A stretch of 64,000 nucleotides of DNA from an uncultured Gammaproteobacteria bacterium. Its GTDB lineage: Bacteria > Patescibacteriota > Patescibacteriia > Magasanikbacterales > JBBTQS01. The notes beneath the pieces were generated by a model. It worked only from the letters and a program-made list of their open reading frames with translations. It ran no database searches and had not been told where the DNA came from. The translations under genes and the position numbers were made by a program. The stretch covers positions 8,007-72,006 of the forward strand of contig CAZVIA010000001.1 in the NCBI GenBank assembly GCA_964627525.1. The letters run 5' to 3'. This document shows, piece by piece, positions 1 through 64,000 of the stretch (the first letter of the stretch is position 1; every line of letters begins with the position of its first letter).

Positions 1-1514
1 CAAATTGTAATTATGATGTGTGTGAAGATGGTTGTGAGTATGAAGGTGCTTGTCCAGCACGTTGTATCCCACATGAACATGATGATGATCACCCTACTAC
101 TAATCAACCATATACATATGCCCCAGAAGACTGTGGGGGTGGTTGGAATTGGAATAGTGATACAGAGTCATGTGTTCGTCCAGGTGTAAATTGTTCAAGT
201 TATAGTAGTGTTTGTGGTGCTTGTCCACAAGGTGATATGAATGATAGTTATTGGTGTGAATATGATGGAGATGGTTGTCCAATGGCTTGTAGAGAAGTAG
301 GACAATGTGATAATGATGGGTATTGTGATCCAGGAGAAAGTTATGAAGATTGTTCATCAGATTGCGGAACATATTCTGGAGGACAGTGTGATCATGATGG
401 ATACTGTGACACAGGTGAGACTCCGTCAGATTGTCCAGATTGTTCAAGTTATACAAGTAGTTGTAATAATAATGGTACTTGTGAAGATGGTGAAACTTTT
501 GAAGGTTGTGGATCAGATTGTTCAGGAAGTTGTGATAATGATGGGTCATGTGATCCAGGCGAAGATATGGGAAATTGTGGATATGATTGTGGTGGTTCAT
601 GTGATAATGATGGAACTTGTGAATCAGGTGAAGATAGTATGAATTGTGGTCATGATTGTGACTCAATGTATGGTACAGGAGGTAGTTGTGATTACAATGG
701 AGTATGTGAATCAGATGAGAATAGTTCAAGTTGTCCAGAAGACTGTAATGTTGTAGATTCTGGTGCAGCATATGATGATGTTACATTGCATGGGGCAACA
801 ATAACAGACAGTGGTCTACAGATTAGTTATTCTAAGAACTTTAGTACTTGTGCCCACTTATTATTCTCCAGCTTTGGAATGGCAACATCATATAATTATT
901 ATTGCACAATGGGTGACTCAATTGTGGTTACACAGCCTTTGGATCAATTTTCAGTAAGTGCTGGAGATTCAATAATGTTGTGCCATGGAAATAATTATGG
1001 AGTGTGTAGTGGTACTGCTGCTATAACTGATTCAAGAAGTAGTGTGTCTAGTTCGGATGATAGTGATAATACTAGTCAAGGAGAATCTTGTGGCTCAACA
1101 ACTTGCGGATTATCAACTGATTGGTGTGCAGACTCTTCAAGAAGTATGTGTTGTCCAACAGGTACCTCAGTGTTGTGTGATAGTGGTGCGTGTACAAATA
1201 GCCTGTCTGATTGTGGTGATCATTATGATGACGAATACCACGACGATGATTTTGATTACTACCATGATGATGGTGGTGCACCATGTGGTACAGGAAATAC
1301 TTGTGCTCAAGGTGACTGGTGTGCTGATGTATCAAATGGATGGTGTTGTCCAGCTTATGCAGAACATATTTGTGATGATGGTCGTTGTGTAGAAAATTAT
1401 TCTGAATGTGATTCACAAAGCTATAATGACACAGGTTTTTGGAAAAGACTTGGAATTAAATGGGACAGCTTTATTTCTAAGTTGCTAGGAGTTTCAAGAG
1501 CATCTAGGTACTAA
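1..1514 (+). CDS. Cys-rich repeat protein (CDNDG-x-CD-x-GE modules), probably secreted or surface; 5' partial, frame open to window start
   Basis: Frame from nt 3 is open to the window edge. At least 8 tandem ~25-aa modules with invariant Cys spacing; Asn/Asp/Ser rich. A hairpin terminator follows the stop. Confidence 0.6.
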   Translation, partial: NCNYDVCEDGCEYEGACPARCIPHEHDDDHPTTNQPYTYAPEDCGGGWNWNSDTESCVRPGVNCSSYSSVCGACPQGDMNDSYWCEYDGDGCPMACREVGQCDNDGYCDPGESYEDCSSDCGTYSGGQCDHDGYCDTGETPSDCPDCSSYTSSCNNNGTCEDGETFEGCGSDCSGSCDNDGSCDPGEDMGNCGYDCGGSCDNDGTCESGEDSMNCGHDCDSMYGTGGSCDYNGVCESDENSSSCPEDCNVVDSGAAYDDVTLHGATITDSGLQISYSKNFSTCAHLLFSSFGMATSYNYYCTMGDSIVVTQPLDQFSVSAGDSIMLCHGNNYGVCSGTAAITDSRSSVSSSDDSDNTSQGESCGSTTCGLSTDWCADSSRSMCCPTGTSVLCDSGACTNSLSDCGDHYDDEYHDDDFDYYHDDGGAPCGTGNTCAQGDWCADVSNGWCCPAYAEHICDDGRCVENYSECDSQSYNDTGFWKRLGIKWDSFISKLLGVSRASRY

Positions 1515-1536
1515 GCACAAAATAAATAAAAACCAA

Positions 1537-1566
1537 AAACCCGGCAGCCAGTCGGGTTTTTACTTG
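1537..1566 (+). terminator. Rho-independent terminator
   Basis: Hairpin cccggcagccagtcggg followed by a T-run. Confidence 0.6.
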
Positions 1567-1615
1567 ACTTATTACAGAGAAAATGTTATAGTTTTGCCAA
1601 ATTAATTTATAATTT

Positions 1616-2101
1616 ATGGATTTTAAAGGATTAAAAGAAAAAACATTAGTGCTTATTAAACCAGATGGCATTCAAAGAGCATTGGTTGGTGAGATTGTAG
1701 ATCGTTTTGAAAGAAAAGGTCTTAAGTTGATTGGTTTAAAAATGATGAAACTAGATGAGGCTTTGCTAAGAGAACATTATGCACATATTAAGGATAAGGA
1801 TTTTTATCCAGGTGTTGAAAGATTTATGATGAGTTCTCCTGTGATTGCAATGTGCTGGGAAGGTTTAGAGGTTGTTGATGCTGTACGATTGATTACTGGA
1901 ATTACAAAATCACGTGAAGCAGAAGCTGGTTCTGTTAGGGGTGACTTAGCAATGAGTGTTGCTTGTAATGTAATTCATGCTTCAGATTCTTTGGAAAATG
2001 CAAAAGTTGAAGTACAGAGGTTTTTTAAAGAAGAAGAATTATTTGAATATCAAAAATCTGACTACTTGTTTGTGTATACTGAAGACGAGTTAGATCAATA
2101 A
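1616..2101 (+). CDS. ndk: Nucleoside diphosphate kinase
   Basis: IKPDG near the N-terminus and the NVIHASDS active-site His region; ~160 aa, typical NDK length. Confidence 0.9.
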   Translation: MDFKGLKEKTLVLIKPDGIQRALVGEIVDRFERKGLKLIGLKMMKLDEALLREHYAHIKDKDFYPGVERFMMSSPVIAMCWEGLEVVDAVRLITGITKSREAEAGSVRGDLAMSVACNVIHASDSLENAKVEVQRFFKEEELFEYQKSDYLFVYTEDELDQ

Positions 2102-2122
2102 TTTTGTTAAAATTTTTTAAAA

Positions 2123-2157
2123 AGCCCAACCACTCCGAGTGGTCGGGCTTTTTTGTA
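2123..2157 (+). terminator. Rho-independent terminator after ndk
   Basis: agcccaacc/ggtcgggct stem followed by tttttt. Confidence 0.6.
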
Positions 2158-2180
2158 TCAAACCAAGCTCGTGCTATACT
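2153..2180 (+). promoter_or_regulatory. sigma70-like promoter (TTGTAT-N16-TGC-TATACT)
   Basis: Extended -10 (gtgcTATACT) with a weaker -35; sits directly upstream of a GC-rich structured stretch. Confidence 0.4.
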
Positions 2181-2336
2181 GAAATTGACCCTCTAGAGCG
2201 GATCTATGATATTCCTCTACAACCTTATCCCTAGAGTTTGTCGGGATCGCTATCACTGTGGTGAAAAGCACTGACGAACCACCTATTTAGCGGGGGTAAG
2301 TCGTAGATCCGCAACAGAGTGGTTTTTTGTTTTTTA
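2181..2336 (+). ncRNA. Candidate structured small RNA (~150 nt), identity unknown
   Basis: GC-rich ORF-free stretch between a promoter and a T-run. Long-range pairing gcggatcta (about 2203) with tagatccgc (about 2310); internal hairpins; ends ...gagtggtttttt. Confidence 0.35.
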
Positions 2337-2405
2337 GATTTTTTAAAATGTATAGGTTTGGTTTTTGTTAAGATATAAGTTTTTAATTGAGAAGTTTATT
2401 TTTTG

Positions 2406-2417
2406 GCTAAATTTAGC
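2406..2417. promoter_or_regulatory. Palindromic motif GCTAAATTTAGC (copy 1 of 4), embedded in TTTTTTGGCTAAATTTAGCAAAAAAA
   Basis: Perfect 12-bp palindrome; copies also at 11356, 29926 and 49958, each beside a promoter and a GC-rich island. Confidence 0.5.
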
Positions 2418-2492
2418 AAAAAAAACTAGGATTTTAATTCAAAATAAAATTTCGTATTTGTATAGGTTTGAAATGTGTGTTAAGGTATTTAT

Positions 2493-3212
2493 ATGAAGTA
2501 TACTATCGGACAAACAGCAAAAATATTGGGTGTAACTGCACAAACTTTAAGGAGGTGGGAGGCTTCTGGTTTGTTAATGTCACATCGTTCAAAAGGAGGG
2601 CATAGATATTATGAAGAAGACGAAATTAGGGAATATTGCAATAGTCTTGATATTTTTAAATTGGCTTTTAATTGGACATTATCAGATACTGGTGAAAATA
2701 TATTAAAACACTTTTATTGTTCTGATTCATCAGTGTTTAAAGCAAGACTTGGCAAAATGTTAACAGAGTTACAAAAAGATTTGAGTGTTAGAAATTTAGC
2801 ATCATTAATTACAGCATCTGCAGGTGAGATAGGTAATAATTCCTTTGATCATAATTTGGGGAATTGGCCTGATAAAGCTGGAATTTTTTTTGGTTATCAT
2901 ACAAAAAAAAGACAAATTGTGTTAGCAGATCGTGGTCAAGGGGTTTTAACAACATTAAGTAGGGTAAGACCTGAATTGAAAATAGAAAAAGATGCTTTAA
3001 AGGTTGCTTTTACTGAATTTGTTACTGGTAGAGCTCCTCAACATAGGGGTAATGGTCTAAAGTGGGTTAAAAAAAATGTCTGTGATTATGATCTAGACTT
3101 GGTTTTTCAGTCAGGAAATGCCCGTTTAAAGATTGGGGGTGGTAATGAGGAATTAAAAATAAAGGAAGTAAAGAATAAAATACAAGGATGTTTATCCTTT
3201 ATTAATTATTGA
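2493..3212 (+). CDS. MerR-type HTH fused to a GHKL (histidine-kinase/anti-sigma-like) ATPase domain
   Basis: N-terminal TIGQTAKILGVTAQTLRRWE (MerR HTH). C-terminal N-box (GEIGNNSFDHN), G1 (LADRGQG) and G2 (RGNGL) boxes. Confidence 0.55.
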   Translation: MKYTIGQTAKILGVTAQTLRRWEASGLLMSHRSKGGHRYYEEDEIREYCNSLDIFKLAFNWTLSDTGENILKHFYCSDSSVFKARLGKMLTELQKDLSVRNLASLITASAGEIGNNSFDHNLGNWPDKAGIFFGYHTKKRQIVLADRGQGVLTTLSRVRPELKIEKDALKVAFTEFVTGRAPQHRGNGLKWVKKNVCDYDLDLVFQSGNARLKIGGGNEELKIKEVKNKIQGCLSFINY

Positions 3213-3213
3213 T

Positions 3214-3504
3214 ATGAAAATTGAATTAAAAAAATTTGGAAACATATTGATTTCTAGGCAATCTGGTCGTGAAGCATATAATGCATTTAAGCCAACAATG
3301 CAAAATATTGGTGAATCAGAAGAGGTTGTTTTGGATTTTGTGGGAGTTGATGTCTTGTCTCCTTCGTGGGCAGATGAATTTATAACTATTTTAGTAAAAG
3401 ATTTTTCAAATAATATTATAGTTAAAAAAACTGATAATTTGTCAGTGATTGAAACTTTGGATTTATTGCAGAAAATAAATAATTATATTTTAGAAATTAA
3501 GTAA
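3214..3504 (+). CDS. Small STAS-like (anti-sigma-antagonist-like, DUF4325-like) protein
   Basis: 96 aa, starts 1 nt after the GHKL gene. Size and profile fit STAS partner-switch proteins; tentative. Confidence 0.4.
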   Translation: MKIELKKFGNILISRQSGREAYNAFKPTMQNIGESEEVVLDFVGVDVLSPSWADEFITILVKDFSNNIIVKKTDNLSVIETLDLLQKINNYILEIK

Positions 3505-3535
3505 GTGTTTTTGTTTGTAAAATATATAAAAACCT

Positions 3536-3865
3536 ATGGATTTTGATGAATATCAAGAAAAAGCAGCAACAACTGCAAAATATGCTGACAAAGGCAATAA
3601 CTTGGCTTATCCGGTTTTGGGATTAAATGGTGAGGCAGGTGAAGTCGCAGAAAAAGCTAAAAAAATTATTCGCGACCACAATAATATAATGACTGATCAG
3701 CACAGACAAGAAATTGCAAAAGAACTTGGAGATGTTTTATGGTATGTTGCAGCTGTTACTTCTGAAATAGGTTTTTCAATGCAAGATGTTGCGCAGATGA
3801 ATATAGATAAGTTAGCATCTCGAGATAAAAGAAATATGATTCATGGAAGTGGAGATAATAGATAA
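3536..3865 (+). CDS. MazG-like nucleotide pyrophosphohydrolase
   Basis: GLNGEAGEVAE and ELGDVLWYV helices typical of the MazG/HisE all-alpha NTP-PPase fold. Confidence 0.7.
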   Translation: MDFDEYQEKAATTAKYADKGNNLAYPVLGLNGEAGEVAEKAKKIIRDHNNIMTDQHRQEIAKELGDVLWYVAAVTSEIGFSMQDVAQMNIDKLASRDKRNMIHGSGDNR

Positions 3866-3896
3866 TTTTAAAAACACAAAAATTTTTACAAACAAA

Positions 3897-4997
3897 ATGA
3901 AAAAAGTTTTCCTAACAATTTTACTAATGATCGCAGCAATAGCTGTAAGTTTGTTTGTTGTAAAAACACAAGGTCTGAATTTTTATTCTCAAAAAGTTTA
4001 TTTACAAAAAGCAGGTTTTGGTAATTTAATTTCAAAAGAAAATAAAAAACCAGATCGCCCTGACCCAACAAAAATTACAATCCAAACCTTTGGTGATTTA
4101 ATGTTGGATCGTTATGTTAGAAAAACTATTAACAATCACAGTTCAGAATATCCATTTGAGAATATTAAAGACTTGCTTGATCAGGCAGATTTTAATGTGG
4201 TGAATTTAGAAGGTACTCTCACGGATTTTCCAACAAAATCAATTCAACCAAATGACACGACTTTTACTTTTTCAAAAAGACATGCAGAAACTTTGCGCGA
4301 TTTGAATTTTACAATTACAAGTTTGGCAAATAATCATTCAAGAGATTTTGGGACAACAGGTGCACAGCAAACTAAAGAAACTTTGAAAACAAATAACATT
4401 GCTTATTTTGGCGACTATTTTAATAAAAATGAAATTTCGCATGTTGAAAATTATTCTGGCACGAAAATTGGTTTTGTTGGATATCATCAGTTAAGTAATA
4501 CAGGTTTTCAAAATGTTTTAAATGAAGTTGCGCGACTTAGAGACAAAGTAGATTTTTTGATTGTGTACGCACACTGGGGGATTGAATATGCGCGCATGAA
4601 TTTTTCAGATGCACAACAAGCTGCAGCTTATCAATTAATTGAGGAGGGTGCAGATGCGGTTGTTGGAATGCATCCGCATGTTGTTCAGCCGATTGAAATT
4701 TATAAAGGGAAAATTATTTTTTATTCTCTGGGGAATTTTGTTTTTGATCAGTTGTTTTCAGATGATGTAAGGGAGGAATTGGGTGTGCGAATTATTATTG
4801 AACCAAAACAAGTGACTTATCAATTTATTACTTTGGAAAATATTGATATTCAAATTCATGAAACAACAGGTGATAAGCGCAGAGAGTTGTTAAGAGAAAT
4901 TGCGCAAGCTTCTGAGATTTCAGATTTTTTCAAAGAGCAAGTTAAGAGAGGAGAAGTTGTGTTAAGAGAAACAGCTTTTTCAAACTTTATTAAATAA
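3897..4997 (+). CDS. CapA/PgsA-family metallophosphatase (poly-gamma-glutamate capsule synthesis-like), membrane anchored
   Basis: Signal/TM N-terminus MKKVFLTILLMIAAIAV; motifs ANNHSRDFG, VYAHWGIEY, GMHPHVVQP, YSLGNFVFDQ. The ORF-track start at 3843 overlaps the MazG gene, so the second ATG is preferred. Confidence 0.75.
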   Translation: MKKVFLTILLMIAAIAVSLFVVKTQGLNFYSQKVYLQKAGFGNLISKENKKPDRPDPTKITIQTFGDLMLDRYVRKTINNHSSEYPFENIKDLLDQADFNVVNLEGTLTDFPTKSIQPNDTTFTFSKRHAETLRDLNFTITSLANNHSRDFGTTGAQQTKETLKTNNIAYFGDYFNKNEISHVENYSGTKIGFVGYHQLSNTGFQNVLNEVARLRDKVDFLIVYAHWGIEYARMNFSDAQQAAAYQLIEEGADAVVGMHPHVVQPIEIYKGKIIFYSLGNFVFDQLFSDDVREELGVRIIIEPKQVTYQFITLENIDIQIHETTGDKRRELLREIAQASEISDFFKEQVKRGEVVLRETAFSNFIK

Positions 4998-5029
4998 AAA
5001 AATTGCTCAGATTCTAGAGCAATTTTTTT
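4994..5029. terminator. Bidirectional hairpin terminator (CapA-like gene / rpmB)
   Basis: ttgctc...gagcaa stem flanked by an A-run and a T-run. Confidence 0.5.
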
Positions 5030-5213
5030 ATACAGCGGCTACAGCTTTTTTAGTCATTGTACGAAGGCAACTTGTGCAAATTTTTGCTTTTTTACCTTCA
5101 ACTTTTTTTGACTGAAGATTAATATTAATCTTTCTAGGAGTAGCGCGCATTGATTTGCTGCGATTGTTTCCTCGACGAGGACCACGGGCGCAGACATCAC
5201 AAGTTCTAGACAT
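5028..5213 (-). CDS. rpmB: 50S ribosomal protein L28
   Basis: MSRTCDVCARGPRRGNNRS...PNLQ-like L28 signature; 61 aa. Confidence 0.85.
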   Translation of the reverse strand: MSRTCDVCARGPRRGNNRSKSMRATPRKININLQSKKVEGKKAKICTSCLRTMTKKAVAAV

Positions 5214-5312
5214 ATAATTGATTTAACAGTGTTTATAGGTTACAATATTAGAGATACAAAGTCAAGTCTCTGTGTAGCCTCGTGCCACCGGCGCTCGGCT
5301 TACCAATAAATT

Positions 5313-5921
5313 ATGGAATTATATTTAACATTATTTAGCATTGCCGTACTTATTTTTTCTGCTGTTTTTCATGAATACATGCATGGGTGGACAGCAAATC
5401 AATTAGGTGACGCAACTGCAAAATATGCTGGCAGATTAACTTTAGATCCAAGAAAGCACATAGATTTGTTTGGAACAATTTTATTGCCAATATTTTTATA
5501 CCTAATTAGTGGTTTTGTTTTTGGTTATGCAAAGCCAGTTCCATATAATCCTTATAATTTAAAATATCACAAATGGGGGCCGGCAATAGTTGGGGTGGCA
5601 GGTCCATTATCAAATTTATTTTTAGCATTGGTTTTTGGTTTTCTTGCAAGCTTAACTGCTGATATTGTTTTATTGAGATTGCTTTATATTATTGTAAATA
5701 TAAATGTATTGCTAGCAGTGTTTAATTTAGTACCAATTCCTCCGCTAGATGGTTCAAAAATTCTCTACGCACTTCTCCCAACATCAGCACAGCACATAAA
5801 AGCAGTATTAGATCGATATGGAATAATCTTAGTTTTCTTTTTTGTCTTCTTTTTATTCAAAATTTTAAGCCCAATAATCAAGTGGGTTACAGAGTTATTT
5901 TTTATGTTTAATGTTTCTTGA
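5313..5921 (+). CDS. Site-2 protease (peptidase M50) family membrane protein
   Basis: HEYMHG (HExxH) in a TM helix and NLVPIPPLDGS (LDG motif); multi-TM. Confidence 0.7.
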   Translation: MELYLTLFSIAVLIFSAVFHEYMHGWTANQLGDATAKYAGRLTLDPRKHIDLFGTILLPIFLYLISGFVFGYAKPVPYNPYNLKYHKWGPAIVGVAGPLSNLFLALVFGFLASLTADIVLLRLLYIIVNINVLLAVFNLVPIPPLDGSKILYALLPTSAQHIKAVLDRYGIILVFFFVFFLFKILSPIIKWVTELFFMFNVS

Positions 5922-5960
5922 CGTTTTGTTAAGCTGTGTTATAGTTTCAATTTTGCTAAT

Positions 5961-6266
5961 TTGGCACGGAAGTTTGGTGTTAATTTTAATGAACAAAAAG
6001 ATCCTCATATTATCCAAATGAGAAAAAAATTAAATGAATTGGGTGGTATAGATTTTAAAATTGAACAATATCCAGATGGGTCTTGGGCAGCTGAATCAAC
6101 AAATGTAGACGGTATTATTACAGGTGGCACTTATATAAAAAATATTCCAGAATCTATTAGGGATGCAACTTTTACTTATTTTGGAGTTCCTCCCTATTTG
6201 TGTGTTGATAATTTATTAAAAGCAAATAATGAGCCAGTTGTCTTGAAGCAACATGTATATGTCTAA
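5961..6266 (+). CDS. hicB: HicB-like antitoxin candidate
   Basis: YPDGSWAAES..VDGIITGG..ESIRDA matches the HicB N-domain pattern (E-DGG-Y-A-x-PDLPG...EEA); overlaps the downstream HicA. Confidence 0.4.
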   Translation: MARKFGVNFNEQKDPHIIQMRKKLNELGGIDFKIEQYPDGSWAAESTNVDGIITGGTYIKNIPESIRDATFTYFGVPPYLCVDNLLKANNEPVVLKQHVYV

Positions 6267-6456
6267 TCGTAGTTTTTCTGATATATCTCAAAAACAATGG
6301 AAAAAGGCATGTAAAAAATTAGGACTAGAGATTAAAACAAAATCAGGGAAAGGAAGTCATATTTTAGTGTGCCACCCTTTTATTAATATAAAAATTTTTA
6401 AAAAACTACTAAAGTGGGGTTTTTCTGAAGATCAAATTTGGGGTGCTTTAAATTAA
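6253..6456 (+). CDS. hicA: HicA-family mRNA interferase toxin
   Basis: KSGKGSHILVCHP (G-S-H...HP HicA signature); 67 aa; 14-nt overlap with the upstream gene. Confidence 0.6.
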   Translation: MYMSNRSFSDISQKQWKKACKKLGLEIKTKSGKGSHILVCHPFINIKIFKKLLKWGFSEDQIWGALN

Positions 6457-6526
6457 AATAAGTAAGCTTGACTAATTTCACGCACTAATATACAATATCC
6501 CCGTGGCTAAATAGCTTATTTTTTAT

Positions 6527-6943
6527 ATGCCAACAATGAATCAATTGATCCGTAAAGGACGCAAATCAAAGACGACTAAATCAAAGTCGCCTGCTTTGCA
6601 ATTTACATTTAATTCAATCAGACGTAAAAAAACTTACTTAAAACGTGGTGCTCCATTTAAAAGAGGAGTCTGTGTAAAAGTAACAACAGTTACTCCAAAA
6701 AAACCTAACTCAGCTCTTCGTAAAATTGCTCGTGTGCGTTTAAGTAATGGAATGGAAGTAACAGCATATATCCCAGGTGAAGGTCACAATCTTCAAGAAC
6801 ACAGTATTGTACTATTAAGAGGTGGTCGTGTAAAAGATTTACCAGGTGTGCGTTATCACATTGTTCGTGGTGTTTATGATACAGCTGGTGTAGAAGGAAG
6901 AAAGCAGAGTCGTTCAATGTATGGTACTAAAAAACCTAAATAA
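6527..6943 (+). CDS. rpsL: 30S ribosomal protein S12
   Basis: [13 protein letters not shown]...[10 protein letters not shown] conserved S12. Confidence 0.95.
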
Positions 6944-6948
6944 AAATT

Positions 6949-7419
6949 ATGCGCGGTAAATCAGCTCCAAAAAGAATTTTAACACCAGATCCTCGCTACG
7001 CAAGTACTTTAGTAGCAAAATTTACAAATTATTTAATGGAAAGAGGAAAGAAAAGTGTTGCGCAAACAATTGTTTATGATGCTTTTGATCGTATTGAAGA
7101 AAAGACAAAGAAAAAACCAATGGATGTTTTTGAAGAAGCATTAAAAAATATCACACCACAACTTGAAGTTCGTTCAAGACGTGTTGGTGGGGCAAACTAT
7201 CAAGTGCCAATGCCTGTTAGGGGAGACCGAAGAAATGCACTTGCTTTTCGTTGGTTAATTGCAGCAGCAAAATCAAGAAAAGGAAAACCAATGTGTATTA
7301 GACTTTCAGATGAAATCATGGCAGCAGCAGATAGTGAAGGATCGGCAGTAAAGAAAAAACAAGATGTTCACAAAATGGCAGAAAGCAACCGAGCTTTTGC
7401 GCATTTTGCTCGATATTAA
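6949..7419 (+). CDS. rpsG: 30S ribosomal protein S7
   Basis: Conserved S7 sequence; str operon order. Confidence 0.95.
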   Translation: MRGKSAPKRILTPDPRYASTLVAKFTNYLMERGKKSVAQTIVYDAFDRIEEKTKKKPMDVFEEALKNITPQLEVRSRRVGGANYQVPMPVRGDRRNALAFRWLIAAAKSRKGKPMCIRLSDEIMAAADSEGSAVKKKQDVHKMAESNRAFAHFARY

Positions 7420-7459
7420 ATTAATCACAAATTTCACTCATTTTTTCACTCACTAAATT

Positions 7460-9535
7460 ATGCCGAGAGAATATAGCTTAAATGACACACGTAATATAGG
7501 AATTATTGCGCATATTGACGCTGGTAAAACAACAGTTACCGAGCGTGTACTTTTTTATACAGGAAAAAAACATAAAATTGGAGAAGTTCATGAAGGTGAA
7601 GCTGAAATGGATTGGATGGAACAAGAGCAAGAACGTGGAATTACAATTACTTCAGCAGCTACAACATGTTTTTGGGGCGGCAAAAGAATTAATATTATTG
7701 ACACACCTGGTCATGTAGATTTTACAGCAGAAGTTGAACGTAGTCTTCGTGTGCTTGATGGTGGTGCTGTGATTTTTGATGGTGTTGCTGGTGTTGAACC
7801 ACAATCTGAAACAGTTTGGCATCAAGCAGATAAGTATGAAGTTCCAAGAATTTGTTTTATAAATAAATTAGATAGAACTGGTGCAGATTTTTATAAGGAC
7901 ATAGATTCAATTCATAATCGTTTAACAAAAAAAGCAATTCCAGTTCAGTTGCCAATTGGTGAAGAAGATAAATTTGAAGGTTTGGTAGATTTGCTCAAAA
8001 TGAAAGCTTTTATTTATAAAGATGATTTAGGAAAAGAAATTGAAGAAACAGAAATTCCCGAAGCATTAAAAGAAAAAGCTGAAAAATATCATTCAGAACT
8101 TGTTGAAAAAATTGTTGAAAATGATGAGGAATTAATGACCGCATATTTAGATGGAAAAAAACCTTCTGTAGAAGATTTGAAAAGAGTTTTGCGTAAAGCA
8201 ACAATTGCGAATGAAATGATTCCGGTTTTATGTGGTACTGCTTTGAAAAATAAAGGAGTGCAACTATTACTAGATGCAATTATAGATTATTTGCCTTCAC
8301 CTTTGGATGTTCCAGCTATTGAAGGACATGATGTTAAAGATGAAGAAAAAATTATTGAGCGCAAAGCAGATGATTCAGAACCATTTTCAGCTTTGGCATT
8401 TAAAATTGCAACTGACCCGTTTGTTGGTAAATTAAGTTTTTTCCGTATTTATTCTGGTATTTTAAAATCAGGTTCATATGTTTTAAATACAGTTTCAGGA
8501 AAAAAAGAGCGTATCGGAAGAATTTTGCGAATGCATGCAAACCATAGAGAAGATGTTGATGAAGTTTATGCGGGTGAAATTGCTGCTGCAGTTGGTTTAA
8601 AAGAAACTCGCACTGGTGATACTTTGTGTGATGAAAATAATCCAATTGTTTTGGAGTCAATTACATTTCCAGAGCCAGTTATTTCTGTTGCAGTTGAACC
8701 TAAAACAAAAGCTGATCAAGAAAAAATGGGAATGGCTTTGGCTAAGTTGGCTGAAGAAGATCCAACTTTTGTTGTTTCAACTAATGAAGAAACTTTGCAA
8801 ACAATTATTGCAGGAATGGGAGAACTTCATTTGGAAATTATTATTGACCGCATGAAGCGTGAGTTTAAAGTTGAGGCAAATGTTGGTGCTCCGCAAGTTG
8901 CTTATAAAGAAACTATTAAGAAATTGGCTGAAGCAGAAGGTAAATATATTAAACAGTCTGGTGGTCGTGGGCAATATGGTCATTGTTGGTTGCGAGTTGA
9001 GCCACTTGAGCAAGGAAAAGGTTTTGAGTTTATTGATAAAATTAAAGGTGGTACTATTCCTAAGGAATATATTCCAGCTATTCAAAAAGGTGTGAAAGAA
9101 GCAATGGCGCGCGGTATTGTTGCTGGTTATCCAATTTTAGATGTACAAGTTACTGTTTATGATGGTTCATTTCATGAAGTAGACTCTTCAGAAATGGCAT
9201 TTAAAATGGCTGGATCAATGGCTTTTCAAGCTGCTGCAAAAAAAGCTAGTCCAATCATTCTTGAGCCTTTGATGAAAGTTGATGTAACAACTCCAGAAGA
9301 GTATATGGGAGATGTAATTGGTGATTTAAACTCAAAGCGTGGGCAAGTTCAAGAAATGAGTGATCGTGGTCAAGTAAAAATTGTTAAAGCAATGGTTCCT
9401 TTGTCTGAAATGTTTGGCTACACAACAAGTTTGCGTAGTATGACACAAGGGCGTGCAAGTTATTCAATGGAATTTGCACATTATACAGAGGTTCCAAAAA
9501 ATGTTGCTGAAGCAATTGCAGAAGGTAAAAAATAA
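7460..9535 (+). CDS. fusA: Elongation factor G
   Basis: [10 protein letters not shown]1 and DTPGHVDF G3 motifs; 691 aa. Confidence 0.95.
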
Positions 9536-9577
9536 AATTCAATAATTTTTTTTAAAAATAATTTAAAAAACAAAAAT

Positions 9578-10033
9578 ATGTCTGATTACATGCGAAAAAT
9601 TTTAGATTTAATTGGGCGAACAGGGGATAGATGTATAGTAGTTCACCCAGAGACAGAAGATGCTTATGTTGTGATGGCAATTGAGGATTATGAAATGTTG
9701 GCTGATGCTGCTTCTGATTTAGAGTGGGATGATGAAGCCGAAGGAGAAGAGGATTATGATGAGGAATGGGAATTTGGTGATGATGTTGAAGATCAGGTGG
9801 TTGATGAAGTAAAAGAAAATGGAAATAATGCTTTGGAAGAATGGCGAAAGCAAATGCAAGCTTTGGCAGCACAAGATACTGACTCTGAAGAACCATTTGA
9901 GATTGCACTTTCAAGTGTAAGGCAAGATGATGAAATTAAAGGAGAAATCAAAATTGAGGAAATTCCACAAGCAGAAGCTGAAAAAGTTGAGGGAAAAGAT
10001 GATGATAGGTTTTATATAGAACCTGTAGAATAA
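9578..10033 (+). CDS. Acidic hypothetical protein with a Phd/YefM-like N-terminal segment
   Basis: N-terminal RCIVVHPETEDAYVVMAIEDYEML resembles the Phd/YefM antitoxin core; the rest is a D/E-rich low-complexity tail. Confidence 0.35.
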   Translation: MSDYMRKILDLIGRTGDRCIVVHPETEDAYVVMAIEDYEMLADAASDLEWDDEAEGEEDYDEEWEFGDDVEDQVVDEVKENGNNALEEWRKQMQALAAQDTDSEEPFEIALSSVRQDDEIKGEIKIEEIPQAEAEKVEGKDDDRFYIEPVE

Positions 10034-10055
10034 ATTAGCCAACATAAAATAACCC

Positions 10056-10205
10056 GCACACAAATAAAAAATACTTCTAAAGGGCTCTGCGTAGGGTCGC
10101 CAGCATGGTGTCCGACCGTAGGTCGGACTGGTGACCACGAGCAAAGAGCGAATGCGCCGCAGGTGCGCGTGAGTGTCCCGATAGAAGTATTTTTTATTTG
10201 TGTGC
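10056..10205. repeat. Inverted-repeat element: 23-bp perfect IR (gcacacaaataaaaaatacttct / agaagtattttttatttgtgtgc) flanking a 104-bp GC-rich core
   Basis: IR arms at 10056-10078 and 10183-10205 are exact reverse complements. The core contains a perfect hairpin gtccgac-cgtag-gtcggac. Confidence 0.6.
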
Positions 10206-10310
10206 TTTTGTTTTTATTGACTAATTTATTAGTATTTGTTACTATGTATAGTCGTCTGTTGCTAATTAGTAAGTGGCGGGTGACATTAATTGGAAAAAGG
10301 AGAGTTTGCT

Positions 10311-11189
10311 GTGACAAGGAAATATCCTGTCTCCGGCGATCTTTACAAGAGAATTGATGCAAAAATGTCTGAGCTCAAGCGAATGCTCAGACAAAAGAAA
10401 GGGTGTATATTTGACCCTGCTGATCTTTTTGTTGCTTTGCAGTACTTGATTGATGGAAAGATCACAACACAGGATTTGATTGCAGTGTCTTTGAGAAAAG
10501 ACGAGCAAGCTCAACAACCTGCTGTGCGCATGGATAAGTTGTTCCTTTCTCCTGGGGAGCAGTGGTCCTTGTTTCTTGAGTACAATGAGAATCTACCTGA
10601 TGAGTTGAGATTCACCAAAGAAGAACTTTTGGCTTTTTGTATGGAAGGTGGTAATCCTAATCCACCTGAACTACCAGAAGACGCAAGTCCTCTCACGGTA
10701 GTCCAGCTCGTTCCTTATCAAGAAACAGTAGAAAAAACCATTGCGTTCTTGCTGGGTTTTGTTCAAAGCCAAATGGAAAAGCTCGGGCTGAACTACTACC
10801 AATGGGAAGGGTATAATGATCTTTTGACCAAAAAAGATGTAATCCGTCTTCTCCCAGGTATTGAACATCCAAGAAAGTGTCTTCGTTGGGAAATCGTAGA
10901 TCTTGGTGCAAATAGAGGAAAAAAGCCTTGTGATGTGCGAAATGAGAACAGTCCTCATGCAGCAGTACTAGCTGCAGCAGGATTTCACACCAACTGGTCA
11001 ACAAGCATGGATGGAGATAAAATCCCATACGTGTTTATGCCTGGGTATCAGGTTACTGTTCCAAGTGGTGATTCGTGGCAGTACGTGCCTCACATCTGGT
11101 TCCATCAGCACGATCGCAGGCTCAGGATCGGCTGCAGCTGGGATGGCTACTGCAACCAGGGTTGGGCTGTTGTGGTGGTTGCGATTTAG
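10311..11189 (+). CDS. Hypothetical protein (ORFan) on a GC-rich insert
   Basis: GTG start with AAGGAG 9 nt upstream (the ORF track used TTG at 10290). Higher GC and GC3 than neighbours. C-terminal Cys/Trp/His-rich motif; no recognisable domain. Confidence 0.5.
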   Translation: MTRKYPVSGDLYKRIDAKMSELKRMLRQKKGCIFDPADLFVALQYLIDGKITTQDLIAVSLRKDEQAQQPAVRMDKLFLSPGEQWSLFLEYNENLPDELRFTKEELLAFCMEGGNPNPPELPEDASPLTVVQLVPYQETVEKTIAFLLGFVQSQMEKLGLNYYQWEGYNDLLTKKDVIRLLPGIEHPRKCLRWEIVDLGANRGKKPCDVRNENSPHAAVLAAAGFHTNWSTSMDGDKIPYVFMPGYQVTVPSGDSWQYVPHIWFHQHDRRLRIGCSWDGYCNQGWAVVVVAI

Positions 11190-11355
11190 GGGAGTAATAT
11201 AGAACTTGAAGCTAGGAAACTAGCAACTTGGAAATCCTTGGTTCTTGTAACTTGAACCTTGGATTTCTTTTTTATATTTTGAACTTTGGGTTTTTAGAAT
11301 TTAAATATTGGTGCACCTTTAAAAAAATTATGTAAAAAGTTTTTCTAAAAATTTC

Positions 11356-11367
11356 CCTAAATTTAGC
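11356..11367. promoter_or_regulatory. Palindromic motif copy 2 (cCTAAATTTAGC, 11/12)
   Basis: TTTCCCTAAATTTAGCAAAAAAA, about 30 bp upstream of the tuf promoter. Confidence 0.4.
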
Positions 11368-11393
11368 AAAAAAATCATTCACACATAAAGCAC

Positions 11394-11423
11394 TTGACAC
11401 CATATACTCCAAAATGCTATAAT
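11394..11423 (+). promoter_or_regulatory. tuf promoter TTGACA-N18-TGC-TATAAT-CCCA
   Basis: Consensus -35 and -10 with extended TGn and a CCCA discriminator. Confidence 0.7.
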
Positions 11424-11512
11424 CCCACCGCTTTTATTAAGCTTTTATTAACTTAAATAAGCGATTAGGCAAGCTTAGGCAATGCCGTCGCAGTAAGATA
11501 AAGACCATTCAT

Positions 11513-12706
11513 ATGGCAGAAATGTTCGACAGAAGTAAACCACACGTTAACGTAGGTACAATTGGTCACGTTGACCATGGTAAAACAACCTTAACCGCTG
11601 CTATCTTAAAAGTGCTTGGTGCACAAGGAAAGATTGCACAGGATAAATCAGTAGATCAAATTGACGCTGCGCCTGAAGAGCGCCAGCGTGGTATTACAAT
11701 TGCTACAGCTCATGTTGAGTATGAAAGTGATGCACGTCACTACGCTCATGTTGACTGTCCAGGACACGCAGATTATGTAAAAAACATGATTACAGGTGCC
11801 GCGCAAATGGATGGAGCTATTTTAGTAGTTTCAGCAGCAGACGGTCCTATGCCTCAAACTCGTGAGCATATTTTGCTTGCACGTCAGGTTGGTGTACCGC
11901 ACATTGTTGTATTTTTAAACAAAGTTGATCAAGTTTCAGATCCAGAATTGCTTGACTTAGTAGAAGAGGAAGTAAGAGACTTGTTAAATAAGTATGAATT
12001 CCCAGGAGCTGATACACCAATTATTCGTGGTTCAGCTTTGAAAGCTCTTGAAAATCCAGGGGATGAAGCTCACGCAAAACCAATTACAGATTTACTTGAT
12101 GCTTTGGATTCATTTATTCCAACACCAGAACGTGATGTAGATAAACCATTTCTTATGCCAATTGAGGATGTTTTCTCAATTGAAGGGCGTGGTACAGTAG
12201 TTACTGGTCGTATTGAACGTGGAATTGTAAAAGTTGGTGAAGAAATTGCAATTATTGGAATGGGTGAGGAAGTAAACAAAACAACAGTTACTGGTGTAGA
12301 AATGTTTAATAAACAACTTGATCAAGGTCAAGCTGGAGACAATGCTGGTATTTTGTTGCGTGGTGTTAAAAAAGAAGATGTACAGCGTGGTCAGGTTTTG
12401 GCAGTTCCAGGATCTGTTACACCTCATACAGAGTTTGAAGCAGAAGTATATGCTTTAAGCAAAGAAGAGGGTGGACGTCACAAACCCTTTTTCAAAGGTT
12501 ACAAACCTCAGTTTTATATGCGTACAACTGATGTAACTGGAGAAGTAGAACTTCCAGAAGGAACAGAAATGGTTATGCCTGGTGACACTGCAAACTTGAA
12601 GATCAAATTGATCGTTCCAGTTGCTCTTGAAGAAAAGCAAAGATTTGCTATTCGTGAAGGTGGACGAACAGTTGGTGCAGGTGCAGTAACAAAAATTTTG
12701 AAATAA
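11513..12706 (+). CDS. tuf: Elongation factor Tu
   Basis: [10 protein letters not shown] and DCPGHADY motifs; 397 aa. Confidence 0.95.
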
Positions 12707-12713
12707 GCAGTTG

Positions 12714-12749
12714 ACCTGCCCTTTTAAAGGGCAGGTTTCTGGTTTTTTT
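12714..12749 (+). terminator. Rho-independent terminator after tuf
   Basis: acctgccc-tttaaa-gggcaggt hairpin followed by a T-run. Confidence 0.7.
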
Positions 12750-12764
12750 AAAAACAAAACCCAA

Positions 12765-13112
12765 ATGGCAACAGAAGTAACTAAAACTAAAAAAGCGACC
12801 GAAGAAGTTGCGCAGCGAATTCGTATCAAGATTCGTGCGTATGATTCTCGTGTGATCGATGAATCTACTCGTACAATCATGGAAACTGCGAATCGTTCAG
12901 GTGCAACTGTCGTTGGTCCCATTCCATTGCCAACTGAAAAGCGTAAGTACACTGTAAACCGCTCTACTTTTGTTCACAAAACATCACGTGAACAATATGA
13001 AGTGCGAGTACATAAGCGCTTAATCGACATTTTGAGTCCAACACCAAAGACAATTGATTCACTGATGAATTTAAATTTGCCTTCAGGTGTGGATATTGAG
13101 ATGAAGATGTAA
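12765..13112 (+). CDS. rpsJ: 30S ribosomal protein S10
   Basis: [17 protein letters not shown]..., the start taken at the internal ATG of the ORF. Confidence 0.9.
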
Positions 13113-13364
13113 TTAACCAGATGGGAGTTGTAATGCAATAAGATCCAGCTGTCTTTATAGATAGCAAGGAAAACATTGTGGCACGTCTAACATCTAGAGG
13201 ATTTTTCCAGCAAAAATACTAAAAAAACTTCTTCAGATAATTTTATTGAGGAAGACTAGAAATTAATGTTTTTTTGTGATAAAATATTGCAGTAACAAAA
13301 ACACTAGTTTCTAGTCTTTTGCATTACACATACACATTACAAAATACACTAGACTAGATAGAAT

Positions 13365-13976
13365 ATGAAATTCATAATCGGTACAAAACTTAATATGACT
13401 CAAGTGTTCCAAGAAAGTGGAATAGTTGTTCCTGTTACACGTATTTCTGCTGGACCTTGTGTTGTAGCGCAAATTAGTGAAGTAAATGGGAAAAAACAAG
13501 TTCAATTAGGTTTTGGTAAAGCAAAAAAATTGAAAAAACCAATGAAGGGTCATTTAAAAGATTTGCCAGATGTTTGTCATTTGCGTTCATTTAATACTGA
13601 TCAAGAATTAAATCGCGGTGATGTTGTTGGTGTGGATTCTTTTGAAGCGGGTGAGCGAGTTGGAGTAACTGGAACAAGCAAAGGAAAAGGTTTTCAGGGT
13701 GTTGTAAAACGACATGGATTTCATGGTTCTCCAGCATCACATGGTCATAAAGATCAGTTGCGTATGCCAGGTTCTATTGGTGCAACAGATGCTGCCCGTG
13801 TTTTTAAAGGAACAAGAATGGGTGGTCACATGGGTGATGAGCGAGTAACTGTAAAAAATTTAGAAGTAGTTCAAATTGATCCTGAAAAAAATGAAATCAT
13901 GATTAAAGGTGCTGTTCCAGGAGCTAAAGGTGGTTTGATAATGATTTTTTCAAAAGGTGAAATGAAAAAGAGATAA
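13365..13976 (+). CDS. rplC: 50S ribosomal protein L3
   Basis: Conserved L3. Confidence 0.9.
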   Translation: MKFIIGTKLNMTQVFQESGIVVPVTRISAGPCVVAQISEVNGKKQVQLGFGKAKKLKKPMKGHLKDLPDVCHLRSFNTDQELNRGDVVGVDSFEAGERVGVTGTSKGKGFQGVVKRHGFHGSPASHGHKDQLRMPGSIGATDAARVFKGTRMGGHMGDERVTVKNLEVVQIDPEKNEIMIKGAVPGAKGGLIMIFSKGEMKKR

Positions 13977-13977
13977 T

Positions 13978-14607
13978 ATGGCAAAAGCAAAAGTATACAA
14001 TCAACAAGGAAAAGAAATTGAAACTATTGAGTTGAATAGCAATGTTTTTGCTGTAAAAGTAAATCCTGAATTAGTTCATGAAGTTGTTGTTGCTGGTTAT
14101 GCAAACAAGCGTCAAACTTTAGCACATACAAAAGGACGAAGTGATGTGCGAGGTGGTGGACGCAAGCCTTGGAAACAAAAAGGAACTGGTCGTGCAAGAC
14201 ATGGTTCACGACGTTCTCCAATTTGGCGAGGTGGTGGAGTAACTTTTGGACCAACAAAAGAACGTAATTTCAAAAAGCGAATTAATAAAAAAGTTAAAAC
14301 ATCTGTAATTAAAATGATTTTAACAGATCGTTTGGCAGCAGATGGTTTGGTTGTAGTTGATACATTGAAATTTGATCAACCAAAAACAAAATTGTTTGCA
14401 CAAATGAAAAAAGCATTGCCTTGTGGTTTAAAGCGTGTGATTATCATAAGTGATAAAAAAGATGAGGCTTTGTTAAGAATTACAAAAAACATTGATCGTG
14501 TAAAAACAACATTTGTTGGTGAACTTGGAGTAGTTGATTTGATTGAAAGCCCATACATGATTGTGAGTAAGGAAGCTTTGAAAATGCTAGAAAAAAAATA
14601 CAGTTAA
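13978..14607 (+). CDS. rplD: 50S ribosomal protein L4
   Basis: Conserved L4; position. Confidence 0.9.
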   Translation: MAKAKVYNQQGKEIETIELNSNVFAVKVNPELVHEVVVAGYANKRQTLAHTKGRSDVRGGGRKPWKQKGTGRARHGSRRSPIWRGGGVTFGPTKERNFKKRINKKVKTSVIKMILTDRLAADGLVVVDTLKFDQPKTKLFAQMKKALPCGLKRVIIISDKKDEALLRITKNIDRVKTTFVGELGVVDLIESPYMIVSKEALKMLEKKYS

Positions 14608-14613
14608 GTTAAT

Positions 14614-14892
14614 ATGGATAATATTTTGCTAAGCACACATATTACAGAGAAAACAGCTGAACGAGAAGACAAAGGCGTTTATACTTTTGAGGTTTCTGAT
14701 GCTGCAAATAAGTATATGGTAGCTCAAGCTGTAGAAAAAATGTTTGGTGTGCAACCAGTAGCAGTTCGTATTATTAAAAGAAAAGGAAAGAAAAAAAGAT
14801 ATGGAAAGTTTTACGGAAATCGTAAAGATAGAAAGTATGCGATTGTAAGTTTGAAAAAAGGACAAACAATGAGTTTGCATAAAGGAGTCTAA
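14614..14892 (+). CDS. rplW: 50S ribosomal protein L23
   Basis: Size and position; conserved L23. Confidence 0.85.
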   Translation: MDNILLSTHITEKTAEREDKGVYTFEVSDAANKYMVAQAVEKMFGVQPVAVRIIKRKGKKKRYGKFYGNRKDRKYAIVSLKKGQTMSLHKGV

Positions 14893-14910
14893 TAAAAGTT
14901 TTAGAAAAAT

Positions 14911-15753
14911 ATGCCGGTAAAAAAGTTAAAAAAGAATACAGCAGGCCGTCGCAACATTAGTGTTGATACTTTTTCTGATATTACAAAAAAGACACCGGAA
15001 AAAAGTTTATTAAAAATTAAAAAGAAAAAAGCAGGACGTTCAAAAGGTAAAATTACTGTTCGCCATCAAGGTGGGGGACACAAAAGATTTATCAGGGTGA
15101 TAGATTTTAAACAAGAACGTTATGATGAATCAGCTACAGTGCTTGGGATTGAATATGATCCAAATAGAAATGCGCGTATTGCATTGGTTGAATATGAGGA
15201 TAAGGAAAAGCGATATATTTTAGCTCCAGACGGTTTACAAGATGGAGATAAAGTGGTATCATCTCGCACAGCTGTGGATGCAAAAGTTGGAATAAGAATG
15301 CCAGTTGAATTTATCCCTGTTGGAAGTTTTGTGCATAACATTGAATTTTGCCCAGGTGGTGGAGGACAAATTGCTCGTGGAGCTGGAACACAAGTTCAGC
15401 TTATGGGTGTTGAAGGAAAATATGCACAGTTGAAAATGCCTTCAGGTGAAATTCGTAAAGTTTTGAAAAACTGTTTAGCTAGTGTTGGAATGGTAAGTAA
15501 TCCAGATCATAGATTGATTCGTTGGGGTAAGGCTGGAAGAATGAGACACAAAGGAATTAGACCAACAGTTCGTGGTAAAGTTATGAACCCTTGTGATCAC
15601 CCTCATGGAGGTGGTGAAGGTCGTCAGCCAATTGGTATGAAAGCACCTAAAACACCTTGGGGTAAAAAAGCTTTGGGTGTTAAAACACGAAAAAAGAAAA
15701 AAGAAAGTAGTAAATTAATTGTTAAACGCCGACCTAAGAAGCGTAGGAAATAA
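14911..15753 (+). CDS. rplB: 50S ribosomal protein L2
   Basis: [13 protein letters not shown] and [10 protein letters not shown] conserved L2. Confidence 0.95.
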
Positions 15754-15755
15754 GT

Positions 15756-16046
15756 ATGTCAAGAAGTTTAAAAAAAGGTCCATTTGTTGATGAGAAAGTA
15801 ATAAAAAAAGTTTTAGAAGCTAAAGCTACAGGAAGTGTTAAAGCTATTAAAACTTGGTCTCGTCGCTCAACTATTACTCCAGAAATGGTGGGTATTAGGT
15901 TTGCGGTTCATAATGGAAAAGATTTTATTGAATTCTTGGTTGTTGAAGATATGGTAGGTCATAAGCTTGGTGAGTTTTCACCAACAAGAAAGTTTCATAG
16001 ACATGGTGGTAAGATGCAGAAAACAATAGAAAAAGGTAAAAAATAA
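15756..16046 (+). CDS. rpsS: 30S ribosomal protein S19
   Basis: [12 protein letters not shown]... Confidence 0.95.
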
Positions 16047-16048
16047 TT

Positions 16049-16459
16049 ATGGAAGTATTAGTACACGCAAAACTTAGATACTTGAAGATGTCTCCAAAAA
16101 AGGTGCGCTTGATTGTTGATGCTGTGAGAGGTTTGAAAGTAAAAGAAGCTGATGCACAACTTGCTTTTATGAATAAAGCAGCTGCACGTCCAGTTCGTAA
16201 GTTGTTAAAAAGCGCGATTGCTAATGCTGTAAATAATTTTAAAGCAGAAGAAAGTGGTTTGGTTATTCATGAGATCAAAACTGATGAAGGTCCAACTTTT
16301 AAAAGATGGAGAGCTCGTGCTAGAGGAACTGCTGCACCAATTCGTAAACGTTCAAGTCATGTGCATATTATTTTAAAAGGTGAAGCACCAGAAAAAGTTG
16401 AGAACGTAAAAGCTAAAGCCGAACCAAAGGCTGAAGAAACTAAAGAAGAAAAGAAATAA
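16049..16459 (+). CDS. rplV: 50S ribosomal protein L22
   Basis: Conserved L22 with a Lys/Glu tail. Confidence 0.9.
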   Translation: MEVLVHAKLRYLKMSPKKVRLIVDAVRGLKVKEADAQLAFMNKAAARPVRKLLKSAIANAVNNFKAEESGLVIHEIKTDEGPTFKRWRARARGTAAPIRKRSSHVHIILKGEAPEKVENVKAKAEPKAEETKEEKK

Positions 16460-16460
16460 T

Positions 16461-17135
16461 ATGGGACATAAAGTTCATCCAACAGCACATAGATTAAACG
16501 TAATTTATCCATGGGATTCACGATGGTATGCTCGTCGTGGGAGCTATAAGTTTAAATTGAAACAAGAAGTTGAATTGCGTGATTATTTGAAAAAGAAAGT
16601 TAAGGAAGCTGGTCTTGATAGTATTTCTGTTCGTCGTAGTGCAAAAGAAGTAAATGTGATTTTGCGTGTTGCAAAACCTGGTTTGATAATTGGTCGTGGT
16701 GGTGCTGGAATTGAAGAGTTAAAGAAAAATATTCAGAAAATGTTTTTTGCAAAAGATGTACAAGTGAAAGTACAGGTGTATGAAGTACGCCAACCTTCAC
16801 TATCTGCAGCAATTGTTGCATATCAAATGGCACAAGATATTGAAAAACGTATGCCATTTAGACGTGTGCTTAAACAATCAATTGAGCGGGTGATGAAGGC
16901 GGGTGCAAAAGGAGTAAAGGTAAGTGTAGCTGGTCGTTTAAACGGAAACGAGATTGCACGTCGTGAGACTTTGTCTGACGGAAAAATTCCTTTGCAAACA
17001 CTTAGAGCTGATGTAGATTATGCTTTACATGAAGCTAACACTATTTATGGTGTTATTGGAGTGAAGGTTTGGATTTACAAAGGCGAGGTGTTTGGTCAAA
17101 AAGATAAGTTTGATCAAGAAACAAACAACAAGTAA
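16461..17135 (+). CDS. rpsC: 30S ribosomal protein S3
   Basis: MGHKVHPTAHRL..., KH domain. Confidence 0.95.
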   Translation: MGHKVHPTAHRLNVIYPWDSRWYARRGSYKFKLKQEVELRDYLKKKVKEAGLDSISVRRSAKEVNVILRVAKPGLIIGRGGAGIEELKKNIQKMFFAKDVQVKVQVYEVRQPSLSAAIVAYQMAQDIEKRMPFRRVLKQSIERVMKAGAKGVKVSVAGRLNGNEIARRETLSDGKIPLQTLRADVDYALHEANTIYGVIGVKVWIYKGEVFGQKDKFDQETNNK

Positions 17136-17144
17136 GCAGTAATT

Positions 17145-17558
17145 ATGTTAATGCCAAAGAAAGTAAAGCATAGAAAGTCTTTTAAAGGACGAAGACGTAA
17201 CAAAGGCGTAGCCACTCGTGGTACTACAATTGCTTTTGGTACTTATGCTATAAAATCTTTGGGGCACGCATGGGTTACTTCACGACAAATTGAATCAGCT
17301 CGTCGTGCGATGACAAGATTTATTGCTCGTGGTGGAAAAATTTGGATTAGAGTTTTTCCAGATAAACCAGTTACAAAAAAAGGTGCAGAAGTTCCTATGG
17401 GAAGTGGTAAAGGTGCTGTTGATCATTATGTGACAATTGTTAAACCTGGAACTGTTTTATTTGAAATGGCTGGTGTTGAAAAAGATGTAGCACGCAGAGC
17501 AATGGAATTAGCAGCTTATAAGTTGCCAATTAAGACTAAGTTTTTAGCGAAGGAATAA
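17145..17558 (+). CDS. rplP: 50S ribosomal protein L16
   Basis: [11 protein letters not shown]... Confidence 0.95.
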
Positions 17559-17559
17559 T

Positions 17560-17793
17560 ATGAAGATGGTTGATTTAGAAAAAAAAGAAAAAAAGGAATT
17601 GATTGACTTGTTAGAAGAGTTAAAAGCTGAGCGTACAAAATTACAGTTTGCAGTTCATGCAGCTGAAGAGCGCAATGTTAGAAAATTGCGTAGTTTGAAA
17701 AAAGATATTGCACGAGTTTTGACTTGTTTAAAGCAATTTGAAAATAAAGCAGAAGAAGTCAAAACAGAAGAAGGCAAGACAAAAGAGAAATAA
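17560..17793 (+). CDS. rpmC: 50S ribosomal protein L29
   Basis: Size and position; coiled-coil L29. Confidence 0.8.
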
Positions 17794-17794
17794 T

Positions 17795-18067
17795 ATGGAA
17801 GAAGAAAAAACAACAAAAGTTTTTAACAAACAAAAACCTAAACGAAAGTTGTCAGGTGTTGTTAAGACTGCGAAAGATAAAACAGTTGTTGTTCAGGTTG
17901 CAAGACATAAAATGCACCCAATTTATAAGAAAAGATTTCGTGTGACAAAAAATTATCATGCACACGATGAACAAAGTCAGTTCAAGGTAGGGGATAAAGT
18001 GACAATTGAAGAAGCACGTCCATACAGTAAGTTGAAAAGATGGCGCGCGATTTATCCTAAGAAATAA
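17795..18067 (+). CDS. rpsQ: 30S ribosomal protein S17
   Basis: Internal ATG one nt after the rpmC stop; [17 protein letters not shown] fold. Confidence 0.85.
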
Positions 18068-18069
18068 GT

Positions 18070-18441
18070 ATGATTCAGCATCAGTCAATGTTAAATGTGG
18101 CAGATAATAGCGGAGCTAAAAAGCTCAAGTGTATTCGTGTACTTGGAGGTTATAGAAAGCGCTATGCAAGAGTGGGTGATATAATCACTTGTTCTGTTAA
18201 AGTTGCTGCTCCTCGTGGTGCTGTTAAAAAAGGTGAAGTTATACACGCAGTAATTGTTAGACAGAAGAAAGAGGTTCGTCGTACTGATGGAACTTATGTG
18301 AGATTTGATGATAATGCAGCAGTAGTAGTTGATAAAAAAACTAAAGAACCAAAAGCTACACGTATTTTTGGACCAGTTGCACGTGAGTTACGTACAAAAG
18401 GTTTTCAAAAAATTATTTCATTAGCACCTGAAGTAGCATAA
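18070..18441 (+). CDS. rplN: 50S ribosomal protein L14
   Basis: [17 protein letters not shown]... Confidence 0.95.
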
Positions 18442-18443
18442 GT

Positions 18444-18722
18444 ATGAGTATGAAAAAGTTAAAAGTAAAAACTGGAGACATGGTAAAAGTGATTGCCGGA
18501 AAAGACAAAGGTAAGTCTGGCAAGATTATTCAGGTATTTCCAAAAAAGGAAAAAGTTGTTGTTGAAAAACTTAATATGATGAAAAAACATCTGCGTTCAC
18601 GAAAAAAAGATGAACCAGGACAACGTATTGAGTTAGCAGCACCAATTCATGTTTCTAATGTTGTAAAAGTTGAAGAAGGTAAAGTGGATGAAAAGAAAGA
18701 TAAAAAGTCAGAGAAAAAATAA
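18444..18722 (+). CDS. rplX: 50S ribosomal protein L24
   Basis: KVKTGDMVKVIAGKDKGK (KOW motif). Confidence 0.9.
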   Translation: MSMKKLKVKTGDMVKVIAGKDKGKSGKIIQVFPKKEKVVVEKLNMMKKHLRSRKKDEPGQRIELAAPIHVSNVVKVEEGKVDEKKDKKSEKK

Positions 18723-18725
18723 AGT

Positions 18726-19277
18726 ATGTTAAAAGAGTTTTATCAAAAAGAAATAATTCCAAAGTTAAAAGAGCGATTAAATATCAGTAATGTTTGGGCT
18801 GTGCCTCGTGTTGAAAAAATCGTTATAAATGTTGGTGTTGGAAAATATACAAAAGATTCAAATTATATTGATGAAGTTGAGCGATCTCTGACTGTGATTA
18901 CAGGACAAAAACCAATCCGCACAAAATCAAGAATTTCTATTTCAAACTTTAAATTAAGAGAAGGACAAGTTGTTGGTTTGAAAGTAACTATGCGCGGAAA
19001 AAGAATGTATGATTTTCTTGAGAAGTTGTTAAGAGTTACATTTCCACGCATGCGTGATTTTCGTGGAATTAGTAAAAAAGGTTTTGATAGACAAGGAAAT
19101 TTTACAGTTGGTTTTAAAGAACAAATTGCATTCCCAGAAATTTCAGGTGAAGATGCAAACAGAATGCATGGTTTGGAAATAACAGTTGTAACAACAGCAA
19201 AAAACCAAGAACAAGCAAAAGCGCTGTTAGAAGAATTGGGATTTCCTTTTAAGAAAGATAAGAAGGATAATAAGTAA
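18726..19277 (+). CDS. rplE: 50S ribosomal protein L5
   Basis: Conserved L5. Confidence 0.9.
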   Translation: MLKEFYQKEIIPKLKERLNISNVWAVPRVEKIVINVGVGKYTKDSNYIDEVERSLTVITGQKPIRTKSRISISNFKLREGQVVGLKVTMRGKRMYDFLEKLLRVTFPRMRDFRGISKKGFDRQGNFTVGFKEQIAFPEISGEDANRMHGLEITVVTTAKNQEQAKALLEELGFPFKKDKKDNK

Positions 19278-19286
19278 TAAAGATCT

Positions 19287-19472
19287 ATGGCATCAAAAGC
19301 ACAAATAGCAAAAGCCAAAAAAACTCCGAAGTTTAGCTCAAGAAAGTTAAACCGGTGTTTTAAGTGTGGAAGACATAAGGGATATATGAGAGATTTTGGC
19401 GTGTGTAGAATTTGCTTTAGAGAATTGGCAAACAATGGTCTTTTGCCAGGTGTTCGTAAATCTAGTTGGTAA
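19287..19472 (+). CDS. rpsZ: 30S ribosomal protein S14 type Z (zinc-binding)
   Basis: 61 aa, C..C..C..C: [25 protein letters not shown]. Confidence 0.9.
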
Positions 19473-19476
19473 TATT

Positions 19477-19866
19477 ATGTATACAGATCCGATTGCAGAC
19501 ATGTTAACAAGAATCCGAAACGCAGCTAAAGTGCGCAAACCTGAAGTCTTAGTTCCTTTTTCTAAGATTAAGTTTGCTATAGCTCAGATTTTGGAAAAAG
19601 AGGGTTATGTTTTGACAGTTGAAAGAGTTGAAGATGTTCGACCAATGATTAAGATCAGATTAAAATATAGTGGAAAACAAAGTTTGATTAGTGCGATTGA
19701 TAGGGTAAGTAAGCCAGGTCATCGTAAGTATGCAACAAAAGATGAATTACCAGTTGTAAGAAATAACTTTGGTATGGCAATAATTTCAACATCAAGAGGT
19801 TTGATGACAAATAAGCAAGCCAAAAAAGATGGTGTTGGTGGAGAAATTTTGTGTAGTATTTATTAA
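19477..19866 (+). CDS. rpsH: 30S ribosomal protein S8
   Basis: MYTDPIADMLTRIRNA... at the internal ATG. Confidence 0.9.
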   Translation: MYTDPIADMLTRIRNAAKVRKPEVLVPFSKIKFAIAQILEKEGYVLTVERVEDVRPMIKIRLKYSGKQSLISAIDRVSKPGHRKYATKDELPVVRNNFGMAIISTSRGLMTNKQAKKDGVGGEILCSIY

Positions 19867-19868
19867 AT

Positions 19869-20414
19869 ATGTCTAGAATAGGAAAACAATTAATTGAAAT
19901 TCCAGAAGCAGTCAGCTTAGAAGTAGTTGATAATGTTGTTGTAGTTAAAGGACCTAAAGGTGAATTAAAACAAGAACTTCGCAAAGGTGTAACAGTTGAA
20001 AAAGTTGAAGGTGGTTTTCAGGTTAAAGTTGCAGATCCAGAGAAAAAATCAGAGCGAGCTTATTGGGGATTGTTTGCATCTTTGATAAAAAACATGGTTC
20101 AAGGTGTGACTCAAGGTTTTGAAAAGCAATTAGAAGTAAATGGTGTTGGTTATAAAGTTGCTTTGCAGGGTGATATTTTGAAATTAGAATTAGGTTTTTC
20201 ACATTCAATTGAATTTAAATTACCAGAAGGTGTTGAAGCAAAAGTTGAGAAAAATTTAATCACAATCAGTGGAAGCAGTAAGCAAATAGTTGGACAAGCT
20301 GCAGCTGATATTAGAAAGTTTCGTAAACCAGAGCCTTATAAAGGAAAAGGAATTAGATATAGTGATGAAGTTGTGAGACGTAAAGCTGGTAAGGCTGCTA
20401 AAGCTGCTGCTTAA
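19869..20414 (+). CDS. rplF: 50S ribosomal protein L6
   Basis: MSRIGKQLIEIP... Confidence 0.9.
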   Translation: MSRIGKQLIEIPEAVSLEVVDNVVVVKGPKGELKQELRKGVTVEKVEGGFQVKVADPEKKSERAYWGLFASLIKNMVQGVTQGFEKQLEVNGVGYKVALQGDILKLELGFSHSIEFKLPEGVEAKVEKNLITISGSSKQIVGQAAADIRKFRKPEPYKGKGIRYSDEVVRRKAGKAAKAAA

Positions 20415-20423
20415 TAAAATAAT

Positions 20424-20801
20424 ATGAAAGCAAAAGAACATACAAGTGATAGATTAAAAAAGAGATTAAGACGAAAGGCTAGAATTAGAGCCAAGGTTTC
20501 TGGTACAGAAAAACGTCCTCGCTTATGTGTGTTTCGTGGTTTGGCAACTATTTATGCACAATTAATTGATGATGTAAATTCAAAAACTTTAGTTGCTATT
20601 CATAGTAAAAAAGTTAAACCTGAAGATGTTGGTGAGCGTAAAGGAAAAATTGCAATTGCATATACAGTTGGTAAAACACTAGCAGAGCAAGCAAAAGCAA
20701 AAGGAATTGAAGATGTTGTGTTTGATAGAGGTGGAAGTGCTTATCATGGTCGTGTTCGTGCTTTAGCAGAAGGTGCGCGCGAAGCTGGTTTAAAGTTTTA
20801 A
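20424..20801 (+). CDS. rplR: 50S ribosomal protein L18
   Basis: Size and position; conserved L18. Confidence 0.85.
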
Positions 20802-20806
20802 AAAAT

Positions 20807-21472
20807 ATGACAGAAGAGAATACAAAAATTCAAGCAACACCAGTGGCACCAGCGTCAGCGACTCCAACAGAGGCGCCTACTTCAGCTGCGCCAGCAACTG
20901 CTCCAGCACCAGCCTCGGCGCCAGCGCCAAAAAAGTTTGGTGGGGGTAAGAAATTTGGTGATAAAAAGTTTGGTGGAGATCGTAGACGAAATCCTCGTGG
21001 TAAAGGTGGTCGTAGGCCTCAACGTGAACCACAAGAATTTGACCAAACTCTTGTACAACTTGCTCGTGTTACTCGTGTTACAAAAGGTGGAAAGCGTTTG
21101 CGTTTTCGTGCACTTCTTGTAATTGGTGATCGTAAAGGTAGAGTAGGGTATGGAGTTGCCAAAGGTGCTGATGTGCAAATTGCTGTTAGCAAAGCTTTTC
21201 GTCAAGCAAAGAAAAAAGTTATTAAAGTTCCTATTGTTAATGAAACTATTGCTTTTCCTTTAGAAGCAAAATTTTCAGCTGCACGAATTTTATTAAAACC
21301 AGCCCCAAAAGGTAGTGGAATTATTGCAGGTGGTGCTTTGCGAACTGTACTTGAATATGCAGGTGTGCCAAATATTTCAGCAAAAATTTTAGGAACAAAT
21401 AATAAGATTAGTAATGTGAAAGCAGCTTTTAAAGCTTTAGAGGAATTAAGTCTTTTTAGTAATAAAAAATAA
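20807..21472 (+). CDS. rpsE: 30S ribosomal protein S5 with an Ala/Pro-rich N-terminal extension
   Basis: Conserved S5 core (RVTRVTKGGKRLRFRALLVIGD) preceded by ~45 aa of A/P/T repeats. Confidence 0.9.
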   Translation: MTEENTKIQATPVAPASATPTEAPTSAAPATAPAPASAPAPKKFGGGKKFGDKKFGGDRRRNPRGKGGRRPQREPQEFDQTLVQLARVTRVTKGGKRLRFRALLVIGDRKGRVGYGVAKGADVQIAVSKAFRQAKKKVIKVPIVNETIAFPLEAKFSAARILLKPAPKGSGIIAGGALRTVLEYAGVPNISAKILGTNNKISNVKAAFKALEELSLFSNKK

Positions 21473-21474
21473 GT

Positions 21475-21948
21475 ATGACTACATTAGCTCACACATTGAA
21501 AAAAAGTACTGCTCGCAAAAAGCGACGCCGTATTGGTCGTGGTGATGCAAGTAGTGGTACATACAGTGGTCGCGGTCAAAAAGGTCAGCGCTCTCGTTCT
21601 GGTGGAAAAAGTGGTTTGGCAAGACGCGCATTTATGCAAAATTTGATTAACATTCCAAAGAGTCGTGGTTTCAAAAGTCAGAGAGGTTCTGCAGCAACTG
21701 TAACTTTGGAAACAATTGAACGTATTTTTAACGAAGGAGATATTGTGGCACCAAACACATTGCTTAAAAAACAAGTGATTGCTACAATTAAAACAGGAGT
21801 AAAGATTGTTGCACGCGGTGAACTTAAGAAAAAAATTACAGTAAAAGGCTGTAAGATTTCACAAGGTGCAAAAGAAGCAATTGAAAAAGCTGGTGGAAAA
21901 GTTGAAATTCTTGTTAAAAAGAAAAAAGCAGTTAAAAAAGCAAAATAA
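21475..21948 (+). CDS. rplO: 50S ribosomal protein L15
   Basis: Gly/Arg-rich L15 N-terminus. Confidence 0.9.
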   Translation: MTTLAHTLKKSTARKKRRRIGRGDASSGTYSGRGQKGQRSRSGGKSGLARRAFMQNLINIPKSRGFKSQRGSAATVTLETIERIFNEGDIVAPNTLLKKQVIATIKTGVKIVARGELKKKITVKGCKISQGAKEAIEKAGGKVEILVKKKKAVKKAK

Positions 21949-21963
21949 TAGCAAACCATTTTT

Positions 21964-23235
21964 ATGGATAAGCTGAAAAAGATTTTTGGAATAAAAAACT
22001 TGAGAAATAGCATCTTGTTTGTTTTAGCGATGCTTGTTTTATTTAGACTGTTGGCTCATGTGCCAGTACCTGGAGTTGATGTAGATAATTTGCAGGCATT
22101 TTTTTCATCTAACCAAGTACTTGGTTTGTTGAATATGTTTTCAGGAGGTACAATGCAAAGTTTTTCAGTGGTGATGCTGGGTGTTGGTCCTTATATTACT
22201 TCATCAATTATTTTCCAATTACTAACAATGGTTATTCCAAGATTAGAGGAAATGTCTAAAGAAGGTGATCATGGTCGTCAAAAAATTAATCAATACACTC
22301 GTTTGCTAACAGTTCCTTTGGCTGCTTTGCAGGCTTACGCATTTTTAACTTTGTTGCGACAGTCACCATTACAGATTTTACCTGATTTAAGTGCATTCCA
22401 AACCATGGTGATTCTTTTGGTGGCAACAGCAGGAAGTCTTTTCTTGATGTGGTTGGGTGAATTAATTACTGAGAAAAAAGTTGGTAATGGTATTTCATTG
22501 TTGATTTTTGCTGCGATTGTGGCTGGATTTCCAACTGCAGCTCAGCAAGTTTTTGCTACATTTGATAAAACTCAAATTCCAATGTTGCTGACTTTACTAG
22601 GTCTGGCAATTGTAACAATTGTAGGTGTTGTATTTATTACTGAAGGCCAAAGAAACATTCCAATTTCACATGCACGTCAGGTTCGTGGAACTCGTATTAC
22701 TGGTGGAGTTAAAACCCATTTGCCTTTGCGCGTGAATATGGCTGGTGTGATTCCAATTATTTTTGCGATTTCTTTGGTTTTGTTTCCGCCTTTGATTGCA
22801 CAGTTTTTTGTAAATGCACAAACAGATTGGGTAGCAACATTTGCAAACTGGGTAATTCAGTTTTTCCAAAATCAAACAGCATATGGACTTATGTATTTCT
22901 TGTTAGTGTTTGGTTTTACATATTTTTATACATCAGTTGTTGTCCATCCAGATCAAATGGCTGAAAATCTTCAACGACAAGGTGCTTTTATTCCAGGAGT
23001 TCGTCCTGGGTCACATACTCAAAAATATTTGCATCATGTGATTACGCGTATTACTTTTACAGGTGCTATGTTTTTGGCAGGTATTGCTGTGTTGCCATTA
23101 ATTGTTCAGGCATTTACAGGTACAAACACATTGCTAGTTGGTGGTATGAGTTTGTTGATTGTAGTTAGTGTTGCAATTGAAACTTGGAAACAAATTGATG
23201 CGCAGATTACAATGCATAGCTACGATAGGGTATAA
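21964..23235 (+). CDS. secY: Preprotein translocase SecY
   Basis: 10-TM, conserved SecY; position after rplO. Confidence 0.95.
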
Positions 23236-23256
23236 TAGTTTTATAAAATTAAATAT

Positions 23257-23580
23257 ATGGGATTATTACAATCAATTATAGGTGGTTCTTCTAAAAGTGC
23301 GTCTCAAGAGCAAGGTTCTAGAAAATTTGATACAAAAGATGCACGAGCAAGTATTAATCGTGAGGTTCGTGGTTTGTGTTCAAGTGGTCGTTTTAAAATA
23401 AGTTCAGGAGATCGTGATTCAATGATTTCTGATTTAAGTGGATTAATTGAAAATGGAGATATTCGTTATCGTGATCCAAAAGGCAGATCAAATGCTGTTT
23501 TAAAAATCACTGGAAAGTATTGTGAAAGTGAAAGTGCGGCAAAATTAGTTCGAGATAGAGTTTTAAGTATTTTTTCTTAA
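23257..23580 (+). CDS. Hypothetical protein inserted between secY and adk
   Basis: 107 aa, no recognisable motif. Confidence 0.4.
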   Translation: MGLLQSIIGGSSKSASQEQGSRKFDTKDARASINREVRGLCSSGRFKISSGDRDSMISDLSGLIENGDIRYRDPKGRSNAVLKITGKYCESESAAKLVRDRVLSIFS

Positions 23581-23589
23581 TTTAATTTT

Positions 23590-24228
23590 ATGCCAAAACT
23601 GCGAATGGTATTTATTGGGCCGCAGGGATCAGGCAAAGGCACGCAGGGTGAAAAAATTTCTGCGCGCTTTTCTATTCCCTCAATTTCTCCCGGAGCTTTG
23701 TACCGCAAACACATAAAAGATCAAACAGAAATTGGTAAAAAAGCTGAAGCAATTGTTGAAGCTGGAGATTTGGTTGGTGATGATTTAACTAAGCAGGTGA
23801 TTCAAGAGCGTTTAAAAGAGTCAGATGCGCAAAGTGGTTTTTTATTAGATGGTTATCCCCGCAACAAACAACAAGTTAATGATTTAAAAAATATTACAGA
23901 AATAGACCATGTTTTTGTTTTGCAAATTTCAGATGAAGAAGCAGTAAAAAGAATTTCTGGTCGACGCCAATGTTCTCAAGGTCATATTTATCATGTTACA
24001 TTTAGTCCACCAAAAGTTGAGGGAGTTTGTGATGAAGATAATGAAGAAGTAATACAGCGTGATGATGATACAGAAGAGGTTGTAAAAAAACGTTTGGCAA
24101 TTTATCATGAGGAAACCCAACCAATAATTGACATTTTTAAGGAAAATGGTATTGTTCATGAGTTAGATGGTTCAAAAGAAGCAAATAAAGTTTATGCAGA
24201 AATTGAATCTATTTTAAAAAGCGAATAA
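23590..24228 (+). CDS. adk: Adenylate kinase
   Basis: GPQGSGKGTQ P-loop; LID region. Confidence 0.9.
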   Translation: MPKLRMVFIGPQGSGKGTQGEKISARFSIPSISPGALYRKHIKDQTEIGKKAEAIVEAGDLVGDDLTKQVIQERLKESDAQSGFLLDGYPRNKQQVNDLKNITEIDHVFVLQISDEEAVKRISGRRQCSQGHIYHVTFSPPKVEGVCDEDNEEVIQRDDDTEEVVKKRLAIYHEETQPIIDIFKENGIVHELDGSKEANKVYAEIESILKSE

Positions 24229-24241
24229 TTGGATAGACTAA

Positions 24242-25018
24242 ATGGTTATGCTTATTAAAAAACCAGATGAAATTGAACAAATTAAAAAAGGTGGTAAAAT
24301 ACTTGGTCAAGTTCTTGAAGAAGTAATCAGTGTGGCAAAGTCAGGTGTCACTACTCTTGAGTTAGATCAATTAGCAGAAAAAAGAATTAAAGAATTGGGT
24401 GGTGTGCCTTCGTTTAAAGGTTACCGTTCATTTCCAGGTACAATTTGTGCATCAGTTAATGATGAGGTTGTCCATGGAATTCCAGGTAGTCGTGTTTTAA
24501 AAGACGGTGATGTTCTTGGAATTGATTTAGGGATGAAATGGCCTGCTGAAAATGGTTTTTACACAGACACAGCTGCCACACTTGCTATTGGTGAAATTAA
24601 AAAAGAACACCAGGAATTAATGGAGCGTACTCAACAAGGATTGTATAAAGGAATAAAAGCTGCACAGCCTGGAAATTCAATTGCAGATATTGGTCGCGCT
24701 GTTGAAAATCATATTAAACAATTTGGTTATGGAATTGTTGTGGCTCTGGTTGGTCATGGTGTTGGTTATCAAGTGCATGAAGATCCACGAATACCAAATG
24801 TGTATAAAGAAAAAAATGAAGCAGTTAAGATTGAACCAGGAATGGTTTTGGCAATTGAGCCAATGATCACACTTGGTTCTGCTGAGATTGAAACTGCTGA
24901 TGATGGTTGGACTGTTGTTACAAAAGATAAAACTTATGCGGCGCATTTTGAACATACAATTGTGATTGAGGAGAATGGGAATTTTATTACAACACAAAGA
25001 CCAAGTGAAAAAATATGA
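24242..25018 (+). CDS. map: Methionine aminopeptidase type I
   Basis: Pita-bread fold metal ligands (D..D..H..E..E pattern); 258 aa. Confidence 0.9.
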   Translation: MVMLIKKPDEIEQIKKGGKILGQVLEEVISVAKSGVTTLELDQLAEKRIKELGGVPSFKGYRSFPGTICASVNDEVVHGIPGSRVLKDGDVLGIDLGMKWPAENGFYTDTAATLAIGEIKKEHQELMERTQQGLYKGIKAAQPGNSIADIGRAVENHIKQFGYGIVVALVGHGVGYQVHEDPRIPNVYKEKNEAVKIEPGMVLAIEPMITLGSAEIETADDGWTVVTKDKTYAAHFEHTIVIEENGNFITTQRPSEKI

Positions 25019-25449
25019 ATGTCTTAGCAATAGATTATGGAGAAAAAGAAATCGGCTTTGCTTTTAAGACAAGTGATGCTGATGTTGCAGTTCCTTTTGG
25101 TGAAGTGGGTGCACAAGGTTTGATTGAAAAAATAAAATCAATTATTAAGGAAGAGGGAATTGGTGTTGTTGTAGTTGGAATGCCTTGGGCAGTTTCTGGA
25201 ATGGAGACAGATCAAACTCGTAAAACACAAAAGTTTGTGCAGGAGTTGGGCGACGCTATTAAGGCGGGGGATTTAAAAACAAAAGTTGAAATTACAAATG
25301 AAGCACTTTCAAGTGTTGAAGCTGCGGAAAATGAATTATATGATAATGTTTCAATTCATGAACGTTCTGCAATGGTGGTTTTAGAAGATTGGATGGAACA
25401 AAATAAAGCAGAGCAAAACAATTTAGAGCAAAATAAAAATGTCTCTTAA
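25015..25449 (+). CDS. ruvX: RuvX/YqgF-like putative pre-16S rRNA nuclease
   Basis: MNVLAIDYGEKEIGFAF..., ~140 aa RNase-H-like. Confidence 0.65.
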   Translation: MNVLAIDYGEKEIGFAFKTSDADVAVPFGEVGAQGLIEKIKSIIKEEGIGVVVVGMPWAVSGMETDQTRKTQKFVQELGDAIKAGDLKTKVEITNEALSSVEAAENELYDNVSIHERSAMVVLEDWMEQNKAEQNNLEQNKNVS

Positions 25450-25981
25450 AACATACACAGCAATAATTATAGATAATAGAGACTTTCGCGAAAATGATCA
25501 GCGAATTATTTTTTATTCTCTAGAAAATGGTTTGCAAGATGCTGTAGCAATTGGTGTAAAAAAAATTACAAGCAAGCAGCGTGGAAGATTAGAGCAAGGT
25601 GTTGTGACTAATTTGACTATTGCTAAGGGTCGACGATTTGATAAAGTTACAACTTCTGATCCTTTATGGATTGGAGTTAAGAGTCGTCAGTCTTTTGAAA
25701 AATTATGTGCTTTGCAATTTTTAATGGGATTAGTAAAAGAGATAAGTAAGAATGGTGACGTAAATGATGGGCAGTTTGAGATGCTTGTAAGTGCTTTGCA
25801 AGTTCTTGATGTATCAGAAGAGCAGGAGCAGAATATAAAAGAGTGGTGTAAGTCTGTTGTTTATAAATTATTAGAAGTTTCTGGTTTTCAGCCTATTGAA
25901 ACAACTTCTTTAAAAAAACAATTGCAATATTTTTTTGAAAAACCAATCAGGTCTTTGCAAATTTTAGAGCTGATAAAATAA
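25439..25981 (+). CDS. Possible short RecO-like protein
   Basis: N-terminal OB-fold pattern (AIIIDNRDFRENDQRIIFYS..GLQDAV) resembles RecO; short (180 aa); tentative. Confidence 0.35.
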   Translation: MSLKTYTAIIIDNRDFRENDQRIIFYSLENGLQDAVAIGVKKITSKQRGRLEQGVVTNLTIAKGRRFDKVTTSDPLWIGVKSRQSFEKLCALQFLMGLVKEISKNGDVNDGQFEMLVSALQVLDVSEEQEQNIKEWCKSVVYKLLEVSGFQPIETTSLKKQLQYFFEKPIRSLQILELIK

Positions 25982-26001
25982 TTTAGATCATAATTAATAA
26001 T

Positions 26002-27297
26002 ATGAATAAAGTTTTAATAAAAAATTTATCACAATTTGAAGGTCAGGAAGTCAACGTGTCTGGTTGGGTTTTTAATTTAAGATCTTCTGGAAAAATCATG
26101 TTTTTGCAGATGCGTGATGGTTCTGGTTTTACTCAAGCAATTTTAGTCAAAGATGAAGCCACAGATGAATTGTGGGAACACGCTCAAAAAATTACTCAGG
26201 AAAGTTCTGTTGAGTTAATTGGTGTAGTTAGTAAGCATCCCAAAAAAGATGAATATGAATTGCAAGTTAAAGATTTAAAAATTTTGCAGATCGCGCCAGA
26301 GTATCCAATTTCAAACAAAGATCATGGCACAGATTTTCTTTTGGAAAATCGTCACTTGTGGTTGCGTTCAAAAAAACAGTGGGCAATTCAATGTGTGCGT
26401 AATACAGTGATTAGTGCGATTTATGAATTTTTTTATGAGCGTGATTTTATAAAAATTGATTCACCGATTCTAACACCAAATGCTTGTGAAGGAACAACAA
26501 CTTTGTTTAAGGTTCCGTATTTTGATCAGGGTGATGCTTATTTATCTCAATCAGGTCAATTGTATCTTGAGGCTTTGATAGTGTCGCATGGGCGTGTGTT
26601 TGATTTTGGTCCTGTTTTTAGGGCAGAAAAATCTAAAACTCGTCGGCACTTAACAGAGTTTTGGATGATGGATGCTGAAATGGCTTTTGTAGAGCATGAA
26701 GAAAATATGCAAATGCAGGAAGATTTAATTAAATTTATTTTTCAAAAAGTTTTGGCAAAAAATTATAAAGAGTTGGAAATTTTGGAGCGTGACACAGGGT
26801 ATTTACAAAAAATTGTGGATTCAGAATTTAAACGCATGACACACAAGCAGGCTGTTGAGTATTTGCAAACAAAAGGTTCACAAATTACAGATGGAGATGA
26901 TTTGGGTGGGGAAGATGAAACCTTGTTAACACAAGAATTTGATGTACCTGTTTTTGTTGAAAAATGGCCTGCAAAAATCAAAGCTTTTTACATGAAAAAA
27001 GATCCTGAAAATTCTGATTTGGTTTTGGGCTCTGATTTAATTTCTACTGAAGGTTTTGGTGAGATAAGTGGGGGAGCACAACGTGAAGATGATTATGATA
27101 CATTGTTGCAAAGTATAAAAGCACATGATTTAAGTGAAGAAGATTTTCAGTGGTATTTAGATTTGCGTAAGTATGGTTCAGTTCCTCATTCTGGTTTTGG
27201 GATTGGCTTGGAAAGAACTGTTGCATGGGTTTGTGGGGTTAAGCATGTGAGAGAAACAATTCCATTTCCAAGAACTATTTACCGTTTGAAGCCATAA
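26002..27297 (+). CDS. asnS: Asparaginyl-tRNA synthetase
   Basis: Class II motif 2 (FRAE) and motif 3 (GFGIGLER); C-terminal ...FPRTIYRLKP; N-terminal OB. Confidence 0.85.
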   Translation: MNKVLIKNLSQFEGQEVNVSGWVFNLRSSGKIMFLQMRDGSGFTQAILVKDEATDELWEHAQKITQESSVELIGVVSKHPKKDEYELQVKDLKILQIAPEYPISNKDHGTDFLLENRHLWLRSKKQWAIQCVRNTVISAIYEFFYERDFIKIDSPILTPNACEGTTTLFKVPYFDQGDAYLSQSGQLYLEALIVSHGRVFDFGPVFRAEKSKTRRHLTEFWMMDAEMAFVEHEENMQMQEDLIKFIFQKVLAKNYKELEILERDTGYLQKIVDSEFKRMTHKQAVEYLQTKGSQITDGDDLGGEDETLLTQEFDVPVFVEKWPAKIKAFYMKKDPENSDLVLGSDLISTEGFGEISGGAQREDDYDTLLQSIKAHDLSEEDFQWYLDLRKYGSVPHSGFGIGLERTVAWVCGVKHVRETIPFPRTIYRLKP

Positions 27298-27330
27298 ATG
27301 GTAAAATATAAGGGAATTTAACCTAAATTT

Positions 27331-28716
27331 ATGCAAAGAATTTTATCTAAAAATACAGTACAAGAGGAAGGAAAAGAGGTCTTAATTCAAGGTTGGATCA
27401 ATGCTCGTAGAAATATGGGTAAAATTGTGTTTTTGGATTTACGCGATGCATCAGGGGTTTTGCAAGTGGTTTGTGTGCCTGCAGAATTAGATGAAGCATC
27501 ACAAAAAATATTAGATACTTTGCGTCCAGAATTTGTTGTGTCTATTAAGGGTCAAGTTCAAAAAAGAGGTGAAAAACAAATTAATAAGGACATGGTAACT
27601 GGCACTGTAGAGGTTTTGGCAAAATCAATTGAGATTTTGAACGAAGCAAAAACTTTGCCATTTGAAATTGATCGCGATACATCTGATATAAGTGAAGAAG
27701 TGCGAATGAAATATCGTTATTTAGATTTGCGTTCAGAACGTGTTACAAAAAATATTAAAATGCGAAGTGATTTTGTGAGGTATTGTCGCGAATATTTATT
27801 TGATCAGGATTTTACTGAAATTGAAACTCCTATTTTAACAAAATCAACACCAGAAGGATCTCGAGATTTTGTTGTGCCTTCGCGATTACAAAAAGGAAAA
27901 TATTTTGCGCTTCCACAATCACCACAACAGTACAAACAATTATTAATGACGGCTGGTTTTGAAAAATATTTCCAAATTGCACGGTGTTTAAGAGATGAGG
28001 ATCCGCGTGCAGATAGGGGATTTGAGCACACACAAGTTGATTTAGAAATGAGTTTTGTTGATCAGGAAGTTGTAATGCAAACAGCAGAAGAAATGATTAT
28101 TCATTCAGTTGAAAAACTTGGGTTGAAAATTAAAGAAAAACCATTTCCGCGCATTACACATAAAGAATCAATGGAAAAATATAAAGATGATAAGTTTGAT
28201 TTAAGAACTGAAGAAGAAAAAGAGCAAGGTGTGTTAGCTTATGCATGGGTTGTTGATTTTCCGTTTTTTAAAAAAGATGAAAAAGGCAGTGGTTGGACTT
28301 TTACACATAATCCATTTTCACAACCTAAAGATGAGTTTTTAAAAGATCATTTGGCTGGTAAAAATATTGAAAACATTTTAACCACTCAATATGATTTGAT
28401 TTGTAATGGAGTTGAATCAGCCGGAGGATCAATGCGTGCGCACAAGCCAGAGGTTTTAAAAGCTACATATAAAACAATGGGTTATTCTGATGAAGAAATT
28501 CAGGAGTCAATTGGACATATTTTAGAGGCTTTTGAATATGGTGCACCACCACATGGAGGAATTGCTGTAGGTGTTGAAAGAAATATTATGAATTTTGTTA
28601 ATGAAAAGTATATTAGAGAAGTGCAAGCATTTCCAATGTCTGGTTCTTCAAATACTTCTGTTATGGATGCGCCATCTGAACTTCCAAAAGATATTTTAAA
28701 GCAATATGGCTTATAA
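27331..28716 (+). CDS. aspS: Aspartyl-tRNA synthetase, bacterial-type core without the GAD insertion
   Basis: QSPQQYKQLLM and CLRDEDPRADR motifs; GGSMRAH; PHGGIAVGVER; only 461 aa. Confidence 0.85.
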   Translation: MQRILSKNTVQEEGKEVLIQGWINARRNMGKIVFLDLRDASGVLQVVCVPAELDEASQKILDTLRPEFVVSIKGQVQKRGEKQINKDMVTGTVEVLAKSIEILNEAKTLPFEIDRDTSDISEEVRMKYRYLDLRSERVTKNIKMRSDFVRYCREYLFDQDFTEIETPILTKSTPEGSRDFVVPSRLQKGKYFALPQSPQQYKQLLMTAGFEKYFQIARCLRDEDPRADRGFEHTQVDLEMSFVDQEVVMQTAEEMIIHSVEKLGLKIKEKPFPRITHKESMEKYKDDKFDLRTEEEKEQGVLAYAWVVDFPFFKKDEKGSGWTFTHNPFSQPKDEFLKDHLAGKNIENILTTQYDLICNGVESAGGSMRAHKPEVLKATYKTMGYSDEEIQESIGHILEAFEYGAPPHGGIAVGVERNIMNFVNEKYIREVQAFPMSGSSNTSVMDAPSELPKDILKQYGL

Positions 28717-29404
28717 AATTGAGCAAGAACAGTTTTCTGGTCCGCTTGATTTGTTACTTCACTTAATTGAAAGAGAGGAATTAGAAATTACTCAGGTTTC
28801 AATTTCAGATGTTGCAGATGAGTTTTTGCAGTATATGGATGAACATGAAAATATGCCAGCACAAGAATTGGCTGATTTTTTAGTGATTGCATCAAAGTTG
28901 TTATATCATAAGTCGCGTGCAATTTTGCCTTCTGTTTGGATGCAAGAAAATGTTGAAGAAGATGATTTAGAAAATCAGTTAAAAATGTACAAAGCTTTTG
29001 TTGATGCAAGCAAGCAGATTCAAGAAAAGATTTCTGAGAAAAAATTTATGTATTCGCGTGAGCAAATTATTTTAAAGCGTGAACAAGGTTTTTATCCACC
29101 TCAAAATGTTGATGAAGATGAATTGCAAAGTGCATTTGCGCGAGTTATAGAAAAATTAAAACCTTTAATAAAATTACCACAAGCTGCAATGAGGCGCGTG
29201 ATGTCTATCAAAGAAAAAATTAGTTTTATTAAAGATAGGATTGCACAAGTTGGTAAAGGAAAATTTAGAGATTTGGTTAGTAAGGATAAAAATAAAACAG
29301 ATGTGATTGTGAGTTTTTTGGCGATGTTAGAATTAGTTAAGCAAAAAGAATTAAAAGTTGAGCAAGAAGATTTGTTTGAAGAAATCAGTTTGGAAAAAGT
29401 TTAA
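28706..29404 (+). CDS. scpA: Segregation and condensation protein A
   Basis: FSGPLDLLLHLIEREELEITQVSISDV ScpA N-terminus. Confidence 0.85.
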   Translation: MAYKIEQEQFSGPLDLLLHLIEREELEITQVSISDVADEFLQYMDEHENMPAQELADFLVIASKLLYHKSRAILPSVWMQENVEEDDLENQLKMYKAFVDASKQIQEKISEKKFMYSREQIILKREQGFYPPQNVDEDELQSAFARVIEKLKPLIKLPQAAMRRVMSIKEKISFIKDRIAQVGKGKFRDLVSKDKNKTDVIVSFLAMLELVKQKELKVEQEDLFEEISLEKV

Positions 29405-29410
29405 TTTTTT

Positions 29411-29451
29411 AAAAAGAAAACACCCAAGGACTCGTTGTGAGTCGCTGGGTG
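29411..29451 (-). terminator. Terminator of the minus-strand small GC-rich gene
   Basis: Hairpin cacccaaggactc...gagtcgctgggtg followed on the minus strand by a T-run. Confidence 0.55.
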
Positions 29452-29501
29452 CTAGAAGGGTCATTGTGGATCCTCGGAGCTCGGGGGGCGGATATCGGCG
29501 G

Positions 29502-29798
29502 TTAGGCTGCTTCGTCGATTTGGAGCTGGAAGAGCTCTCGCTCTGCCATCTTGAATCGGAACAGTGCCGTTCCGGGAATGGTCGCTCCTTGGACACGCTC
29601 GATGATCGAACGTTCCGTAAGAATTTCCATTCCTTTATGGAACTCTTCCAGATCAGTACTCTGACCCACAGAACTAGGGACGAAATCCCTGTCTGTGTCG
29701 AGCTGCACTACGAAGCGCGGCTCGCCAAGGGACTGGGCAGTCCCTCGTGCCAAAATGAACAGATCGACAAGCAGGTTGCCTGCGAGCGGATTCAGCAT
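29502..29798 (-). CDS. Hypothetical small protein (98 aa) on a GC-rich insert between scpA and scpB
   Basis: GGAGGG SD 6 nt before the second ATG; own consensus promoter and terminator; GC and GC3 well above neighbours. Confidence 0.5.
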   Translation of the reverse strand: MLNPLAGNLLVDLFILARGTAQSLGEPRFVVQLDTDRDFVPSSVGQSTDLEEFHKGMEILTERSIIERVQGATIPGTALFRFKMAERELFQLQIDEAA

Positions 29799-29865
29799 GT
29801 TTCCCTCCATAGAAACTTAGCTGAGGTGATCGTCGTGCAACGGCCTTTCCACTGCAAAACAGAAT

Positions 29866-29895
29866 ACTATAGCATATTTTGATGATTTTGTCAAG
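29866..29895 (-). promoter_or_regulatory. Minus-strand promoter TTGACA-N18-TGC-TATAGT
   Basis: Reverse complement reads cttgacaaaatcatcaaaatatgctatagt. Confidence 0.6.
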
Positions 29896-29925
29896 TCTTA
29901 GGTTTACACATGTAAGATTTTTTGG

Positions 29926-29937
29926 CTAAATTTAGCG
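29926..29937. promoter_or_regulatory. Palindromic motif copy 3 (TTTTTTGGCTAAATTTAGCGAAAAA) between divergent promoters
   Basis: Perfect 12-bp palindrome. Confidence 0.5.
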
Positions 29938-29976
29938 AAAAATGCAAGTTTTTAAAAAATAAGATATAATACTAAC

Positions 29977-30528
29977 ATGTCAAAACAATCTGAAATAGAA
30001 TCAATATTATTTGTAAGTAGTGGAGCTTTGTCTATGACAAAAATAGTCAAGATTTTAGGATTGAAAAAACCTGAAGTAAAAGATTTAATTACAAAATTAA
30101 AAGAAAAATGGAACACTCCAGAATCTGGGGTTCAGTTAATAGAAAATGGAGAAGAAGTGCAATTAATGTCTAGTTCAGAAAATACAGAAGTTGTGCAAGC
30201 GTTTTTAAAAGATGAAACTTCTGGTGAATTAACAAAGCCCGCATTAGAAACACTTTCAATAATTGCGTATCGCCAGCCAATTACAAAACCAGAATTAGAA
30301 CAAATACGTGGAGTGAATTGCAGTTTGATTTTGCGTAATTTATTATTAAGAGGTTTGGTTGCAGAAAAAGAAGATTCAAAAAGACTTCAAACAGTTTATT
30401 GTGTTGCAATGGATTTTATAAAATTATTAGGATTGGAATCTGTTGAACAGTTGCCAGATTTTGAAAAATTAAGACAACATGAATATGTGGAGGATGTTGT
30501 TGCAGGTTTAAAAGAAAACAAAGAATGA
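29977..30528 (+). CDS. scpB: Segregation and condensation protein B
   Basis: IESILFVSSGALSMTKIV winged-helix ScpB. Confidence 0.85.
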   Translation: MSKQSEIESILFVSSGALSMTKIVKILGLKKPEVKDLITKLKEKWNTPESGVQLIENGEEVQLMSSSENTEVVQAFLKDETSGELTKPALETLSIIAYRQPITKPELEQIRGVNCSLILRNLLLRGLVAEKEDSKRLQTVYCVAMDFIKLLGLESVEQLPDFEKLRQHEYVEDVVAGLKENKE

Positions 30529-31526
30529 TTTCAGCTTTGATTGCAGTAGTAATTGGTTTGATAGTTGCTGTAACACCAGTTGCAGATGTTTTTTTGGTTT
30601 TTCAAGATGAGCCAGCACCTGATTTAGCAAGGCATTTTGTTTTAGCAGAAGGTGTGCGTGCAATAGAAAAGGGTGGGGATGTGGTAATAACAAGAACAGG
30701 CTTACCAATTGAGCATAAAAAATATTTACCTCCACGGATGATAGGAGATGTGATTTTTTCAACACCTTTAACAGCTAAGAGTGCTTTGGTGGTTGATTTT
30801 GCAAGTAATGAAATTTTATTTTCAAAAAACATTGATGAACAAAGATCAATTGCAAGTGTAACAAAATTAATGAGTGCACTTGTTGCAATGAATAATATTT
30901 CTAGTTGGGATAAGCAGGTAATAATACAAGATTCAGATTTAAAAACAGGAAGGCAATATTTATATTCTGGAGATAAAATAAATATTCGCGAATTGTTTAG
31001 GGCTGCGTTGATTAGTTCTTCAAATACAGCAACAATGGCATTGGCAAGGGCAACAGGTTTGAGTGAGCAGGAATTTGTAGCTCGCATGAATCAAAAAGCA
31101 AAAGCAATGGGATTGATGCAAACTGTTTTTGTAGAGCCAACTGGCTTGGATCATGATAATGTTTCTACAGCACGTGAGTTGATTGTTTTGTTAAAATTTG
31201 CTTTAGACCAAAAACCTATAAAACATGCAGTGAGTCAATCAGCATATTCAATTAAAGTAAGTGGTACAAAAAGAAAAATTTATGCAACAAATTGGCTGCT
31301 TACTGGACAAGTTAAAAGATTTTCTGATGCAAAAGTAATTGGAGGTAAAACAGGTTTTAATGAGGCAGCGCAATATAATTTTGTGGCACAGTATAAATAT
31401 GAAAATAATTTGGTTTCATCTATAGTACTTGGTGCAGATGATCATTATGATAGGTTTACAGAATCTGACATGTTAGTTAATTGGGTTTTTGAAAATTATA
31501 ATTGGGCAGATGACCCAGAATATTAA
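30525..31526 (+). CDS. D-alanyl-D-alanine carboxypeptidase (peptidase S11-like), membrane anchored
   Basis: SVTK (SxxK), SSN (SxN) and KTG motifs; N-terminal TM. Confidence 0.75.
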   Translation: MISALIAVVIGLIVAVTPVADVFLVFQDEPAPDLARHFVLAEGVRAIEKGGDVVITRTGLPIEHKKYLPPRMIGDVIFSTPLTAKSALVVDFASNEILFSKNIDEQRSIASVTKLMSALVAMNNISSWDKQVIIQDSDLKTGRQYLYSGDKINIRELFRAALISSSNTATMALARATGLSEQEFVARMNQKAKAMGLMQTVFVEPTGLDHDNVSTARELIVLLKFALDQKPIKHAVSQSAYSIKVSGTKRKIYATNWLLTGQVKRFSDAKVIGGKTGFNEAAQYNFVAQYKYENNLVSSIVLGADDHYDRFTESDMLVNWVFENYNWADDPEY

Positions 31527-31539
31527 GCAATTATAAATA

Positions 31540-32019
31540 TTGATTATGTTTTTTCCAGACTGGCTTTTAGTTATGTTAATAAGCAGCTTACCCATAGGTG
31601 AGTTAAGAGCAGGGTTGCCAATTGCTCTGACTGTTTATGATATGCAAGTATGGCATGCATTGTTCTTTAGTATAATAGGAAATATTATTCCAGGATTAGT
31701 TGTTTATTTTTTGATTGATCCAGTGAGTAGGTTGTTGTCTCGCTTAGAGTTTTTTAGAAAATTTTTTGAATGGTTGTTTGAGCGTACAAGAAAAAAATTC
31801 AATAGCAAATACACAACTTCAAAATTTTTAATTTTAGTTTTGTTTATTGGAATACCTTTGCCAATTACTGGTGTTTGGACAGGAGCTTTGGCAGCTTGGT
31901 TGTTTGCAATGCGTCCTAAATACGCAATCCCAGGAATGATCCTAGGACTTTGTATGTCTGCTTTAATTGTATTGATAATTACTCTTGGTTTTTCTGGAAC
32001 ATTAAATATATTTAATTAG
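31540..32019 (+). CDS. Small integral membrane protein (unknown function)
   Basis: 4-5 predicted TM segments. Confidence 0.5.
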   Translation: MIMFFPDWLLVMLISSLPIGELRAGLPIALTVYDMQVWHALFFSIIGNIIPGLVVYFLIDPVSRLLSRLEFFRKFFEWLFERTRKKFNSKYTTSKFLILVLFIGIPLPITGVWTGALAAWLFAMRPKYAIPGMILGLCMSALIVLIITLGFSGTLNIFN

Positions 32020-33023
32020 TCCCAAAGTTCTTTGGCGACCTCCCACATTTCTGGGAGGTTTTTTTGTGTTTTTAACCAGTACCACCATTCACCACCCCAA
32101 ACATAAATTTCAGAAAATCCACCAGCAAGCGCATATTCAATATTTTCTTTAAATAATTCTGGGTTCATGCTTTTGTATTGTTCTTGCACAGTTGAAGTAA
32201 CAGGGGATTTTTCAGTCCAAGGTTCTGTTTGTAGTTCAGATAAAATTATTTCTTCTACACCATTATTAAGTGCATAATTTTGTCGCCAGTAATAAACAGC
32301 AGGGGAGATCGGATATGAAATATAATTAAAAAATGGTTTCCAAATTATTCTATATAAACTTACACCCAAGACATCTCCAAGCTGTCCAGTTCCAGACCAG
32401 TCTCCAAATTCACCACTTGCAGTAACTAAAATTGGTCGTGTATCTAATGACCGCACAATTTCAATTTCTTTTTTTAAAAATTCTAAATCTGGTTTAGGAC
32501 ATTCTCCAAAAAATGGAAGTAGTGGTTCATTTTCAACTTGCCAACGATTAATTGCAGGTTCATTTTTGTATTTTTCAATAACTTCAGGAATCATTTCCAA
32601 AACCTTTTCTTGTTGTTGTTTTTCGTTTAAACTTTTAGCCCAATCAGGCACATGACATTCTGGCCATCTTGGCAAACGCCTACCAACTGCTAAAGTTATT
32701 TTTCCATTTCTTTTGCGCACTTCTTGAATTTGCCAATCAAGATCTTTGAAATCAAAATAATCATCGGTTTTTTCTATTTCATTCCAATAAGCAGAAAGTC
32801 TAAATTCACGAATATTCATTTCATCTAACAGTGCAATAAAAGTTTCTTTCCAATCTAAGTTAAGACTTTTTGCATATTGCTGACTAAAAGTTACACCAAA
32901 GATAGGTTTTTTTTCAGGAGTAAAATCAAGTGTGTAACTTAGGCCATATAAAATTCCAACAACAAAAAGAATTATAATCAACACTAAGCCGTGTTTGTGT
33001 TTTGTTTTATCAAATTTAATCAT
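32016..33023 (-). CDS. Glycoside hydrolase family 5 (clan GH-A), membrane anchored
   Basis: N-terminal TM; NRWQVENEPLL GH5 signature; a second catalytic Glu in ELQTEPW. Confidence 0.7.
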   Translation of the reverse strand: MIKFDKTKHKHGLVLIIILFVVGILYGLSYTLDFTPEKKPIFGVTFSQQYAKSLNLDWKETFIALLDEMNIREFRLSAYWNEIEKTDDYFDFKDLDWQIQEVRKRNGKITLAVGRRLPRWPECHVPDWAKSLNEKQQQEKVLEMIPEVIEKYKNEPAINRWQVENEPLLPFFGECPKPDLEFLKKEIEIVRSLDTRPILVTASGEFGDWSGTGQLGDVLGVSLYRIIWKPFFNYISYPISPAVYYWRQNYALNNGVEEIILSELQTEPWTEKSPVTSTVQEQYKSMNPELFKENIEYALAGGFSEIYVWGGEWWYWLKTQKNLPEMWEVAKELWD

Positions 33024-34342
33024 AAGCCTGGTTCTTCATCGCGTGCTTCATGCCCAATATATCTTAATAAGTCGTGTGCAATAGAATTTTCTTTACAAAT
33101 TTTTGCATAAACATACGCACTGTTTCTTGGTTTACGTTTTTGTGTTTTGTAATCAATGCTTATTAAACCAAATCTTGGTTCCAAACCTTTGTCCCACTCA
33201 AAATTATCTACTAAAGACCAAAAGCAATACCCCCAAACATCAGCACCTGCTTTAATTGCATGATAAACTTCTTTTGTGTGACTTACAATAAATCTACAAC
33301 GACGATGATCATTTAAAGCAGCCAAACCATTTTCAGTTATAAACATCGGCAAGTTATATTGTTTCATGTTCATAATAGTTTGAAATAAACCATTTGGATA
33401 AATTTCCCAACCAAGGTCAGAACCTTCGCGATGTTCTTCACGAGCATCAACTGTTTTGATTACAAACAAACCACTTTTACGAATTCTTGTGTGAAAATAA
33501 TAATTTATCCCAATGAAATCATGATAGCCTTTTGTTTTGCGCAAAAAATAATGGTTCCAAACATAATTTAATAATTTTTGTTTTATGAAATGTTCAAATA
33601 ACCACCACCTGTATGATTCAATTGAAAAAGTATTTTTTGCAATTCCAACAAATGCAATTTTGTCCTGTTTGTGAATAGTTTTAAATGCTTTTTTGTGTGC
33701 ACGTGCCATGTTGCGCAAAACTTTTCTATAAGCAAAAACAGATTTTTTTTGTGGTGGCCAAAGTCCTCGTAAAAAACCATTGCTTGCATAAACATTTGGT
33801 TCGTTTATTGTAATCCAGTAATTTATTTTTTTGTGGTACTCTTTTGCCATTTTTTCAACAAATCTATTAAAGTAAAAAATAGATTTTTTAGATTTCCATC
33901 CACCTATTTCAGAAAACCACACAGGATTTGTAAAATGATGTAAAGTCAGCATTATTTTTATTTTCTTTTTCGTTAATTCATCAAAAACTTTGTGGTAATG
34001 CCGGATTGCTTCGTGATTAAATTTTCCCGGTTCTGGCTCTATACGACTCCACTCAATAGAAAGTCGGTGAATTTTGTGATTAAATTTTTTAGCTAAAGCA
34101 AAATCTTCTTTAAAGCGATTAAACTGATCAGCAGCATGGAAAGAAGTTGTGCCATCTAAAATATTTCCATTTTTTTCTTCCCACTTAGACCAATCATTTG
34201 TATTTCCACCTTCAACTTGATGAGCAGAAGTTGCAGCACCCCAAAGAAATCCTTTTGGAAATTTTAATGCATCATGATCATGTATCTTACAAGTTTTACA
34301 TGTGTGATTATTGTGGTTTGTCTCTGTTTTTTTATGCGCCAT
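33020..34342 (-). CDS. Glycoside hydrolase family 1 (beta-glucosidase-like)
   Basis: FLWGAATSAHQVEG N-terminal GH1 signature and MFITENG nucleophile motif. Confidence 0.85.
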   Translation of the reverse strand: MAHKKTETNHNNHTCKTCKIHDHDALKFPKGFLWGAATSAHQVEGGNTNDWSKWEEKNGNILDGTTSFHAADQFNRFKEDFALAKKFNHKIHRLSIEWSRIEPEPGKFNHEAIRHYHKVFDELTKKKIKIMLTLHHFTNPVWFSEIGGWKSKKSIFYFNRFVEKMAKEYHKKINYWITINEPNVYASNGFLRGLWPPQKKSVFAYRKVLRNMARAHKKAFKTIHKQDKIAFVGIAKNTFSIESYRWWLFEHFIKQKLLNYVWNHYFLRKTKGYHDFIGINYYFHTRIRKSGLFVIKTVDAREEHREGSDLGWEIYPNGLFQTIMNMKQYNLPMFITENGLAALNDHRRCRFIVSHTKEVYHAIKAGADVWGYCFWSLVDNFEWDKGLEPRFGLISIDYKTQKRKPRNSAYVYAKICKENSIAHDLLRYIGHEARDEEPGL

Positions 34343-34343
34343 A

Positions 34344-35252
34344 TTAAAGTGAAATAAACATTAAACCAGTCACAATAAATGCAACTGCATAAACAGTTAT
34401 GATTAAACTTTTTCCAAGAAGTTTTTCATCAATAAGTTTTGGATATTTTTTGTGGAAAAAAATTACTAAGAAAATTAAGAAAACATATTGCACACCTTGA
34501 AGTGCATTTACAATAGTCGCGCTTGTCAAAGAAATTGCATAGAGCAGTAATACATATGCACCTGCGCCAAAAATTTTGTTTGAAAGTATGAGCCATTCTT
34601 TTTTTGGTCTGCGTTTTTTTGTTTCTTTAAACATTGCCTTGCGAACTGTAGGGGATAGTAGAAATAACAATGCAACTAGTATTGAACCAGTTCTGCTCCA
34701 AATTAATCCATTTACAAAATCTACATTTAAGAACAAAAGTCGAGTTGTCGCAAATGATAATCCAAATAACACACTTGCAATCAACATATATTTAAGTGCG
34801 TGTACAGAGATTTTTTTTGTGATTTTGTCGCGAGTGTTATATGCAATTAATAATGATCCCGCTATAAGTAATATAATTGCTAGGCTTGCGTAGTTTGAAA
34901 GTGTTTCTTGAAAAAATAAATAAGAAAATATAAATGTAAAAATTGGAATTATGCCGCCAATAAATGGAGCAACACGTGTGGCAGGTTGTATTTGTAAAGA
35001 TTTAAAAAAGAAAAGTGAGGCAAGTGCAAAACTTCCTCCAACAACCAATGCTATTAAAATATTTTTTGGAGAAATCCATGTTAAGCCAAAAGGTGCGAGT
35101 ATAAATGCAAAAAGCGAAAGTATGTTTATGTAAACTGTATAAACATATTCGTTTTTTACAGCTTTTGAAACAACAAATCTATCAGCCAAAAATACCACAG
35201 CATAAGTTAGGTGTGCTATTAAAACAATTATGAGCCAAAACGGTATGGTCAT
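34344..35252 (-). CDS. EamA/DMT-family transporter
   Basis: ~10 TM, two repeated halves. Confidence 0.6.
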   Translation of the reverse strand: MTIPFWLIIVLIAHLTYAVVFLADRFVVSKAVKNEYVYTVYINILSLFAFILAPFGLTWISPKNILIALVVGGSFALASLFFFKSLQIQPATRVAPFIGGIIPIFTFIFSYLFFQETLSNYASLAIILLIAGSLLIAYNTRDKITKKISVHALKYMLIASVLFGLSFATTRLLFLNVDFVNGLIWSRTGSILVALLFLLSPTVRKAMFKETKKRRPKKEWLILSNKIFGAGAYVLLLYAISLTSATIVNALQGVQYVFLIFLVIFFHKKYPKLIDEKLLGKSLIITVYAVAFIVTGLMFISL

Positions 35253-35328
35253 ATAAAATATTATAACATAAAATCACCCCAACTTAAGAGTGTTTTTATT
35301 TTTGTGACCATCTAATTGTGTAACAATG

Positions 35329-35402
35329 TACCAGAGCCGGGAATTGAACCCGGGACCTCGACGTTATGAGTGTCGCGCTCTAACCAACTGAGCTACCCTG
35401 GC
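35329..35402 (-). tRNA. tRNA-Met (anticodon CAU), elongator type (could be tRNA-Ile2/lysidine)
   Basis: Cloverleaf folds by hand: acceptor GCCAGGG/CTCTGGT, D arm GCTC..GAGC, anticodon loop CTCATAA, T arm CCGGG-TTCAATT-CCCGG; no 3x GC anticodon stem, so not an initiator. Confidence 0.8.
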
Positions 35403-35419
35403 AGTACTTAAAAAATAAG

Positions 35420-36406
35420 TTAGTGTATAGTCAAAAGAACAATTTCTGGTGGAATAAACAAACGTGCGCGCGGACCAGATTCACCTAAACCTGTTGTAAC
35501 ATATAATGGCAAATTATTCCACACAGACAAGCCATCAAAATACTTTCTTGTTAAAACAGTGCCTGGACGTGCAATTGGACCAATAAATGGTAAGTAAATT
35601 TGTCCACCATGTGTGTGTCCTGATACTACCAAATCTACCACTGTTTGGTCAATGTTTTTTTTATCTAGGTATTCTTGAAAATGAAATAAACCATCTGGGT
35701 TGTGAGTCATCAAGATTGTTGGATATTTTGTTGGTTTAAATTCAGTGAAGTCTTCTTGATTAGCCCAAGCATCATCATTGCCATATAAAGTCAGTGTTTG
35801 ATCGCCAATCTGCACGTTTGTTTGCATGTTATCTAAGAGGTTCACACCTAATTTACGAATTACTTCCATTGTTTGTTGTTCAACAGTTCCAGTTCTTATA
35901 TCTCCATACAAACCACCCAAACCATGCTCATGATTTCCATTTACTGCAAACACTTTGTATTTTTTTGCAAGCTGTTCAAGAGGTGCTAAAAATTTTTCTT
36001 CTTTTTCAATTTGTGTTCCGTTATTTTGCACAAAATCACCTGGGATCAAAATAAAATCAGGATTTAATTTATCAACTTTTTCCACAATTTTTTCCAAAAA
36101 CTTTTCACGTTTATAAGGACCTACTTGTATATCTGAAAAAACCGCAACTTTAATAGGTGTTTTAAGTTCAGCTGCAATATCTATTTCAACTTTTTTTGTA
36201 AAAACTATTTGCGGTTCAATAAAACTTCCATAAATAATAGTTATAGCCCCAAGTAAAAGTACAACAGCAATTATCAAACTTTTGTTTTTGTTTTTGCCAG
36301 CCCAAAGATTTTTATTTAAACGATCGCGTAGCAAAAAAAACCCTACTATTGTGGTGGGAACAGTGCCAAGTAAAATTAATAAGTCAAAAAATATTGAGAC
36401 TTTCAT
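35420..36406 (-). CDS. Calcineurin-like metallophosphoesterase, membrane anchored
   Basis: GDFV, GNHE and GHTHGGQ motifs. Confidence 0.75.
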   Translation of the reverse strand: MKVSIFFDLLILLGTVPTTIVGFFLLRDRLNKNLWAGKNKNKSLIIAVVLLLGAITIIYGSFIEPQIVFTKKVEIDIAAELKTPIKVAVFSDIQVGPYKREKFLEKIVEKVDKLNPDFILIPGDFVQNNGTQIEKEEKFLAPLEQLAKKYKVFAVNGNHEHGLGGLYGDIRTGTVEQQTMEVIRKLGVNLLDNMQTNVQIGDQTLTLYGNDDAWANQEDFTEFKPTKYPTILMTHNPDGLFHFQEYLDKKNIDQTVVDLVVSGHTHGGQIYLPFIGPIARPGTVLTRKYFDGLSVWNNLPLYVTTGLGESGPRARLFIPPEIVLLTIH

Positions 36407-36465
36407 AACGAAATTAAGTCTAACATTTGTAAAAGGTTTTGTCTATATAGTTTTAAAAATCTTTT

Positions 36466-36504
36466 TTAAAAAATTAGACCCCTTGGTGGTTGAATACCAA
36501 GGGG
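36466..36504 (-). terminator. Terminator of the tRNA-Leu 3' extension
   Basis: ccccttggt...accaagggg hairpin followed by a T-run on the minus strand. Confidence 0.6.
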
Positions 36505-36506
36505 CC

Positions 36507-36710
36507 TCTGGGACAATCTAATGTTGAGCCTATCAGATGGGATTGCACACCACCCCATGCCCACCGACGCTTTTTACAAGATTATTGCTGGCTCAGACAA
36601 CAACCCGATTACGTCTGCCACAAGCACGCGGCTATTCAAGGATGCACAATTAGTTTGCTAGGGTGTGTGCACCTTAGCATGTCTGTGAAAAGTTGTCAAG
36701 TAGTTTCTTA
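36507..36710 (-). ncRNA. Candidate ~200-nt structured RNA co-transcribed downstream of tRNA-Leu (unknown identity)
   Basis: GC-richer ORF-free stretch between the tRNA 3' end and a strong terminator; the overlapping + ORF 36490-36852 runs through the tRNA and is spurious. Confidence 0.3.
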
Positions 36711-36797
36711 TGGTGGGCGAGGAGGGACTCGAACCCTCACGTTGTTGCCAACACTGGATTTTGAGTCCAGCGCGTCTACCAGTTCCGCCACTCGCCC
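36711..36797 (-). tRNA. tRNA-Leu (anticodon CAA), CCA encoded
   Basis: Acceptor GGGCGAG/CTCGCCC, anticodon loop CTCAAAA, long variable arm, T arm GAGGG-TTCGAGT-CCCTC. Confidence 0.85.
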
Positions 36798-36873
36798 GAG
36801 TGAATCTTATAAAGTAATGTGGAAAAGCATAGCTCAAAACGCAATTTTTTGATATACTTTGAACAGCAATATT

Positions 36874-37641
36874 ATGTCACAAATCATTGCAGTTGTCAAC
36901 CAAAAAGGGGGAGTCGGTAAAACAACAACCGCGGTAAACCTTGCAGCAGCTTTGTCTCAGCAAGGTAAGTTTGTTTTACTTGTTGATTTGGATCCACAAG
37001 GAAATGCTACAAGTGGTCTTGGTGTTGATCACAGAACTATTGAGCATGGAGTTTATGATGCAATTATTGGCGCAAAACCAATTCATCATGTTGTGCAAGA
37101 AACAGCGCACGAAGGTTATAGACTTGCACCTGCAACAATGAATTTATCTGGTGCAAATATTGAACTTGTTGATGTGGAGGACAGAGAGTTTCAACTTTAT
37201 AAAGTTTTAATGGAAGTAAAACATGCATACGACTTTATAGTAATTGATTGCCCACCTTCACTTGGTTTGTTAACGATCAATGGTTTAGTTGCTTCAGATA
37301 AAATTTTAATTCCAGTACAAGCAGAGTATTATGCTTTAGAAGGTTTGGGGCAATTGTTGCATACAATTAATTTAGTAAAAGAAAATCTAAAGCCAGAACT
37401 AGAAGTGTTAGGAGCAATTTTAACAATGTATGACACTCGCAATAGATTGTCTCAAGATGTTTTTGAAGAATTATACAGATATTTTCCAGACACAATTTTT
37501 AGAAGTATAATTCCAAGAACAGTTCGTTTGGCTGAAGCGCCAAGTTTTGGAAAAACAATTTTTAATTATGACCCAAGTGGTAAGGGGGCAAAAGCATATC
37601 GTAGATTATCTCGCGAAGTGCTTGATGTGCTTGATCGTTAA
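36874..37641 (+). CDS. parA: ParA/Soj partition ATPase
   Basis: IAVVNQKGGVGKTTTAVNL deviant Walker A. Confidence 0.85.
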   Translation: MSQIIAVVNQKGGVGKTTTAVNLAAALSQQGKFVLLVDLDPQGNATSGLGVDHRTIEHGVYDAIIGAKPIHHVVQETAHEGYRLAPATMNLSGANIELVDVEDREFQLYKVLMEVKHAYDFIVIDCPPSLGLLTINGLVASDKILIPVQAEYYALEGLGQLLHTINLVKENLKPELEVLGAILTMYDTRNRLSQDVFEELYRYFPDTIFRSIIPRTVRLAEAPSFGKTIFNYDPSGKGAKAYRRLSREVLDVLDR

Positions 37642-37647
37642 TAAATT

Positions 37648-38502
37648 ATGGCATTAGGAAGAGGGCTAGGATCATTGATCCCACAAAAACAAAATAACGC
37701 AACTGCTACTACTGTGACTGAAGTAAAGTCACACGGGCTTTTGCATGTGCCAACAAAAGATATAGATGTTAATCCTGAACAACCGCGAAAAGTTTTTACA
37801 AAAGAAGCTTTGGATGATTTAGCAGCATCAATAAAAGTACATGGAATTTTACAACCGCTTTTGGTTGTGGAAAAAGCAGATGGAACATATGAATTAATTG
37901 CTGGTGAAAGGCGATTGCGCTGTGCACAAAATCTTGGTTTGCCAACAGTGCCAGTTGTTGTAAAAGAAATTACTGATCAGCAGGAAAAATTAGAAGTTGC
38001 CTTGATTGAAAATATTCAACGTGATGATTTAAATATTATTGAAGAGGCTTGTGCTTATGAACGTTTGATGAATGAGTTTAATTTAACTCATGATCAGGTT
38101 GCACAAAGAGTTGGAAAGAATAGAAGTACAATTAGTAACACAATTAGATTATTGAATTTGCCAGATCAAATTCAAAAAGCATTGATAGACAAACAAATTA
38201 GCATGGGTAAGGCGCGTGCATTGTTAGGTGTGAAAGATAAAGAAGAGCAAAAAAGAATGTTTAAAACAATGATGGGTGCTGGCGTAACTGTTAGAGATGT
38301 TGAGCAAGAGGTTTCGCGTAAAAGACAAAGCACAAGAGGTGTGCGTCGTCGTGATCCAAATATTATTGATAAAGAAAACAAGCTTCGGGAAAAGCTTGGT
38401 ACAAAAGTTCGTATTACTAGAACAGGGAATAGGGGAAAAATTGAAATTGAATATTATTCAGACGAAGAATTAAATAGTCTTAGCGATCTTCTTCTGTCTT
38501 AA
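37648..38502 (+). CDS. parB: ParB/Spo0J
   Basis: GILQPLLV, GERRLRCAQNLG ParB box and HTH. Confidence 0.85.
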   Translation: MALGRGLGSLIPQKQNNATATTVTEVKSHGLLHVPTKDIDVNPEQPRKVFTKEALDDLAASIKVHGILQPLLVVEKADGTYELIAGERRLRCAQNLGLPTVPVVVKEITDQQEKLEVALIENIQRDDLNIIEEACAYERLMNEFNLTHDQVAQRVGKNRSTISNTIRLLNLPDQIQKALIDKQISMGKARALLGVKDKEEQKRMFKTMMGAGVTVRDVEQEVSRKRQSTRGVRRRDPNIIDKENKLREKLGTKVRITRTGNRGKIEIEYYSDEELNSLSDLLLS

Positions 38503-39961
38503 TTTTTGTAATTAACCAAGACGCAAGTGAGCGTTTGCTGTGAGTGCGAATAGCACTGCGCGCGTGATTGGTTTTTACAAACTTAATCCAGTCTGGGCTT
38601 GGACCCTTTCTTTTTTTATCTGTTAAAATTTCTATAACATCTCCACTTTTCAAAGATTGATTCAAAGGAACCATTGAATCATTAACACGTGCTCCTGTAC
38701 AAGTGTTTCCAATATCAGTGTGAATCATATATGCAAAATCCACTGGCGTTGCTTCTTCTGGTAAATCAATTACATCACCTTTAGGTGTAAAAACAAAAAT
38801 ATGATTTTTAAAAAAATCTAGTTTAATTGATTCTAAGTCTTTTAATTTGTGAACTATGTTTTTTTGAACTTCTGCCAAGTCTTTAATCCACTGCAAGCGT
38901 TTAACAGGAATTTTTGATCCTTTTTCATCATAATGCCAATGTGAAGCAACACCATATTCGGCTTCTTCGTGCATTTGTGTAGTACGAATTTGGAATTCAA
39001 CAATTTCACCATCTTCACAAAAAACCGTTGTATGCAAAGATTGATAGCCATTTGGTTTTGGTTGAGCAATATAATCTTTAATACGACCTTTTAAAGGACG
39101 CCAAAGTTTATGAATCACACCAAGTGCTGCATAACAATCAGCAACAGATGGAACTAAAATGCGTAAAGCAACCAAATCATGAATGCGATCTATGCTTCGT
39201 TCATATCGCAAAAGTTTTCTGTACAAACTATATAAACGTTTTGTGCGACCGTGCATGTCATTATATGGAATGTGTGTGTCTTTAAGATTTTTTTCAACAA
39301 TAATTCCAATTTTTTTCAAATATTCTTCTTTCTTTTTATAGCGCTCTTCAATTAGACTTGTAACCCATTTATATTCTTTTGGGTAAACATATTTAAAAGA
39401 TGCATCTTCCAAACGACCCTTCATATCTCCCATACCAAGTCGGTTTGCAATTGGCGCATAAATTTCTAAACTTTCCAAAGCGATGCGGTATTGTTTTTTT
39501 GGTGGAAGTGAATCCAAAGTACCAAGGTTGTGTAAGCGGTCAGCAAATTTTACAATCATCACACGAACATCTTTTGCAACTGCCACAAACATTTTACGTA
39601 GATTTTCAATGTAACGTTCAACACCACGATATTTTAATTTACCCAATTTTGTAATTCCTTCAATTAATTCTGCAATATCTTTTCCAAAATTATGTTCAAT
39701 TTCTTCAATACTTACATTTGTATCTTCTGGTACATCATGAAGTAGGGCAGTGATAATAATTGATTGATCCATTTGCATGTCCGCAAGTTTTTGTGCAGCT
39801 GCCAAAGGATGAATTATGTAAGATTCCCCGGATTTTCTTTTCTGACCTTTATGCGCATTTTCTGCAAATTCATAAGCAAGCCGGATTAGTTCTAGATCAG
39901 CTTTTGGGTTGGTCTCTTTAATTGTTGCTAAAAGTTTTTCTATTCCAGTAATTTCTACCAT
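38480..39961 (-). CDS. rel: Short bifunctional (p)ppGpp synthetase/hydrolase (HD + synthetase + TGS)
   Basis: HDVPEDT HD motif; RTKRLYSLYRKL...LRILV synthetase; TGS-like C-terminus. Confidence 0.8.
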   Translation of the reverse strand: MVEITGIEKLLATIKETNPKADLELIRLAYEFAENAHKGQKRKSGESYIIHPLAAAQKLADMQMDQSIIITALLHDVPEDTNVSIEEIEHNFGKDIAELIEGITKLGKLKYRGVERYIENLRKMFVAVAKDVRVMIVKFADRLHNLGTLDSLPPKKQYRIALESLEIYAPIANRLGMGDMKGRLEDASFKYVYPKEYKWVTSLIEERYKKKEEYLKKIGIIVEKNLKDTHIPYNDMHGRTKRLYSLYRKLLRYERSIDRIHDLVALRILVPSVADCYAALGVIHKLWRPLKGRIKDYIAQPKPNGYQSLHTTVFCEDGEIVEFQIRTTQMHEEAEYGVASHWHYDEKGSKIPVKRLQWIKDLAEVQKNIVHKLKDLESIKLDFFKNHIFVFTPKGDVIDLPEEATPVDFAYMIHTDIGNTCTGARVNDSMVPLNQSLKSGDVIEILTDKKRKGPSPDWIKFVKTNHARSAIRTHSKRSLASWLITKIKTEEDR

Positions 39962-39985
39962 ATCATATATCCACCGTAGCTTTTC

Positions 39986-40014
39986 TTGACAAAATTGTCC
40001 AGGTGTGCTATATT
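39986..40014 (+). promoter_or_regulatory. Promoter TTGACA-N17-TGC-TATATT in the rel-topA intergenic region
   Basis: cttgacaaaattgtccaggtgtgctatatt. Confidence 0.5.
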
Positions 40015-40020
40015 GTAACT

Positions 40021-40079
40021 GGTGATGTTCGGGTAATACCGAATGCTAGGGGAAAGCCGCCGGGCTACGGCGGTTTTTT
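40021..40079 (+). ncRNA. Candidate ~60-nt small RNA
   Basis: Consensus promoter, two hairpins (ttcggg-taata-cccgaa; gccgcc-gggcta-cggcgg + T6). Confidence 0.3.
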
Positions 40080-40098
40080 CTTTGTTTAATTTTAGGAC

Positions 40099-40128
40099 TT
40101 GAAAAAATATTGCGGATTGTGCTAATAT
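40099..40128 (+). promoter_or_regulatory. Promoter TTGAAA-N18-TGC-TAATAT
   Basis: cttgaaaaaatattgcggattgtgctaatat. Confidence 0.4.
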
Positions 40129-40134
40129 ATATCC

Positions 40135-40251
40135 GTGGCACCCGAGAGGGCCTGAGCATCACCATTGGCCTGAGGTTACCTTGTTCGGGACCACATAAAA
40201 AAAACCTGTCTTTTTGTTAGTGCTTTTTAAGCGCAAGTTGACAGGATTTTT
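40135..40251 (+). ncRNA. Second candidate small RNA (~115 nt), ending in a bidirectional terminator shared with topA
   Basis: ggcctgag direct repeat; cctgtc...gacagg hairpin flanked by A- and T-runs. Confidence 0.25.
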
Positions 40252-40266
40252 TATTTATGTTATAAA

Positions 40267-42492
40267 TTACTTTGCCTCTTTCACGTACTTACATTCCTTG
40301 CTACTACATTTAAAAGTTCCTTTAGCTCCATATACAATCAAATTTTTACACTCTGGACAATTATCTCCAGTTGGTTTAGACCATAAAGCATTTTCACAAT
40401 CAGGATATTGATTACATCCATAAAAATTCTTACCACGTTTACTTCTTTTTTCAACAAATTCACCTTTACCACATTTCGGACATTTAATCCCGGTTTTGTT
40501 TTCAATTTTTTTAATGGTTTTACAATCAGGATAACCAGAGCATCCAAGAAACGCACCATAGCGTCCATGCTTTACAGCCATTGGCTTGCCACATTTTTCA
40601 CAAGTCTCATTACTTTCTAATGCTTCTTGTTCCTCTTCTTTTTCCTCACCATCCACTGGCTCGGTATATTTACATTCTGGAAAACCAGTGCAAGCAATAA
40701 ATTTGCCATAGCGTCCAGCCTTAATGATCATGTCACTTTTACATTCAGGACATTTTTTATCAATTGATTCTTCAGTCATAGCTTTTTTAGATAAAGTTTC
40801 TTCTTTTTCTTTAAGATTTTTTTCAAAATCAGGATAAAAGTCTTGTAAAATTTCTGTCCATTTCTTATCACCATCTGCCACATCATCTAAATCTTTTTCA
40901 ACTTTTGCAGTAAACTTGTAATCAACAATTTTTGGAAAATGTTCAACTAACAAATCATTTACAATAATTCCAATGTCAGTTGGCTTAAGTCTTTTGTTTT
41001 CAGTACGCTCAACATAATTTCGTTTTTCAATAGTTGCAATTGTTGGTGAATAAGTTGAAGGGCGACCAATTCCATGTTCTTCTAAAATCTTAACCAAAGT
41101 AGCATCTGAATAACGAGCAGGTGGTTCAGTAAAATGTTGTTCAGGTTTAATTTCTTTTGCATCAACTTTTTCACCCTCATCAAGTTCTGGCAAAATTTTA
41201 TCCTTAGCTAAATCAGGATAAACTTTCATAAAACCATCAAACACAACAGTAGAACCATTTGCGCGAAAATTATATTTTTTTCCATCAGAGTTTTCAATAT
41301 CAACAGCAGTTTGTGCAAGTTTAGCATCTGCCATTTGAGTTGCAGCAGCACGCTTCCAAATCAAATCATACAATTTAAATTGTTGTGGACTTAAATGAGT
41401 CATCATTAATTTTGGTGTGTGTTCAATATCAGTTGGGCGAATTGCTTCATGAGCTTCTTGCGCACCCTTAGCTTTTTTTCCAAACACACGTGGTTTTTTC
41501 AAAGAATAATCATCACCAAATTCTCTTTTAATAAAATCTAAAGCTTCACCTAAAAATTTTCCAGACAAATTAGTAGAATCAGTACGCATGTATGTAATTA
41601 AACCAACGTGACCTTCTGCACCAAGTTCAACACCTTCGTATAATTGTTGTGCGAGCATCATTGTTTGTTTTGATGAAAAACCTAATTTATGGTTTGCATC
41701 TTGTTGTAAAGTTGAAGTGCGATACGGTGGGTGAGGGGATTTTTTACGATCTTTTTTTTCAATTTTTGTAATTTTATAATCAGCACTTTCTAAATCAGAT
41801 AAAATTTTCTTAGCTTGCTTTTCATTTTTGATTTCCAATTTGTCTAATTTTTTTCCGTCAATATTATTTAATTTTGCTAAAAACATTTCTTTTTTAGCAG
41901 TCAAAAATTCAGCTTCAACACTCCAATACTCTTCAGATTTAAAAGCTTCAATTTCACGTTCTCGCTCAACAATTAATCGCATTGCAACTGATTGTACACG
42001 ACCTGCAGACAAGCCACGCGCAACTTTATGCCACAACAAAGGGGATAATTTATATCCAACCAACCGATCCAAAATTCGGCGCGCTTGTTGTGCATTAACC
42101 AAATCCATATCTATAGTACGTGGATTTTCCAAAGCTTTTTCAATTGCGTGTTTTGTAATTTCGTGAAAAGTAATGCGCTTGGTTTTTTCAGGATCAACTT
42201 TTAATGCAAAAGCTAAATGCCAAGAAATTGCCTCACCTTCACGATCTTCATCAGTTGCGAAATAGATTTCATCAACTTTTTTTGCAGCTTCTTTTAAGTC
42301 CTTAACTCTTTTAGATTTGTCGCGCGGAATTACATACTTAGGTTCAAAATTATTTTCAACATCAACACCAAGTTTACTTTTAGGTAAATCACGGATATGA
42401 CCAAAAGAAGATTCTACTTTAAAACCTTTCCCTAAATATTTTGAAATTGTTTTTGCCTTTGTAGGCGACTCAACTATTACTAAACTTTTCAT
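40267..42492 (-). CDS. topA: DNA topoisomerase I with four C-terminal zinc ribbons
   Basis: TOPRIM N-terminus; four CxxC...CxxC modules at the C-terminus. Confidence 0.9.
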   Translation of the reverse strand: MKSLVIVESPTKAKTISKYLGKGFKVESSFGHIRDLPKSKLGVDVENNFEPKYVIPRDKSKRVKDLKEAAKKVDEIYFATDEDREGEAISWHLAFALKVDPEKTKRITFHEITKHAIEKALENPRTIDMDLVNAQQARRILDRLVGYKLSPLLWHKVARGLSAGRVQSVAMRLIVEREREIEAFKSEEYWSVEAEFLTAKKEMFLAKLNNIDGKKLDKLEIKNEKQAKKILSDLESADYKITKIEKKDRKKSPHPPYRTSTLQQDANHKLGFSSKQTMMLAQQLYEGVELGAEGHVGLITYMRTDSTNLSGKFLGEALDFIKREFGDDYSLKKPRVFGKKAKGAQEAHEAIRPTDIEHTPKLMMTHLSPQQFKLYDLIWKRAAATQMADAKLAQTAVDIENSDGKKYNFRANGSTVVFDGFMKVYPDLAKDKILPELDEGEKVDAKEIKPEQHFTEPPARYSDATLVKILEEHGIGRPSTYSPTIATIEKRNYVERTENKRLKPTDIGIIVNDLLVEHFPKIVDYKFTAKVEKDLDDVADGDKKWTEILQDFYPDFEKNLKEKEETLSKKAMTEESIDKKCPECKSDMIIKAGRYGKFIACTGFPECKYTEPVDGEEKEEEQEALESNETCEKCGKPMAVKHGRYGAFLGCSGYPDCKTIKKIENKTGIKCPKCGKGEFVEKRSKRGKNFYGCNQYPDCENALWSKPTGDNCPECKNLIVYGAKGTFKCSSKECKYVKEAK

Positions 42493-42549
42493 AAAATAAA
42501 AAAGATATGTCTTTGATGAGCATAATGCATAGTGTTTTTTGTGTCAAAT

Positions 42550-43887
42550 TTATCTTAGTTCTCCAGCTAAAAATATTGAACCAGTTACTAAAATTATATC
42601 ATGTTTTGTTGAAGATTTTTTTGATAAAGCAAAAGCTTTTTTGGGATCTGAAAAAGCGCGTATTTTGGGGTGGTCTTTGGGGGGGGTTTTAGGATGACCA
42701 CTAAAGCAAGATTTTTTTGCAAGCTCTGCTAATTTTTTTGGAGGAGTAGGTGGGCAAAAAGGATTACTAAAAGATTGTGTAGTATAAATTTGATTTGCCA
42801 AAGGAGCAATCAGTCGCATGATAGAGCCCAACCTTTTATTTGAAGAAATTCCAATTATCAAAAACACTCGAGCTTCAGGTTTCAGTTTTTTAATAATTTT
42901 TAAAGCATCTCGAGTTGTGCGCATTTTGTCTGTGTTGTGAGCCCCATCAATAATAATCAGAGGGTTTTTGTTCACAATTTCAAAACAAACTGGTCGCACA
43001 GTTTTAGACAGGCCGAGCTCAATATGTTTTTGCGCAATGCGTAATTGTTTTGCAACCTCAATTGCAATTCCAGCATTTTGAGCTTGATGTGCACCAATAG
43101 CTGATACAATATATTTTTTTCCTTTATAAAAAAATTCAGTTCCGCCCAAATCAACTTTAATATTTTCAGGCTGCTCAATATAAATTTCTTTTTTAGCTGG
43201 CGCCCCGCGCAAATGTTTTTTAAAAACTTTTAAAACTTTGGGATCATGTTCGGCACTAACAAAAACAGTTCCTGACTTTAAAATCCCAGCTTTTTCCCAA
43301 GCAATTTTTTCTTTAGAATTTCCAAGTAAATCTGTATGATCCAAACCAATATTTGTTATTACACTTATGTCAGGAACAGGAATTACATTGCTTGCACTAT
43401 AGCGACCACCTAACCCAACTTCAATCACAAAATATTTCACACCTTTTTGTGCAAAATAATCCACAGTCATGCAAAACATCATTTCAAAAAATGATATCAT
43501 GCCGAACGGAGAAATTTTTCCACAGATTTCTAAAGCACGACGCATTCGTTTGCACAAACGAATAAAATCGCGCTCAGAAATATTTTTATCACCAAGTCGA
43601 ATACGTTCCAAAATAGTTGTTGGGTGAGGGGAGTATGTAGATCCAACTTTTTTTCCAGCGCTCAACAAAATCTCATGAATCATTTGTACAACAGAACCTT
43701 TTCCACTAGTTCCAGTAACATGAATCATGTGTGGAATTTTGCGTTCAGGATTATTTAGCAAATCCAAAAACCACTGCGTGCGCTTTAAAAAAATTTTGCA
43801 TTCAGTGTGATCTTTCATAAACTCCTTTTTTTCAAAAGAATTTATAAAGCCCACTAATTCATTTGCAACTTTGTCTGCTTTGTTCAT
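42550..43887 (-). CDS. folC: Mur-ligase family folylpolyglutamate/dihydrofolate synthase-like
   Basis: HVTGTSGKGS P-loop; Mur ligase middle domain. Confidence 0.6.
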   Translation of the reverse strand: MNKADKVANELVGFINSFEKKEFMKDHTECKIFLKRTQWFLDLLNNPERKIPHMIHVTGTSGKGSVVQMIHEILLSAGKKVGSTYSPHPTTILERIRLGDKNISERDFIRLCKRMRRALEICGKISPFGMISFFEMMFCMTVDYFAQKGVKYFVIEVGLGGRYSASNVIPVPDISVITNIGLDHTDLLGNSKEKIAWEKAGILKSGTVFVSAEHDPKVLKVFKKHLRGAPAKKEIYIEQPENIKVDLGGTEFFYKGKKYIVSAIGAHQAQNAGIAIEVAKQLRIAQKHIELGLSKTVRPVCFEIVNKNPLIIIDGAHNTDKMRTTRDALKIIKKLKPEARVFLIIGISSNKRLGSIMRLIAPLANQIYTTQSFSNPFCPPTPPKKLAELAKKSCFSGHPKTPPKDHPKIRAFSDPKKAFALSKKSSTKHDIILVTGSIFLAGELR

Positions 43888-43895
43888 TGTCTGGG

Positions 43896-44774
43896 TTATT
43901 CATTTTTTATGTATCTTTTTCCTCCAACATCTTTCACAAACTCTTCAATCTCCATTTCCATTATGTTACGCATTATTTCTGACTCTGGCAAGTCTACCAA
44001 CTTAATTAATTCATCAATTTGCATGGGTTCTTGTGATAACAAAGAATAAATCGCACAATATTTTTTAGGAATATTTTTTTGCAAAAACTTTTCACCACGA
44101 CAAACACCGTCACTAAAATCAACATTAAATAATTCTAAAATATCTTTTGCGCTACGAATAGGAAAACCACCACGACCAATCAAATCATTACAACCAACAG
44201 ACACATCAGAAAAAATAGATCCAGGAACAGCTCCAACCAAACGATTATATTCCAAGGCTTGAAAAGCAGTAATCAAAGATCCAGATTTTTCTGCTGCTTC
44301 AACAACCAAAGTCACTTGAGACATTGCAGCAATAATTCTGTTGCGTGCTGGGAACATAAATTTTTGAGAATGCATACCTAGTTCATGTTCGCTTACTAAA
44401 GCACCACCACAATCCAAAAGATCTTCAGCTAGTTTTTGATTTGCCATAGGATAAATTTTATCTAAACCTCCAGCCAAAACAGCAACTGCATATCCACCAC
44501 ATTCAACAGTTACACGATGTGCGTGTGCATCAATACCATAAGCTAAACCACTTACTACACCAATTCCATATTTTATTAATTTGGGAACAATTTTTTCAAT
44601 CACACGTTTACCATACACACTTGCTTTTCGTGAACCAACAATTGAGATCAAAGGCACATCTTTTAGAACACCACGATAAAACAATTTTTTAGGTGCATCA
44701 GGAATTTGTTTTAACAAAACAGGATAACCTGTTTGATTTTTGTGTATCTTAAATACACTATATTTTTTAGTCAT
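43896..44774 (-). CDS. dprA: DNA processing protein DprA/Smf
   Basis: SGLAYGIDAHAH...GGLDKIYP Rossmann-like DprA. Confidence 0.8.
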   Translation of the reverse strand: MTKKYSVFKIHKNQTGYPVLLKQIPDAPKKLFYRGVLKDVPLISIVGSRKASVYGKRVIEKIVPKLIKYGIGVVSGLAYGIDAHAHRVTVECGGYAVAVLAGGLDKIYPMANQKLAEDLLDCGGALVSEHELGMHSQKFMFPARNRIIAAMSQVTLVVEAAEKSGSLITAFQALEYNRLVGAVPGSIFSDVSVGCNDLIGRGGFPIRSAKDILELFNVDFSDGVCRGEKFLQKNIPKKYCAIYSLLSQEPMQIDELIKLVDLPESEIMRNIMEMEIEEFVKDVGGKRYIKNE

Positions 44775-44795
44775 ATATTTTTTATTTTAAAAATA

Positions 44796-44825
44796 GGGCG
44801 AAATTTGCAAAGCAAATTTCGCCCC
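44796..44825. repeat. Palindromic hairpin element gggcgaaatttg-caaagc-aaatttcgcccc; bidirectional terminator (copy 1)
   Basis: Near-identical copy at 55871-55899. Confidence 0.6.
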
Positions 44826-44841
44826 ACAATTATTTTTCAAT

Positions 44842-45390
44842 CTAACATTCCTTTAAAAATTGTCTCTCAACAATTAAAGGAAATTGTTTTAGTATACCTC
44901 TTAATGCAAAACGTTCAAGTGTGGATAATTTTTGTAAAACAAATTTGTCACCAGGCATTTTTGCATGACGACCAACACCAATTCTTACTCTCCAAAAAGC
45001 ATTTGTACCAATCATATCAATTACAGACTGTACTCCATTATGTCCACCAGCATTTTTTTCAAACTGCATGCGAATATCTTCAAAAGGGAAGTCCATGTCA
45101 TCATGCACAACAACCAAACGATCATCTTCAACATTATGCCACTTCATCAACAACTGAACAGCTTCACCAGACTTGTTCATAAAAGTTTGTGGTTTAGCCA
45201 AAATAATTTTTTCACGACCAAAACGACCTTCACTTACAAGTGCTTTGTTTTTTTTCTGTTCAGTCCACTCAGATAATTGCCAATCGCTTTCATGTAATTT
45301 ATGTAAACGATCCAACGCAATAAAACCAAGATTATGGCGAGTGCGCTCATATTCTTTTCCAGGATTTCCCAACCCAACAATTAATAGCAT
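44842..45390 (-). CDS. pth: Peptidyl-tRNA hydrolase
   Basis: MLLIVGLGNPGKEY...RHNLGF. Confidence 0.9.
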   Translation of the reverse strand: MLLIVGLGNPGKEYERTRHNLGFIALDRLHKLHESDWQLSEWTEQKKNKALVSEGRFGREKIILAKPQTFMNKSGEAVQLLMKWHNVEDDRLVVVHDDMDFPFEDIRMQFEKNAGGHNGVQSVIDMIGTNAFWRVRIGVGRHAKMPGDKFVLQKLSTLERFALRGILKQFPLIVERQFLKEC

Positions 45391-45410
45391 ATGCCTCCTA
45401 ATTAACTAAT

Positions 45411-46850
45411 TTAATATTGTTTACTTTTTACAATTATAATCTCAATTGGTGTTCCTTCAAAATTAAACTCCTCGCGCAATTTGTTTTCCAAATAATGAAC
45501 ATAAGAAGTGTGCAAAGAAGTTCTGTGTTTAACAATCAATTCAAAAGTTGGTGGTTCAACATCAATTTGTTTAAATGACAAAATTTGTGGTTTGCGAGTT
45601 CCTTTTCCACGAGAAGGTTTGTGTTTGCGAGTAACTTTGTGAATCCACTCTTCCAAAATTTCATCTTCGATTCTTAATTTGCGTGCTTCAGCAACTTTTT
45701 CAACTATTTCAAATAATTGGTGAACGCGAAAACCAGTTTTTGCACTTACAAAATAAATAGGCGACCATTTCATAAAAGCAAAGTAGTGTTCCATTAGTTT
45801 TTTAAAACGTGAGCGATTTTCTTGAGAATGATCTTCAATCAAATCCCATTTATTTAAAACCAAAATTATTCCAACGTGTCTGTTTTCCAACAAACTTGCC
45901 AAATGTTTTTCTTGAACAGATTCTGGGTCAGTTGCATCTAAAACCAATAATACAACATCAGCACGTTCTAAAGATTCAATACTTGCACTAACTCCCATTT
46001 TTTCCAAACCACCTTTGACTTTGCTTTTTCTACGAATTCCAGCAGTGTCTATAATTTTAAATTTTTTCTTACCAAAACCAACGTCTAAGTCAAAAGCTTC
46101 ACGAGTAGTATGCGCTGTTTCGCTTACAATTGCTTCTTGCGCACCAACTAAAGCATTTAACAAAGAAGACTTTCCAACATTTGGTTTTCCAAAAATCGCA
46201 ACGCGCGCAATATAATCTTGCCCAGTTTTAGTCTTAGTCCCAGCTTCGCCCTTAGTCCCAGCTTCGCCTTCAACCACAACTTCACCAACAGCATCAGTCT
46301 CAACTTTTTTACCACGACGTTTTTTTGGCAAAACTTCAACTGCAGCATCTAACATATCTCCAACTCCACTTCCATTTGATGCACTTACCAAAAATATTTC
46401 ACCAAAACCAAGTGAGTGCCAAGCATCTTCAAAAGATTTTTTACGCCAACGTTCTGTGTCTGCTTTATTACCAACTAACACCACTGGTTTTTGACTGCGA
46501 CGCAAACGTTTAGCCAATTCTTTTTCTTGTGGCAAAATTCCAACCTGTGCGTCAACAACAAATAAAATTACATCAGCTTCTTTAATTGCACGTTTAACTT
46601 GTTCCATTACTTCTTTTTCATAAGGAATGTCATCATAAGTTAAACCACCTGTATCCACAATATTAAATTTACGACCACACCAATTCATTTCAGCAATATT
46701 ACGAGTGCGAGTTGTTCCTGCAATATCAGAAACAAGCGCTTTGTGGTCTTCAACCAAGCGATTATATAAAGTGGACTTTCCAACATTTACACGACCAACA
46801 ATTGCAATAGTTGGATTTGGATTTTTTCTTCTACGAGACATAATTTTCAA
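45411..46850 (-). CDS. der: GTPase Der/EngA (two GTPase domains + KH-like)
   Basis: Two GxxxxGKS and DTxG sets; an internal 18-nt direct repeat encodes GEAGTK-GEAGTK in the inter-domain linker. Confidence 0.85.
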   Translation of the reverse strand: MKIMSRRRKNPNPTIAIVGRVNVGKSTLYNRLVEDHKALVSDIAGTTRTRNIAEMNWCGRKFNIVDTGGLTYDDIPYEKEVMEQVKRAIKEADVILFVVDAQVGILPQEKELAKRLRRSQKPVVLVGNKADTERWRKKSFEDAWHSLGFGEIFLVSASNGSGVGDMLDAAVEVLPKKRRGKKVETDAVGEVVVEGEAGTKGEAGTKTKTGQDYIARVAIFGKPNVGKSSLLNALVGAQEAIVSETAHTTREAFDLDVGFGKKKFKIIDTAGIRRKSKVKGGLEKMGVSASIESLERADVVLLVLDATDPESVQEKHLASLLENRHVGIILVLNKWDLIEDHSQENRSRFKKLMEHYFAFMKWSPIYFVSAKTGFRVHQLFEIVEKVAEARKLRIEDEILEEWIHKVTRKHKPSRGKGTRKPQILSFKQIDVEPPTFELIVKHRTSLHTSYVHYLENKLREEFNFEGTPIEIIIVKSKQY

Positions 46851-46851
46851 T

Positions 46852-48360
46852 TTATTCTGTTTCTGTGTAGTCTGCCCCTAATATTATGAGTATATCAGTA
46901 TTTTTGTCAACTTGGGTAGGTAGGTTGGCTGATAACATTGAAGTATCTGCGGGCAAAGTAGAATTTTGCAAAATTTCATCAATAGTTGACGCAATTGGCA
47001 TATTTAACGCCTCACTAATCTGTTTTACAGAATCTACATGCTTTCCATTAGATAAATCAAAAACCGCACTCGTACTATAAGGTCTATCATCAGCATTATC
47101 TACTTTTGTAATTTGAAAACCCTGATTTTCTAGTTCAGCTTTTGCTTTTGCAGCTAAACCAACAACCCAAGTTCCATTTTGAATTTCAATAAAAGCATTT
47201 CCTTCAGACAAAACAACTGCTTTAACTTCACCATCAGATTCTACTATTTGATCAGACAAAGAAGTTTTTCCAGTTAAATTTCCTCCATCAAAAATTCCAT
47301 CAATCACACGTTGTATTTGTCTAAAAGTTCTATCACGTGGCAAAAGCATATACAAATTTGCACCACTACCATTTGCTAGCAATCCACCAACAGCATCAGA
47401 CAAACCAAAACTAATAATATTTTCTGTATCTAAATCATCTGCAATGCGCACCAATTGCAAACCAGTTCCAACATCAATATTTGTATCAATATTTTCAGAT
47501 AAGGTTTTTCGTAAATTATTTAACTTAGCTGGATTTAATAAAGTTGATAAAGACAAAACTTTATTTTTAAAAGCAACAATAACTTTTTGTTGACGACGTG
47601 ATCGTGCAAAATCAGAACCTTCACCATTTGTTCCGTGTCGTGATCGTGCAAACATTAAAGCAGTTTCTCCATCCATGTGTTGTGCGCCTTCATCGAATTT
47701 TACAGTTTGATAGCGATGATCATTAGTAGGGTAGGCACTATCCACAAAAGAATTATCTACATTAATATCAACACCACTAACATGATCAATAAGTTTTTCA
47801 AAACCAGAAAAATCCATGCGTACATAATAATGAATTGGCTGACCAGTCATTTGTTCAATAATGCGTATTGCTAAATCAGCGCCATGTCCAGGATCTTTCA
47901 TTTCTCCAAAAGCATTTGCATGATTAATTTTTCGCCAACCATAACCAGGAATTGGAACAGACAAATCACGCGGAATTGAAATTAAAGAAATTTGATTTGT
48001 GGATGGTTTAATACTTGCCAAAATAATTGTGTCTGTTAAAAACGCACCATCATGCCCAGAACCACCCATGCCTAAGAACAACAAATTAATACGATCAGCT
48101 TTTACACCTTCCAAACGTTTTTCATCACTTAAAATCAAATCGCGCAAAGTTCCAAAAAATCCTTTGTGAGAATCCTTACGATACCAACCTTCATCATTAT
48201 TAATAGGGGATGAAAAAACAACGCCACCAACCCATGTTACAATTACCAACACAGCAACCACTAATGAAAAAAACAGCCCTGTCTTTCGAAGGACACGAGA
48301 AAATCCAGATTTAGGACTTTTCTGGCGATTGTTTCTTTGTGCTAAAAAATCATTATCCAT
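46852..48360 (-). CDS. LytR-CpsA-Psr (LCP) family protein, membrane anchored
   Basis: N-terminal TM; TDTIILASI...IPRD LCP core. Confidence 0.75.
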   Translation of the reverse strand: MDNDFLAQRNNRQKSPKSGFSRVLRKTGLFFSLVVAVLVIVTWVGGVVFSSPINNDEGWYRKDSHKGFFGTLRDLILSDEKRLEGVKADRINLLFLGMGGSGHDGAFLTDTIILASIKPSTNQISLISIPRDLSVPIPGYGWRKINHANAFGEMKDPGHGADLAIRIIEQMTGQPIHYYVRMDFSGFEKLIDHVSGVDINVDNSFVDSAYPTNDHRYQTVKFDEGAQHMDGETALMFARSRHGTNGEGSDFARSRRQQKVIVAFKNKVLSLSTLLNPAKLNNLRKTLSENIDTNIDVGTGLQLVRIADDLDTENIISFGLSDAVGGLLANGSGANLYMLLPRDRTFRQIQRVIDGIFDGGNLTGKTSLSDQIVESDGEVKAVVLSEGNAFIEIQNGTWVVGLAAKAKAELENQGFQITKVDNADDRPYSTSAVFDLSNGKHVDSVKQISEALNMPIASTIDEILQNSTLPADTSMLSANLPTQVDKNTDILIILGADYTETE

Positions 48361-48422
48361 GATATCGGCTAACGAGACAATTATACTTTAATAGGTGGTC
48401 CGAGACAAATTTTTATAAAAAA

Positions 48423-49877
48423 CTATTCACTCAATTTCATACCTCTAGAACCACTTTCAGTCCAACCACTTGGAGTAATTCGTACAAATTCTGCATTTTC
48501 CTGCATTTCCTCAATTGAATGTGCTCCACAATAACTTAAACCACTTTGAACTCCACGTGCCAACCAATCAATCACATCTTGTACAGGGCCTTTATAATCA
48601 ACTAAAGAAGAAATTCCCTCAACATATGCATTCATGCGTTTGCGAATAATTGAATTGGTTTGAGTTTCTTTGCGCACATGTGAGCTTTCATAAGACGCGC
48701 TTCCAATGTATTTTTTATAATTACGACCGTCTTTTTTAATAATCATTCCCGGAGCTTCATCTGTTCCAGCAAAAAATGATCCAGAATAAACAGAAGACGC
48801 ACCAATAGCCAAAGCTTTAGCTGCATCTCCAGGTAGTTTCATACCACCATCAGCAGAAACAGGCACGCCATATTTTTTTGCTTCGCGAGCAACATTCATA
48901 ACAGCTGTAAATTGTGGCACGCCAGCACCAGCTGTAATTCTAGTTGTGCATACAGGAGATGGGCCAATTCCTATTTTCAAACCATCTGCACCAGCTTCAA
49001 TCAAATCTCGCGCTGCTGCAGCAGTTCCAATATTTCCAACCATTACATCAATTTCAAAAATAGATTTTAACTCCTTAAGGCGTTTAATTACTAAATCAGA
49101 ATGTGCATGAGCAATATCTAAAACAATTGCATCAGCACCAGCGCTTATCATTGCTTGTGCCCGCTCAATAGTATCTTTAACACCAACACTAGCTCCTACT
49201 CGCAAACATCCGTTTTTATCACGAGTTGCATCAGGCCAATTTTCTAGTTTCTTAATATCTTGTGTTGTAATCAAACCACTTACTTTTCCATGATTATCTA
49301 TTAAAGGAAGTTTTTCAATACGATTAAAGTGTAGGATTTTTTTGGCTTCATCTAAAGAAATTCCTGGAGCAGCAGTTATTAGTTTTTGGCGAGGTGTCAT
49401 AACCGATGTGATTTTTTGAGATAAATCATATTCAAACAAATAATCTCTTGAAGTAAAAATTCCTACCAATTCATCTCCGTTTTTTACCAACAAACTTGTC
49501 ACACCTTTTGTTCTCATTATATTAACTGCATCTTGAATAGTTGCATGAATACTTACAGATAAAGGTTTGTTAATAACATAGCTTGTACTTCGTTTGACTA
49601 GCTCAACCTCAGCAGCTTCTTCTTCAATTGTCCCAAATTGATGGATTACACCTAAACCACCTCCACGTGCCATTGCAATTGCCATTTTGTGTTCAGTAAC
49701 AGTTGCCATGTTTGCACTTACAAAAGGTTTTTTTAGTTTTATGTTTTTTGTGAAAAAACTTTCTATGTTTGCTTCTGAGCGAGAACTAAGTGGAGTGCGT
49801 TGTGGCACTAATAAAACATCATTATATGTAAGTGCAAGAGGGAAGTTTGCTGGATTTTGGTGATTTGGGTTTTCCAT
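48423..49877 (-). CDS. guaB: IMP dehydrogenase
   Basis: CBS pair; GIGPSPVCTTR active-site loop. Confidence 0.9.
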   Translation of the reverse strand: MENPNHQNPANFPLALTYNDVLLVPQRTPLSSRSEANIESFFTKNIKLKKPFVSANMATVTEHKMAIAMARGGGLGVIHQFGTIEEEAAEVELVKRSTSYVINKPLSVSIHATIQDAVNIMRTKGVTSLLVKNGDELVGIFTSRDYLFEYDLSQKITSVMTPRQKLITAAPGISLDEAKKILHFNRIEKLPLIDNHGKVSGLITTQDIKKLENWPDATRDKNGCLRVGASVGVKDTIERAQAMISAGADAIVLDIAHAHSDLVIKRLKELKSIFEIDVMVGNIGTAAAARDLIEAGADGLKIGIGPSPVCTTRITAGAGVPQFTAVMNVAREAKKYGVPVSADGGMKLPGDAAKALAIGASSVYSGSFFAGTDEAPGMIIKKDGRNYKKYIGSASYESSHVRKETQTNSIIRKRMNAYVEGISSLVDYKGPVQDVIDWLARGVQSGLSYCGAHSIEEMQENAEFVRITPSGWTESGSRGMKLSE

Positions 49878-49957
49878 ATTTTTTTATTTATTTAATTTTA
49901 TATTGCACAAACATCTTAACATTTTGTAAAAGTATGTGAAAGTAGGTCTGTTTTTTG

Positions 49958-49969
49958 GCTAAATTTAGC
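49958..49969. promoter_or_regulatory. Palindromic motif copy 4 (TTTTTTGGCTAAATTTAGCTATTTTTT)
   Basis: Perfect 12-bp palindrome 30 bp upstream of the island promoter. Confidence 0.5.
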
Positions 49970-49998
49970 TATTTTTTAAAAAACTGTCTACAAGGGGC

Positions 49999-50027
49999 TT
50001 GACAAAATTCATCAGATGTGCTATGAT
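49999..50027 (+). promoter_or_regulatory. Promoter TTGACA-N17-TGC-TATGAT driving the GC-rich island
   Basis: gcttgacaaaattcatcagatgtgctatgat. Confidence 0.65.
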
Positions 50028-50355
50028 ACTACGTTATCAAGTGATGACACTTACAATTTTCGAGGAGAGAGAAAAAGGGTTATGTTTTTATGTAGCCTAA
50101 TAAAAAGCGGTTTCTCCTCAAGTAATCCGCTTTTTGTTTGAAAAATCGGAATAAGGAAAGTGTAGAGGAGGGAATGTTTTACTAGGAAGGCTTATATTAC
50201 TAAAGTTTCGGCCTTAATCCCAGTGCAACTTCTTCTGCACCTTCCTTAGTCCGATTGGACATGGACTCTTGGGACCAAACAAGAGTTGTAAGTACGTTCG
50301 TTACTTTGGGTGTGCGTTGGTCCGCATGTCCAGAGAGTCAAAGGGGACTTTCAAA

Positions 50356-51774
50356 ATGTCGAGCCTTACCGCAGTAGTCGTGACCGAGCAGACCGACGAC
50401 ACCACCACCACGACCGAGGTGGAGGCCACCGTGGCCACCACCGACGTCGAGGTGATGCAGAACGACCAGGGGCTCGAGGCGCAAGACGCGTCCGAGCCGA
50501 CCTTCGGCCAGAAGGTCGAAGGGCTCTGCGCGCAGATCGACCCCGAGCTGGAGTGCTCGGGAGAGGGTTGCGAGCGTAGCCGTCGAGACGGCTACGTAGG
50601 AACGTTCCTGTTCCCGCCGGTCGCCCGCATGGGTGACATCCTCAGTCAACTGGCTGAGGAGGATGGTGGGGGGCGCCAGCGCGTGGAGGTCGGAGTGACC
50701 GACATCAGCGAGTTCGCACGGTGTCGTTCCTGCGCCACGCAGGAGCACAACCAGGAACTCGACCGCATCGTCGGAGGCATCCTCTCGCGTCAGGCCAAAA
50801 AGGCTCGTTCGGAAGAGCTCAGGGTGGCACTCAAGGACGAACTCGGGTTCGTCGAGTGCACGCACGAGGATTGCGGCTGCCTGATCTACGTCGAGGAGCC
50901 CTCGCGGAACGTTTTGGTGGCCACTTTCGGCAACCAGATCCCGCGGCGGTTGTACCCGGCGTTCGTGCCGAGTCTCGCCTCTCTCCGTGAGGAGTTGGAG
51001 CGCGACGCGACGGTCGAGGATCTCGTTTCCCGCGCACGATGCGCAGGTCACGCGGACACCTTGGCAAAGGGGTCGAGCAAGTGGCACAAGGCCAGCTCGA
51101 CCTTGGGGTTGATGCGTCAGGAGCTCGCGGATCGCGAGTGGCGCAACAACATCAACGGTTTGCTGCGCGGTGCCGGGGCGGAGCTGTGCTCGTGTTGTGG
51201 CGACCGGGCAGTCTTCCCCCACCAGGACGAGATGGTCAGTCACGAGCAGGCCGTTCGGATCTTCGGTTGTGAGGGCGACGTGCCCCAGCAGTCGGACCTC
51301 GTCGGGTACTGTTTGCCCGTCGAGTGGTTCGAACGACAGGGTGTGGTGATCCTGTCCGAGCGCGACCTCTTCTCGCACATGATGTGCAAGAAGTGCGCTA
51401 TCCAGTCCGGTAAGGAATACCGGTCCGGGCTCGAGCAGCGCGAGGCTGAGGGTGACTGGGAGAACGTGAAGGCCAGGGACATCAACGGTCCAATGTTCTT
51501 CAAGTTCACGGCAACGTGGAACCGGCTGGAGCGCGAGTTGCGCGGCAGCCGGGGAAGCGACCAGGGCTCGAGTTCGGGCTTGACTCGCGAGCAGCGTCAC
51601 CAGACCGGCGGTGCCTTCGGTAACGCGGCGAACATGGGTTCGTCGAGCTACCGCAAGGACAAGTCCGAGAAGCGGAGTGCGGACAAGGAGTTCCGTGACC
51701 TGCAGAAGGGCGACGAGACTGGCCGTACGGGTCGGTCGAAGGAGCAGAAGAATGGGGGTAAGAAGGACAAGTAG
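50356..51774 (+). CDS. High-GC Cys-rich hypothetical protein (ORFan; multiple CxxC-like knuckles, Thr-rich N-terminus, disordered basic C-terminus)
   Basis: GC3-biased codons on the + strand and an AAGGGGA SD before the ATG at 50356. The antisense 420-aa ORF is a typical high-GC shadow. The ORF-track start at 50269 lies in lower-GC sequence. Confidence 0.6.
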   Translation: MSSLTAVVVTEQTDDTTTTTEVEATVATTDVEVMQNDQGLEAQDASEPTFGQKVEGLCAQIDPELECSGEGCERSRRDGYVGTFLFPPVARMGDILSQLAEEDGGGRQRVEVGVTDISEFARCRSCATQEHNQELDRIVGGILSRQAKKARSEELRVALKDELGFVECTHEDCGCLIYVEEPSRNVLVATFGNQIPRRLYPAFVPSLASLREELERDATVEDLVSRARCAGHADTLAKGSSKWHKASSTLGLMRQELADREWRNNINGLLRGAGAELCSCCGDRAVFPHQDEMVSHEQAVRIFGCEGDVPQQSDLVGYCLPVEWFERQGVVILSERDLFSHMMCKKCAIQSGKEYRSGLEQREAEGDWENVKARDINGPMFFKFTATWNRLERELRGSRGSDQGSSSGLTREQRHQTGGAFGNAANMGSSSYRKDKSEKRSADKEFRDLQKGDETGRTGRSKEQKNGGKKDK

Positions 51775-52511
51775 TCCTTCTCTTGCCTAGCACGAAGCTA
51801 GGTATCCGCGCTCTCTGCTCATAATCCCACACGCTCAAGGTTTGAACACCTAGTGTGGTCCACATCCAGTTCTTGGATGTGAAGGTGAAGTGATATGTTA
51901 CATACCCCAAATATTACATATCATTTCACAGCAGATCTGTTCTAGGTCTGCGACAACGTGGATGGGGTGTACGATTAACGCGTATACCCCTGTCCCATTC
52001 TGTAGTGTATTAGGGAATTGGAGGAAAAAACACTCCAAAAGTTTGCCCAAGGGATACACTGTAGATAGGACAAGGTCCAGATTCTTGCGCTAACGACGAA
52101 AACGCGCCTGAACAAGAGGCCACTAGCACATACAAAATAAGGGAGGGAGATTACAGTCGTGCTTGCACGATTACTCAAACCGGATTAGGTATGTTGCTGA
52201 CAGTAGCATCCTCATCCCGATCTAGGGAAAGAGGAAGCATGTCACACACGAAAGCGCCGGCGGACTCTTCCGTCGTCAATAGACCGTTCAAAGTCCTACG
52301 GGGCCGCGACGGAACACAAGGTAAATACCTAGGGGAGACGAGAGTTTGAACTTTGAAGAACCCTGACTATAACGTTTAGTCAGTTAGTAGCCAATGCAGA
52401 GAACCATCCTCCCAAACCCCCAGCAAGGCAAGTGCACTTTATATCCCCCAACTCTCTCCTTGTCTTGCTAGGGGTGTACAGAACCCGTTATTAATTTAGC
52501 GGGTTTTGTGT
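51775..52511 (+). other. ~730-nt ORF-free, mid-GC structured region ending in a rho-independent terminator; candidate long ncRNA, 3' UTR or decayed gene
   Basis: No ORF over 70 aa on either strand. Many local hairpins (cctagc-acgaa-gctagg; cacatcca-gttct-tggatgtg; ttccgtcg...cgacggaa). Ends aacccg-ttattaatttag-cgggtt + T-run. Confidence 0.4.
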
Positions 52512-52541
52512 TTTTAAAAAATCCCACGAAATTATATATAA

Positions 52542-52570
52542 AAGTTATTACTTGCCAAAATACAAAGCAT
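52542..52570 (+). promoter_or_regulatory. hup promoter TTGCCA-N17-TATACT
   Basis: cttgccaaaatacaaagcattatatatact. Confidence 0.5.
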
Positions 52571-52618
52571 TATATATACTTTTCGTGTAATTGTTAATAA
52601 CCTTTAAGCCAAAAATTT

Positions 52619-52903
52619 ATGGGCAAAGGACTTACAAAGACACAGTTCATGGCTGAGCTGTCAGAAAAATGGGGTGTTTCTAAAAAAGAAGCAACTGAAA
52701 TGTTTGAAGCTTTTGTGGAGCTTGCATTTGACCGCGCTAAGTCAGACGGTGAAATAATGCTTCCAGGTATGGGTAAGCTTGTAAAAGCTCACCGCAAAGC
52801 TCGTATGGGTCGTAACCCTGCAACTGGTGAGGAAATTCATATTCCTGCAAAAACAGTTGCTAAGTTCCGTCTTGCAAAAGCAGCTAAAGAAGCAATTTTG
52901 TAA
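52619..52903 (+). CDS. hup: DNA-binding protein HU
   Basis: LPGMGKL..RKARMGRNPATGEEIHIPAKTVAKF HU arm. Confidence 0.9.
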   Translation: MGKGLTKTQFMAELSEKWGVSKKEATEMFEAFVELAFDRAKSDGEIMLPGMGKLVKAHRKARMGRNPATGEEIHIPAKTVAKFRLAKAAKEAIL

Positions 52904-52919
52904 AACTGTTTCAAGAATT

Positions 52920-52952
52920 AAAAAACCGCCCGTAGTATTGGGTGGTTTTTTA
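52920..52952. terminator. Bidirectional terminator between the convergent HU genes
   Basis: aaccgccc-gtagtatt-gggtggtt flanked by A- and T-runs. Confidence 0.6.
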
Positions 52953-52995
52953 ATTTAGTATAAATTTTTATTTTTAGTTTTAGTTTTTAAAATTT

Positions 52996-53397
52996 TTACA
53001 TCAAAGTTTCGCCAGATGGCTCAGGTTCAGTTTTTTCTGTATCTGGTTCAGGTGTTGGAGTTGAAGCAGGGGGTGGTGTTGTAGAGGTGGTAGGAGTAGT
53101 AGATCCAGAACCAGCTTGAGAATTTTTTAAAGCATCTTTTAAATTTTTTCCAGTTTTAAACTTAGCAACTTTAGTTGGTTTGATTTCAATTTTTTGTGAA
53201 GTGTTTTGTGGATTAACTCCAACACGACCTTTTCGCACGCGAGCGGAAAAAGTTCCAAAACCAGCAAGTACAACATCAGCATCTTTTTTAAGTTGCTCTG
53301 TTGTGATTTCTACAAAAGCCTCAACCATGTCTTCGGCTTCTTTTTTGTTTACGCCAACGCGCGCAGCAATTGCTTCTGCTAATTGTGTTTTGTTCAT
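52996..53397 (-). CDS. HU-family paralog with a Pro/Thr-rich acidic C-terminal tail
   Basis: HU fold (GFGTFSARVRKGRVGVNPQN) plus a ~45-aa PT-rich extension. Confidence 0.8.
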   Translation of the reverse strand: MNKTQLAEAIAARVGVNKKEAEDMVEAFVEITTEQLKKDADVVLAGFGTFSARVRKGRVGVNPQNTSQKIEIKPTKVAKFKTGKNLKDALKNSQAGSGSTTPTTSTTPPPASTPTPEPDTEKTEPEPSGETLM

Positions 53398-53477
53398 AAT
53401 TTTCTTTTATTAATAAAAAATTATTGTGCCCAGATTATATCATAAAACAGTAAATTTAGCAGATGGCAGTCTATATC

Positions 53478-53506
53478 TTGCCAAAATTCACCATATGTGT
53501 TATAGT
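53478..53506 (+). promoter_or_regulatory. rny promoter TTGCCA-N17-TGT-TATAGT-CCCA
   Basis: cttgccaaaattcaccatatgtgttatagtccca. Confidence 0.6.
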
Positions 53507-53656
53507 CCCAGTACTAATTTTTAATATAAACTCCTGAAGTAGAAGATATAGTTGGATCTGATTGAATATGCTAAAAAACATTCTAAATTTTGGAAAAAAT
53601 TCAGCTCTAACCGCTTTGTAAAAAGCGTAGTTTTCTATTTTAGGGTTACCTAAAAT

Positions 53657-55180
53657 ATGAACCCAATTATTATTTTATCTATTATAGCAGCTGCCGCAGT
53701 TGGAGCTGTTATTGGATATTTGTTAAGAAAACAAATTGCAGCTGCAAATGCAAATTCTGTTGAAGCAATAGCAGATAAATTGCTTACTCAAGCAAAAACA
53801 AAACAGCAACAGATTTTGATTGATGGAAAAGACAAAGCAATGAAGCTTTTGGATGAAACTAAGAAAGAAGATGAAGAACGTCGTCGTGAGTCGCGTAAAA
53901 CACAAGATCGTTTGGAAAAGCGTGAAAATATGTTTGATCAAAAACTTTTGGAATTTCAAGATCGCCAAGACAAGTTAAAAGATCAAATTGAGTTGGTAAA
54001 ATCAAAAGCAAAAGAAGTTGAAACAATTCGTGAACAAGAAATTCAAAAATTAGAAGGTATTTCTCGTTTGTCTCAAAAAGAAGCTAAAGAAGAGCTTTAT
54101 GTTTTGGTAGAAAAAAACTCAAAAGAAGATTTGCTTGCCCGTACAATGAAATTAGAACATGACACTTCTGAAGAAATGGATCGTCGTGCAAATAGAATTT
54201 TGAGCACAGTAATGGAGCGTTATGCTGCTTCGTGTGTTTCTGAAAATGCAACAACAGTTGTGGATATCCCAAATGAAGAAATGAAGGGAAGAATTATTGG
54301 TAAGGAAGGGCGTAACATTAGAACGATTGAGCGAATGACTGGTTGTGAATTAATTATTGATGAAACTCCGGGAGTTGTAACTATTTCAAGTTATTCTCCA
54401 ATTCGTCGTCAGGTGGCGCGTTTGTCTTTGGAAAAATTAGTAAAAGATGGGCGAATTCATCCAGCGCGTGTTGAGTCTTTTGTTGAAGAGTCTAAAAAAG
54501 AATTGGCTCTTGATATTAAAAAAGCTGGTGAAGAAGTTTTGTATGAGTTGGGGATTACTAGTGTTGATCCTAAATTAGTTTCTATTTTAGGTCGTTTGAA
54601 ATACCGTACAAGTTATGGACAAAACCAATTGAATCACGCAAAAGAAGTTGCATACATGTGTGCAATGTTGGCCAAGGAATTAGGAGCAGATGTTAAAGCT
54701 GCAAAAATTGCTGGTTTGTTTCATGATATTGGAAAGGCTGTGGATCATGAAACTCAAGGTGGTCACCCTGAGATAGGTTTTACAATAATGAAGAAGTTTA
54801 ATTATCCAGAAGAGATTGCATATTGTTGCATAGCTCATCATGAGGATAAACCAACTACTTTGTTAGGGTCTATTTCAAAAGTTGCTGATGCATTGTCTGG
54901 TGCGCGTCCAGGTGCTCGTCGTGATTCTCATGAACAATATATTCAACGTTTGGAAGATTTGGAAAATATTGCTTTGCGACACGAGGGTGTGGATAAAGCT
55001 TTTGCAATTCAAGCTGGTCGTGAGATTAGAGTGTTTATTGATCCAAAGAAATTGGATGATTATGGTTCTTACAACTTAGCAAAACAAATTGCAAATGAAA
55101 TTTCAGCAGAAATGCAATATCCTGGAGAAATTAGAGTTGTTGCAATTAGAGAAACTAGGGTGATTGAGTACGCAAAATAA
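53657..55180 (+). CDS. rny: Ribonuclease Y
   Basis: N-terminal TM, coiled coil, KH (GKEGRNIRTIE) and HD (HDIGKA) domains. Confidence 0.9.
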   Translation: MNPIIILSIIAAAAVGAVIGYLLRKQIAAANANSVEAIADKLLTQAKTKQQQILIDGKDKAMKLLDETKKEDEERRRESRKTQDRLEKRENMFDQKLLEFQDRQDKLKDQIELVKSKAKEVETIREQEIQKLEGISRLSQKEAKEELYVLVEKNSKEDLLARTMKLEHDTSEEMDRRANRILSTVMERYAASCVSENATTVVDIPNEEMKGRIIGKEGRNIRTIERMTGCELIIDETPGVVTISSYSPIRRQVARLSLEKLVKDGRIHPARVESFVEESKKELALDIKKAGEEVLYELGITSVDPKLVSILGRLKYRTSYGQNQLNHAKEVAYMCAMLAKELGADVKAAKIAGLFHDIGKAVDHETQGGHPEIGFTIMKKFNYPEEIAYCCIAHHEDKPTTLLGSISKVADALSGARPGARRDSHEQYIQRLEDLENIALRHEGVDKAFAIQAGREIRVFIDPKKLDDYGSYNLAKQIANEISAEMQYPGEIRVVAIRETRVIEYAK

Positions 55181-55202
55181 TTGTTAGGAAAGTTTAATAA
55201 AA

Positions 55203-55232
55203 CAGCCGTCGTGTTTGGCGGTTGTTTTTTTA
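55203..55232 (+). terminator. Terminator after rny
   Basis: cagccg-tcgtgttt-ggcggttg followed by a T-run. Confidence 0.55.
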
Positions 55233-55399
55233 ATAAAAAATAATCCTACCGAGGTAAGGGTTCTTTACTTGACTAAGCGAAGCAACAAGCCCTAATGCTT
55301 GGCATTGGGGTGCGCCAGAGCAACCTAAACTTGACAAACTTCTTTAAATAAATTAAACTACCAAACGTTGCGCCGGCCTGAAAAAAGAGGAGGGTTTAC

Positions 55400-55711
55400 T
55401 TGGCACAGCAAACCTCAATAGTTCGTTGTCAGTGTTGTAACTACACTGGCCCTGGTTCCCATTTCCAAACACCACCGATCACCTCGATCGTTGGTAGTAG
55501 GAAGAGTGGTCTTTCCAGAGAAGATGTGCACAACAATGCGTTTTGCCGTCGGCATCTTGGTGAGATCGTGGGTGAACCAGTTGATTTCATGGCAGCTCTT
55601 CGCAAAGTGACTAGGGGATCACGTCGGGGAGTTCGCAGAGATCGTGTTTCTGATACAAGGGTGCGTCACGGTGGCAACCGTCGTCGTAGCCGAGGTGCTT
55701 TGCATCCGTAG
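55400..55711 (+). CDS. Small basic Cys/His-containing hypothetical protein (TTG start) on a GC-rich islet
   Basis: AAGAGGAGGG SD 8 nt upstream of TTG; Arg-rich C-terminus; CQCC...C...H; GC above local background. Confidence 0.45.
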   Translation: MAQQTSIVRCQCCNYTGPGSHFQTPPITSIVGSRKSGLSREDVHNNAFCRRHLGEIVGEPVDFMAALRKVTRGSRRGVRRDRVSDTRVRHGGNRRRSRGALHP

Positions 55712-55870
55712 GACATTGGTGGTGTGGTGGAGGATATGGTGGTTCTGAATTAGAACTGGATTCCCAACACCCTAACACCACAACCGAACAACAAGAAAGT
55801 GTTTTGGATAAGTCGAGCCTATATTATACTCGCAGCCCCAGAACGCTTTTTCTTTTTATTTGATTTTTGT

Positions 55871-55899
55871 GGGCGAAATTTGTAAAGCAAATTTCGCCC
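55871..55899. repeat. Palindromic hairpin element gggcgaaatttg-taaagc-aaatttcgccc (copy 2); bidirectional terminator for truB and the small gene
   Basis: Stem identical, loop differs by 1 nt, to 44796-44825. Confidence 0.6.
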
Positions 55900-55908
55900 A
55901 ATATAATA

Positions 55909-56619
55909 TTAGTTTACCTTTTTTACACCCTCTTTTACATCCTCAATTTTTTGAGCATCTTTTAATTTATATTTACCAATTCTTGTGCGTGTTAATTCTT
56001 CAGCATAAGCACCGCATCCTAATTCTTGTCCAATATCATGTACCAAAGTTCTTATATAAGTTCCAGTACCACAAATAACTTTTAAGCGCGCGCGGGTTTC
56101 ATCAAAATCCAGTAATTCTATTTTTTTAATAAAAATTTTTACTGGCTCGCGCGCGATTTCCTGACCTTTGCGTGCTAAATTATATAATTTTTGGCCTTTG
56201 ATTTTTTTAGCTGAAAACATTGGTGGAATTTGTTGGATTTTGCCGATGAATTTTGGCAAAATATTTTTAATGTCTTGAGAAGTTATTTTTGTTGAGGGTT
56301 TTGTTTTTTGGGAAGATTTAGAAGGTTCTGAATTTTCAGAAAATTGGGAAAATTTTGTTTTCAAAATTTTCCCATCAATATCCTGTGTATCACTCACAAA
56401 ACCAAATTTAGTCACAACCTCATATTCTTTTTCCATTGCTTTAAATTCATCTAATTTTCGCGTAAATTCTCGGCCAACACCAATAATAAGCAAACCTGTT
56501 GCAAAAGGATCTAAAGTGCCTGCATGGCCTATTTTCTTTTCACCTAGTAAATTGCGTAGTTTTGCAACAATATCGTGTGAAGTCCAATTTTTTGGCTTAT
56601 TTATCAGTAAAAAACCCAT
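55909..56619 (-). CDS. truB: tRNA pseudouridine(55) synthase
   Basis: GFLLINKPKNWTSHDIV...GHAGTLDPFATGLL. Confidence 0.9.
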   Translation of the reverse strand: MGFLLINKPKNWTSHDIVAKLRNLLGEKKIGHAGTLDPFATGLLIIGVGREFTRKLDEFKAMEKEYEVVTKFGFVSDTQDIDGKILKTKFSQFSENSEPSKSSQKTKPSTKITSQDIKNILPKFIGKIQQIPPMFSAKKIKGQKLYNLARKGQEIAREPVKIFIKKIELLDFDETRARLKVICGTGTYIRTLVHDIGQELGCGAYAEELTRTRIGKYKLKDAQKIEDVKEGVKKVN

Positions 56620-56677
56620 ATTTAGTGCACAATTAACCTATATTTAACAATATTTATTTTAATATAGCGTATTTTCC

Positions 56678-56706
56678 TTGACAATAAAAGCTGTATGTGC
56701 TATGTT
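56678..56706 (+). promoter_or_regulatory. Promoter TTGACA-N17-TGC-TATGTT
   Basis: ccttgacaataaaagctgtatgtgctatgtt. Confidence 0.55.
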
Positions 56707-56757
56707 TATATATCAACGATCACCACTATAGGGTCAGAAGACCCAAAGGAGTGCATC

Positions 56758-57258
56758 ATGGTGAGTCAGAGATTGATAAATAATCCTGGGGTTTGTATGG
56801 CAAGTCAGCTGTACTTTCTAGGGATTTGTCTAAAATCAGTGCTAATAGGCACTGTTAATGGCTCGCGTCATGCTGATGCCATGCGGATGCGGATGCAAAT
56901 TGCATTTGTTTACCAGCAGGCAGAAAAAGGCGGAGTCCTAACGAGAAAAATCAAGAATTTGTTGTTGAGAGTAGGTAATTTTCTTGGTGATTCTACATTG
57001 TGGGATAGAAAAGATTTGGTTCACGGACTTGCTGGTCAGTTGAATTTGGCTGCAAATCATTTTTTTCCCGAAGAGCTGGATGAACATCTGGAGCCCCTCT
57101 CAACAGAAATTGTTGTGGAGAGTGAGGTTGAGCCTGAGTTTCCTCGGCCACCGACTCCGATGTACAAGGAGGTAGAGCCTGCTAGGTCTGCATCTCCTCC
57201 AGCTAGTGCCCTTAATCTGATCAGAGAAACGATCGTTGGTGCAAGAGCAGTATCTTGA
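56758..57258 (+). CDS. Hypothetical protein (ORFan, ~166 aa) with a Pro/Glu-rich C-terminus
   Basis: AAGGAG SD 7 nt before the ATG at 56758 (the ORF-track start at 56695 lacks an SD); followed by a double hairpin terminator. Confidence 0.45.
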   Translation: MVSQRLINNPGVCMASQLYFLGICLKSVLIGTVNGSRHADAMRMRMQIAFVYQQAEKGGVLTRKIKNLLLRVGNFLGDSTLWDRKDLVHGLAGQLNLAANHFFPEELDEHLEPLSTEIVVESEVEPEFPRPPTPMYKEVEPARSASPPASALNLIRETIVGARAVS

Positions 57259-57332
57259 TTTACAACTACAAAGAGAAACAAGCATCTTACAGTGAGTATT
57301 TGATAACGACACCGTTGATGCTTGAAAATAGT

Positions 57333-57392
57333 CCCACAGGACAACAATTCTGTGGGGCTTTTCTATTTTTTCCCAAAAAAATAGAAAAGCCC
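57333..57392 (+). terminator. Tandem hairpin terminator
   Basis: cccacag-gacaacaattc-ctgtggg, then a 17-bp perfect IR gggcttttctatttttt/aaaaaatagaaaagccc. Confidence 0.55.
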
Positions 57393-57450
57393 GATTAAAC
57401 CCTCTTTTTCCAAAAAATTTTCCCTCAAAAATCCAAAATTTATCTAAACC

Positions 57451-57478
57451 TTGCAAAAATTACGCATTTTGCTATAAT
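57451..57478 (+). promoter_or_regulatory. infB promoter TTGCAA-N16-TGC-TATAAT-CCCA
   Basis: The -10 ends 9 nt before the infB ATG, so the predicted leader is 3 nt or less. Confidence 0.55.
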
Positions 57479-57487
57479 CCCAGCACT

Positions 57488-59521
57488 ATGAATGTAACTG
57501 AATTGGCACGAAGAATGCGAATGAACACTCATACACTCCTGGAAATTCTCCCGGAGTTTGGTTTTGATATTGGTAAAAAAGCTATTAAAGTAGATGATCG
57601 TGTTGCTCAGAAGATTTTAAGACAAAGTAGATATATAAAACAAGAGCTGGATAAGCGCAAAAAAGTTGAGAAATTAAAACAAAAAGAACTTGAAAAACAA
57701 ATGCGTAAAGAAAGAGGGGAAACTGTTGTGATTCCTGATGTTGTTACTGTGCGTGATTTTGCAGAGCGTCTTAGTTTGCCTGTGACTACTGTTATTACTG
57801 AGCTGATGAAAAATGGGATTTTGGCGAATTTAAATGAAAATATTGATAAAGACACTGCTTCTGTTTTAGCAGAAGATTTGGGATTTACTGTTGGGCAGGG
57901 AACTGGTGATGAAAATGATTCAAACACAGAGGTTGTGGATGCTTTGGAAACAGCTTTGTCTTCACAAAAAGATGAATCACTTAAGTATCGTCCTCCGGTT
58001 ATTGTGGTGATGGGACATGTTGATCATGGGAAAACTAAATTGTTAGATGCAATTCGTAACGCAAATGTAATTGATACAGAGTCTGGTGGTATTACACAAC
58101 ATATTGGTGCTTATCAAGTTGAACATAAAATGCGTGATTCTGATGAAAAACGTAAAATTACTTTTGTTGATACTCCAGGACATGAAGCTTTTACAGTTAT
58201 GAGAAGTCGTGGTGCGCGAATTGCTGATATTGCAATTTTAGTTGTAGCTGCAGATGATGGAGTTATGCCACAAACAGAAGAAGCAATTAATATTATTAAT
58301 GCTGCAAAATTACCAATGGTTGTGGCAATAAATAAAATAGACAAGCCAGATGCAAATGTTGATAAAGTTCGCACTGAATTGTCTCAACGTAATATTGTTC
58401 CAGAAGAGTGGGGTGGAAAAATTCCTATGGTTGAAATTTCAGCTAAGCAAGGAACTAATATTGGTGATTTATTAGAAACTATTTTATTGGTAGCAGATGT
58501 TGAGCAAGAAAATATAAGAGCTGATGCAGATCGTGAAGCTGTAGGAACTGTAATTGAATCTCATGTGGATAAAGGTGAAGGCCCTGTTGCAACAATTTTA
58601 GTTCAAGCTGGAACTTTGCGTCGCACGGATCCTTTGGTTGTAAATGAACAATTGTATGGAACAGTTCGTGCAATGAAAGATTATAAAGGTGGGGATGTGG
58701 ATATTGCCGACCCTTCAACTCCTGTAAAAATTCTTGGATTTAAAGCAGCACCACAAGTTGGAGATATTTTAGATGTAGCTCAATCAAAAACAGCTACAAA
58801 AATTAAAAAGACAAAGACAACTGAAAAATCTAAACAGTCTGTGCAGCAGCAAACAGAACAGGAAGATGAAGAGGAAAAGAAAAAAGTTTTAAACTTAATT
58901 ATTCGTGCAGATGTGTTAGGTTCTTTAGAGGCGATTTTAGGGTCTGTTGAAAAGTTTCAACATGATGAAGTGGGAATTAAGGTTGTGGCTAAGGGATTGG
59001 GAAATATTACTGAAACTGATATTGATCAAGCTGAAGGAACACAAGCACAAGTTTTGGCTTTTCATGTTCAAGTACCTGCAAATGTTGAAGAGTTAGCTGG
59101 GTCAAAACAAACTAAAGTTGTGGTTCAGAAGTTTGAGGTAATTTATGCTTTGCTTGAATATCTTGAAAAAGAATTGCAAAAAATGTTGCCATCTGAGAAA
59201 ATTGTTACTGAACTTGGTAAGGCAGCTGTTTTGGCGATTTTCCGTACAGATAAAACCGCAATGACTGTTGGTTCAAAAGTTTTGGAAGGTAAATTAGTTA
59301 AGGGTGCAAAAGTTCGTGTTGTGCGTGGTGAATATATTGAAGGTAAAGGTGAAATTGAAACTTTGCAAATTGGTCAGTCAAAAGAATCTGATGTACATGA
59401 AGGTACAGAATTTGGTATGCGTTTTGTTGGTAAAGCAAAAATTCAAGAAGGTGATATTTTGGAAGCTTACACAGAAGAAGTTAAAGAGCGCAAAATTGAG
59501 TTTAAAAAAACAACAAATTAA
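57488..59521 (+). CDS. infB: Translation initiation factor IF-2
   Basis: [13 protein letters not shown] and NKID G-domain motifs; 677 aa. Confidence 0.95.
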   Translation: MNVTELARRMRMNTHTLLEILPEFGFDIGKKAIKVDDRVAQKILRQSRYIKQELDKRKKVEKLKQKELEKQMRKERGETVVIPDVVTVRDFAERLSLPVTTVITELMKNGILANLNENIDKDTASVLAEDLGFTVGQGTGDENDSNTEVVDALETALSSQKDESLKYRPPVIVVMGHVDHGKTKLLDAIRNANVIDTESGGITQHIGAYQVEHKMRDSDEKRKITFVDTPGHEAFTVMRSRGARIADIAILVVAADDGVMPQTEEAINIINAAKLPMVVAINKIDKPDANVDKVRTELSQRNIVPEEWGGKIPMVEISAKQGTNIGDLLETILLVADVEQENIRADADREAVGTVIESHVDKGEGPVATILVQAGTLRRTDPLVVNEQLYGTVRAMKDYKGGDVDIADPSTPVKILGFKAAPQVGDILDVAQSKTATKIKKTKTTEKSKQSVQQQTEQEDEEEKKKVLNLIIRADVLGSLEAILGSVEKFQHDEVGIKVVAKGLGNITETDIDQAEGTQAQVLAFHVQVPANVEELAGSKQTKVVVQKFEVIYALLEYLEKELQKMLPSEKIVTELGKAAVLAIFRTDKTAMTVGSKVLEGKLVKGAKVRVVRGEYIEGKGEIETLQIGQSKESDVHEGTEFGMRFVGKAKIQEGDILEAYTEEVKERKIEFKKTTN

Positions 59522-59571
59522 ATTAACTTAATTTTTGGGGGATTTTAAAAAAAATTTTAACTAAAAAAATT

Positions 59572-59889
59572 ATGGATTTTTCCGATGCAAATTTTCAAAA
59601 AGAAGTTTTGGAATCAGATGTGCCAGTTCTTGTTGATTTTTGGGCGCCATGGTGTGGACCTTGTCAGACAATGAAACCAATTATGGAAGAATTGGAAAAA
59701 GATTTTAAAGACAAGAAAATTAAAATCGGAAAATTAAATGTGGATGAAAATAATGCAACTGCAGGTCAGTACAGTGTTATGAGTATTCCTGCGTTTAAAG
59801 TTTTTAAGGATGGAAAAATTATTGATGAAGTTGTTGGTGGTCAGACTAAGGATCAGTTGGTAAAGCTGATTGAAAAAGTTTTAAAGTAA
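59572..59889 (+). CDS. trxA: Thioredoxin
   Basis: WAPWCGPC active site. Confidence 0.95.
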   Translation: MDFSDANFQKEVLESDVPVLVDFWAPWCGPCQTMKPIMEELEKDFKDKKIKIGKLNVDENNATAGQYSVMSIPAFKVFKDGKIIDEVVGGQTKDQLVKLIEKVLK

Positions 59890-59906
59890 AAGTTTTTAAA
59901 ATAAAT

Positions 59907-61163
59907 TTGATGTCAGTTTTTGAAAATGCTTTAAAGCAGTTGGGTCAAGCAGCGCAACACATAAATTTGTCTAAAGAAATTTTTTCTGTTTTAGAAAAAC
60001 CACAACGAGTGGTTCAAGTTAGTGTTCCTGTGAAAATGGATAGTGGTGAGTTAAAAGTTTTTCAGGGATATCGTGTGCAATATAATGATGCGCGCGGGCC
60101 GTTTAAGGGTGGTTTGAGATTTCATCCTGCAACTGATTTGGATGAGGTTAAGGCGCTGGCTTTTTGGATGACAATTAAATGTGCTGTTGTGGATTTGCCT
60201 TTTGGTGGTGGTAAAGGCGGAATTCAAGTTGATACAAAAAAATTGTCTGAAGCAGAGTTGGAAAGATTGACGCGTGGTTTTGTTCGTGCGATTGCTGATG
60301 TGATTGGTCCGAAAAAAGATGTGCCAGCTCCAGATGTTTATACAACTCCGCAAATAATGAAATGGATTGCAGATGAGTATGGAAAAATTGTTGGTTATCC
60401 TTCTCCAGCAGTCATTACTGGAAAACCCATTGAGGTTGGTGGTTCTGAAGGTCGTGATAAGGCAACGGGTTATGGTGCATTTGCTGTTTTGCAAAAATAT
60501 ATGTTGGCTCGTGATTTTGTTCCTGAAAAAACTCGAGTTGTTGTGCAGGGTTTTGGAAATGCAGGATATTGGTTTTCAGAAATTGCACATAAGGCTGGTT
60601 TAAAAATTGTGGGAGTGTCTGATTCGCGTGGTGGAATTTTTAATGAAGCAGGTTTGGATCCTGAAAAAGTTTTGCAAGCAAAAAAAGAGCAGGGAAGTGT
60701 TGTGGATTTTCACAGTGGAGTTGGAGTTGGGATTTCGGAAAATAAAATTTTAACAAATGAAGAGTTGCTCGGATTAGAATGTGATGTTTTAGTTCCAGCA
60801 GCTTTAGAAAACGCAATTAATTCTGAAAATGTTTCTGAAATTAAAGCGCGTGCTATTTTGGAAGTTGCTAATGGACCAACAACAACTGAAGCTGATCAGT
60901 TTTTGTTTGAAAAAAGTGTAGATGTGATTCCAGATGTTTTGGCAAATGCCGGTGGTGTTTTGGTTAGTTATTTTGAGTGGTATCAAAACATGAATGATCA
61001 AAAGTGGGGGGAGTCAGAAGTTTTTGAAAAAATGAATAAAAAAATAGGAGAAGCATTTGATGAGGTGTGGAAAGAGTTTGAAGCTGGGAAAATTAATTTT
61101 AGAACAGCTGCTTTTGCCGTGGCTTTGAGAAAATTGGAAAAAGCTATTTTAGCGAGATTATAA
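59907..61163 (+). CDS. gdhA: Glu/Leu/Phe/Val-family dehydrogenase (glutamate dehydrogenase-like)
   Basis: LPFGGGKGGI catalytic motif; GFGNAGYW Rossmann. Confidence 0.85.
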   Translation: MMSVFENALKQLGQAAQHINLSKEIFSVLEKPQRVVQVSVPVKMDSGELKVFQGYRVQYNDARGPFKGGLRFHPATDLDEVKALAFWMTIKCAVVDLPFGGGKGGIQVDTKKLSEAELERLTRGFVRAIADVIGPKKDVPAPDVYTTPQIMKWIADEYGKIVGYPSPAVITGKPIEVGGSEGRDKATGYGAFAVLQKYMLARDFVPEKTRVVVQGFGNAGYWFSEIAHKAGLKIVGVSDSRGGIFNEAGLDPEKVLQAKKEQGSVVDFHSGVGVGISENKILTNEELLGLECDVLVPAALENAINSENVSEIKARAILEVANGPTTTEADQFLFEKSVDVIPDVLANAGGVLVSYFEWYQNMNDQKWGESEVFEKMNKKIGEAFDEVWKEFEAGKINFRTAAFAVALRKLEKAILARL

Positions 61164-61211
61164 TTTTGTTTGAGCTTTACTTTTCTTTGTTTTTCCGCCA
61201 AAATAAATTAT

Positions 61212-64000
61212 ATGGCAAAAGTTGAAAAAATTGATTTTAAAAATGTTGAGAAAAAATGGCAAAAGTTTTGGGAAAAACACAAAACTTTTCATGCCCATGA
61301 TTTTGCAGATGAAAAACCAAAGTACTATCCTTTGGTAGAATTTCCATATCCATCTGGCGCTGGTTTGCATGTTGGTCATCCGCGCCCCTACACTGCTTTG
61401 GATATTGTTGCGCGAAAGCGACGTATGCAAGGTTATAATGTGATGTTTGCGATGGGTTGGGATGCGTTTGGTTTGCCAACTGAAAATTACGCAATTAAAA
61501 CCGGTCGTCAGCCAGCAGAAGTAACTGCGGAAAATATTGCGACTTTTAAAAAACAAATTCAGTCTTTGGGAATTTCTTTTGATTGGTCTCGTGAAATCAA
61601 TACTACTGATCCAAAATATTATAAGTGGACGCAATGGATTTTTTTGAAATTATTTGAAGCTGGTTTGGCTTATAAAGCAAACATACCAGTCAATTGGTGT
61701 TTGAGTTGTAAAATTGGTTTGGCTAATGAGGAAATTGTTGATGGTGCTTGTGAACGTTGTGGTGGTGAAGTTGAAAAACGAGATAAAGAACAATGGATGT
61801 TGGGAATTACAAAATACGCTGATCGTTTGTTGGAGGATTTGGATGGTGTTGATTATATTGAGCGTGCAAAAGTTCAGCAGAAAAATTGGATTGGGAGAAG
61901 TGAGGGTTCTGAAATTGATTTTAAAATTGTTGGGTCAGATGAAGTTGTGCGTGTTTTTACAACTCGTGCAGATACTTTGTTTGGTGCGACTTATATGGTG
62001 TTGGCGCCAGAGCATGAGTTAGTTGATAAGTTGCGTGAGAAAATAGGAAATTGGGATGAAGTTAAAAAATATCGTGCTAATGCTTGTAAGATAAAAGAAA
62101 TGGATCGTTTAGCTGAAGGTCGTGAAAAAACAGGTGTTGTTTTGAAAGGGGTGATGTGTGTAAATCCAGCAAATGGAGAAGAGATTCCTGTTTGGATTGC
62201 TGATTATGTTTTAACTGGATATGGAACTGGTGCAATTATGGCTGTTCCAGCACATGATGAAAGGGATTTGGAGTTTGCTGAGAAATTTAAATTAGAAGTG
62301 CTTGAAGTTGTTGGCGAAGATGGTGGTTTGATAAATTCTGGAGAGTTTGATGGTATAAATTTTGAAAAAGCTAAGAGTGCGATTACTGAAAAAGTTGGCG
62401 GTGAGATGACTGTTAAATATAAACTACGCGACTGGGTTTTTTCTCGTCAAAGATATTGGGGCGAGCCAATTCCTTTGGTTAATTGTGAGAAGTGTAAGGG
62501 TTGGGTTGCTTTACCAGAAACTGAATTGCCTTTGGAATTGCCTAAGGTTGAAAAATATGAACCAACAGACACTGGTGAATCTCCGTTGTCTGCGGTTAAA
62601 GATTGGGTGAATACAAAATGTCCTCAATGTGGTGGGTCAGCTAAACGTGAGACAGACACAATGCCGAATTGGGCTGGAAGTTCTTGGTATTTTTTAAGAT
62701 ATTGTGCGCCAAATGATGATGAAATTTTTGAGCATACAAAATTGTGGAAACGTAAAGCAATAAAACCAAATGCACATGACAAAGTTGTTTGGGAAACTTA
62801 TTTAAAAATCCGTGAGATTTTTGCAGAGGATAAATTGGATTTTTGGGTGTGTGGAAGTTTATTAATGAATGTTTTAAATAGAGAGATTTGGAAACACATG
62901 GATGATTTAGATGTTCATGTGCGAAGTTGTGATTATGATCGGGCGATTAAAGTGATGACTGCAAAAGGTTTTGTTGAAAGTGATCGCAAGCGTGAAGGTT
63001 CAATTACAATGACACATGCTGGAGTAAATATTGAGTTGATTGAAGTTTTTTGTGAGAGTGGTGAAGTGTATACAGTTTATTCTAATGGTCAGAAAATTTT
63101 AATGGCGGAAAATGATTTGGAAATGGTGGAGCGTGGTTCATTAAATGGTGTGAGTGTGCGAACTATTTCTCCATGGCATGCTTTGTATCAATATACTTAT
63201 TTACAAAAACATCTTGAGCGCGAAAAAGAAGGTGATGATGATAAAAAACAATTTTTGCGTGATTATTTGAACTCGCCAATGAATTATTGGATGGGTGTTG
63301 ATTGGTATAATGGGGGAATGGAGCATACGGTTTTGCATTTATTGTATTCTCGTTTTTGGAATAAGTTTTTGTTTGACTTAGGTGTTGTTCCTGTGAGTGA
63401 ACCTTATAATAAAAGAACAAGCCATGGTTTAATTTTAGCTAAGGGTGGTGAAAAGATGAGTAAGTCAAAAGGAAATGTTATAAATCCAGATGAAATTGTG
63501 GGCAAATATGGTGCTGATACTTTTCGTGTTTATGAAATGTTTATGGGGCCGTTTGATCAGACAGCTGAATGGGATACAAATGGTTTGATTGGTGTGAAGC
63601 GGTTTTTGGATAAGGTTTGGAAGTTGCAGGAAAAAGTTGATGATGTTGATGTTGTTGGGGGTGAAATAGGCGCTGGGCAAAATAAAGTTGATCAAAAAGT
63701 TTTGAAAAAAATGCATTGGGCAATTCACAAAGTTAGTGCAGATATTGAAGCTATGAGATTTAATACTGCGGTGTCTGCTTTGATGGAGTTGGTAAATGAT
63801 TTGGGAAAATTAAAAGTTGTGCCGTTAAGTGTGTATCGCATTTTAATAAAATTATTAAGTGTGCTTGCTCCGCATATGTGTGAGGAGTTGTGGTCTTTGT
63901 TTGGTGATAAGGATGTAAGTGTGAGTAAAGTTGAGTGGCCAGATTTTGATAAAAAAATGTTGGAGCAAGATGAGGTAACTTATGCTGTGCAGGTTAATGG
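61212..64000 (+). CDS. leuS: Leucyl-tRNA synthetase (3' partial, runs off the window)
   Basis: HVGHP (HIGH) motif; CP1 editing and zinc CxxC...CxxC motifs; KMSKS present near 63450; frame open to the window end. Confidence 0.9.
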   Translation, partial: MAKVEKIDFKNVEKKWQKFWEKHKTFHAHDFADEKPKYYPLVEFPYPSGAGLHVGHPRPYTALDIVARKRRMQGYNVMFAMGWDAFGLPTENYAIKTGRQPAEVTAENIATFKKQIQSLGISFDWSREINTTDPKYYKWTQWIFLKLFEAGLAYKANIPVNWCLSCKIGLANEEIVDGACERCGGEVEKRDKEQWMLGITKYADRLLEDLDGVDYIERAKVQQKNWIGRSEGSEIDFKIVGSDEVVRVFTTRADTLFGATYMVLAPEHELVDKLREKIGNWDEVKKYRANACKIKEMDRLAEGREKTGVVLKGVMCVNPANGEEIPVWIADYVLTGYGTGAIMAVPAHDERDLEFAEKFKLEVLEVVGEDGGLINSGEFDGINFEKAKSAITEKVGGEMTVKYKLRDWVFSRQRYWGEPIPLVNCEKCKGWVALPETELPLELPKVEKYEPTDTGESPLSAVKDWVNTKCPQCGGSAKRETDTMPNWAGSSWYFLRYCAPNDDEIFEHTKLWKRKAIKPNAHDKVVWETYLKIREIFAEDKLDFWVCGSLLMNVLNREIWKHMDDLDVHVRSCDYDRAIKVMTAKGFVESDRKREGSITMTHAGVNIELIEVFCESGEVYTVYSNGQKILMAENDLEMVERGSLNGVSVRTISPWHALYQYTYLQKHLEREKEGDDDKKQFLRDYLNSPMNYWMGVDWYNGGMEHTVLHLLYSRFWNKFLFDLGVVPVSEPYNKRTSHGLILAKGGEKMSKSKGNVINPDEIVGKYGADTFRVYEMFMGPFDQTAEWDTNGLIGVKRFLDKVWKLQEKVDDVDVVGGEIGAGQNKVDQKVLKKMHWAIHKVSADIEAMRFNTAVSALMELVNDLGKLKVVPLSVYRILIKLLSVLAPHMCEELWSLFGDKDVSVSKVEWPDFDKKMLEQDEVTYAVQVN

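Follow-up and report, generated by a model that had tools for sequence, protein, structure and literature searches.

A compact structured RNA gene downstream of ndk in Magasanikbacteria-like CPR bacteria, probably a divergent 6S-type RNA

The spacer downstream of ndk in the window (the whole 64-kb stretch of DNA analysed) raises the question of whether it holds an RNA gene and, if so, of which kind. A preliminary description had pointed to a promoter- and terminator-bounded candidate non-coding RNA of ~150 nt, with 6S among the suspects. The structured RNA is recovered in the present analysis, while its length has to be reduced to about 138-140 nt. This window RNA is probably a compact, divergent 6S-type RNA (ssrS-like), serving as an RNA polymerase decoy in a CPR host near Candidatus Magasanikbacteria. 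The locus is organized as follows:

1616-2101: ndk gene (Pfam NDK, E = 1.3e-47)
2119-2153, plus strand: intrinsic terminator of ndk, consisting of an inverted repeat of 17 nt (94% complementary) and a T-run behind it
2153-2180, plus strand: promoter, made of a -35-like TTGTAT, a spacer and an extended -10, the TATAnT box of which keeps its position in homologues
2187-2324, plus strand: predicted transcript of ~138 nt, a probable compact 6S-like RNA (covariance-model matches, z-score of the fold, G:U strand signal)
2316-2324, then 2323-2335, plus strand: 3' strand of the closing stem P0, followed by T6-G-T6, the stem also being the intrinsic terminator
From 2493: MerR-type gene, the next ORF, starting 157 nt past the U-run of the RNA

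The lack of coding capacity and the high GC content noticed earlier are confirmed. ORFs overlapping the RNA segment reach 37 aa at most. The RNA element has a GC content of 0.479, the window as a whole one of 0.362 and the spacer that follows one of 0.205; only 5.4% of the 140-nt segments reach the value of the element. The RNA is not merely the 3' UTR of ndk, because this gene has its own terminator. The promoter consists of a weak -35-like TTGTAT (2153-2158), a 16-nt spacer and the extended -10 TGcTATACT at 2172-2180, which the preliminary description had already recognized. The conserved 5' end of the RNA (G2187/A2188) is located 7-8 nt past this -10. At the other end, the stem and T-run that had been taken for a terminator are equally present, and the 3' end of the window RNA probably lies within the U-run at 2323-2328. 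A generic terminator scan missed this end, since the closing stem in its full length serves as terminator stem in place of a short hairpin.

The plus strand of the element folds with a minimum free energy (MFE) of -52.8 kcal/mol (z = -4.46), none of 200 shuffled sequences being equally stable, whereas the fold of the minus strand is weaker (z = -3.75). The abundant G:U pairs in the helices fit the plus strand only, which fixes the orientation of the RNA. The following elements are predicted, all on the plus strand:

2187-2194: 5' strand of P0, GACCCUCU, pairing with 2316-2324 in the MFE fold, with U2320 bulged
2198-2209: 5' strand of P1, GCGGAUCUAUGA, pairing with UCGUAGAUCCGC at 2301-2312, a long-range helix of 12 bp
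2210-2223: conserved 5' segment, UAUUCCUCUACAAC, holding the invariant UCUACAA (2216-2222)
2214-2218: 5' strand CCUCU of the alternative helix S2, pairing with GGGGG at 2292-2296 in the open-bubble fold only
2224-2230: 5' strand CUUAUCC of the bubble-collapse helix, pairing with GGGUAAG at 2294-2300 and excluding S2
2234-2280: internal stem-loop domain of 47 nt (RNAalifold; helices 5-8 covary)
2279-2293: 3' bubble strand, with the invariant CCACCU (2279-2284) and a small hairpin (CC 2282-2283/GG 2292-2293)
2294-2312: 3' strands of the collapse helix (2294-2300) and of P1 (2301-2312)

The counterpart of P0 in homologues is a GAUCCUA/UAGGGUC stem. The ctctagag palindrome pointed out earlier is present, but it is incidental, being a part of this outer stem. 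The 9-bp pairing that had been suggested to close the molecule (gcggatcta/tagatccgc, 2198-2206/2304-2312) is retained and extends to the 12 bp of P1. Since the 3' strands of the collapse helix and of P1 are contiguous, both helices are able to stack. The internal domain is built of three helices, GUCGG 2240-2244/CUGAC 2271-2275, GCU 2249-2251/AGC 2268-2270 and UCAC 2253-2256/GUGA 2261-2264, which enclose a UGUG loop (2257-2260). It is capped by C(YGUG)G across the family and measures 47-50 nt across homologues. The small 3' hairpin takes the form CCUA...UAGG in most homologues, directly after CCCA. The 5' segment 2210-2223 is unpaired, both in the predicted ground state and in the RNAalifold consensus.

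Conservation in relatives and covariation in RNAalifold had been named in the preliminary description as checks of the candidate, and both are found. Eight metagenome contigs encoding an identical Ndk are uninformative for this comparison because their spacers are 100% identical, without any variation. Relatives were sampled from 80 species-representative genome loci recovered with Ndk. These loci belong to CPR MAGs labelled Magasanikbacteria, Peregrinibacteria, Peribacteria or Gracilibacteria, several of them being evidently mislabelled 'Gammaproteobacteria'. With nhmmer, the element was detected directly downstream of ndk in five relatives, in inverted orientation in one of them (L011). When aligned with these five, the TATAnT box is conserved and the single-stranded blocks are invariant, with the substitutions falling in the stems.

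A covariance model of the six closest copies (R1) matches 17 of the 80 ndk loci, the more distant copies being located 1-3 kb downstream of ndk, and a second model, based on 24 copies (R2), matches 18 and no further ones. The window RNA is matched by R1 at 2184-2326 (127.8 bits) and by R2 at 2184-2324 (101.2 bits). Among the 18 R2-positive loci, those with an informative label are Magasanikbacteria or Patescibacteria; the labels Peregrinibacteria, Peribacteria and Gracilibacteria do not occur among them. With a degenerate pattern derived from the invariant blocks, 25 metagenome contigs were retrieved, 14 of which were confirmed by the covariance model. The other 11 loci fit the search pattern alone, neither R1 nor R2, and look like chance matches; five of them were compared with Rfam and gave no 6S match.

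Species-representative MAGs and metagenome contigs together give 28 distinct homologues, each of them single copy and most located just downstream of ndk. Their RNAs are 132-155 nt long. Among the 17 copies first found, the conserved motifs are spaced by 55-58 nt and 8-11 nt in 15, and the remaining two (L065/L069-type) have a longer internal domain. The promoter is conserved as well. All 31 copies aligned share a TATA(A/C/G/T)T box at one and the same place of the flank alignment. In the 26 homologues of 28 for which the box could be located by position, it lies 35-48 nt upstream of the invariant UCUACAA and ~7-9 nt ahead of the conserved 5' end GAYCCU. The promoter has moved along with the gene in L011, where both are inverted and the gene converges on ndk.

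RNAalifold, applied to a MAFFT alignment of the six closest sequences, yields 34 pairs, 16 of which are compensatory. For 29 aligned sequences, standard pairs occupy 86.9% of the cells compared with 65.3% in shuffles, both sides change in 30 of the 34 pairs compared with a shuffle mean of 23.9, and the covariation score is 0.534 compared with at most 0.11 when the partners are slid by 1-3 columns; this larger alignment was fitted to the covariance model, which favours the model, and the MAFFT-based RNAalifold result agrees in direction. Every pair of P1 (helices 1-3) changes on both sides across homologues, and so do seven of the seven pairs of the collapse helix (helix 4). In the latter, for instance, a U:A pair of the window and L015 is replaced by G:C in L029 and L011, and the distant subfamily has AGUACUAC/GUAGUAUU at this position. 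On this comparative evidence, segment 2187-2324 is a conserved, independent structured RNA gene of Magasanikbacteria-like CPR bacteria, because conservation, covariation and a conserved promoter coincide across 28 homologues.

Two mutually exclusive folds with nearly isoenergetic centres can be drawn for this RNA. In the open, 6S-like form (fold A), S2 (CCUCU/GGGGG) leaves a 5' strand of 15 nt and a 3' strand of 11 nt unpaired in the window RNA. In fold B, which is the predicted ground state, the 3' strand of S2 pairs with the distal 5' bubble strand (CUUAUCC/GGGUAAG) and the 3' hairpin forms. When fold A is imposed as a constraint on the window RNA, its energy is -49.7 kcal/mol, 3.1 higher than the MFE; across sequences, it lies 1.6-9.8 kcal/mol above the MFE. 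The MFE and covariation both favour the closed bubble of fold B, whose consensus order is P0, P1, an unpaired 5' segment of 13-17 nt ending in UCUACAA, a helix of 7-10 bp, a stem-loop and a small hairpin. S2 has only 5 bp in the window, and covariation is unable to support it independently since its bases are invariant in the close subfamily. In the homologue L013, S2 is AUACUAUUCU/GGAGUAGUAU, and cmscan aligned this sequence in fold A. The two 5' segments that compete for one 3' strand change in parallel in the distant subfamily, from AUACUAU/AGUACUAC to AUAUUAU/GAUAUUAC, accompanied by a change of GUAGUAU to GUAAUAU in L090; such parallel changes would fit selection on both folds.

The identity of the RNA was sought among known families. 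A segment of 451 nt around the element (2050-2500) gave no Rfam family over the element at E<=10, RF00013 (6S) included. The whole window, compared with Rfam at gathering, gave no family near the element, its sole matches being two tRNAs, which ARAGORN also reports. SRP RNA, tmRNA and RNase P RNA, which the preliminary description could not match by eye, are excluded by Rfam at E<=10, as are 5S rRNA and riboswitches, and ARAGORN detects no tmRNA. The earlier suspicion of 6S was better placed, as the matches of homologues in Rfam are confined to this family. L013 (6608-6759), a distant and more AU-rich homologue, aligns with RF00013 at 32.0 bits (E = 3.4e-5) over model positions 1-187, the next family scoring 17.6 bits. 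L094 (1610-1750), from another subfamily, reaches 25.3 bits, with coordinates identical to those of its covariance-model match. The gathering threshold, 46.4 bits, is reached by neither. No match to RF00013 was obtained for L020, L069 and L083, so that four of the six family representatives tested, window included, are without a 6S match in Rfam.

The window copy is tied to L013 and L094 because R1, built from close relatives alone, matches both (29.5 and 30 bits, respectively), and because of ndk synteny (for the copies at ndk loci) and a shared promoter position and motif spacing. In L013 and L094, the upper-case 6S consensus blocks GGG and CCCACCU fall on the invariant blocks of the family with high posterior probability. 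GGG opens the internal stem and CCCACCU closes it, and the outer CCCU/GGGG stem matches 6S as well. CCACCU is invariant in 25 aligned homologues, and GGG almost so (GAG in the window); the L065/L069-type copies, which are outside this alignment, have CCACUU. Each of the 21 sequences measured has, in the open fold, a bubble of 13-16 nt on the 5' side and 11-14 nt on the 3' side, the Rfam consensus being 16/13. Both refolding elements of 6S are present, namely a 3' bubble hairpin and a collapse helix. With 132-155 nt, the family is shorter than classical 6S RNAs (~180-200 nt). This length is not strictly required, because shortened versions of 6S-1, of 78-82 nt, retain polymerase binding, the templating of product RNAs and release in vitro (PMC8876501), which makes a natural 6S RNA of 140 nt plausible.

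It is rather unlikely that the gene specifies a lineage-specific structured small RNA without functional homology to 6S, for example a trans-acting regulator with UCUACAA as its seed or a protein-binding housekeeping RNA. The sub-threshold 6S matches would then reflect a generic rod-with-bulge shape only. This alternative keeps some probability because the evidence for 6S membership is sub-threshold and incomplete: to the four representatives without a match and the two below gathering can be added that R2 does not match the ssrS gene of E. coli (locus L114) and that the ground state exposes one conserved strand of 13-17 nt, seed- or bulge-like, rather than a two-sided bubble. Against it, L013 matches 6S from end to end with the invariant GGG/CCCACCU on the 6S blocks, and a second subfamily does so independently. 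Features published for 6S-1 are seen again in the lengths of the bubble strands, in the 3' hairpin and in the collapse helix, and the strict motif spacing (15 of 17 copies) points to an architectural rather than a seed-type RNA.

A leader function in cis, with the RNA as riboswitch or attenuator of the MerR-type gene or as tRNA-Pro leader or precursor, is very improbable, in spite of the terminator-like stem and U-run 157 nt upstream of the ORF at 2493 and of two exclusive, switch-like folds. A tRNA-Pro(GGG) is indeed found within a few hundred nt downstream of the RNA in most distant homologues and in L020, a proximity that also fits a stable-RNA gene cluster. However, no tRNA was detected by ARAGORN within 33 kb of the RNA in the window. 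The distant copies terminate before the tRNA at a separate hairpin of their own, past P0, whereas in the window the closing stem itself runs into the U-run. The gene 3' of the RNA is not constant either: it is of MerR type in the window, L015 has MazG-like ORFs at this place, and distant relatives have an ORF of ~300 aa, putatively TrhO-like; the inverted copy of L011, directed toward ndk, has no gene downstream, and no riboswitch family matches. A non-functional or mobile origin, whether as a MITE-like element, which the terminal inverted repeats (2191-2209/2301-2319, 79% complementary) superficially resemble, or as a chance GC-rich palindrome between two terminators, is scarcely credible in view of the absence of a second copy from the 64-kb window with up to 3 mismatches allowed, an ndk-adjacent position kept across species whose ndk genes are only 70-81% identical, compensatory substitutions in the stems beside invariant loops, and a conserved promoter.

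If the RNA is of the 6S type, as we consider probable, a cycle can be proposed by analogy with E. coli 6S and B. subtilis 6S-1. The open form would mimic an open promoter and lodge in the active-site cleft of the RNA polymerase holoenzyme with the housekeeping sigma factor, and the enzyme would thereby be sequestered. Once NTPs are available, the polymerase would copy the 5' strand into a short 6S product RNA (pRNA). The 5' segment 2210-2223 is proposed as the region of pRNA initiation, with a start in or beside the invariant UCUACAA, reading into S2 and P1. A start opposite C2220 would give a predicted pRNA 5'-GUAGAGGAAUAUCAUAG..., or 5'-GUAGAGGAAUAUCAUAGAU in its longer form. The pRNA hybrid would free the 3' strand, which could then snap onto the distal 5' bubble strand to form fold B, and this collapse of the bubble may result in polymerase release.

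In the free RNA, the collapse helix is predicted to be at least as stable as S2, so that either the enzyme would capture or open a minor conformer, or the RNA would be gated. In the gated case, the polymerase or a cellular condition would first have to open the covarying helix of 7-10 bp into the bubble. It is possible, and proposed here tentatively, that the family represents the smallest natural 6S-type RNA, resting in the collapsed conformer and working as a gated, bistable polymerase decoy rather than as a constitutive open-promoter mimic.

Other readings of the conserved segments were tried and rejected. A pseudoknot of AUUCC in the 5' segment with GGGAU in the internal domain is lost in L015 and in the distant subfamily, which also has UAUUCU in place of UUCCUCU, the putative anti-Shine-Dalgarno sequence. 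A T-box-like UAC specifier lacks an aminoacyl-tRNA synthetase context. The -10-like GAUAUU/UAUACU of the 5' segment, considered as a sigma-binding mimic, is not consistently present, and the similarity of CGAUAUU to the 5' bubble strand of E. coli concerns a different structural position and was treated as coincidence.

Almost all bacteria are considered to have a 6S RNA, and a 6S-type RNA as such would be expected and unsurprising in kind. New are a family that is not captured by Rfam, its occurrence in a CPR lineage, and a compact size combined with a covarying, apparently pre-formed collapse helix. A full-text search for '6S RNA' together with 'candidate phyla radiation' returned no paper, the sole paper obtained with '6S RNA' and 'Patescibacteria' concerns mitochondrial SRP, and nothing relevant was found in the literature on non-coding RNAs of Peregrinibacteria or CPR. 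With the model, promoter and boundaries defined here, annotation of 6S would become feasible in Magasanikbacteria-like genomes. A naturally minimised 6S RNA of ~140 nt would be a test of which parts of 6S are essential, beside the engineered truncations of 6S-1. It would also provide covariation support for the bubble-collapse helix, which was hitherto deduced from probing and mutagenesis data on one or two species. If the RNA is not 6S, it would still be a conserved, probably abundant structured RNA of very small genomes.

In its general organization, the RNA resembles 6S (RF00013; 6S-1/A. aeolicus type), as it is specified by a stand-alone gene with its own promoter, its 5' and 3' ends pair as a closing arm, and an internal stem flanked by GGG...CCCACCU borders a possible central bubble of ~15/12 nt. 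It differs in the dimensions of these parts, with an internal domain of 47-50 nt compared with ~70 in the Rfam consensus and a closing arm of ~32 nt compared with ~45. In escaping the 6S models, this 6S-like RNA recalls Ms1, which is ~300 nt long. According to the reports on Ms1, this actinobacterial RNA has a 6S-related structure, escaped the 6S models and was found by synteny and structure; it is described there as limited to actinobacteria and as binding core polymerase, not the holoenzyme (PMC4191392, PMC9130861).

With E. coli 6S, the RNA has in common the arm-bubble-arm logic, a proposed pRNA-driven refolding and a hairpin-forming 3' bubble strand (CACCU...AAGGGU in E. coli, CCACCU...GGGGGU here). 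E. coli 6S releases polymerase by a 9-bp hairpin inside its 3' strand and not by a collapse helix (PMC8876501), whereas a collapse helix is proposed here, and no covariance-model similarity was detected between the two. The closest parallels are B. subtilis 6S-1 and A. aeolicus 6S, in which the free RNA carries a small hairpin in the 3' strand of the bubble, and a central bubble collapse helix joins the distal part of the 5' bubble strand to the 3' strand of the helix adjacent to the bubble (PMC8876501). The collapse helix arises once pRNA synthesis unwinds the bubble-adjacent helix, and it promotes the release of polymerase (PMC8876501). The same pair of elements, the small 3' hairpin and an equivalent of the collapse helix, can be drawn in the present family. 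Unlike in 6S-1, the collapse helix of 7-10 bp covaries here and is predicted to be already formed in the free RNA.

In most of the distant relatives, in which a more divergent form of the probable 6S-like RNA lies 1-3 kb downstream of ndk, this RNA is followed after ~60 to 400 nt by a tRNA-Pro(GGG) gene, and the two form a stable-RNA cluster. In L067 (L-numbers denote the ndk loci of relatives), the distance is ~1 kb. Coordinates are listed for five loci; further loci carry the gene too.

tRNA-Pro(GGG) genes near the 6S-like RNA
L009:2508-2582, tRNA-Pro(GGG) gene
L013:6876-6950, tRNA-Pro(GGG) gene
L016:10669-10743, tRNA-Pro(GGG) gene
L018:9950-10024, tRNA-Pro(GGG) gene
L020:10914-10988, tRNA-Pro(GGG) gene

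No tRNA-Pro(GGG) is present at the 6S-like RNA locus of the window, where the only tRNAs, Met and Leu, are located at 35-37 kb. At L011:6672-6814, the RNA gene is inverted in place, -10 box included; it lies on the minus strand relative to ndk and is convergent with it.

Two further blocks are conserved among the relatives, each without a counterpart in the window.

Conserved blocks of relatives
L013:4676-5031, block of ~330 nt between ndk and the 6S-like RNA, also in L009, L014, L016, L018 and L023
L013:5921-6111, second non-coding block, also in L014, L016 and L018

The first is embedded in an otherwise ORF-poor spacer of 1-2.7 kb. It carries a DnaA-box-like TGTGGATAA, a strong promoter (TTGACC-N17-TATAGT), a possible ORF of ~40 codons (MKQFSHTIITLILNRLSKVNFCFAMV...) and a terminator (GACCCCA/TGGGGTC followed by a T-run), and could be a small-protein gene or an additional sRNA gene. 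The second has a promoter-like TTTACA...TATGAT and, after it, a long conserved hairpin, GAGTTTCTGTGTGTGTAGAA...TTCTATGTAGACAGAAACTC; it gave no Rfam match at gathering and is possibly another small RNA.

The protein-coding surroundings of ndk in the window are as follows.

Genes flanking ndk in the window
1-1514, + strand, C-terminus (498 aa) of a very large protein
2493-3504, + strand, 239-aa protein, then 96-aa DUF4325 (STAS-like) protein

The upstream protein is 1836 aa long on contig Ga0118720_1003647; its window part is Cys/Asp/Gly-rich, contains repeats of the form C-D-N-D-G-x-C-(D/E)-x-G-E and has no match in Pfam. The sole Pfam match of the 239-aa protein is an N-terminal MerR-type HTH, the other ~190 residues having no assignment. 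One base separates its gene from the DUF4325 gene, which is followed by a MazG-like pyrophosphohydrolase gene. The MerR-type/DUF4325 pair is missing at the equivalent position in most relatives.

Eight of the MAG records compared (L011, L013, L014, L015, L016, L018, L024 and L029) are titled "uncultured Gammaproteobacteria". These titles look mislabelled, because the records share synteny, the 6S-like RNA and 75-81% Ndk identity with Magasanikbacteria/Patescibacteria MAGs.

In some relatives, ndk is directly followed by a 116-aa ORF (MxxYKDLLVYQRxF...).

ORFs directly after ndk
L018:7047-7397, 116-aa ORF
L023:10580-10930, 116-aa ORF
L069:4832-5182, 116-aa ORF

Their products may be similar to "23S rRNA intervening-sequence / Avd-like" proteins, which are four-helix bundles.

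Follow-up and report, generated by a model that had tools for sequence, protein, structure and literature searches.

What does a short, strictly symmetric sequence do that recurs between the genes of an uncultured bacterium? We analyzed a 64,000-base stretch of DNA (hereafter termed the window) from a Magasanikbacteria-like Patescibacterium. The window is AT-rich (36% GC), and 5,715 of its bases (8.9%) are intergenic. Patescibacteria (CPR) have very few recognisable regulators, and to our knowledge there is almost no experimental work on how their transcription is regulated. A first-pass annotation had reported a recurring palindrome and offered three readings of it: an operator for a global dimeric regulator, an architectural upstream site, or the target or boundary sequence of inserted GC-rich segments. 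We could partly confirm the observation, and the interpretation is partly supported. The palindrome most likely represents a putative docking site for a regulatory protein of this one bacterium, because its four copies are intergenic and are located ∼70–80 bases upstream of predicted transcription starts.

Recurrence and sequence of the palindrome

We located three perfect copies and one matching 11 of 12 bases, as claimed before, with the third copy starting at 29925 rather than 29926. No strand is assigned to the following sites:

2406–2417 (centre 2411.5), copy 1: perfect GCTAAATTTAGC; extended site TTTTTTG-GCTAAATTTAGC-AAAAAAA at 2399–2424, between two TGTATAGGTTT repeats and upstream of a MerR/BldC-like HTH gene
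11356–11367 (centre 11361.5), copy 2: one mismatch, CCTAAATTTAGC; extended site AAATTTC-CCTAAATTTAGC-AAAAAAA at 11349–11374, upstream of the tuf promoter
29925–29936 (centre 29930.5), copy 3: perfect GCTAAATTTAGC; extended site TTTTTTG-GCTAAATTTAGC-GAAAAAT at 29918–29943, where minus-strand ORF C and plus-strand scpB diverge
49958–49969 (centre 49963.5), copy 4: perfect GCTAAATTTAGC; extended site TTTTTTG-GCTAAATTTAGC-TATTTTT at 49951–49976, where the minus-strand IMPDH gene and the plus-strand GC-rich island D diverge
53449–53460: possible degenerate fifth site AGTAAATTTAGC (10/12), weak, with the rny promoter's −35 hexamer 23.5 bp downstream
53478–53506: rny promoter

The recurrence is indeed far above chance, with a mean of 0.32 matches expected, four observed, and none of 100 dinucleotide shuffles reaching four. 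GCTAAATTTAGC is the sole repeated 12-bp palindrome within the window, its dyad symmetry is strict, and all four copies are intergenic (chance 0.089^4, ∼6 × 10^−5). An additional 14 kb of flanking sequence contains no further copy, leaving a total of four in 78 kb. A 19-mer is identical in three copies, and the flanks cannot be aligned between copies past ∼26 bp, which defines the site rather than a duplicated segment as the conserved unit. The general form TTTTTTGGCTAAATTTAGC(A/G)AAAAA put forward earlier describes copies 1 and 3 but not copy 2 (AAATTTCCCTAAATTTAGCAAAAAAA) or copy 4 (TTTTTTGGCTAAATTTAGCTATTTTTT). An accompanying agg-t-t/c-tg block shifts its position among copies (its distance to the T-run is 40, 17, and 0 bp), and we gave it no weight.

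The copies are all-or-none: four are near-perfect, and the next-best match in the window has 8 mismatches in 26 positions. Regulons usually show a graded series of sites, and this pattern counts against reading the palindrome as a regulon operator. As degenerate copies are missing from the window, a recently spread repeat stays a real rival.

Promoters and genes beside the copies

The palindrome copies are accompanied by the following features:

2349–2469, plus strand: two TGTATAGGTTT direct repeats (2349–2359 and 2459–2469) flanking copy 1
2458–2486, plus strand: putative weak promoter of the MerR-like gene, TTGTAT-17-TGtTAAGGT, read from the sequence and by analogy with homologous loci
2493–3212, plus strand: gene for a MerR/BldC-like HTH protein, 239 aa, downstream of copy 1
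3214–3504: DUF4325 protein gene, second of a conserved pair with the MerR/BldC-like gene
11394–11423, plus strand: tuf promoter TTGACA-18-TGcTATAAT (12/12), whose −35 hexamer at 11394 is 32.5 bp downstream of the copy 2 centre
11513–12706, plus strand: tuf (EF-Tu), transcribed from the copy 2 promoter
29502–29810, minus strand: ORF C, 98–102 aa, GC3 0.59, transcribed from the copy 3 promoter
29866–29894, minus strand: ORF C promoter TTGACA-17-TGcTATAGT (11/12), whose −35 hexamer at 29894 is 36.5 bp downstream of the copy 3 centre
49999–50027, plus strand: island D promoter TTGACA-17-TGcTATGAT (11/12), driving a leader and GC-rich island D, its −35 hexamer at 49999 being 35.5 bp downstream of the copy 4 centre
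50356–51774, plus strand: ORF D, 472 aa, GC 64%, GC3 0.83, downstream of the copy 4 promoter

The palindrome is found 32.5–36.5 bp upstream of the −35 hexamer in three of the five best sigma-70-type promoters in the window, those of tuf and of two GC-rich ORFans of 98–102 and 472 aa. With placement restricted to intergenic DNA, the binomial probability that three of four copies are located 30–40 bp upstream of the −35 of a top-five promoter is ∼6 × 10^−7. All three promoters carry a TG extension, and both strands are served (minus by copy 3, plus by copies 2 and 4). A strong promoter at 20–60 bp, as claimed for each copy, is indeed present at copies 2, 3, and 4 (12/12, 11/12, and 11/12 matches to the consensus) but not at copy 1, whose putative promoter is weak. 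The strong promoter at copy 3 lies on the minus strand, where it serves the GC-rich ORF rather than scpB.

Relative to starts deduced from the −10 hexamers, the predicted palindrome centres are −68.5, −70.5, and −71.5 (a spread of 3 bp) and −81.5; these positions are as provisional as the starts from which they are counted. The value of ∼−81.5 belongs to copy 1 and refers to position 2493, the ATG of the MerR-like gene, whose mRNA is predicted to be leaderless. Class-I activators and Fis-type upstream sites act at about −61, −71, and −82, and helically phased class-I centres are at about −61.5, −71.5, and −82.5.

Each copy is near a GC-rich segment, as had been stated, but these segments differ in kind: a conserved structured RNA, a 292-aa ORF, the 98–102-aa ORF, and a 2.3-kb island with the 472-aa ORF. 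About nine such segments are present in the window, half of them without a palindrome, and they are a mixture of structured RNAs that are conserved and ORFan genes whose codon usage is foreign (GC3 is 0.59 and 0.83 in ORFs C and D, compared with 0.16–0.21 in native genes). ORF C has no match in Pfam or NCBIfam, and a search for homologues of ORF D found none anywhere. The link between islands and palindrome runs mainly via the promoters. The palindrome is an ordinary kind of element, and the ORFans are the odder side finding.

Candidate roles of the palindrome

We consider the chances about even that the palindrome is a cis-regulatory protein-binding site, namely an upstream operator or activating sequence for a putative dimeric protein that recognizes duplex DNA. 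A 12-bp dyad, perfect in three copies and intergenic in all four, is what such an operator or activating sequence would look like, and a nearly constant spacing of ∼70 bp to the predicted starts of three consensus promoters, on either strand, fits both a regulator that binds as a dimer and an architectural upstream site. The Magasanikbacteria-like host would supply a dimeric DNA-binding protein that recognizes the palindrome as duplex DNA and, once bound, might touch RNA polymerase or bend the upstream DNA; alternatively, it may repress. The tuf gene and the two foreign-looking GC-rich ORFan genes could thereby be co-regulated. As these are consensus promoters already, the need for an activator is not obvious. 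A “global” role is not supported, as the 14-kb flanks add no copy and five relatives lack the site upstream of tuf. A strict UP element or IHF site is at odds with the position from −64 to −77, outside the usual UP range, and with the absence of WATCAANNNNTTR.

Other genomes cut both ways: a regulatory site is favoured by the 19-mer and the promoter module found upstream of promoters elsewhere, and disfavoured by the missing site near tuf in relatives, by variable spacing, and by unrelated occurrences of the 19-mer. The palindrome is absent from the tuf surroundings (∼10 kb) of five relatives with an EF-Tu identity of 87–91%, although L185, the closest of them, has a conserved tuf promoter. 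The copy 3 promoter is 94% identical over 32 bp to the first cassette promoter of L185 (5602–5633), and this 32-bp module, which also occurs in L008, is preceded by an exact palindrome in L008 and by a degenerate one in L185. The same 19-mer is found upstream of TTGACA/TATAAT promoters in Patescibacteria MAGs (L008, L027, L031, and L048) and in L043 and L058, MAGs labelled Gammaproteobacteria. It is fully palindromic or forms tandem pairs in some MAGs (L014, and L040 and L050, both labelled Gammaproteobacteria). The palindrome is spaced 17–46 bp from the −35 hexamer in other genomes, and these distances are not phased. In a metagenome scan, the 19-mer also turned up in two unrelated contexts, Campylobacter coding sequence and repeat families in metagenomes that seem to be of non-bacterial origin.

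It is possible, at an appreciably lower probability, that a ∼26-bp palindromic element or recombinase site marks the insertion of foreign GC-rich cassettes and promoter modules, the promoter position being a by-product. This recent repeat or insertion boundary is favoured by the identical 19-mer in three copies, the lack of degenerate copies, the unrelated flanks, the five relatives whose orthologous positions lack the site, the location of each copy at most about 90 bp from the end of a GC-rich transcription unit, the foreign codon usage of ORFs C and D, and the extra genes that interrupt scpA-scpB and fusA-tuf. In the 21 kb of L185 we found only two CTAAATTTAG-like 10-mers, which bracket a six-cassette array, but this number is near the chance expectation of about 1. 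The “island” at copy 1 is a conserved ncRNA, which the relative L207 has without any palindrome, no palindrome accompanies the islands at about 36.5, 40.0, 55.4, and 56.7 kb, the far ends of islands C and D show neither a matching half-site nor a direct repeat, and the window contains no transposase, integrase, or RAYT gene. An insertion would also leave the constant 33–37 bp distance to the −35 unexplained. The boundary claim is thus not supported, yet not refuted, given the bracketed cassettes of L185. Were the palindrome a recently spread repeat, it would mark fusA-tuf and scpA-scpB as insertion hot spots.

The adjacent MerR/BldC-like HTH protein (2493–3212) is the sole recognisable transcription factor within the window, and copy 1 is located 75 bp upstream of its start codon. 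It is nevertheless improbable that the palindrome is its operator, used for autoregulation via copy 1 and for control of the three other promoters. Its homologues are always paired with a DUF4325 gene in variable, defence-island-like neighborhoods, and what they have in common upstream is the direct repeat TGTATAG(A/G)TTT, never the palindrome; exactly two such repeats occur in the window, both flanking copy 1. These TGTATAGGTTT repeats are a separate motif outside the palindrome family and probably form the operator of the MerR-like protein. Classical MerR operators are located inside a 19–20-bp promoter spacer, whereas the palindrome is 33–46 bp upstream of −35 hexamers, and the spacers here are 17–18 bp. 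The neighboring MerR-like protein is thus probably not the binder. Similarly doubtful is a self-contained foreign circuit, in which a homologue-less downstream ORFan (98-aa ORF C or 472-aa ORF D) would encode the binder, with the site wired onto the host tuf promoter. If true, a reduced Patescibacteria genome would harbor an acquired element that couples the regulation of its own genes to host translation capacity.

It is very unlikely that the palindrome serves as a non-canonical parS-like centromere or loading site for ParB (37648–38502) or SMC-ScpAB, despite its perfect conservation, its few copies around parAB and scpAB, and the absence of canonical parS from the 64 kb at up to 3 mismatches. 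The half-site TTTAGC is shared with the operator TTTAGCSGCTAAA of KorB, a ParB-family protein, which we take to favour a parS-like role, but the half-sites are in reverse order relative to that operator. In alignments, the window ParB has parS-type HTH residues (R173, T179, G201, N178, and R204; for the roles of ParB specificity residues see PMC7383237), and so should prefer canonical parS. A fixed promoter distance is unexpected for a centromere, and we rejected parS itself, as the palindrome is unrelated in sequence to the 16-bp TGTTNCACGTGNAACA.

A structural element acting without a specific protein (cruciform, RNA hairpin or terminator, or curved A-tract DNA) is just as hard to credit: T6 and A6–8 tracts adjoin the palindrome in copies 1 and 3, and cruciform extrusion from an AT-rich palindrome is conceivable upstream of very active promoters, but copies 2 and 4 lack conserved flanking tracts, and the folds are weak and differ among copies (−1.9 to −5.6 kcal/mol, z from −0.1 to −2.7, 4–5-bp stem; z = −0.09 for copy 4), which argues for recognition as duplex DNA. 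An intrinsic (Rho-independent) terminator was rejected, because the T-run is 5′ of the weak 4–5-bp stem on both strands and the site is absent from the terminator scan. A sigma-54 promoter was rejected as well, since TTGGCTAAATTTAGC reads GG-N9-GC instead of the required GG-N10-GC (TGGCAC-N5-TTGC).

Returning to the protein-binding site, the palindrome represents a sharply defined candidate operator at a fixed position on three of the region's strongest promoters, including that of tuf, which makes it a concrete and cheap experimental target. It also provides a handle on the control of highly expressed, compositionally foreign ORFan genes in such genomes.

Comparison with known systems

REP/BIME elements, which are mobilised by RAYT, resemble the palindrome in being short, strictly intergenic, and present as identical copies with unrelated flanks. 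The palindrome is perfect and very short, however, whereas REP is an imperfect 20–40-nt stem-loop with a GTAG head, and it precedes promoters, whereas REP elements sit between convergent gene ends. We rejected REP/RAYT repeats, as GTAG is missing, the copy number is just four in 78 kb, and we saw neither a RAYT gene nor a Y1 transposase among the window proteins.

IncP plasmids carry the KorB operator O_B, to which a ParB-family protein binds. This operator has the hexamer half-site TTTAGC/GCTAAA in common with the palindrome and likewise is a perfect palindrome with few identical copies at variable distances upstream of promoters. In our palindrome the half-sites are arranged tail-to-tail (GCTAAA, then TTTAGC) instead of head-to-head, and the window ParB has parS-type specificity residues. 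We rejected O_B itself, because the order of the 13-bp TTTAGC-S-GCTAAA is inverted here and the central base is missing.

CRP sites are located at −61.5 or −71.5, and Fis site I at −71 of E. coli rrnB P1 and upstream of tufB. The palindrome matches neither the CRP consensus (TGTGA-N6-TCACA) nor that of Fis (15-bp G...C core, odd length), and we saw no crp or fis gene. What it shares with class-I and Fis upstream sites is a dyad ∼70 bp (∼81 in one copy) upstream of the starts of strong promoters, including that of a translation-factor gene, in either orientation and in few copies per region, with the positions here resting on predicted starts and activation or repression being putative.

The palindrome and its promoters

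The window (36% GC) encodes the str, S10 and spc ribosomal operons, tuf, scpAB, parAB, topA, two HU paralogues (52619-52903 and 52996-53397), rny and infB. Its EF-Tu shares 87-91% identity with proteins from Candidatus Magasanikbacteria and other Patescibacteria MAGs. Several assemblies made independently (JGI, ENA, NCBI and Logan) contain this DNA, which is thus not an assembly artefact. GCTAAATTTAGC is the sole 12-bp palindrome that recurs in it. The first-pass annotation had reported four perfect or near-perfect copies, more than chance would provide, and both points hold: three copies are perfect and one carries a single mismatch, 0.32 copies are expected from shuffled sequence, and none of 100 shuffles contained four. 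All four copies are intergenic, with intergenic DNA making up 8.9% of the window.

Copies of the palindrome (window position) and the promoters that bear them; positions relative to the start are predicted, taking the -10 hexamer as -12 to -7
2406: copy 1, GCTAAATTTAGC, perfect
11356: copy 2, CCTAAATTTAGC, one mismatch; tuf promoter, plus strand; centre to -35 hexamer 32.5 bp; predicted -68.5 (predicted start 11430)
29925: copy 3, GCTAAATTTAGC, perfect; promoter of the GC-rich ORF C, minus strand; centre to -35 hexamer 36.5 bp; predicted -71.5 (predicted start 29859)
49958: copy 4, GCTAAATTTAGC, perfect; promoter of the GC-rich island D, plus strand; centre to -35 hexamer 35.5 bp; predicted -70.5 (predicted start 50034)

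When the window was searched with an idealised 26-bp form (TTTTTTGGCTAAATTTAGCCAAAAAA), the four copies matched with 1, 2, 6 and 6 mismatches and no other site was better than 8 mismatches, so the family is sharp rather than graded. The four contexts do not align past ∼26 bp. The extended form originally quoted for every copy, with a trailing (A/G)AAAAA, applies to copies 1 and 3 and fails for copies 2 and 4, and we discard the 'agg-t-t/c-tg' block said to be shared upstream, as its position varies between copies. A 10/12 relative of the palindrome, AGTAAATTTAGC, is located at 53449 and precedes the rny promoter, with 23.5 bp to its -35 hexamer.

Two independent scans of the window single out five near-perfect sigma-70-type promoters with a TG extension, at 11394(+), 29894(-), 36899(-), 39986(+) and 49999(+). 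Three of the five bear the palindrome; the other two drive tRNA-Leu and a ∼70-nt sRNA-like unit. With random placement confined to intergenic DNA, the probability that three of four sites land 30-40 bp upstream of any one of these five promoters is ∼6e-7. No consensus promoter accompanies copy 1. From comparison with homologous loci, we infer a promoter TTGTAT-17-TGtTAAGGT (2458-2486) with a leaderless start at ATG 2493, which would shift copy 1 one helical turn beyond the other copies, to about -81.5. Both scpB and the MerR-like gene look leaderless, with -10 hexamers ending 6 nt before the ATG (29965-29979 and 2478-2495, respectively).

The most economical reading of this arrangement, to which we give about an even chance, is that the palindrome is an upstream protein-binding site. 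It would act as an operator or upstream activating sequence, with class-I/Fis-type action at about -70, and would belong to the species' own regulatory repertoire. The main rival, a recently spread short repeat or an insertion-associated boundary, appears unlikely to us: it would account for the all-or-none nature of the copies, but not for the fixed distance between palindrome and promoter, and the window encodes no recombinase.

Other candidate identities

Among known kinds of site, we considered the operator of the 239-aa MerR/BldC-like protein encoded downstream of copy 1. Together with the following DUF4325 gene it forms a pair (∼240 and ∼96 aa); thousands of homologues occur throughout Patescibacteria, where their neighbourhoods vary and resemble defence islands (Fic, PIF1, RadC, NucS-like and HsdM). 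Upstream regions of the homologues contain TGTATAG(A/G)TTT direct repeats, conserved in loci L197, L199, L201, L204 and L205 from other genomes, and never the palindrome, which argues against it as this protein's operator. In the window the repeat occurs exactly twice, at 2349-2359 and 2459-2469, once on each side of copy 1, and these two probably represent the autoregulatory operator of the pair.

KorB O_B has the hexamer TTTAGC in common with the palindrome, but the half-sites are oppositely arranged. The palindrome is also unlike the parS consensus, and no canonical parS is found within three mismatches in the 64 kb. By alignment, the window ParB has the parS-type residues R173, T179, G201, N178 and R204 (roles according to PMC7383237); a canonical chromosomal ParA/ParB pair is encoded at 36859-38502, yet the 64 kb hold no parS-like site at that mismatch limit. 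The spacing (GG-N9-GC, not N10) does not fit a sigma-54 promoter, and weak, inconsistent single-strand folds (-1.9 to -5.6 kcal/mol; z = -0.09 for copy 4) and a T-run that precedes the stem on both strands speak against a hairpin or terminator. Neither the palindrome nor the GC-rich islands matched an Rfam family, at gathering or E-value threshold. A literature search on the sequence string gave nothing relevant, and one on Patescibacteria, promoter and palindrome gave only unrelated TIGR-Tas papers.

Relatives and other genomes

Five relatives were obtained via EF-Tu (L185, L188, L190, L207 and L208; 87-91% identity). None of them has GCTAAATTTAGC near tuf with up to 2 mismatches, their intergenic sequences having also been inspected by direct reading, and this absence speaks for a recently spread repeat. 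The tuf promoter is kept in the closest relative, L185 (90% identity over 51 bp), where a degenerate CCAAATTTAGG is found 64 bp upstream of the tuf -35 hexamer. L185 also has a promoter that matches the copy-3 promoter at 94% identity over 32 bp, and a degenerate TCTAATTTTAGA precedes it by 28 bp.

A scan of public genomes for the exact 19-mer returned 54 loci, about half of them Campylobacter coding orthologues, and no genome with three or more copies. In metagenomes, the matches listed were mostly repeat families of apparently non-bacterial origin and Campylobacter, and four coding-like matches came from viral contigs. Taken together, the three scans define no coherent cross-genome family. 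The 19-mer occurs ∼10 times in Patescibacteria MAGs, usually intergenic and sometimes in tandem; these sites are often fully palindromic (GGCTAAATTTAGCC) and often lie 17-46 bp upstream of TTGACA/TATAAT, with no phasing and no common downstream gene. In an Uhrbacteria MAG (L008), it is located 17.5 bp upstream of a copy-3-type promoter. This distribution lends weak support to a lineage-wide binding specificity with rapid site turnover and fits equally well with a low-complexity word that arose independently more than once. Buchananbacteria-type MAGs (L014 5340-5400, L082 6489-6545, L094 about 1500-1550) contain two palindrome copies ∼32 bp apart, adjoining a tandem TGTCTAGACATGTCTAGACA palindrome. 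The whole cluster is flanked by tRNA genes and resembles a control region with multiple operators.

GC-rich islands and their ORFs

GC-rich segments of the window
2186-2336: ∼150-nt island beside copy 1, downstream of ndk
10050-10215: element directly after the acidic-protein gene
29502-29810, minus strand: ORF C, 98-102 aa
36407-36710, minus strand: 300-nt stretch, 52% GC, downstream of tRNA-Leu, with a terminator at 36507-36476
50356-51774, plus strand: ORF D, 472 aa, in an island of about 50200-52480

The GC-rich islands are of several kinds. Every copy of the palindrome does lie near one, as proposed; half of the islands lack a palindrome, the island beside copy 1 is native, and the association is not reproduced in other genomes. 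The 2186-2336 island (fold z = -4.15) is served by a promoter (TTGTAT-17-TGcTATACT) and a terminator of its own, and is kept downstream of ndk in L207 (about 390-540) with compensatory-looking stem changes. We read this candidate structured RNA as a resident ncRNA and not an insertion, and a native ncRNA beside copy 1 argues against an insertion boundary. The contig L193 (ERZ23499059 scaffold_17122) encodes an Ndk identical to that of window 1-2500, followed by the same ncRNA and palindrome; its upstream genes differ (a cNMP-binding protein, a response regulator and a 584-aa protein where the window has the 1836-aa protein), which points to a strain-level rearrangement at that spot.

The very stable 10050-10215 element (dG -79.8 kcal/mol, z = -7.9) has a perfect 24-bp closing stem; candidate identities are a giant terminator, an ncRNA and a MITE-like insertion whose inverted ends measure 24 bp. 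The fusA-tuf interval spans 9578-11189 in the window. In L185 (GCA_964554065.1, CAZKMQ010000003.1, 4980-10000), six cassettes of GC-rich ORFans, four of them paralogous, lie between the conserved acidic-protein gene and tuf, making fusA-tuf a hot spot for such ORFans in the lineage. A repeated 5' block (...TTCACAAAGCAATTTGTGGAA...) is common to the cassettes, as are hairpin blocks on the 3' side; the acidic 'RTGDR' protein gene upstream of them is also found in the window, L188 and L190. Between relA and topA (39986-40095), a strong terminator (40048-40082) lies ∼35 nt beyond the consensus promoter at 39986, delimiting the ∼70-nt sRNA-like unit. This unit, the 300-nt stretch downstream of tRNA-Leu and the 2186-2336 RNA have no Rfam match.

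ORF D has 64% GC and clear codon periodicity (GC1/2/3 0.63/0.46/0.83); GC3 is 0.59 in ORF C, 0.42 in a 292-aa ORF and 0.16-0.21 in native genes. ORF D is followed by ∼840 nt of non-coding DNA at 45-50% GC and a terminator. A word-indexed search of 5.8 billion proteins and a phmmer search of 1.84 billion representatives gave no homologue of ORF D, and ORF C and the 292-aa ORF have no family in Pfam (relaxed to E<=10 for the ORFans), NCBIfam or PADLOC. AlphaFold2 single-sequence models of ORF D and the 292-aa ORF were unusable (pLDDT ∼34 each). After the copy-4 promoter (region 50034-50141), a 19-codon ORF, MFLCSLIKSGFSSSNPLFV (50082-50141), overlaps a hairpin and T-run resembling a terminator (about 50103-50140); the two may form a leader-peptide attenuator that precedes the GC-rich ORF. 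The two ORFs with the most foreign codon usage in the window, C and D, are precisely those that follow promoters bearing the palindrome. As an element, the palindrome is of an ordinary kind; more unusual, for a CPR genome, are GC3-rich ORFans that lack homologues and stand under consensus promoters.

Follow-up and report, generated by a model that had tools for sequence, protein, structure and literature searches.

What separates fusA from tuf in this genome, and did it arrive as one insertion into the str operon? The window analysed here is a stretch of 64,000 nucleotides from a Patescibacteria (CPR) bacterium with a small genome. On its plus strand, the left neighbour of the gap is fusA (7460–9535), a 691-aa ORF encoding EF-G, and the right neighbour is tuf (11513–12706), a 397-aa ORF encoding EF-Tu. 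The fusA product shares 64–77% identity with EF-G of Patescibacteria MAGs, and the tuf product shares 65–82% identity with EF-Tu in related loci. Between the fusA stop at 9535 and the tuf start at 11513 lies a gap of 1977 bp, which contains, from 5′ to 3′, ORF1, a hairpin with a 24-bp stem, the 292-aa ORF2, a terminator, and the tuf promoter. A first-pass annotation had read the entire gap as a 2-kb insert; every feature that it had listed is present, to within one or two bases. Its premise that fusA and tuf are normally contiguous does not apply to this lineage. The gap typically measures 400–660 bp in 49 related Patescibacteria loci, and at 13 of the 49 it holds varied cargo exceeding 1 kb. 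The relatives also carry simple A/T-flanked, terminator-like hairpins and separate tuf promoters in the same spot. In the window, the promoter scan placed a perfect tuf promoter, TTGACA-18-TATAAT, at 11394–11423 on the plus strand. It had been regarded as re-created, but a promoter of the TGnTATAAT type is present in relatives as well, between the ORF1 homologue and tuf. Both this promoter and the palindrome (C/G)CTAAATTTAGC, written CCTAAATTTAGC, which lies 5′ of it (11356–11367, plus strand), are resident and outside the insert. The palindrome occurs four times in the window against 0.32 expected. In the ordinary str region of the lineage, rpsL-rpsG-fusA-ORF1 comes first, and a terminator-like hairpin, a promoter, and then tuf come after it.

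ORF1 (9578–10033, plus strand) encodes a D/E-rich protein of 151 aa. Its N-terminal domain is Phd/YefM-like, its D/E-rich tail is disordered, and a conserved FYxEPxE motif is present at the C-terminus. Its homologues hold the fusA–tuf gap in 21 of the 49 relatives according to phmmer and in 33 according to jackhmmer, mostly directly 5′ of tuf. This is the observation that the first-pass annotation had itself named as speaking against an insertion, and it takes ORF1 out of the insert. Because homologues occupy the gap in so many relatives, ORF1 is taken as an ancestral, conserved resident of this spot. The proposed likeness of its N-terminus to Phd/YefM antitoxins is borne out at the family level. 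Specifically, PF02604 matches the N-terminal ~45 residues in 21 of 32 aligned family members, with a best E of 1.3e-6. The window protein by itself stays below the Pfam threshold, having no PF02604 match at E ≤ 0.07, and its sole match is the antitoxin phrog_2268 (E 0.008). Against the ORF1-family profile, YefM structures score E 0.14–0.45. The ORF1 proteins are small and acidic like the Phd/YefM type II antitoxins, but differ from them in three respects. First, no toxin gene adjoins ORF1 in the window, where the hairpin and ORF2, the latter without a toxin-family match, lie on its 3′ side, and none was found beside the homologues in relatives, these being usually followed by tuf. Second, the gene is fixed between the EF-G and EF-Tu genes across a phylum-level group. 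Third, the family adds an acidic tail with a conserved LTExELxDKINxDIAxWK motif in addition to FYxEPxE. A role of ORF1 in translation is pure speculation.

The lineage-specific, GC-richer insertion into the str operon is real, but without ORF1 it spans only about 10034–11290. It is a cassette of ~1.25 kb comprising the hairpin, ORF2, and the terminator, placed between ORF1 and the tuf promoter. Its GC content is elevated along its length, reaching 40–51% in ORF2 vs 36% for the window, and neither ORF2 nor the hairpin occurs at any of 80 related fusA loci. The cassette was probably acquired, given its GC content, its absence from the 49 relatives, and the presence of a paralogue in another genomic context. 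That nothing was inserted, with ORF1, hairpin, and ORF2 all ancestral and lost by the relatives, is very improbable: ORF1 really is ancestral and the gap varies across the lineage, but the absence of ORF2 and hairpin from all these loci, the GC content of ORF2 and the hairpin core above that of the genome, and the occurrence of ORF2-family members elsewhere in unrelated contexts argue against it.

ORF2 (10311–11189, plus strand; database protein P0001) starts with GTG 8 nt after GGAG and has its own ribosome-binding site and terminator. The terminator (11231–11273, plus strand) lies 42 nt past the stop codon, consists of a 14-bp stem with one mismatch and a 9-nt loop (11231–11267) followed by a T-run, and is 100% conserved in the paralogue L004. 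The putative promoter reported upstream of the gene, TTGACT-17-TACTAT (10217–10245, plus strand), does exist as a sequence, matching at 9 of 12 positions and having a TG before the −10 hexamer. It is a weak candidate, however, as the scan found seven sites of such quality vs 4.8 expected in shuffles, which is not above chance. ORF2 had been called an ORFan, but its family comprises 968 clusters at 50% identity and includes variable (target) proteins of diversity-generating retroelements (DGRs). None of the 968 clusters has a Pfam match, the family profile has no match among PDB sequences, and no family member was found in viral contigs. A structure model of ORF2, built from only 16 sequences, has no C-type lectin fold. 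By reading alone, the N-terminus has no evident signal peptide. At 14 loci of the family, a 5′ leader hairpin with a P1 helix of the form UUGARRNCGGC...GCCGUUYUCAA is located between the promoter and the ribosome-binding site. This leader is covarying and well supported (alignment A4), and takes the same position relative to the gene as the hairpin in the window. The P1 pattern is absent from the window, and a full-text literature search found no description of the leader hairpin.

In a DGR, an RT copies a template repeat (TR) with misreading of its adenines, and the resulting cDNA takes the place of a variable region (VR). In a subset of the ORF2 family, the last ~44 codons are the VR of such an element. 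Six distinct family loci (L001, L088, L090, L104, L105, and L108) have a TR–VR pair and an RT gene. ORF2 is 32–45% identical to the family genes at the first five and 29% identical to that at L108. Nearly all VR/TR mismatches are located at TR adenines in L001 (12/12), L088 (21/21), L090 (13/13), L104 (15/17), and L105 (20/21), and 12 of 18 are in L108. The TR of the DGR-linked loci lies 0.3–0.5 kb downstream of the target gene, and an RT gene adjoins ORF2 homologues in eight loci. L001, the one locus checked for bAvd, contains VR, TR, bAvd (PF22296, E 1.3e-13), and an RVT_1 gene. An RT in cis is absent from the family loci L093, L094, L098/99, L106, and L107, all of which have a downstream flank of 2 kb or more.

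The last 43 codons of ORF2 (11058–11186, plus strand) are homologous to these VRs, and align codon for codon with the VRs and TRs of the DGR-linked homologues. The paralogue L004 has a nearly identical 3′ body. The segment common to the two genes extends from 10660 to 11276 on the plus strand (alignment A2 and substitution table), and is identical except for three patches (10676–10697, 10896–10898, and 10914–10948) and the VR sites. In other samples, contigs of this organism end at 10655 (L007) and 10738 (L170), which corresponds to the start of the segment. As the contigs break there, the segment shared with the paralogue is a repeat in the community. Within the VR, the observed variable sites span 11083–11184, and ORF2 and L004 differ by 12 substitutions in 102 bp. 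All 12 are nonsynonymous and fall on codon position 1 or 2; there is no synonymous difference and none at a third position, in a comparison of the only two haplotypes known. Seven of the 11 variable codons coincide with codons mutated at TR adenines in L088, and two more match A-containing TR codons, which brings the agreement to 9 of 11. A/G transitions, a type favoured by ordinary mutation as well, make up eight of the 12. The other 13 differences downstream of 10700 are in three small patches, and six of them fall on third positions. Past the last variable site, the next 92 bp are identical in the two genes.

The overall best explanation of the locus, and one that we consider likely, is a cassette in the str region with ORF2 as a DGR-type target and ORF1 as a resident. 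The ORF2 VR would have been written by a DGR, with an adenine-misread cDNA of a template repeat replacing it, because the 12 differences from L004 are nonsynonymous, confined to codon positions 1 and 2, and located mostly at codons with adenine mutations in relatives. ORF2 resembles known DGR targets in the C-terminal location of its VR homologue and, as far as the two known haplotypes show, in this codon-position pattern, and its homologues have a downstream TR with adenine-specific mismatches beside an RT, joined by bAvd in L001. The host being a CPR bacterium agrees with the existence of a DGR clade restricted to Patescibacteria (clade 2; Roux et al., 2021, PMC8144416). The likeness is incomplete in that the family has no Pfam model, ORF2 lacks an evident signal peptide as far as reading of its N-terminus tells, and a conserved leader hairpin precedes the gene in relatives. 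Annotated DGR variable regions are systematically associated with the C-type lectin fold (PMC8144416), so the structure model without that fold counts against ORF2 as a DGR target, within the limits of its 16 sequences. The A/G transitions count likewise against a DGR origin of the VR.

The machinery was sought in the ~77.8 kb available for this genome (the window, L168–L171, and L004), which contains no RT, TR, or Avd and in this respect differs from the known systems. Using tblastn, the RTs of L001 and L088 gave no match below E 0.09 and the bAvd of L001 none below E 3.5. About 14 kb of the same genome beyond the window contains no RT. A sliding scan of both window strands for a TR, with a TR adenine allowed at any mismatch, gave nothing above AT-rich noise, and a repeat search of the window gave nothing. 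Pattern scans for TR/VR in metagenome and viral contig collections had no matches. This absence is evidence against a DGR origin of the VR, but targets far from any RT, as ORF2 is, are a recognised phenomenon, and large surveys detect only RT-adjacent targets and admit missing remote ones (PMC8144416). That ORF2 is a remote target, diversified in trans by a DGR elsewhere in the genome, is quite possible, if short of an even chance. The window copy of ORF2 may have undergone mutagenesis currently or in the past. Ongoing hypermutation accords less well with the VR versions, of which there are only two plus mosaics, the window and L169 being identical; two paralogues exchanging sequence would explain them better.

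Alternatively, ORF2 may be an orphaned former target, which lost its RT and TR or never received them, and which now changes by ordinary mutation and gene conversion with its paralogue. We hold this to be possible rather than probable. It would account for the missing RT, TR, and Avd, for a VR represented by two haplotypes and their mosaics and identical in two independent records, and for the further family loci without a cis RT. On the other side, the sequence covered is a minor part of the genome, the contig alone measuring 142.5 kb, and remote targets exist. Moreover, body and terminator are 100% identical in the two paralogues but the VR has 12 differing sites, a pattern that favours a recent change aimed at the VR. 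That the VR differences arose with no retroelement involved, by diversifying selection on a ligand-binding tip combined with patchy gene conversion between paralogues, is improbable. The eight A/G transitions and the further small patches of difference at 10896–10948 would fit it, and the proteins P0009 and P0010, which are mosaics of the two ORF2/paralogue versions, do show recombination. Against it stand the lack of any synonymous or third-position change among the 12, the match of nine variable codons to A-containing TR codons of DGR-linked homologues, and the fact that ORF2 homologues are demonstrably DGR targets.

The second component of the cassette is a long-stem RNA hairpin with a GC-rich core (10044–10217, plus strand). 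Its terminal inverted repeats, reported earlier as 23 nt long, are indeed perfect but measure 24 nt (10056–10079 and 10182–10205), and they enclose a core of 102 nt (10080–10181) with about 62% GC. The arms extend to 41 nt at 83% complementarity (10044–10084 and 10177–10217). The plus strand folds at −81.5 kcal/mol (z = −8.4), and none of 200 shuffles folds as well. The inverted-repeat hairpin is confirmed, with a stability far beyond that expected by chance. The minus strand has a minimum free energy (MFE) of −75.0. A second copy is present in the same genome (L168:17664–17860), with a core about 75% identical. Its stem differs in sequence and yet is still paired, and one apical pair has changed from A-U to G-C. 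For this copy, the plus strand has an MFE of −100.7 and 11 G.U pairs, the minus strand an MFE of −80.7 and two such pairs. From the asymmetry between strands, the existence of a second copy, and the compensatory change, we infer that the hairpin is a plus-strand RNA structure existing in at least two diverged copies in the genome.

Comparison with known RNAs returned no family for it. The Rfam scan of the whole window at gathering thresholds yielded two tRNAs only, and scans of both copies at E ≤ 10 yielded only sub-threshold chance matches. An informal by-eye comparison with SRP/4.5S RNA, 5S rRNA, hammerhead ribozymes, the T-box, group II intron domain V, and integron attC sites revealed short chance resemblances only. 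In the window and 1.8 Mb of loci, blastn and nhmmer found no further copy besides that in L168. A pattern scan of viral contigs had six matches, all of them by chance and inside GC-rich coding sequence. Two candidate identities were rejected. A peptide encoded by the core is not conserved, as the copies give MVSDRRSDW and MVSGFTAGRAKVNA. A diverged leader of the ORF2 family does not fit either, as the leader pattern is absent and the core scores not above shuffles against 13 leaders (best z 1.8).

Because of the 30–45-bp closing stem and the flanking A- and U-runs, we tentatively regard the hairpin as a 3′-end, processing, or insulator element, e.g., an RNase III site or a terminator. As such, it would separate the fusA–ORF1 transcript from ORF2, and a stable, GC-rich RNA about 100 nt long might be released from it. 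It is similar to intrinsic (bidirectional) terminators and RNase III stalks in lying 10 nt past a stop codon between an A-run and a U-run, in having a double-stranded stem of 24–45 bp, and in taking the position of the A/T-flanked hairpins of relatives. The differences are that its stem surrounds a core of about 100 nt, which is branched, GC-rich, and conserved, that the stem is AU-rich next to the U-run, and that the second copy lies upstream of comEC and not after an operon. With such a stem it is not a canonical intrinsic terminator, and the number of copies, only two, also speaks against a terminator or processing role.

That the hairpin is instead the gene for an independent small RNA, structured and of a class yet to be described, or a 5′-leader regulatory RNA of ORF2 and, at the second copy, of comEC, is somewhat unlikely. 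Several features do suggest it. The core is GC-rich in an AT-rich genome, the unpaired blocks GCAUGGUGUCCG, AGCGAA, and UGAG..CCGA are conserved between the copies, and the closing stems covary. Both copies are 5′ of a gene and co-oriented with it, weak −10-like boxes occur 10–30 nt upstream of both, and in the ORF2 relatives the corresponding position is taken by another leader hairpin, which is well supported. The closing stems of 24–45 bp, however, are atypical for riboswitches, the candidate ORF2 promoter is downstream of the hairpin, and the RNA would have two copies only, with no homologue in the 1.8 Mb of other loci and no Rfam family.

A miniature inverted-repeat mobile element, or a scar of ORF2 delivery, is a poor candidate. 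The hairpin resembles MITEs and REP-like repeats in its perfect inverted arms, intergenic site, and occurrence in more than one copy, and it is found at the left edge of the insert, with the related copy in another intergenic region. But no target-site duplication is present at the arm ends (flanks AACCC| and |TTTTG), the paralogue L004 has no such element, and the G.U pairs are strand-specific, pointing to RNA. The arms differ while the cores are conserved between the copies, which is the opposite of what is expected of transposase-recognised ends. Overall, the hairpin does not act as a transposon with terminal inverted repeats would; the second copy retains the pairing of the stem and not its sequence.

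Taken jointly, the locus would combine a family of non-lectin DGR scaffolds (about 1000 clusters), having an undescribed terminator-type leader in relatives, with an ORF2 diversified in trans within a translation-factor operon, a novel class of processed small RNAs with more than one copy in this CPR genome, and a phylum-wide, antitoxin-derived ORF1. All of these holding together is rather doubtful. For Patescibacteria, the fusA–tuf junction is not tight: it houses a conserved Phd/YefM-like gene and frequently further cargo, which corrects a tempting misreading of the gap as one large insertion. The locus also shows how a remote or orphaned DGR target can be recognised without an adjacent RT, through family membership and a paralogue comparison in which the changes are confined to the VR. 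ORF2 adds a target family without a recognisable C-type lectin fold and, in relatives, with a covarying leader RNA. If confirmed, this would indicate a wider range of scaffolds and of regulation for targeted hypermutation in CPR bacteria.

The str region of the window contains rpsL (6527-6943), rpsG (6949-7419) and fusA (7460-9535), followed by ORF1 (9578-10033), which encodes a 151-aa acidic Phd/YefM-like protein. Next come a hairpin with perfect 24-nt inverted arms (10056-10079 and 10182-10205), whose imperfect pairing extends to 10044-10217, and ORF2 (10311-11189), which encodes a 292-aa protein from a GTG start at 10311, 8 nt after GGAG. A terminator hairpin (11231-11267) and a T-run lie 3' of ORF2, and a palindrome with a consensus promoter (11356-11423) precedes tuf (11513-12706), which is followed by rpsJ. 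The first-pass annotation, whose ORF, inverted-repeat and start positions proved correct on checking, had described this arrangement as a str operon interrupted by a 2-kb insert. The finding is real, but has to be re-interpreted. Judged by comparison with the related loci, only the hairpin core and ORF2 are specific to this genome; the insertion claim stands for these two and not for ORF1, which is an operon resident.

We inspected the fusA-tuf junction in relatives; the best EF-G matches, in MAGs of Falkowbacteria, Komeilibacteria and other Patescibacteria, do not exceed 77% identity. In 49 related loci with both genes, the distance is mostly 400-660 bp, rarely small, and exceeds 1 kb in 13; the supposed contiguity of fusA and tuf is therefore not the norm in this lineage. 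The first ORF of most gaps is an ORF1 homologue (21 loci by phmmer, 33 by jackhmmer), and in long gaps tuf is usually preceded directly by such a homologue (L012, L013, L026, L037, L040, L059). The family alignment (A5) has three conserved parts, namely an N-terminal domain, a central LTExELxDKINxDIAxWK and a C-terminal (D/E)xFYxEPxE. Pfam PF02604 (Phd/YefM) is matched by 21 of the 32 family members (best E 1.3e-6), the match of the window ORF1 itself being below the level of family members. No toxin gene was found 3' of ORF1, either in the window or in relatives. ORF1 is a conserved antitoxin-like gene belonging to the operon. Downstream of its homologues, relatives have a simple hairpin bordered by A- and T-runs; a TGnTATAAT-type tuf promoter lies beyond it. 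Relatives thus share ORF1, the position of the terminator-like hairpin and the presence of a tuf promoter of its own, which makes these three features ancestral in the lineage; the tuf promoter had no need to be re-created as first proposed.

The same junction in relatives often holds unrelated cargo, including APH kinase, PD-(D/E)XK nuclease, PMT_2 glycosyltransferase, Bro-N, HI0933 flavoprotein and PG-binding/PKD protein genes, in fusA-tuf gaps of 1-6.7 kb (L012, L013, L027, L059, L085 and others). The fusA-tuf junction of Patescibacteria seems to be a site where insertions are tolerated. In the ORF1 family, (D/E)xFYxEPxE closes an acidic, probably disordered tail; purely as speculation, this tail bears a loose resemblance to the acidic tails by which ribosomal stalk proteins contact translational GTPases. 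Within the 60-100 nt before tuf, L009, L010, L017, L018, L022, L025, L026, L032, L040, L042 and L054 have a tuf leader motif in common, in which GGCUGG is followed by one or two hairpins and then by GGCC(G)U just before the Shine-Dalgarno sequence; the motif is absent from the tuf leader of the window (11424-11512).

ORF2 is identical to the database protein P0001 and has no match in Pfam, NCBIfam, PHROG or PADLOC. Only seven relatives were retrieved by a word-indexed search. Against 1.84 billion cluster representatives, a profile search gave 968 clusters with E <= 1e-3, of which 250 reach E <= 1e-30, so that ORF2 is not the ORFan it was taken for, and a metagenome scan gave 80 loci. In locus L001, a 135-nt repeat of the 3' end of the homologue lies downstream of it. 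The two copies differ at 12 positions, and the downstream copy has adenine at all 12; a bAvd accessory protein gene (PF22296, E 1.3e-13) and an RVT_1 reverse transcriptase (RT) gene also lie 3' of the homologue. The same signature of variable region (VR) and template repeat (TR), together with an RT gene, occurs in five more distinct loci, where the mismatches fall at TR adenines in 21/21 (L088/89/102), 13/13 (L090), 15/17 (L104), 20/21 (L105) and 12/18 (L108) cases, respectively. Diversity-generating retroelements (DGRs) are defined by this pattern, and its recurrence among homologues places ORF2 in a family of DGR targets. Among DGR clades, one is confined to Patescibacteria (PMC8144416). 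A cis RT gene is absent despite enough flank from L093, L094, L098/99, L106, L107 and a more distant soil clade.

No TR was found in the window, and no RT or Avd gene across ~77.8 kb of this genome. A second gene (P0002 in L004, JGI sample 3300009106) lies upstream of ybaB and differs from ORF2 in its N-terminal third; the common segment corresponds to 10660-11276, including the terminator, with ~100% DNA identity. In other samples, contigs of this organism stop at 10655 and 10738, the start of this segment, as expected if both gene copies co-occur. Downstream of 10700, 12 differences between the two genes are located within 102 bp of the VR (11083-11184), each of them nonsynonymous and at codon position 1 or 2. 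Three small patches (10896-10898, 10914-10925 and 10946-10948) have 13 differences, six of which are at third codon positions, and the 92 bp after 11184 have none. Codon alignment with DGR-linked homologues demonstrates that seven of the 11 variable codons are TR-adenine-mutated codons in L088, and two more have TR adenines. We conclude that the ORF2 VR probably bears the mark of adenine mutagenesis. Only two VR versions were seen, plus mosaics of both (P0009, P0010), and the VR in L169, another record of this organism, is identical to that of the window, which counts against ongoing diversification. ORF2 is probably the gene of a DGR variable protein, either a remote target or an orphaned one; remote targets are acknowledged, and are missed by RT-anchored surveys (PMC8144416).

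The AlphaFold model of ORF2 reached a pLDDT of 67 on seven sequences, and a pLDDT of 76.7 with a pTM of 0.69 on 16 sequences, most of residues 80-280 being at 85 or higher. Annotated VR-containing regions show a systematic association with C-Lec folds, new variants of which are suspected in the unannotated regions (PMC8144416); the family may therefore represent either a new C-Lec variant or a different scaffold, the models resting on a shallow alignment.

In 14 loci, a conserved leader hairpin UUGAAAACGGCG...CGCCGUUUUCAA is located upstream of the ORF2-family gene, 5' of the ribosome-binding site and 3' of a TTGACAAAA...TATATT-type promoter (among them L088:5694-5826, L093:5685-5826, L090:1473-1612, L092:594-745, L094:5759-5892, L003:3595-3728, L100:233-360, L005:324-442, L095:5607-5727, L104:5556-5678, L105:2759-2880, L107:5829-5928 and L135:5869-6001). 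The apical helix and tip of this P1 hairpin are variable, and a second small hairpin lies 3' of it. Among 13 aligned sequences, 94% of cells are paired and 10 of 21 pairs show compensatory changes; none of 500 shuffles reached the observed covariation score, and slid registers were only 38-50% paired. With an A-run, a GC stem and a U-run, it is terminator-like in shape and could act as an attenuator. The leader is absent from the window, gave no Rfam match when two of the loci were scanned and was not surfaced by a full-text literature search.

The hairpin of the window has a 102-nt core of ~62% GC and no Rfam match, and its RNA fold has -81.5 kcal/mol on the plus strand (z -8.4) versus -75.0 on the minus strand. 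As for recurrence of the inverted repeat or GC-rich core, one diverged copy is present in the same genome (L168:17664-17860), ~1.2 kb beyond the right end of the window, between a 228-aa gene and comEC and upstream of the latter, and none elsewhere in the window or in other organisms' loci. The two cores are ~75% identical and have GCAUGGUGUCCG, AGCGAA and UGAG..CCGA in common. In the second copy, the apical hairpin has a compensatory change from A-U to G-C, and the closing stem of ~45 bp differs in sequence while its pairing is kept. The fold of this copy has -100.7 kcal/mol (z -8.2) with 11 G.U pairs on the plus strand, and -80.7 with two on the minus strand. Its core, compensatory pair, kept stem pairing and G.U asymmetry point to a plus-strand RNA structure. 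Since the hairpin is located where relatives carry a plain terminator-like hairpin, is flanked by A- and U-runs and has a stem that should be long enough for an RNase III substrate, we prefer a role as a 3'-end, processing or insulator element, which would perhaps release a stable core RNA. Serious alternatives are a gene for an independent small RNA and a regulator in the 5' leader of the gene downstream. A transposon with terminal inverted repeats is disfavoured by the second copy and by the lack of a target-site duplication, and a DNA cruciform by the second copy's properties; comparison with the leaders rejects a version of the ORF2-family leader RNA.

Elsewhere in the window, the palindrome GCTAAATTTAGC, flanked by T- and A-runs, has four copies (2406-2417, 11356-11367, 29925-29936 and 49958-49969) versus 0.32 expected. 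The second lies ~27 nt before the -35 box of tuf, and the others are intergenic, before or between genes; the palindrome may be an operator or UP-like site. A gene of ~472 aa (50357-51774, plus strand) has 62-72% GC versus 36% in the genome, several CxxC pairs and no Pfam match. Together with ~0.7 kb of non-coding-looking, partly GC-richer sequence on its 3' side, to ~52480, it looks like a foreign island. A small minus-strand gene of ~100 aa (29500-29810, ~60% GC), set in a block of plus-strand genes, has a GGAGG of its own and a hairpin 3' of the stop codon; its region has no match in Pfam or Rfam. At 299-661, five tandem 69-nt units encoding a Cys-rich repeat (CDNDG.CD.GE...C..DC) sit in the 3' part of the gene for an 1836-aa protein without Pfam match. 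In L171, from another sample of this organism, ndk is preceded not by this gene but by a 584-aa gene behind a response-regulator gene, and only 231 nt are in common with 1284-1513 of the window (94% identity), which indicates a strain-level rearrangement at the left end.

Between ORF1 and tuf lies a probably acquired cassette of 1.25 kb, which carries ORF2 and an unclassified RNA hairpin. The type of system is already known; worth following are the fold of the ORF2 family, the family leader RNA and the hairpin family.

Follow-up and report, generated by a model that had tools for sequence, protein, structure and literature searches.

A GC-capped 202-bp palindrome behind fusA in the str operon of a Patescibacteria genome as a candidate compound terminator

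Gene order between fusA and tuf

The window, i.e. the whole stretch of 64,000 nucleotides that was analysed, stems from a Patescibacteria (CPR) genome. The nearest EF-G proteins, with 77-82% identity, come from MAGs of Falkowbacteria, Komeilibacteria, Uhrbacteria-type and unnamed Patescibacteria. The element under study lies inside the str operon, behind rpsL-rpsG-fusA and a conserved small acidic ORF, and is surrounded by co-oriented genes. The order is rpsL (6527), rpsG (6949), fusA (7460-9535), ORF151, the element, a promoter, ORF292, a terminator, a second promoter, tuf (11513) and rpsJ.

ORF151 (9578-10033, + strand) is the last gene of the rpsL-rpsG-fusA unit, and the element begins at its stop codon. 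Its product is small and acidic, is Phd/YefM-like at the N-terminus and ends in ...FYIEPVE; a weak PHROG antitoxin match was found for it. A small acidic protein of 80-190 aa between fusA and tuf is conserved in many Patescibacteria (loci L005-L088). Shared features are the motif LTEDELLDKINRDIAxW in the centre, FY(I/F)EPVE at the C-terminus and the Phd/YefM-like N-terminus; the proteins were assigned to no Pfam or NCBIfam family.

ORF292 (10311-11189, + strand) is a strain-specific accessory gene between ORF151 and tuf with a GTG start and 43-51% GC. It has its own RBS, a sigma-70-like promoter (TTGACT-17-TACTAT, 10217-10245, + strand) and a conventional intrinsic terminator at 11230-11275 (+ strand), which consists of GGAAATCCTTGGTTC, a 9-nt loop, GAACCTTGGATTTC and a T-run. 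No Pfam, PADLOC, PHROG or NCBIfam match was obtained for the protein. Its C-terminal half is predicted to adopt a C-type-lectin-like fold; this call was taken from an alignment-built model (pLDDT 89.7), as the single-sequence AlphaFold model had a pLDDT of 34 and was unusable. The 3' end of the gene is a candidate hypervariable region, and many contigs with identical ORF151, NDK, IF-2, EF-Tu or S12 break at its repeated 3' part. The sole close homologue of ORF292 was found on contig L001, where the upstream neighbour is divergent and no such element is present. The terminator of ORF292 is 100% conserved there.

The tuf promoter (TTGACA-18-TATAAT, 11394-11423, + strand) matches the consensus and forms the right border of inserted DNA. 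Between fusA and tuf, the relatives have nothing but a homologue of ORF151, behind which come the tuf promoter and a short hairpin in the leader. The ~1.36 kb from 10034 to ~11392 are therefore additional in this genome, and homology with L085, the closest relative (EF-G 82% identical), resumes at ~11393. Matches of fusA over ~3 kb were considered as inteins or introns and rejected, as the tblastn match simply continues into tuf.

The comparison of this site covered 80 fusA loci from Patescibacteria, together with three closer relatives and extra flanks. L085 carries an island of 4.5 kb with GC-richer orphan ORFs after the acidic ORF, and at the position of the element it has a plain bidirectional terminator, AAAAAAACCGCTT-AAAT-AAGCGGTTTTTT. 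In L026, no island was called, the spacer is long and GAAAAATGGCTTAAATAAGCCATTTTT after the acidic ORF constitutes a simple terminator. L086 and L088 have neither an island nor a terminator, and the tuf promoter follows directly after the acidic ORF. As judged from this synteny, in which two genomes (L085 and L026) represent the site with extra DNA, the element appears to sit at a terminator position, and this position to exist where extra DNA is wedged in behind the acidic ORF.

In L085, the island between the acidic ORF and tuf (12800-17000) comprises six orphan ORFs of 101-224 aa, whose GC content reaches 65%. L085 also has a 14-bp hairpin, GGTCGTCTGATGAT/ATCATCAGACGGCC, twice (13900-13932 and 14628-14660). 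Within the window, GC-rich orphan ORFs of 102 aa between scpA and scpB (29502-29810, - strand) and of 501 aa with 65-72% GC (50269-51774, + strand) were observed, both of them with no Pfam match. Together with ORF292 and the island of L085, these ORFs suggest that GC-richer accessory genes have been acquired repeatedly within conserved operons.

Some further features of the region were recorded. A short, structured tuf leader is found 50-100 nt upstream of tuf, between promoter and RBS, in L006, L007, L014, L015, L019, L022, L029 and L088, with a recurring closing helix ACGGCUGG...GGCCGU around one or two hairpins; it matched no Rfam family. The tuf leader of the window (11460-11500) is a simpler GCGA...UCGC hairpin. 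A palindrome TTTTTGGCTAAATTTAGC(A/G)AAAAA recurs intergenically just upstream of promoters (tuf, scpB) at 2399-2424, 11352-11371 and 29919-29942 and may be a transcription-factor operator. The gene leuS (61213-64000) runs off the end of the window; on L092 (13725-16670) it was called with 981 aa and a tRNA-synt_1 domain that is split in two. This LeuS is seemingly longer than usual bacterial LeuS, which suggests an inserted domain.

Anatomy and predicted fold of the palindrome

The initial annotation had described perfect arms of 23 bp, and these were confirmed: GCACACAAATAAAAAATACTTCT (10056-10078) is the exact reverse complement of AGAAGTATTTTTTATTTGTGTGC (10183-10205). The pairing in fact extends to 24 bp (10056-10079 and 10182-10205, + strand), with A10079-U10182 as the 24th pair of the stem. 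The outer end of the 5' arm, GCACAC, provides a GC-rich stem base. In a gapped alignment the arms continue outward imperfectly to ~50 nt each, so that the whole palindrome spans ~202 bp (10029-10230). The outer left arm, AATAAATTAGCCAACATAAAATAACCC (10029-10055, + strand), is A-rich, runs over the TAA stop codon of ORF151 and aligns with the reverse complement of 10206-10230. Its outermost part, AATAAATTAGCCAA (10029-10042), matches TTGACTAATTTATT (10217-10230) at 13 of 14 positions, and a 2-nt indel separates the outer from the inner arms. The outer right arm is at the same time the U-tract TTTTGTTTTTATT (10206-10230, + strand) directly past the stem. The right end of the palindrome takes in the -35 box of the promoter of ORF292.

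Chance is a poor explanation of such a repeat, as the initial annotation had held. No arm match with up to 3 mismatches was found in 100 dinucleotide-preserving shuffles of the window, and the element is by a wide margin the longest inverted repeat of the 64 kb. The chance expectation for a 23-nt perfect repeat within 600 nt was estimated at ~1e-6 to 1e-5 per 64 kb, based on a per-position complement probability of ~0.27 in AT-rich DNA. The palindrome is also real and no assembly artefact, since its sequence is the same in four independent assemblies, namely, the window, the ENA scaffold L089, the JGI contig L003/L090 and the Logan contig L004.

All four assemblies contain the element in the same orientation, which speaks against an invertible DNA switch (inverton), in which an invertase would turn the 104-bp core around and thereby switch a promoter or terminator. 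Perfect repeats of 23-24 bp around ~100 bp, just upstream of a candidate variable surface-type gene with a C-type-lectin-like fold, do resemble fimS-like invertons, in which a variable-type gene is preceded by a short segment between inverted repeats of ~20-30 bp. Unlike in these switches, the segment contains no promoter: promoter-like hexamers were not found in the GC-rich core, and the downstream promoter lies outside the invertible segment. Neither the window nor the extra flanks encode a serine or tyrosine recombinase, so that no invertase is nearby. This explanation is considered extremely unlikely.

The core between the arms (104 nt, 10079-10182, + strand) has a GC content of 63.5% compared to 36.2% for the window, and the high GC noted initially was thus borne out. 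The value is close to that of the tRNAs of the same AT-rich genome (58-61% GC). The core is predicted to form a three-way junction, in which GG/CC and the 24-bp stem close off a short hairpin (P4) and a long arm made up of P2, P3a and P3b. P2 pairs 10084-10090 with 10141-10142 and 10145-10149, P3a pairs 10095-10102 with 10129-10136 including one G-U pair, P3b pairs 10110-10117 with 10121-10128 under a GUA loop, and P4 pairs 10152-10158 with 10163 and 10165-10170, again with one G-U pair. P3b corresponds to the hairpin GTCCGACC-GTA-GGTCGGAC (10110-10128); the initial annotation had rightly seen a hairpin here and had given it 7 bp, whereas it comprises 8 bp with a 3-nt loop.

The predicted folding energy of the whole element was -81.5 kcal/mol on the + strand (z = -8.4) and -75 kcal/mol on the - strand. 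For the core alone, -45 kcal/mol was obtained on the + strand (z = -2.3, three out of 200 shuffles being equally good) and -37.9 kcal/mol on the - strand. The + strand folds better because of the G-U pairs in P3a and P4; the arms are perfectly Watson-Crick paired and carry no strand information. For a partial transcript that ends before the 3' arm, the core was predicted to fold alone and the 5' arm to stay mostly unpaired.

These properties also bear on a protein-binding cruciform or another structural site in DNA, e.g. for replication or recombination, which had been proposed initially. A palindrome of 202 bp could extrude in supercoiled AT-rich DNA. Its 104-bp centre is non-palindromic, though, and strongly disfavours extrusion, no replication or recombination gene is associated with it nearby, and the better fold of the core on the + strand speaks for a single-stranded species of that strand. 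The proposal was therefore not upheld and is deemed very unlikely.

Copies, homologues and known RNAs

The initial annotation had recommended blastn for further copies and an Rfam scan. A second copy was detected neither in the 64-kb window (up to 3 mismatches; blastn with word size 7) nor in ~14 kb of extra flanks, ~78 kb in all out of a genome with roughly 1 Mb more. In ~1.04 Mb of related Patescibacteria fusA loci, no homologue was found by blastn, nhmmer or tblastx, and a covariance model of the core (R1) retrieved no structural homologue from the same 1.04 Mb. Contigs of GTDB genomes yielded 0 matches, which is a weak negative as this collection evidently lacks the source contig. The same limit applies to viral contigs, searched with three patterns (0 matches), and to phage and plasmid BLAST (none), as well as to metagenome contigs, where the one match was a chance 20-mer in an unrelated GC-rich coding gene (L002). 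A lack of other copies and of conservation had been named beforehand as evidence against the element, and within the reach of these searches neither other copies nor conservation were found.

With Rfam 15, whose families include SRP, 6S, RNase P, tmRNA, 5S, riboswitches, ribozymes and retron msr, the whole window was scanned at gathering score and the stretch 9900-10400 permissively at E <= 10; neither scan placed a match on the element on either strand. ARAGORN called no tRNA or tmRNA at the element, and a tandem-repeat search returned nothing relevant there. A likeness to 5S, SRP, 6S or hammerhead RNA was considered and rejected: no conserved motif was recognised by eye, in agreement with Rfam. 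A retron, an IS110 bridge RNA, a TnpB/IscB omega-RNA and a type III toxin-antitoxin partner of ORF292 were likewise rejected, because ORF292 lacks a match in Pfam, PADLOC, PHROG and NCBIfam, because its predicted fold is C-type-lectin-like and not that of a nuclease or RT, because a promoter separates it from the element and because its homologue on L001 has no element. ORF292 resembles a target of diversity-generating retroelements (DGR), and a DGR template repeat was tried; it was rejected, as the core has no similarity to 11030-11200 and no RT was found in the window.

A stable small RNA, either from an independent gene or derived from the 3'-UTR, would have the ~104-nt core or a hairpin of 150-180 nt as its product. 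The A/U stem would then be an RNase III processing stem or a protective closing helix, and the terminator would merely set the 3' end. The core as a GC island (63.5%, similar to the tRNAs of this genome with 58-61%), its folding better than nearly all shuffles (3/200 as good) and the preference for the + strand are consistent with this reading. Candidate -10 boxes are located just upstream (TAGAAT at 10026-10031 and TAAAAT at 10045-10050), and a perfect 24-bp duplex has the right length for RNase III. In RNase III processing stems of rRNA precursors, a long near-perfect duplex similarly flanks a GC-rich structured RNA within a longer transcript; in contrast to these, the RNA enclosed by the element matches no known stable RNA, and its processing is putative. 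Several results argue against a small RNA. Rfam was empty even at E <= 10, no tRNA or tmRNA was called, and the covariance model of the core, blastn and nhmmer found nothing in the 1.04 Mb from related Patescibacteria. With 9/12 and a poor -35, the candidate promoter is weak, whereas real promoters in this genome are near consensus; by itself the core reaches a modest z-score (-2.3), and L085 has merely a plain terminator at the same site. A structured sRNA, one of the options offered initially, thus held in so far as the element is structured and an RNA-level hairpin is its most plausible reading. As an independent sRNA gene, the element has a terminator-like end and a weak candidate promoter, and no homologue was found in the loci searched. 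Overall, a small RNA is rather doubtful. A more specific version is considered improbable: here the core would be a lineage-restricted, stable three-way-junction RNA of ~104 nt from the 3' end of the str operon, freed or protected by the 24-bp RNase III-type stem; it would have its own function, and its terminator-like appearance would be packaging.

The other option of the initial annotation, a MITE-like element, leads to a relic of an event at DNA level. The relic could be a miniature inverted-repeat element, a GC-rich foreign fragment in the loop of an A/T-rich terminator or an inverted duplication of the 3' flank of ORF151 around such a fragment, and terminator activity would be incidental or kept from the ancestral hairpin. 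The arms are long (~50 nt) and perfect over the inner 24 nt. No more than 2 nt lie between the start of the left arm and the stop of ORF151, and the right arm holds a promoter box, which suggests a copy of pre-existing DNA rather than selection on RNA. The core shares the high GC signature of the orphan insertions at 10311-11189, 29502-29810 and 50269-51774, and in this lineage the spacer between fusA and tuf is a hot spot of insertions. The relatives' terminators at this site have AAAT loops, and the core, flanked by AAA...T, may have come to lie in such a loop.

Against a relic, no target duplication was observed at the 23-nt or the ~50-nt boundary; the only direct repeat there was a 2-nt 'AG'. 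The terminal inverted repeats themselves are present as in MITEs (23-24 nt perfect, ~50 nt imperfect), but their outermost parts are the least conserved, the opposite of TIRs bound by a transposase. The element is single-copy in ~78 kb of the genome and absent from the relatives and collections searched. A transposase, recombinase or RT was not found among the ORFs of the window, which are all housekeeping genes or orphans. Empty-site or inverted alleles were not encountered either, as the overlapping sequence of contigs encoding identical ORF151, NDK, IF-2, EF-Tu or S12 was identical throughout.

The nearest mobile counterparts are the Correia elements (CREE/NEMIS) of Neisseria, ERIC/IRU of enterobacteria and RUP and BOX of Streptococcus. 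As RNA, such palindromic intergenic elements form hairpins; they can act as terminators and are cleaved by RNase III. The element resembles them in its size of 100-200 bp, its long terminal inverted repeats and its location in transcribed intergenic DNA just past a stop codon. It differs in its GC-rich, non-palindromic core and its degenerate outer ends. Moreover, those families are multi-copy and have target-site duplications (TA for Correia), whereas the element is single-copy where searched and has no duplication. A MITE in the strict sense thus found no confirmation in the window and flanks, the relatives or the collections, where a target-site duplication, a second copy and a transposase were all absent. 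A relic in the wider sense is judged unlikely, albeit worth consideration. The GC-rich cap, the ~50-nt arms and the pairing over the stop codon and the -35 box would fit a DNA-level origin by a trapped GC-rich fragment or an inverted duplication.

The element as a putative compound terminator

The U-tract and the operon context, neither of which had been included in the initial annotation, point to a putative transcription terminator. The preferred reading, held at a probability of roughly 45% and hence tentative, is that of a compound intrinsic (Rho-independent) terminator or insulator with a branched cap, which would end the strongly expressed rpsL-rpsG-fusA-ORF151 transcript. An intrinsic terminator consists of a stable hairpin with a G+C-rich base directly followed by a U-run, and this arrangement was found: UUUUGUUUUUAUU (10206-10218) lies directly 3' of the stem base GCACAC/GUGUGC, in which four out of six base pairs are G-C. 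Upstream of the 5' arm the sequence is A-rich, as in bidirectional terminators. The element also stands at the 3' end of a transcription unit, and the relatives L085 and L026 have equivalent signals at this site.

Its dimensions do not agree with those of a compact hairpin. Canonical intrinsic terminators have a stem of 5-14 bp and a loop of 3-8 nt, whereas the stem of the element comprises 24 perfect and ~25 imperfect bp and its 'loop' is a branched three-way-junction domain of 104 nt. Both this loop and the ~50-nt arms go far beyond the ordinary size, which counts against a terminator. The element escaped a consensus terminator scan, since the scan is limited to loops of 3-8 nt. Intrinsic bidirectional terminators including non-canonical multi-hairpin forms are nevertheless the closest known systems with respect to the GC-rich base, the direct U-tract, the A-rich upstream flank and the location at an operon end; the simple terminators of the relatives at the same site are a further likeness. 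The pairing across the stop codon and the -35 box looks more like an inverted duplication at DNA level than like selection on RNA. Sequence variation among the four assemblies and homologues, from which covariation could be read, were not found.

As a terminator, the element would act as follows. After RNA polymerase has left ORF151, the GC-rich core would fold on its own into a compact three-way junction, and the A/U-rich 5' arm would stay free meanwhile. The 3' arm would then emerge and zip onto the 5' arm from the core outward. The GC-rich base GCACAC/GUGUGC would pair last, while the polymerase transcribes UUUUGUUUUUAUU, which would produce the geometry of an intrinsic terminator. Since the core is predicted to be prefolded and the 5' arm largely free, the closing stem could zip co-transcriptionally and finish at the U-tract. 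The downstream accessory gene with its own promoter and terminator would thereby be shielded from read-through. As by-products, the terminated mRNA would carry a very stable 3' structure, and the 24-bp perfect duplex would be a plausible RNase III substrate. An old insertion into the loop of a terminator may account for the 104-nt GC-rich cap.

In favour of a terminator, this genome has further long, A/U-rich hairpins with a U-run behind them, at 13252-13318 and 57355-57392. The former has 22-nt arms with 91% complementarity, is followed by UUUUGC and lies between rpsJ and rplC in the S10 operon; it is attenuator-like.

Altogether, the element can be explained as an oversized variant of a known signal that is single-copy and unconserved within the reach of the searches. 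It would involve no new principle, and it would be relevant for the annotation of operons and accessory islands in Patescibacteria. Greater weight would be due only if the core were an RNA that is expressed and conserved, or an insert that is mobile and targets the loops of hairpins. If the terminator reading is true, intrinsic terminators in tiny, AT-rich CPR genomes can be very large and branched and are missed by standard finders, and a core translation operon would be insulated by such a structure from accessory genes wedged into it.
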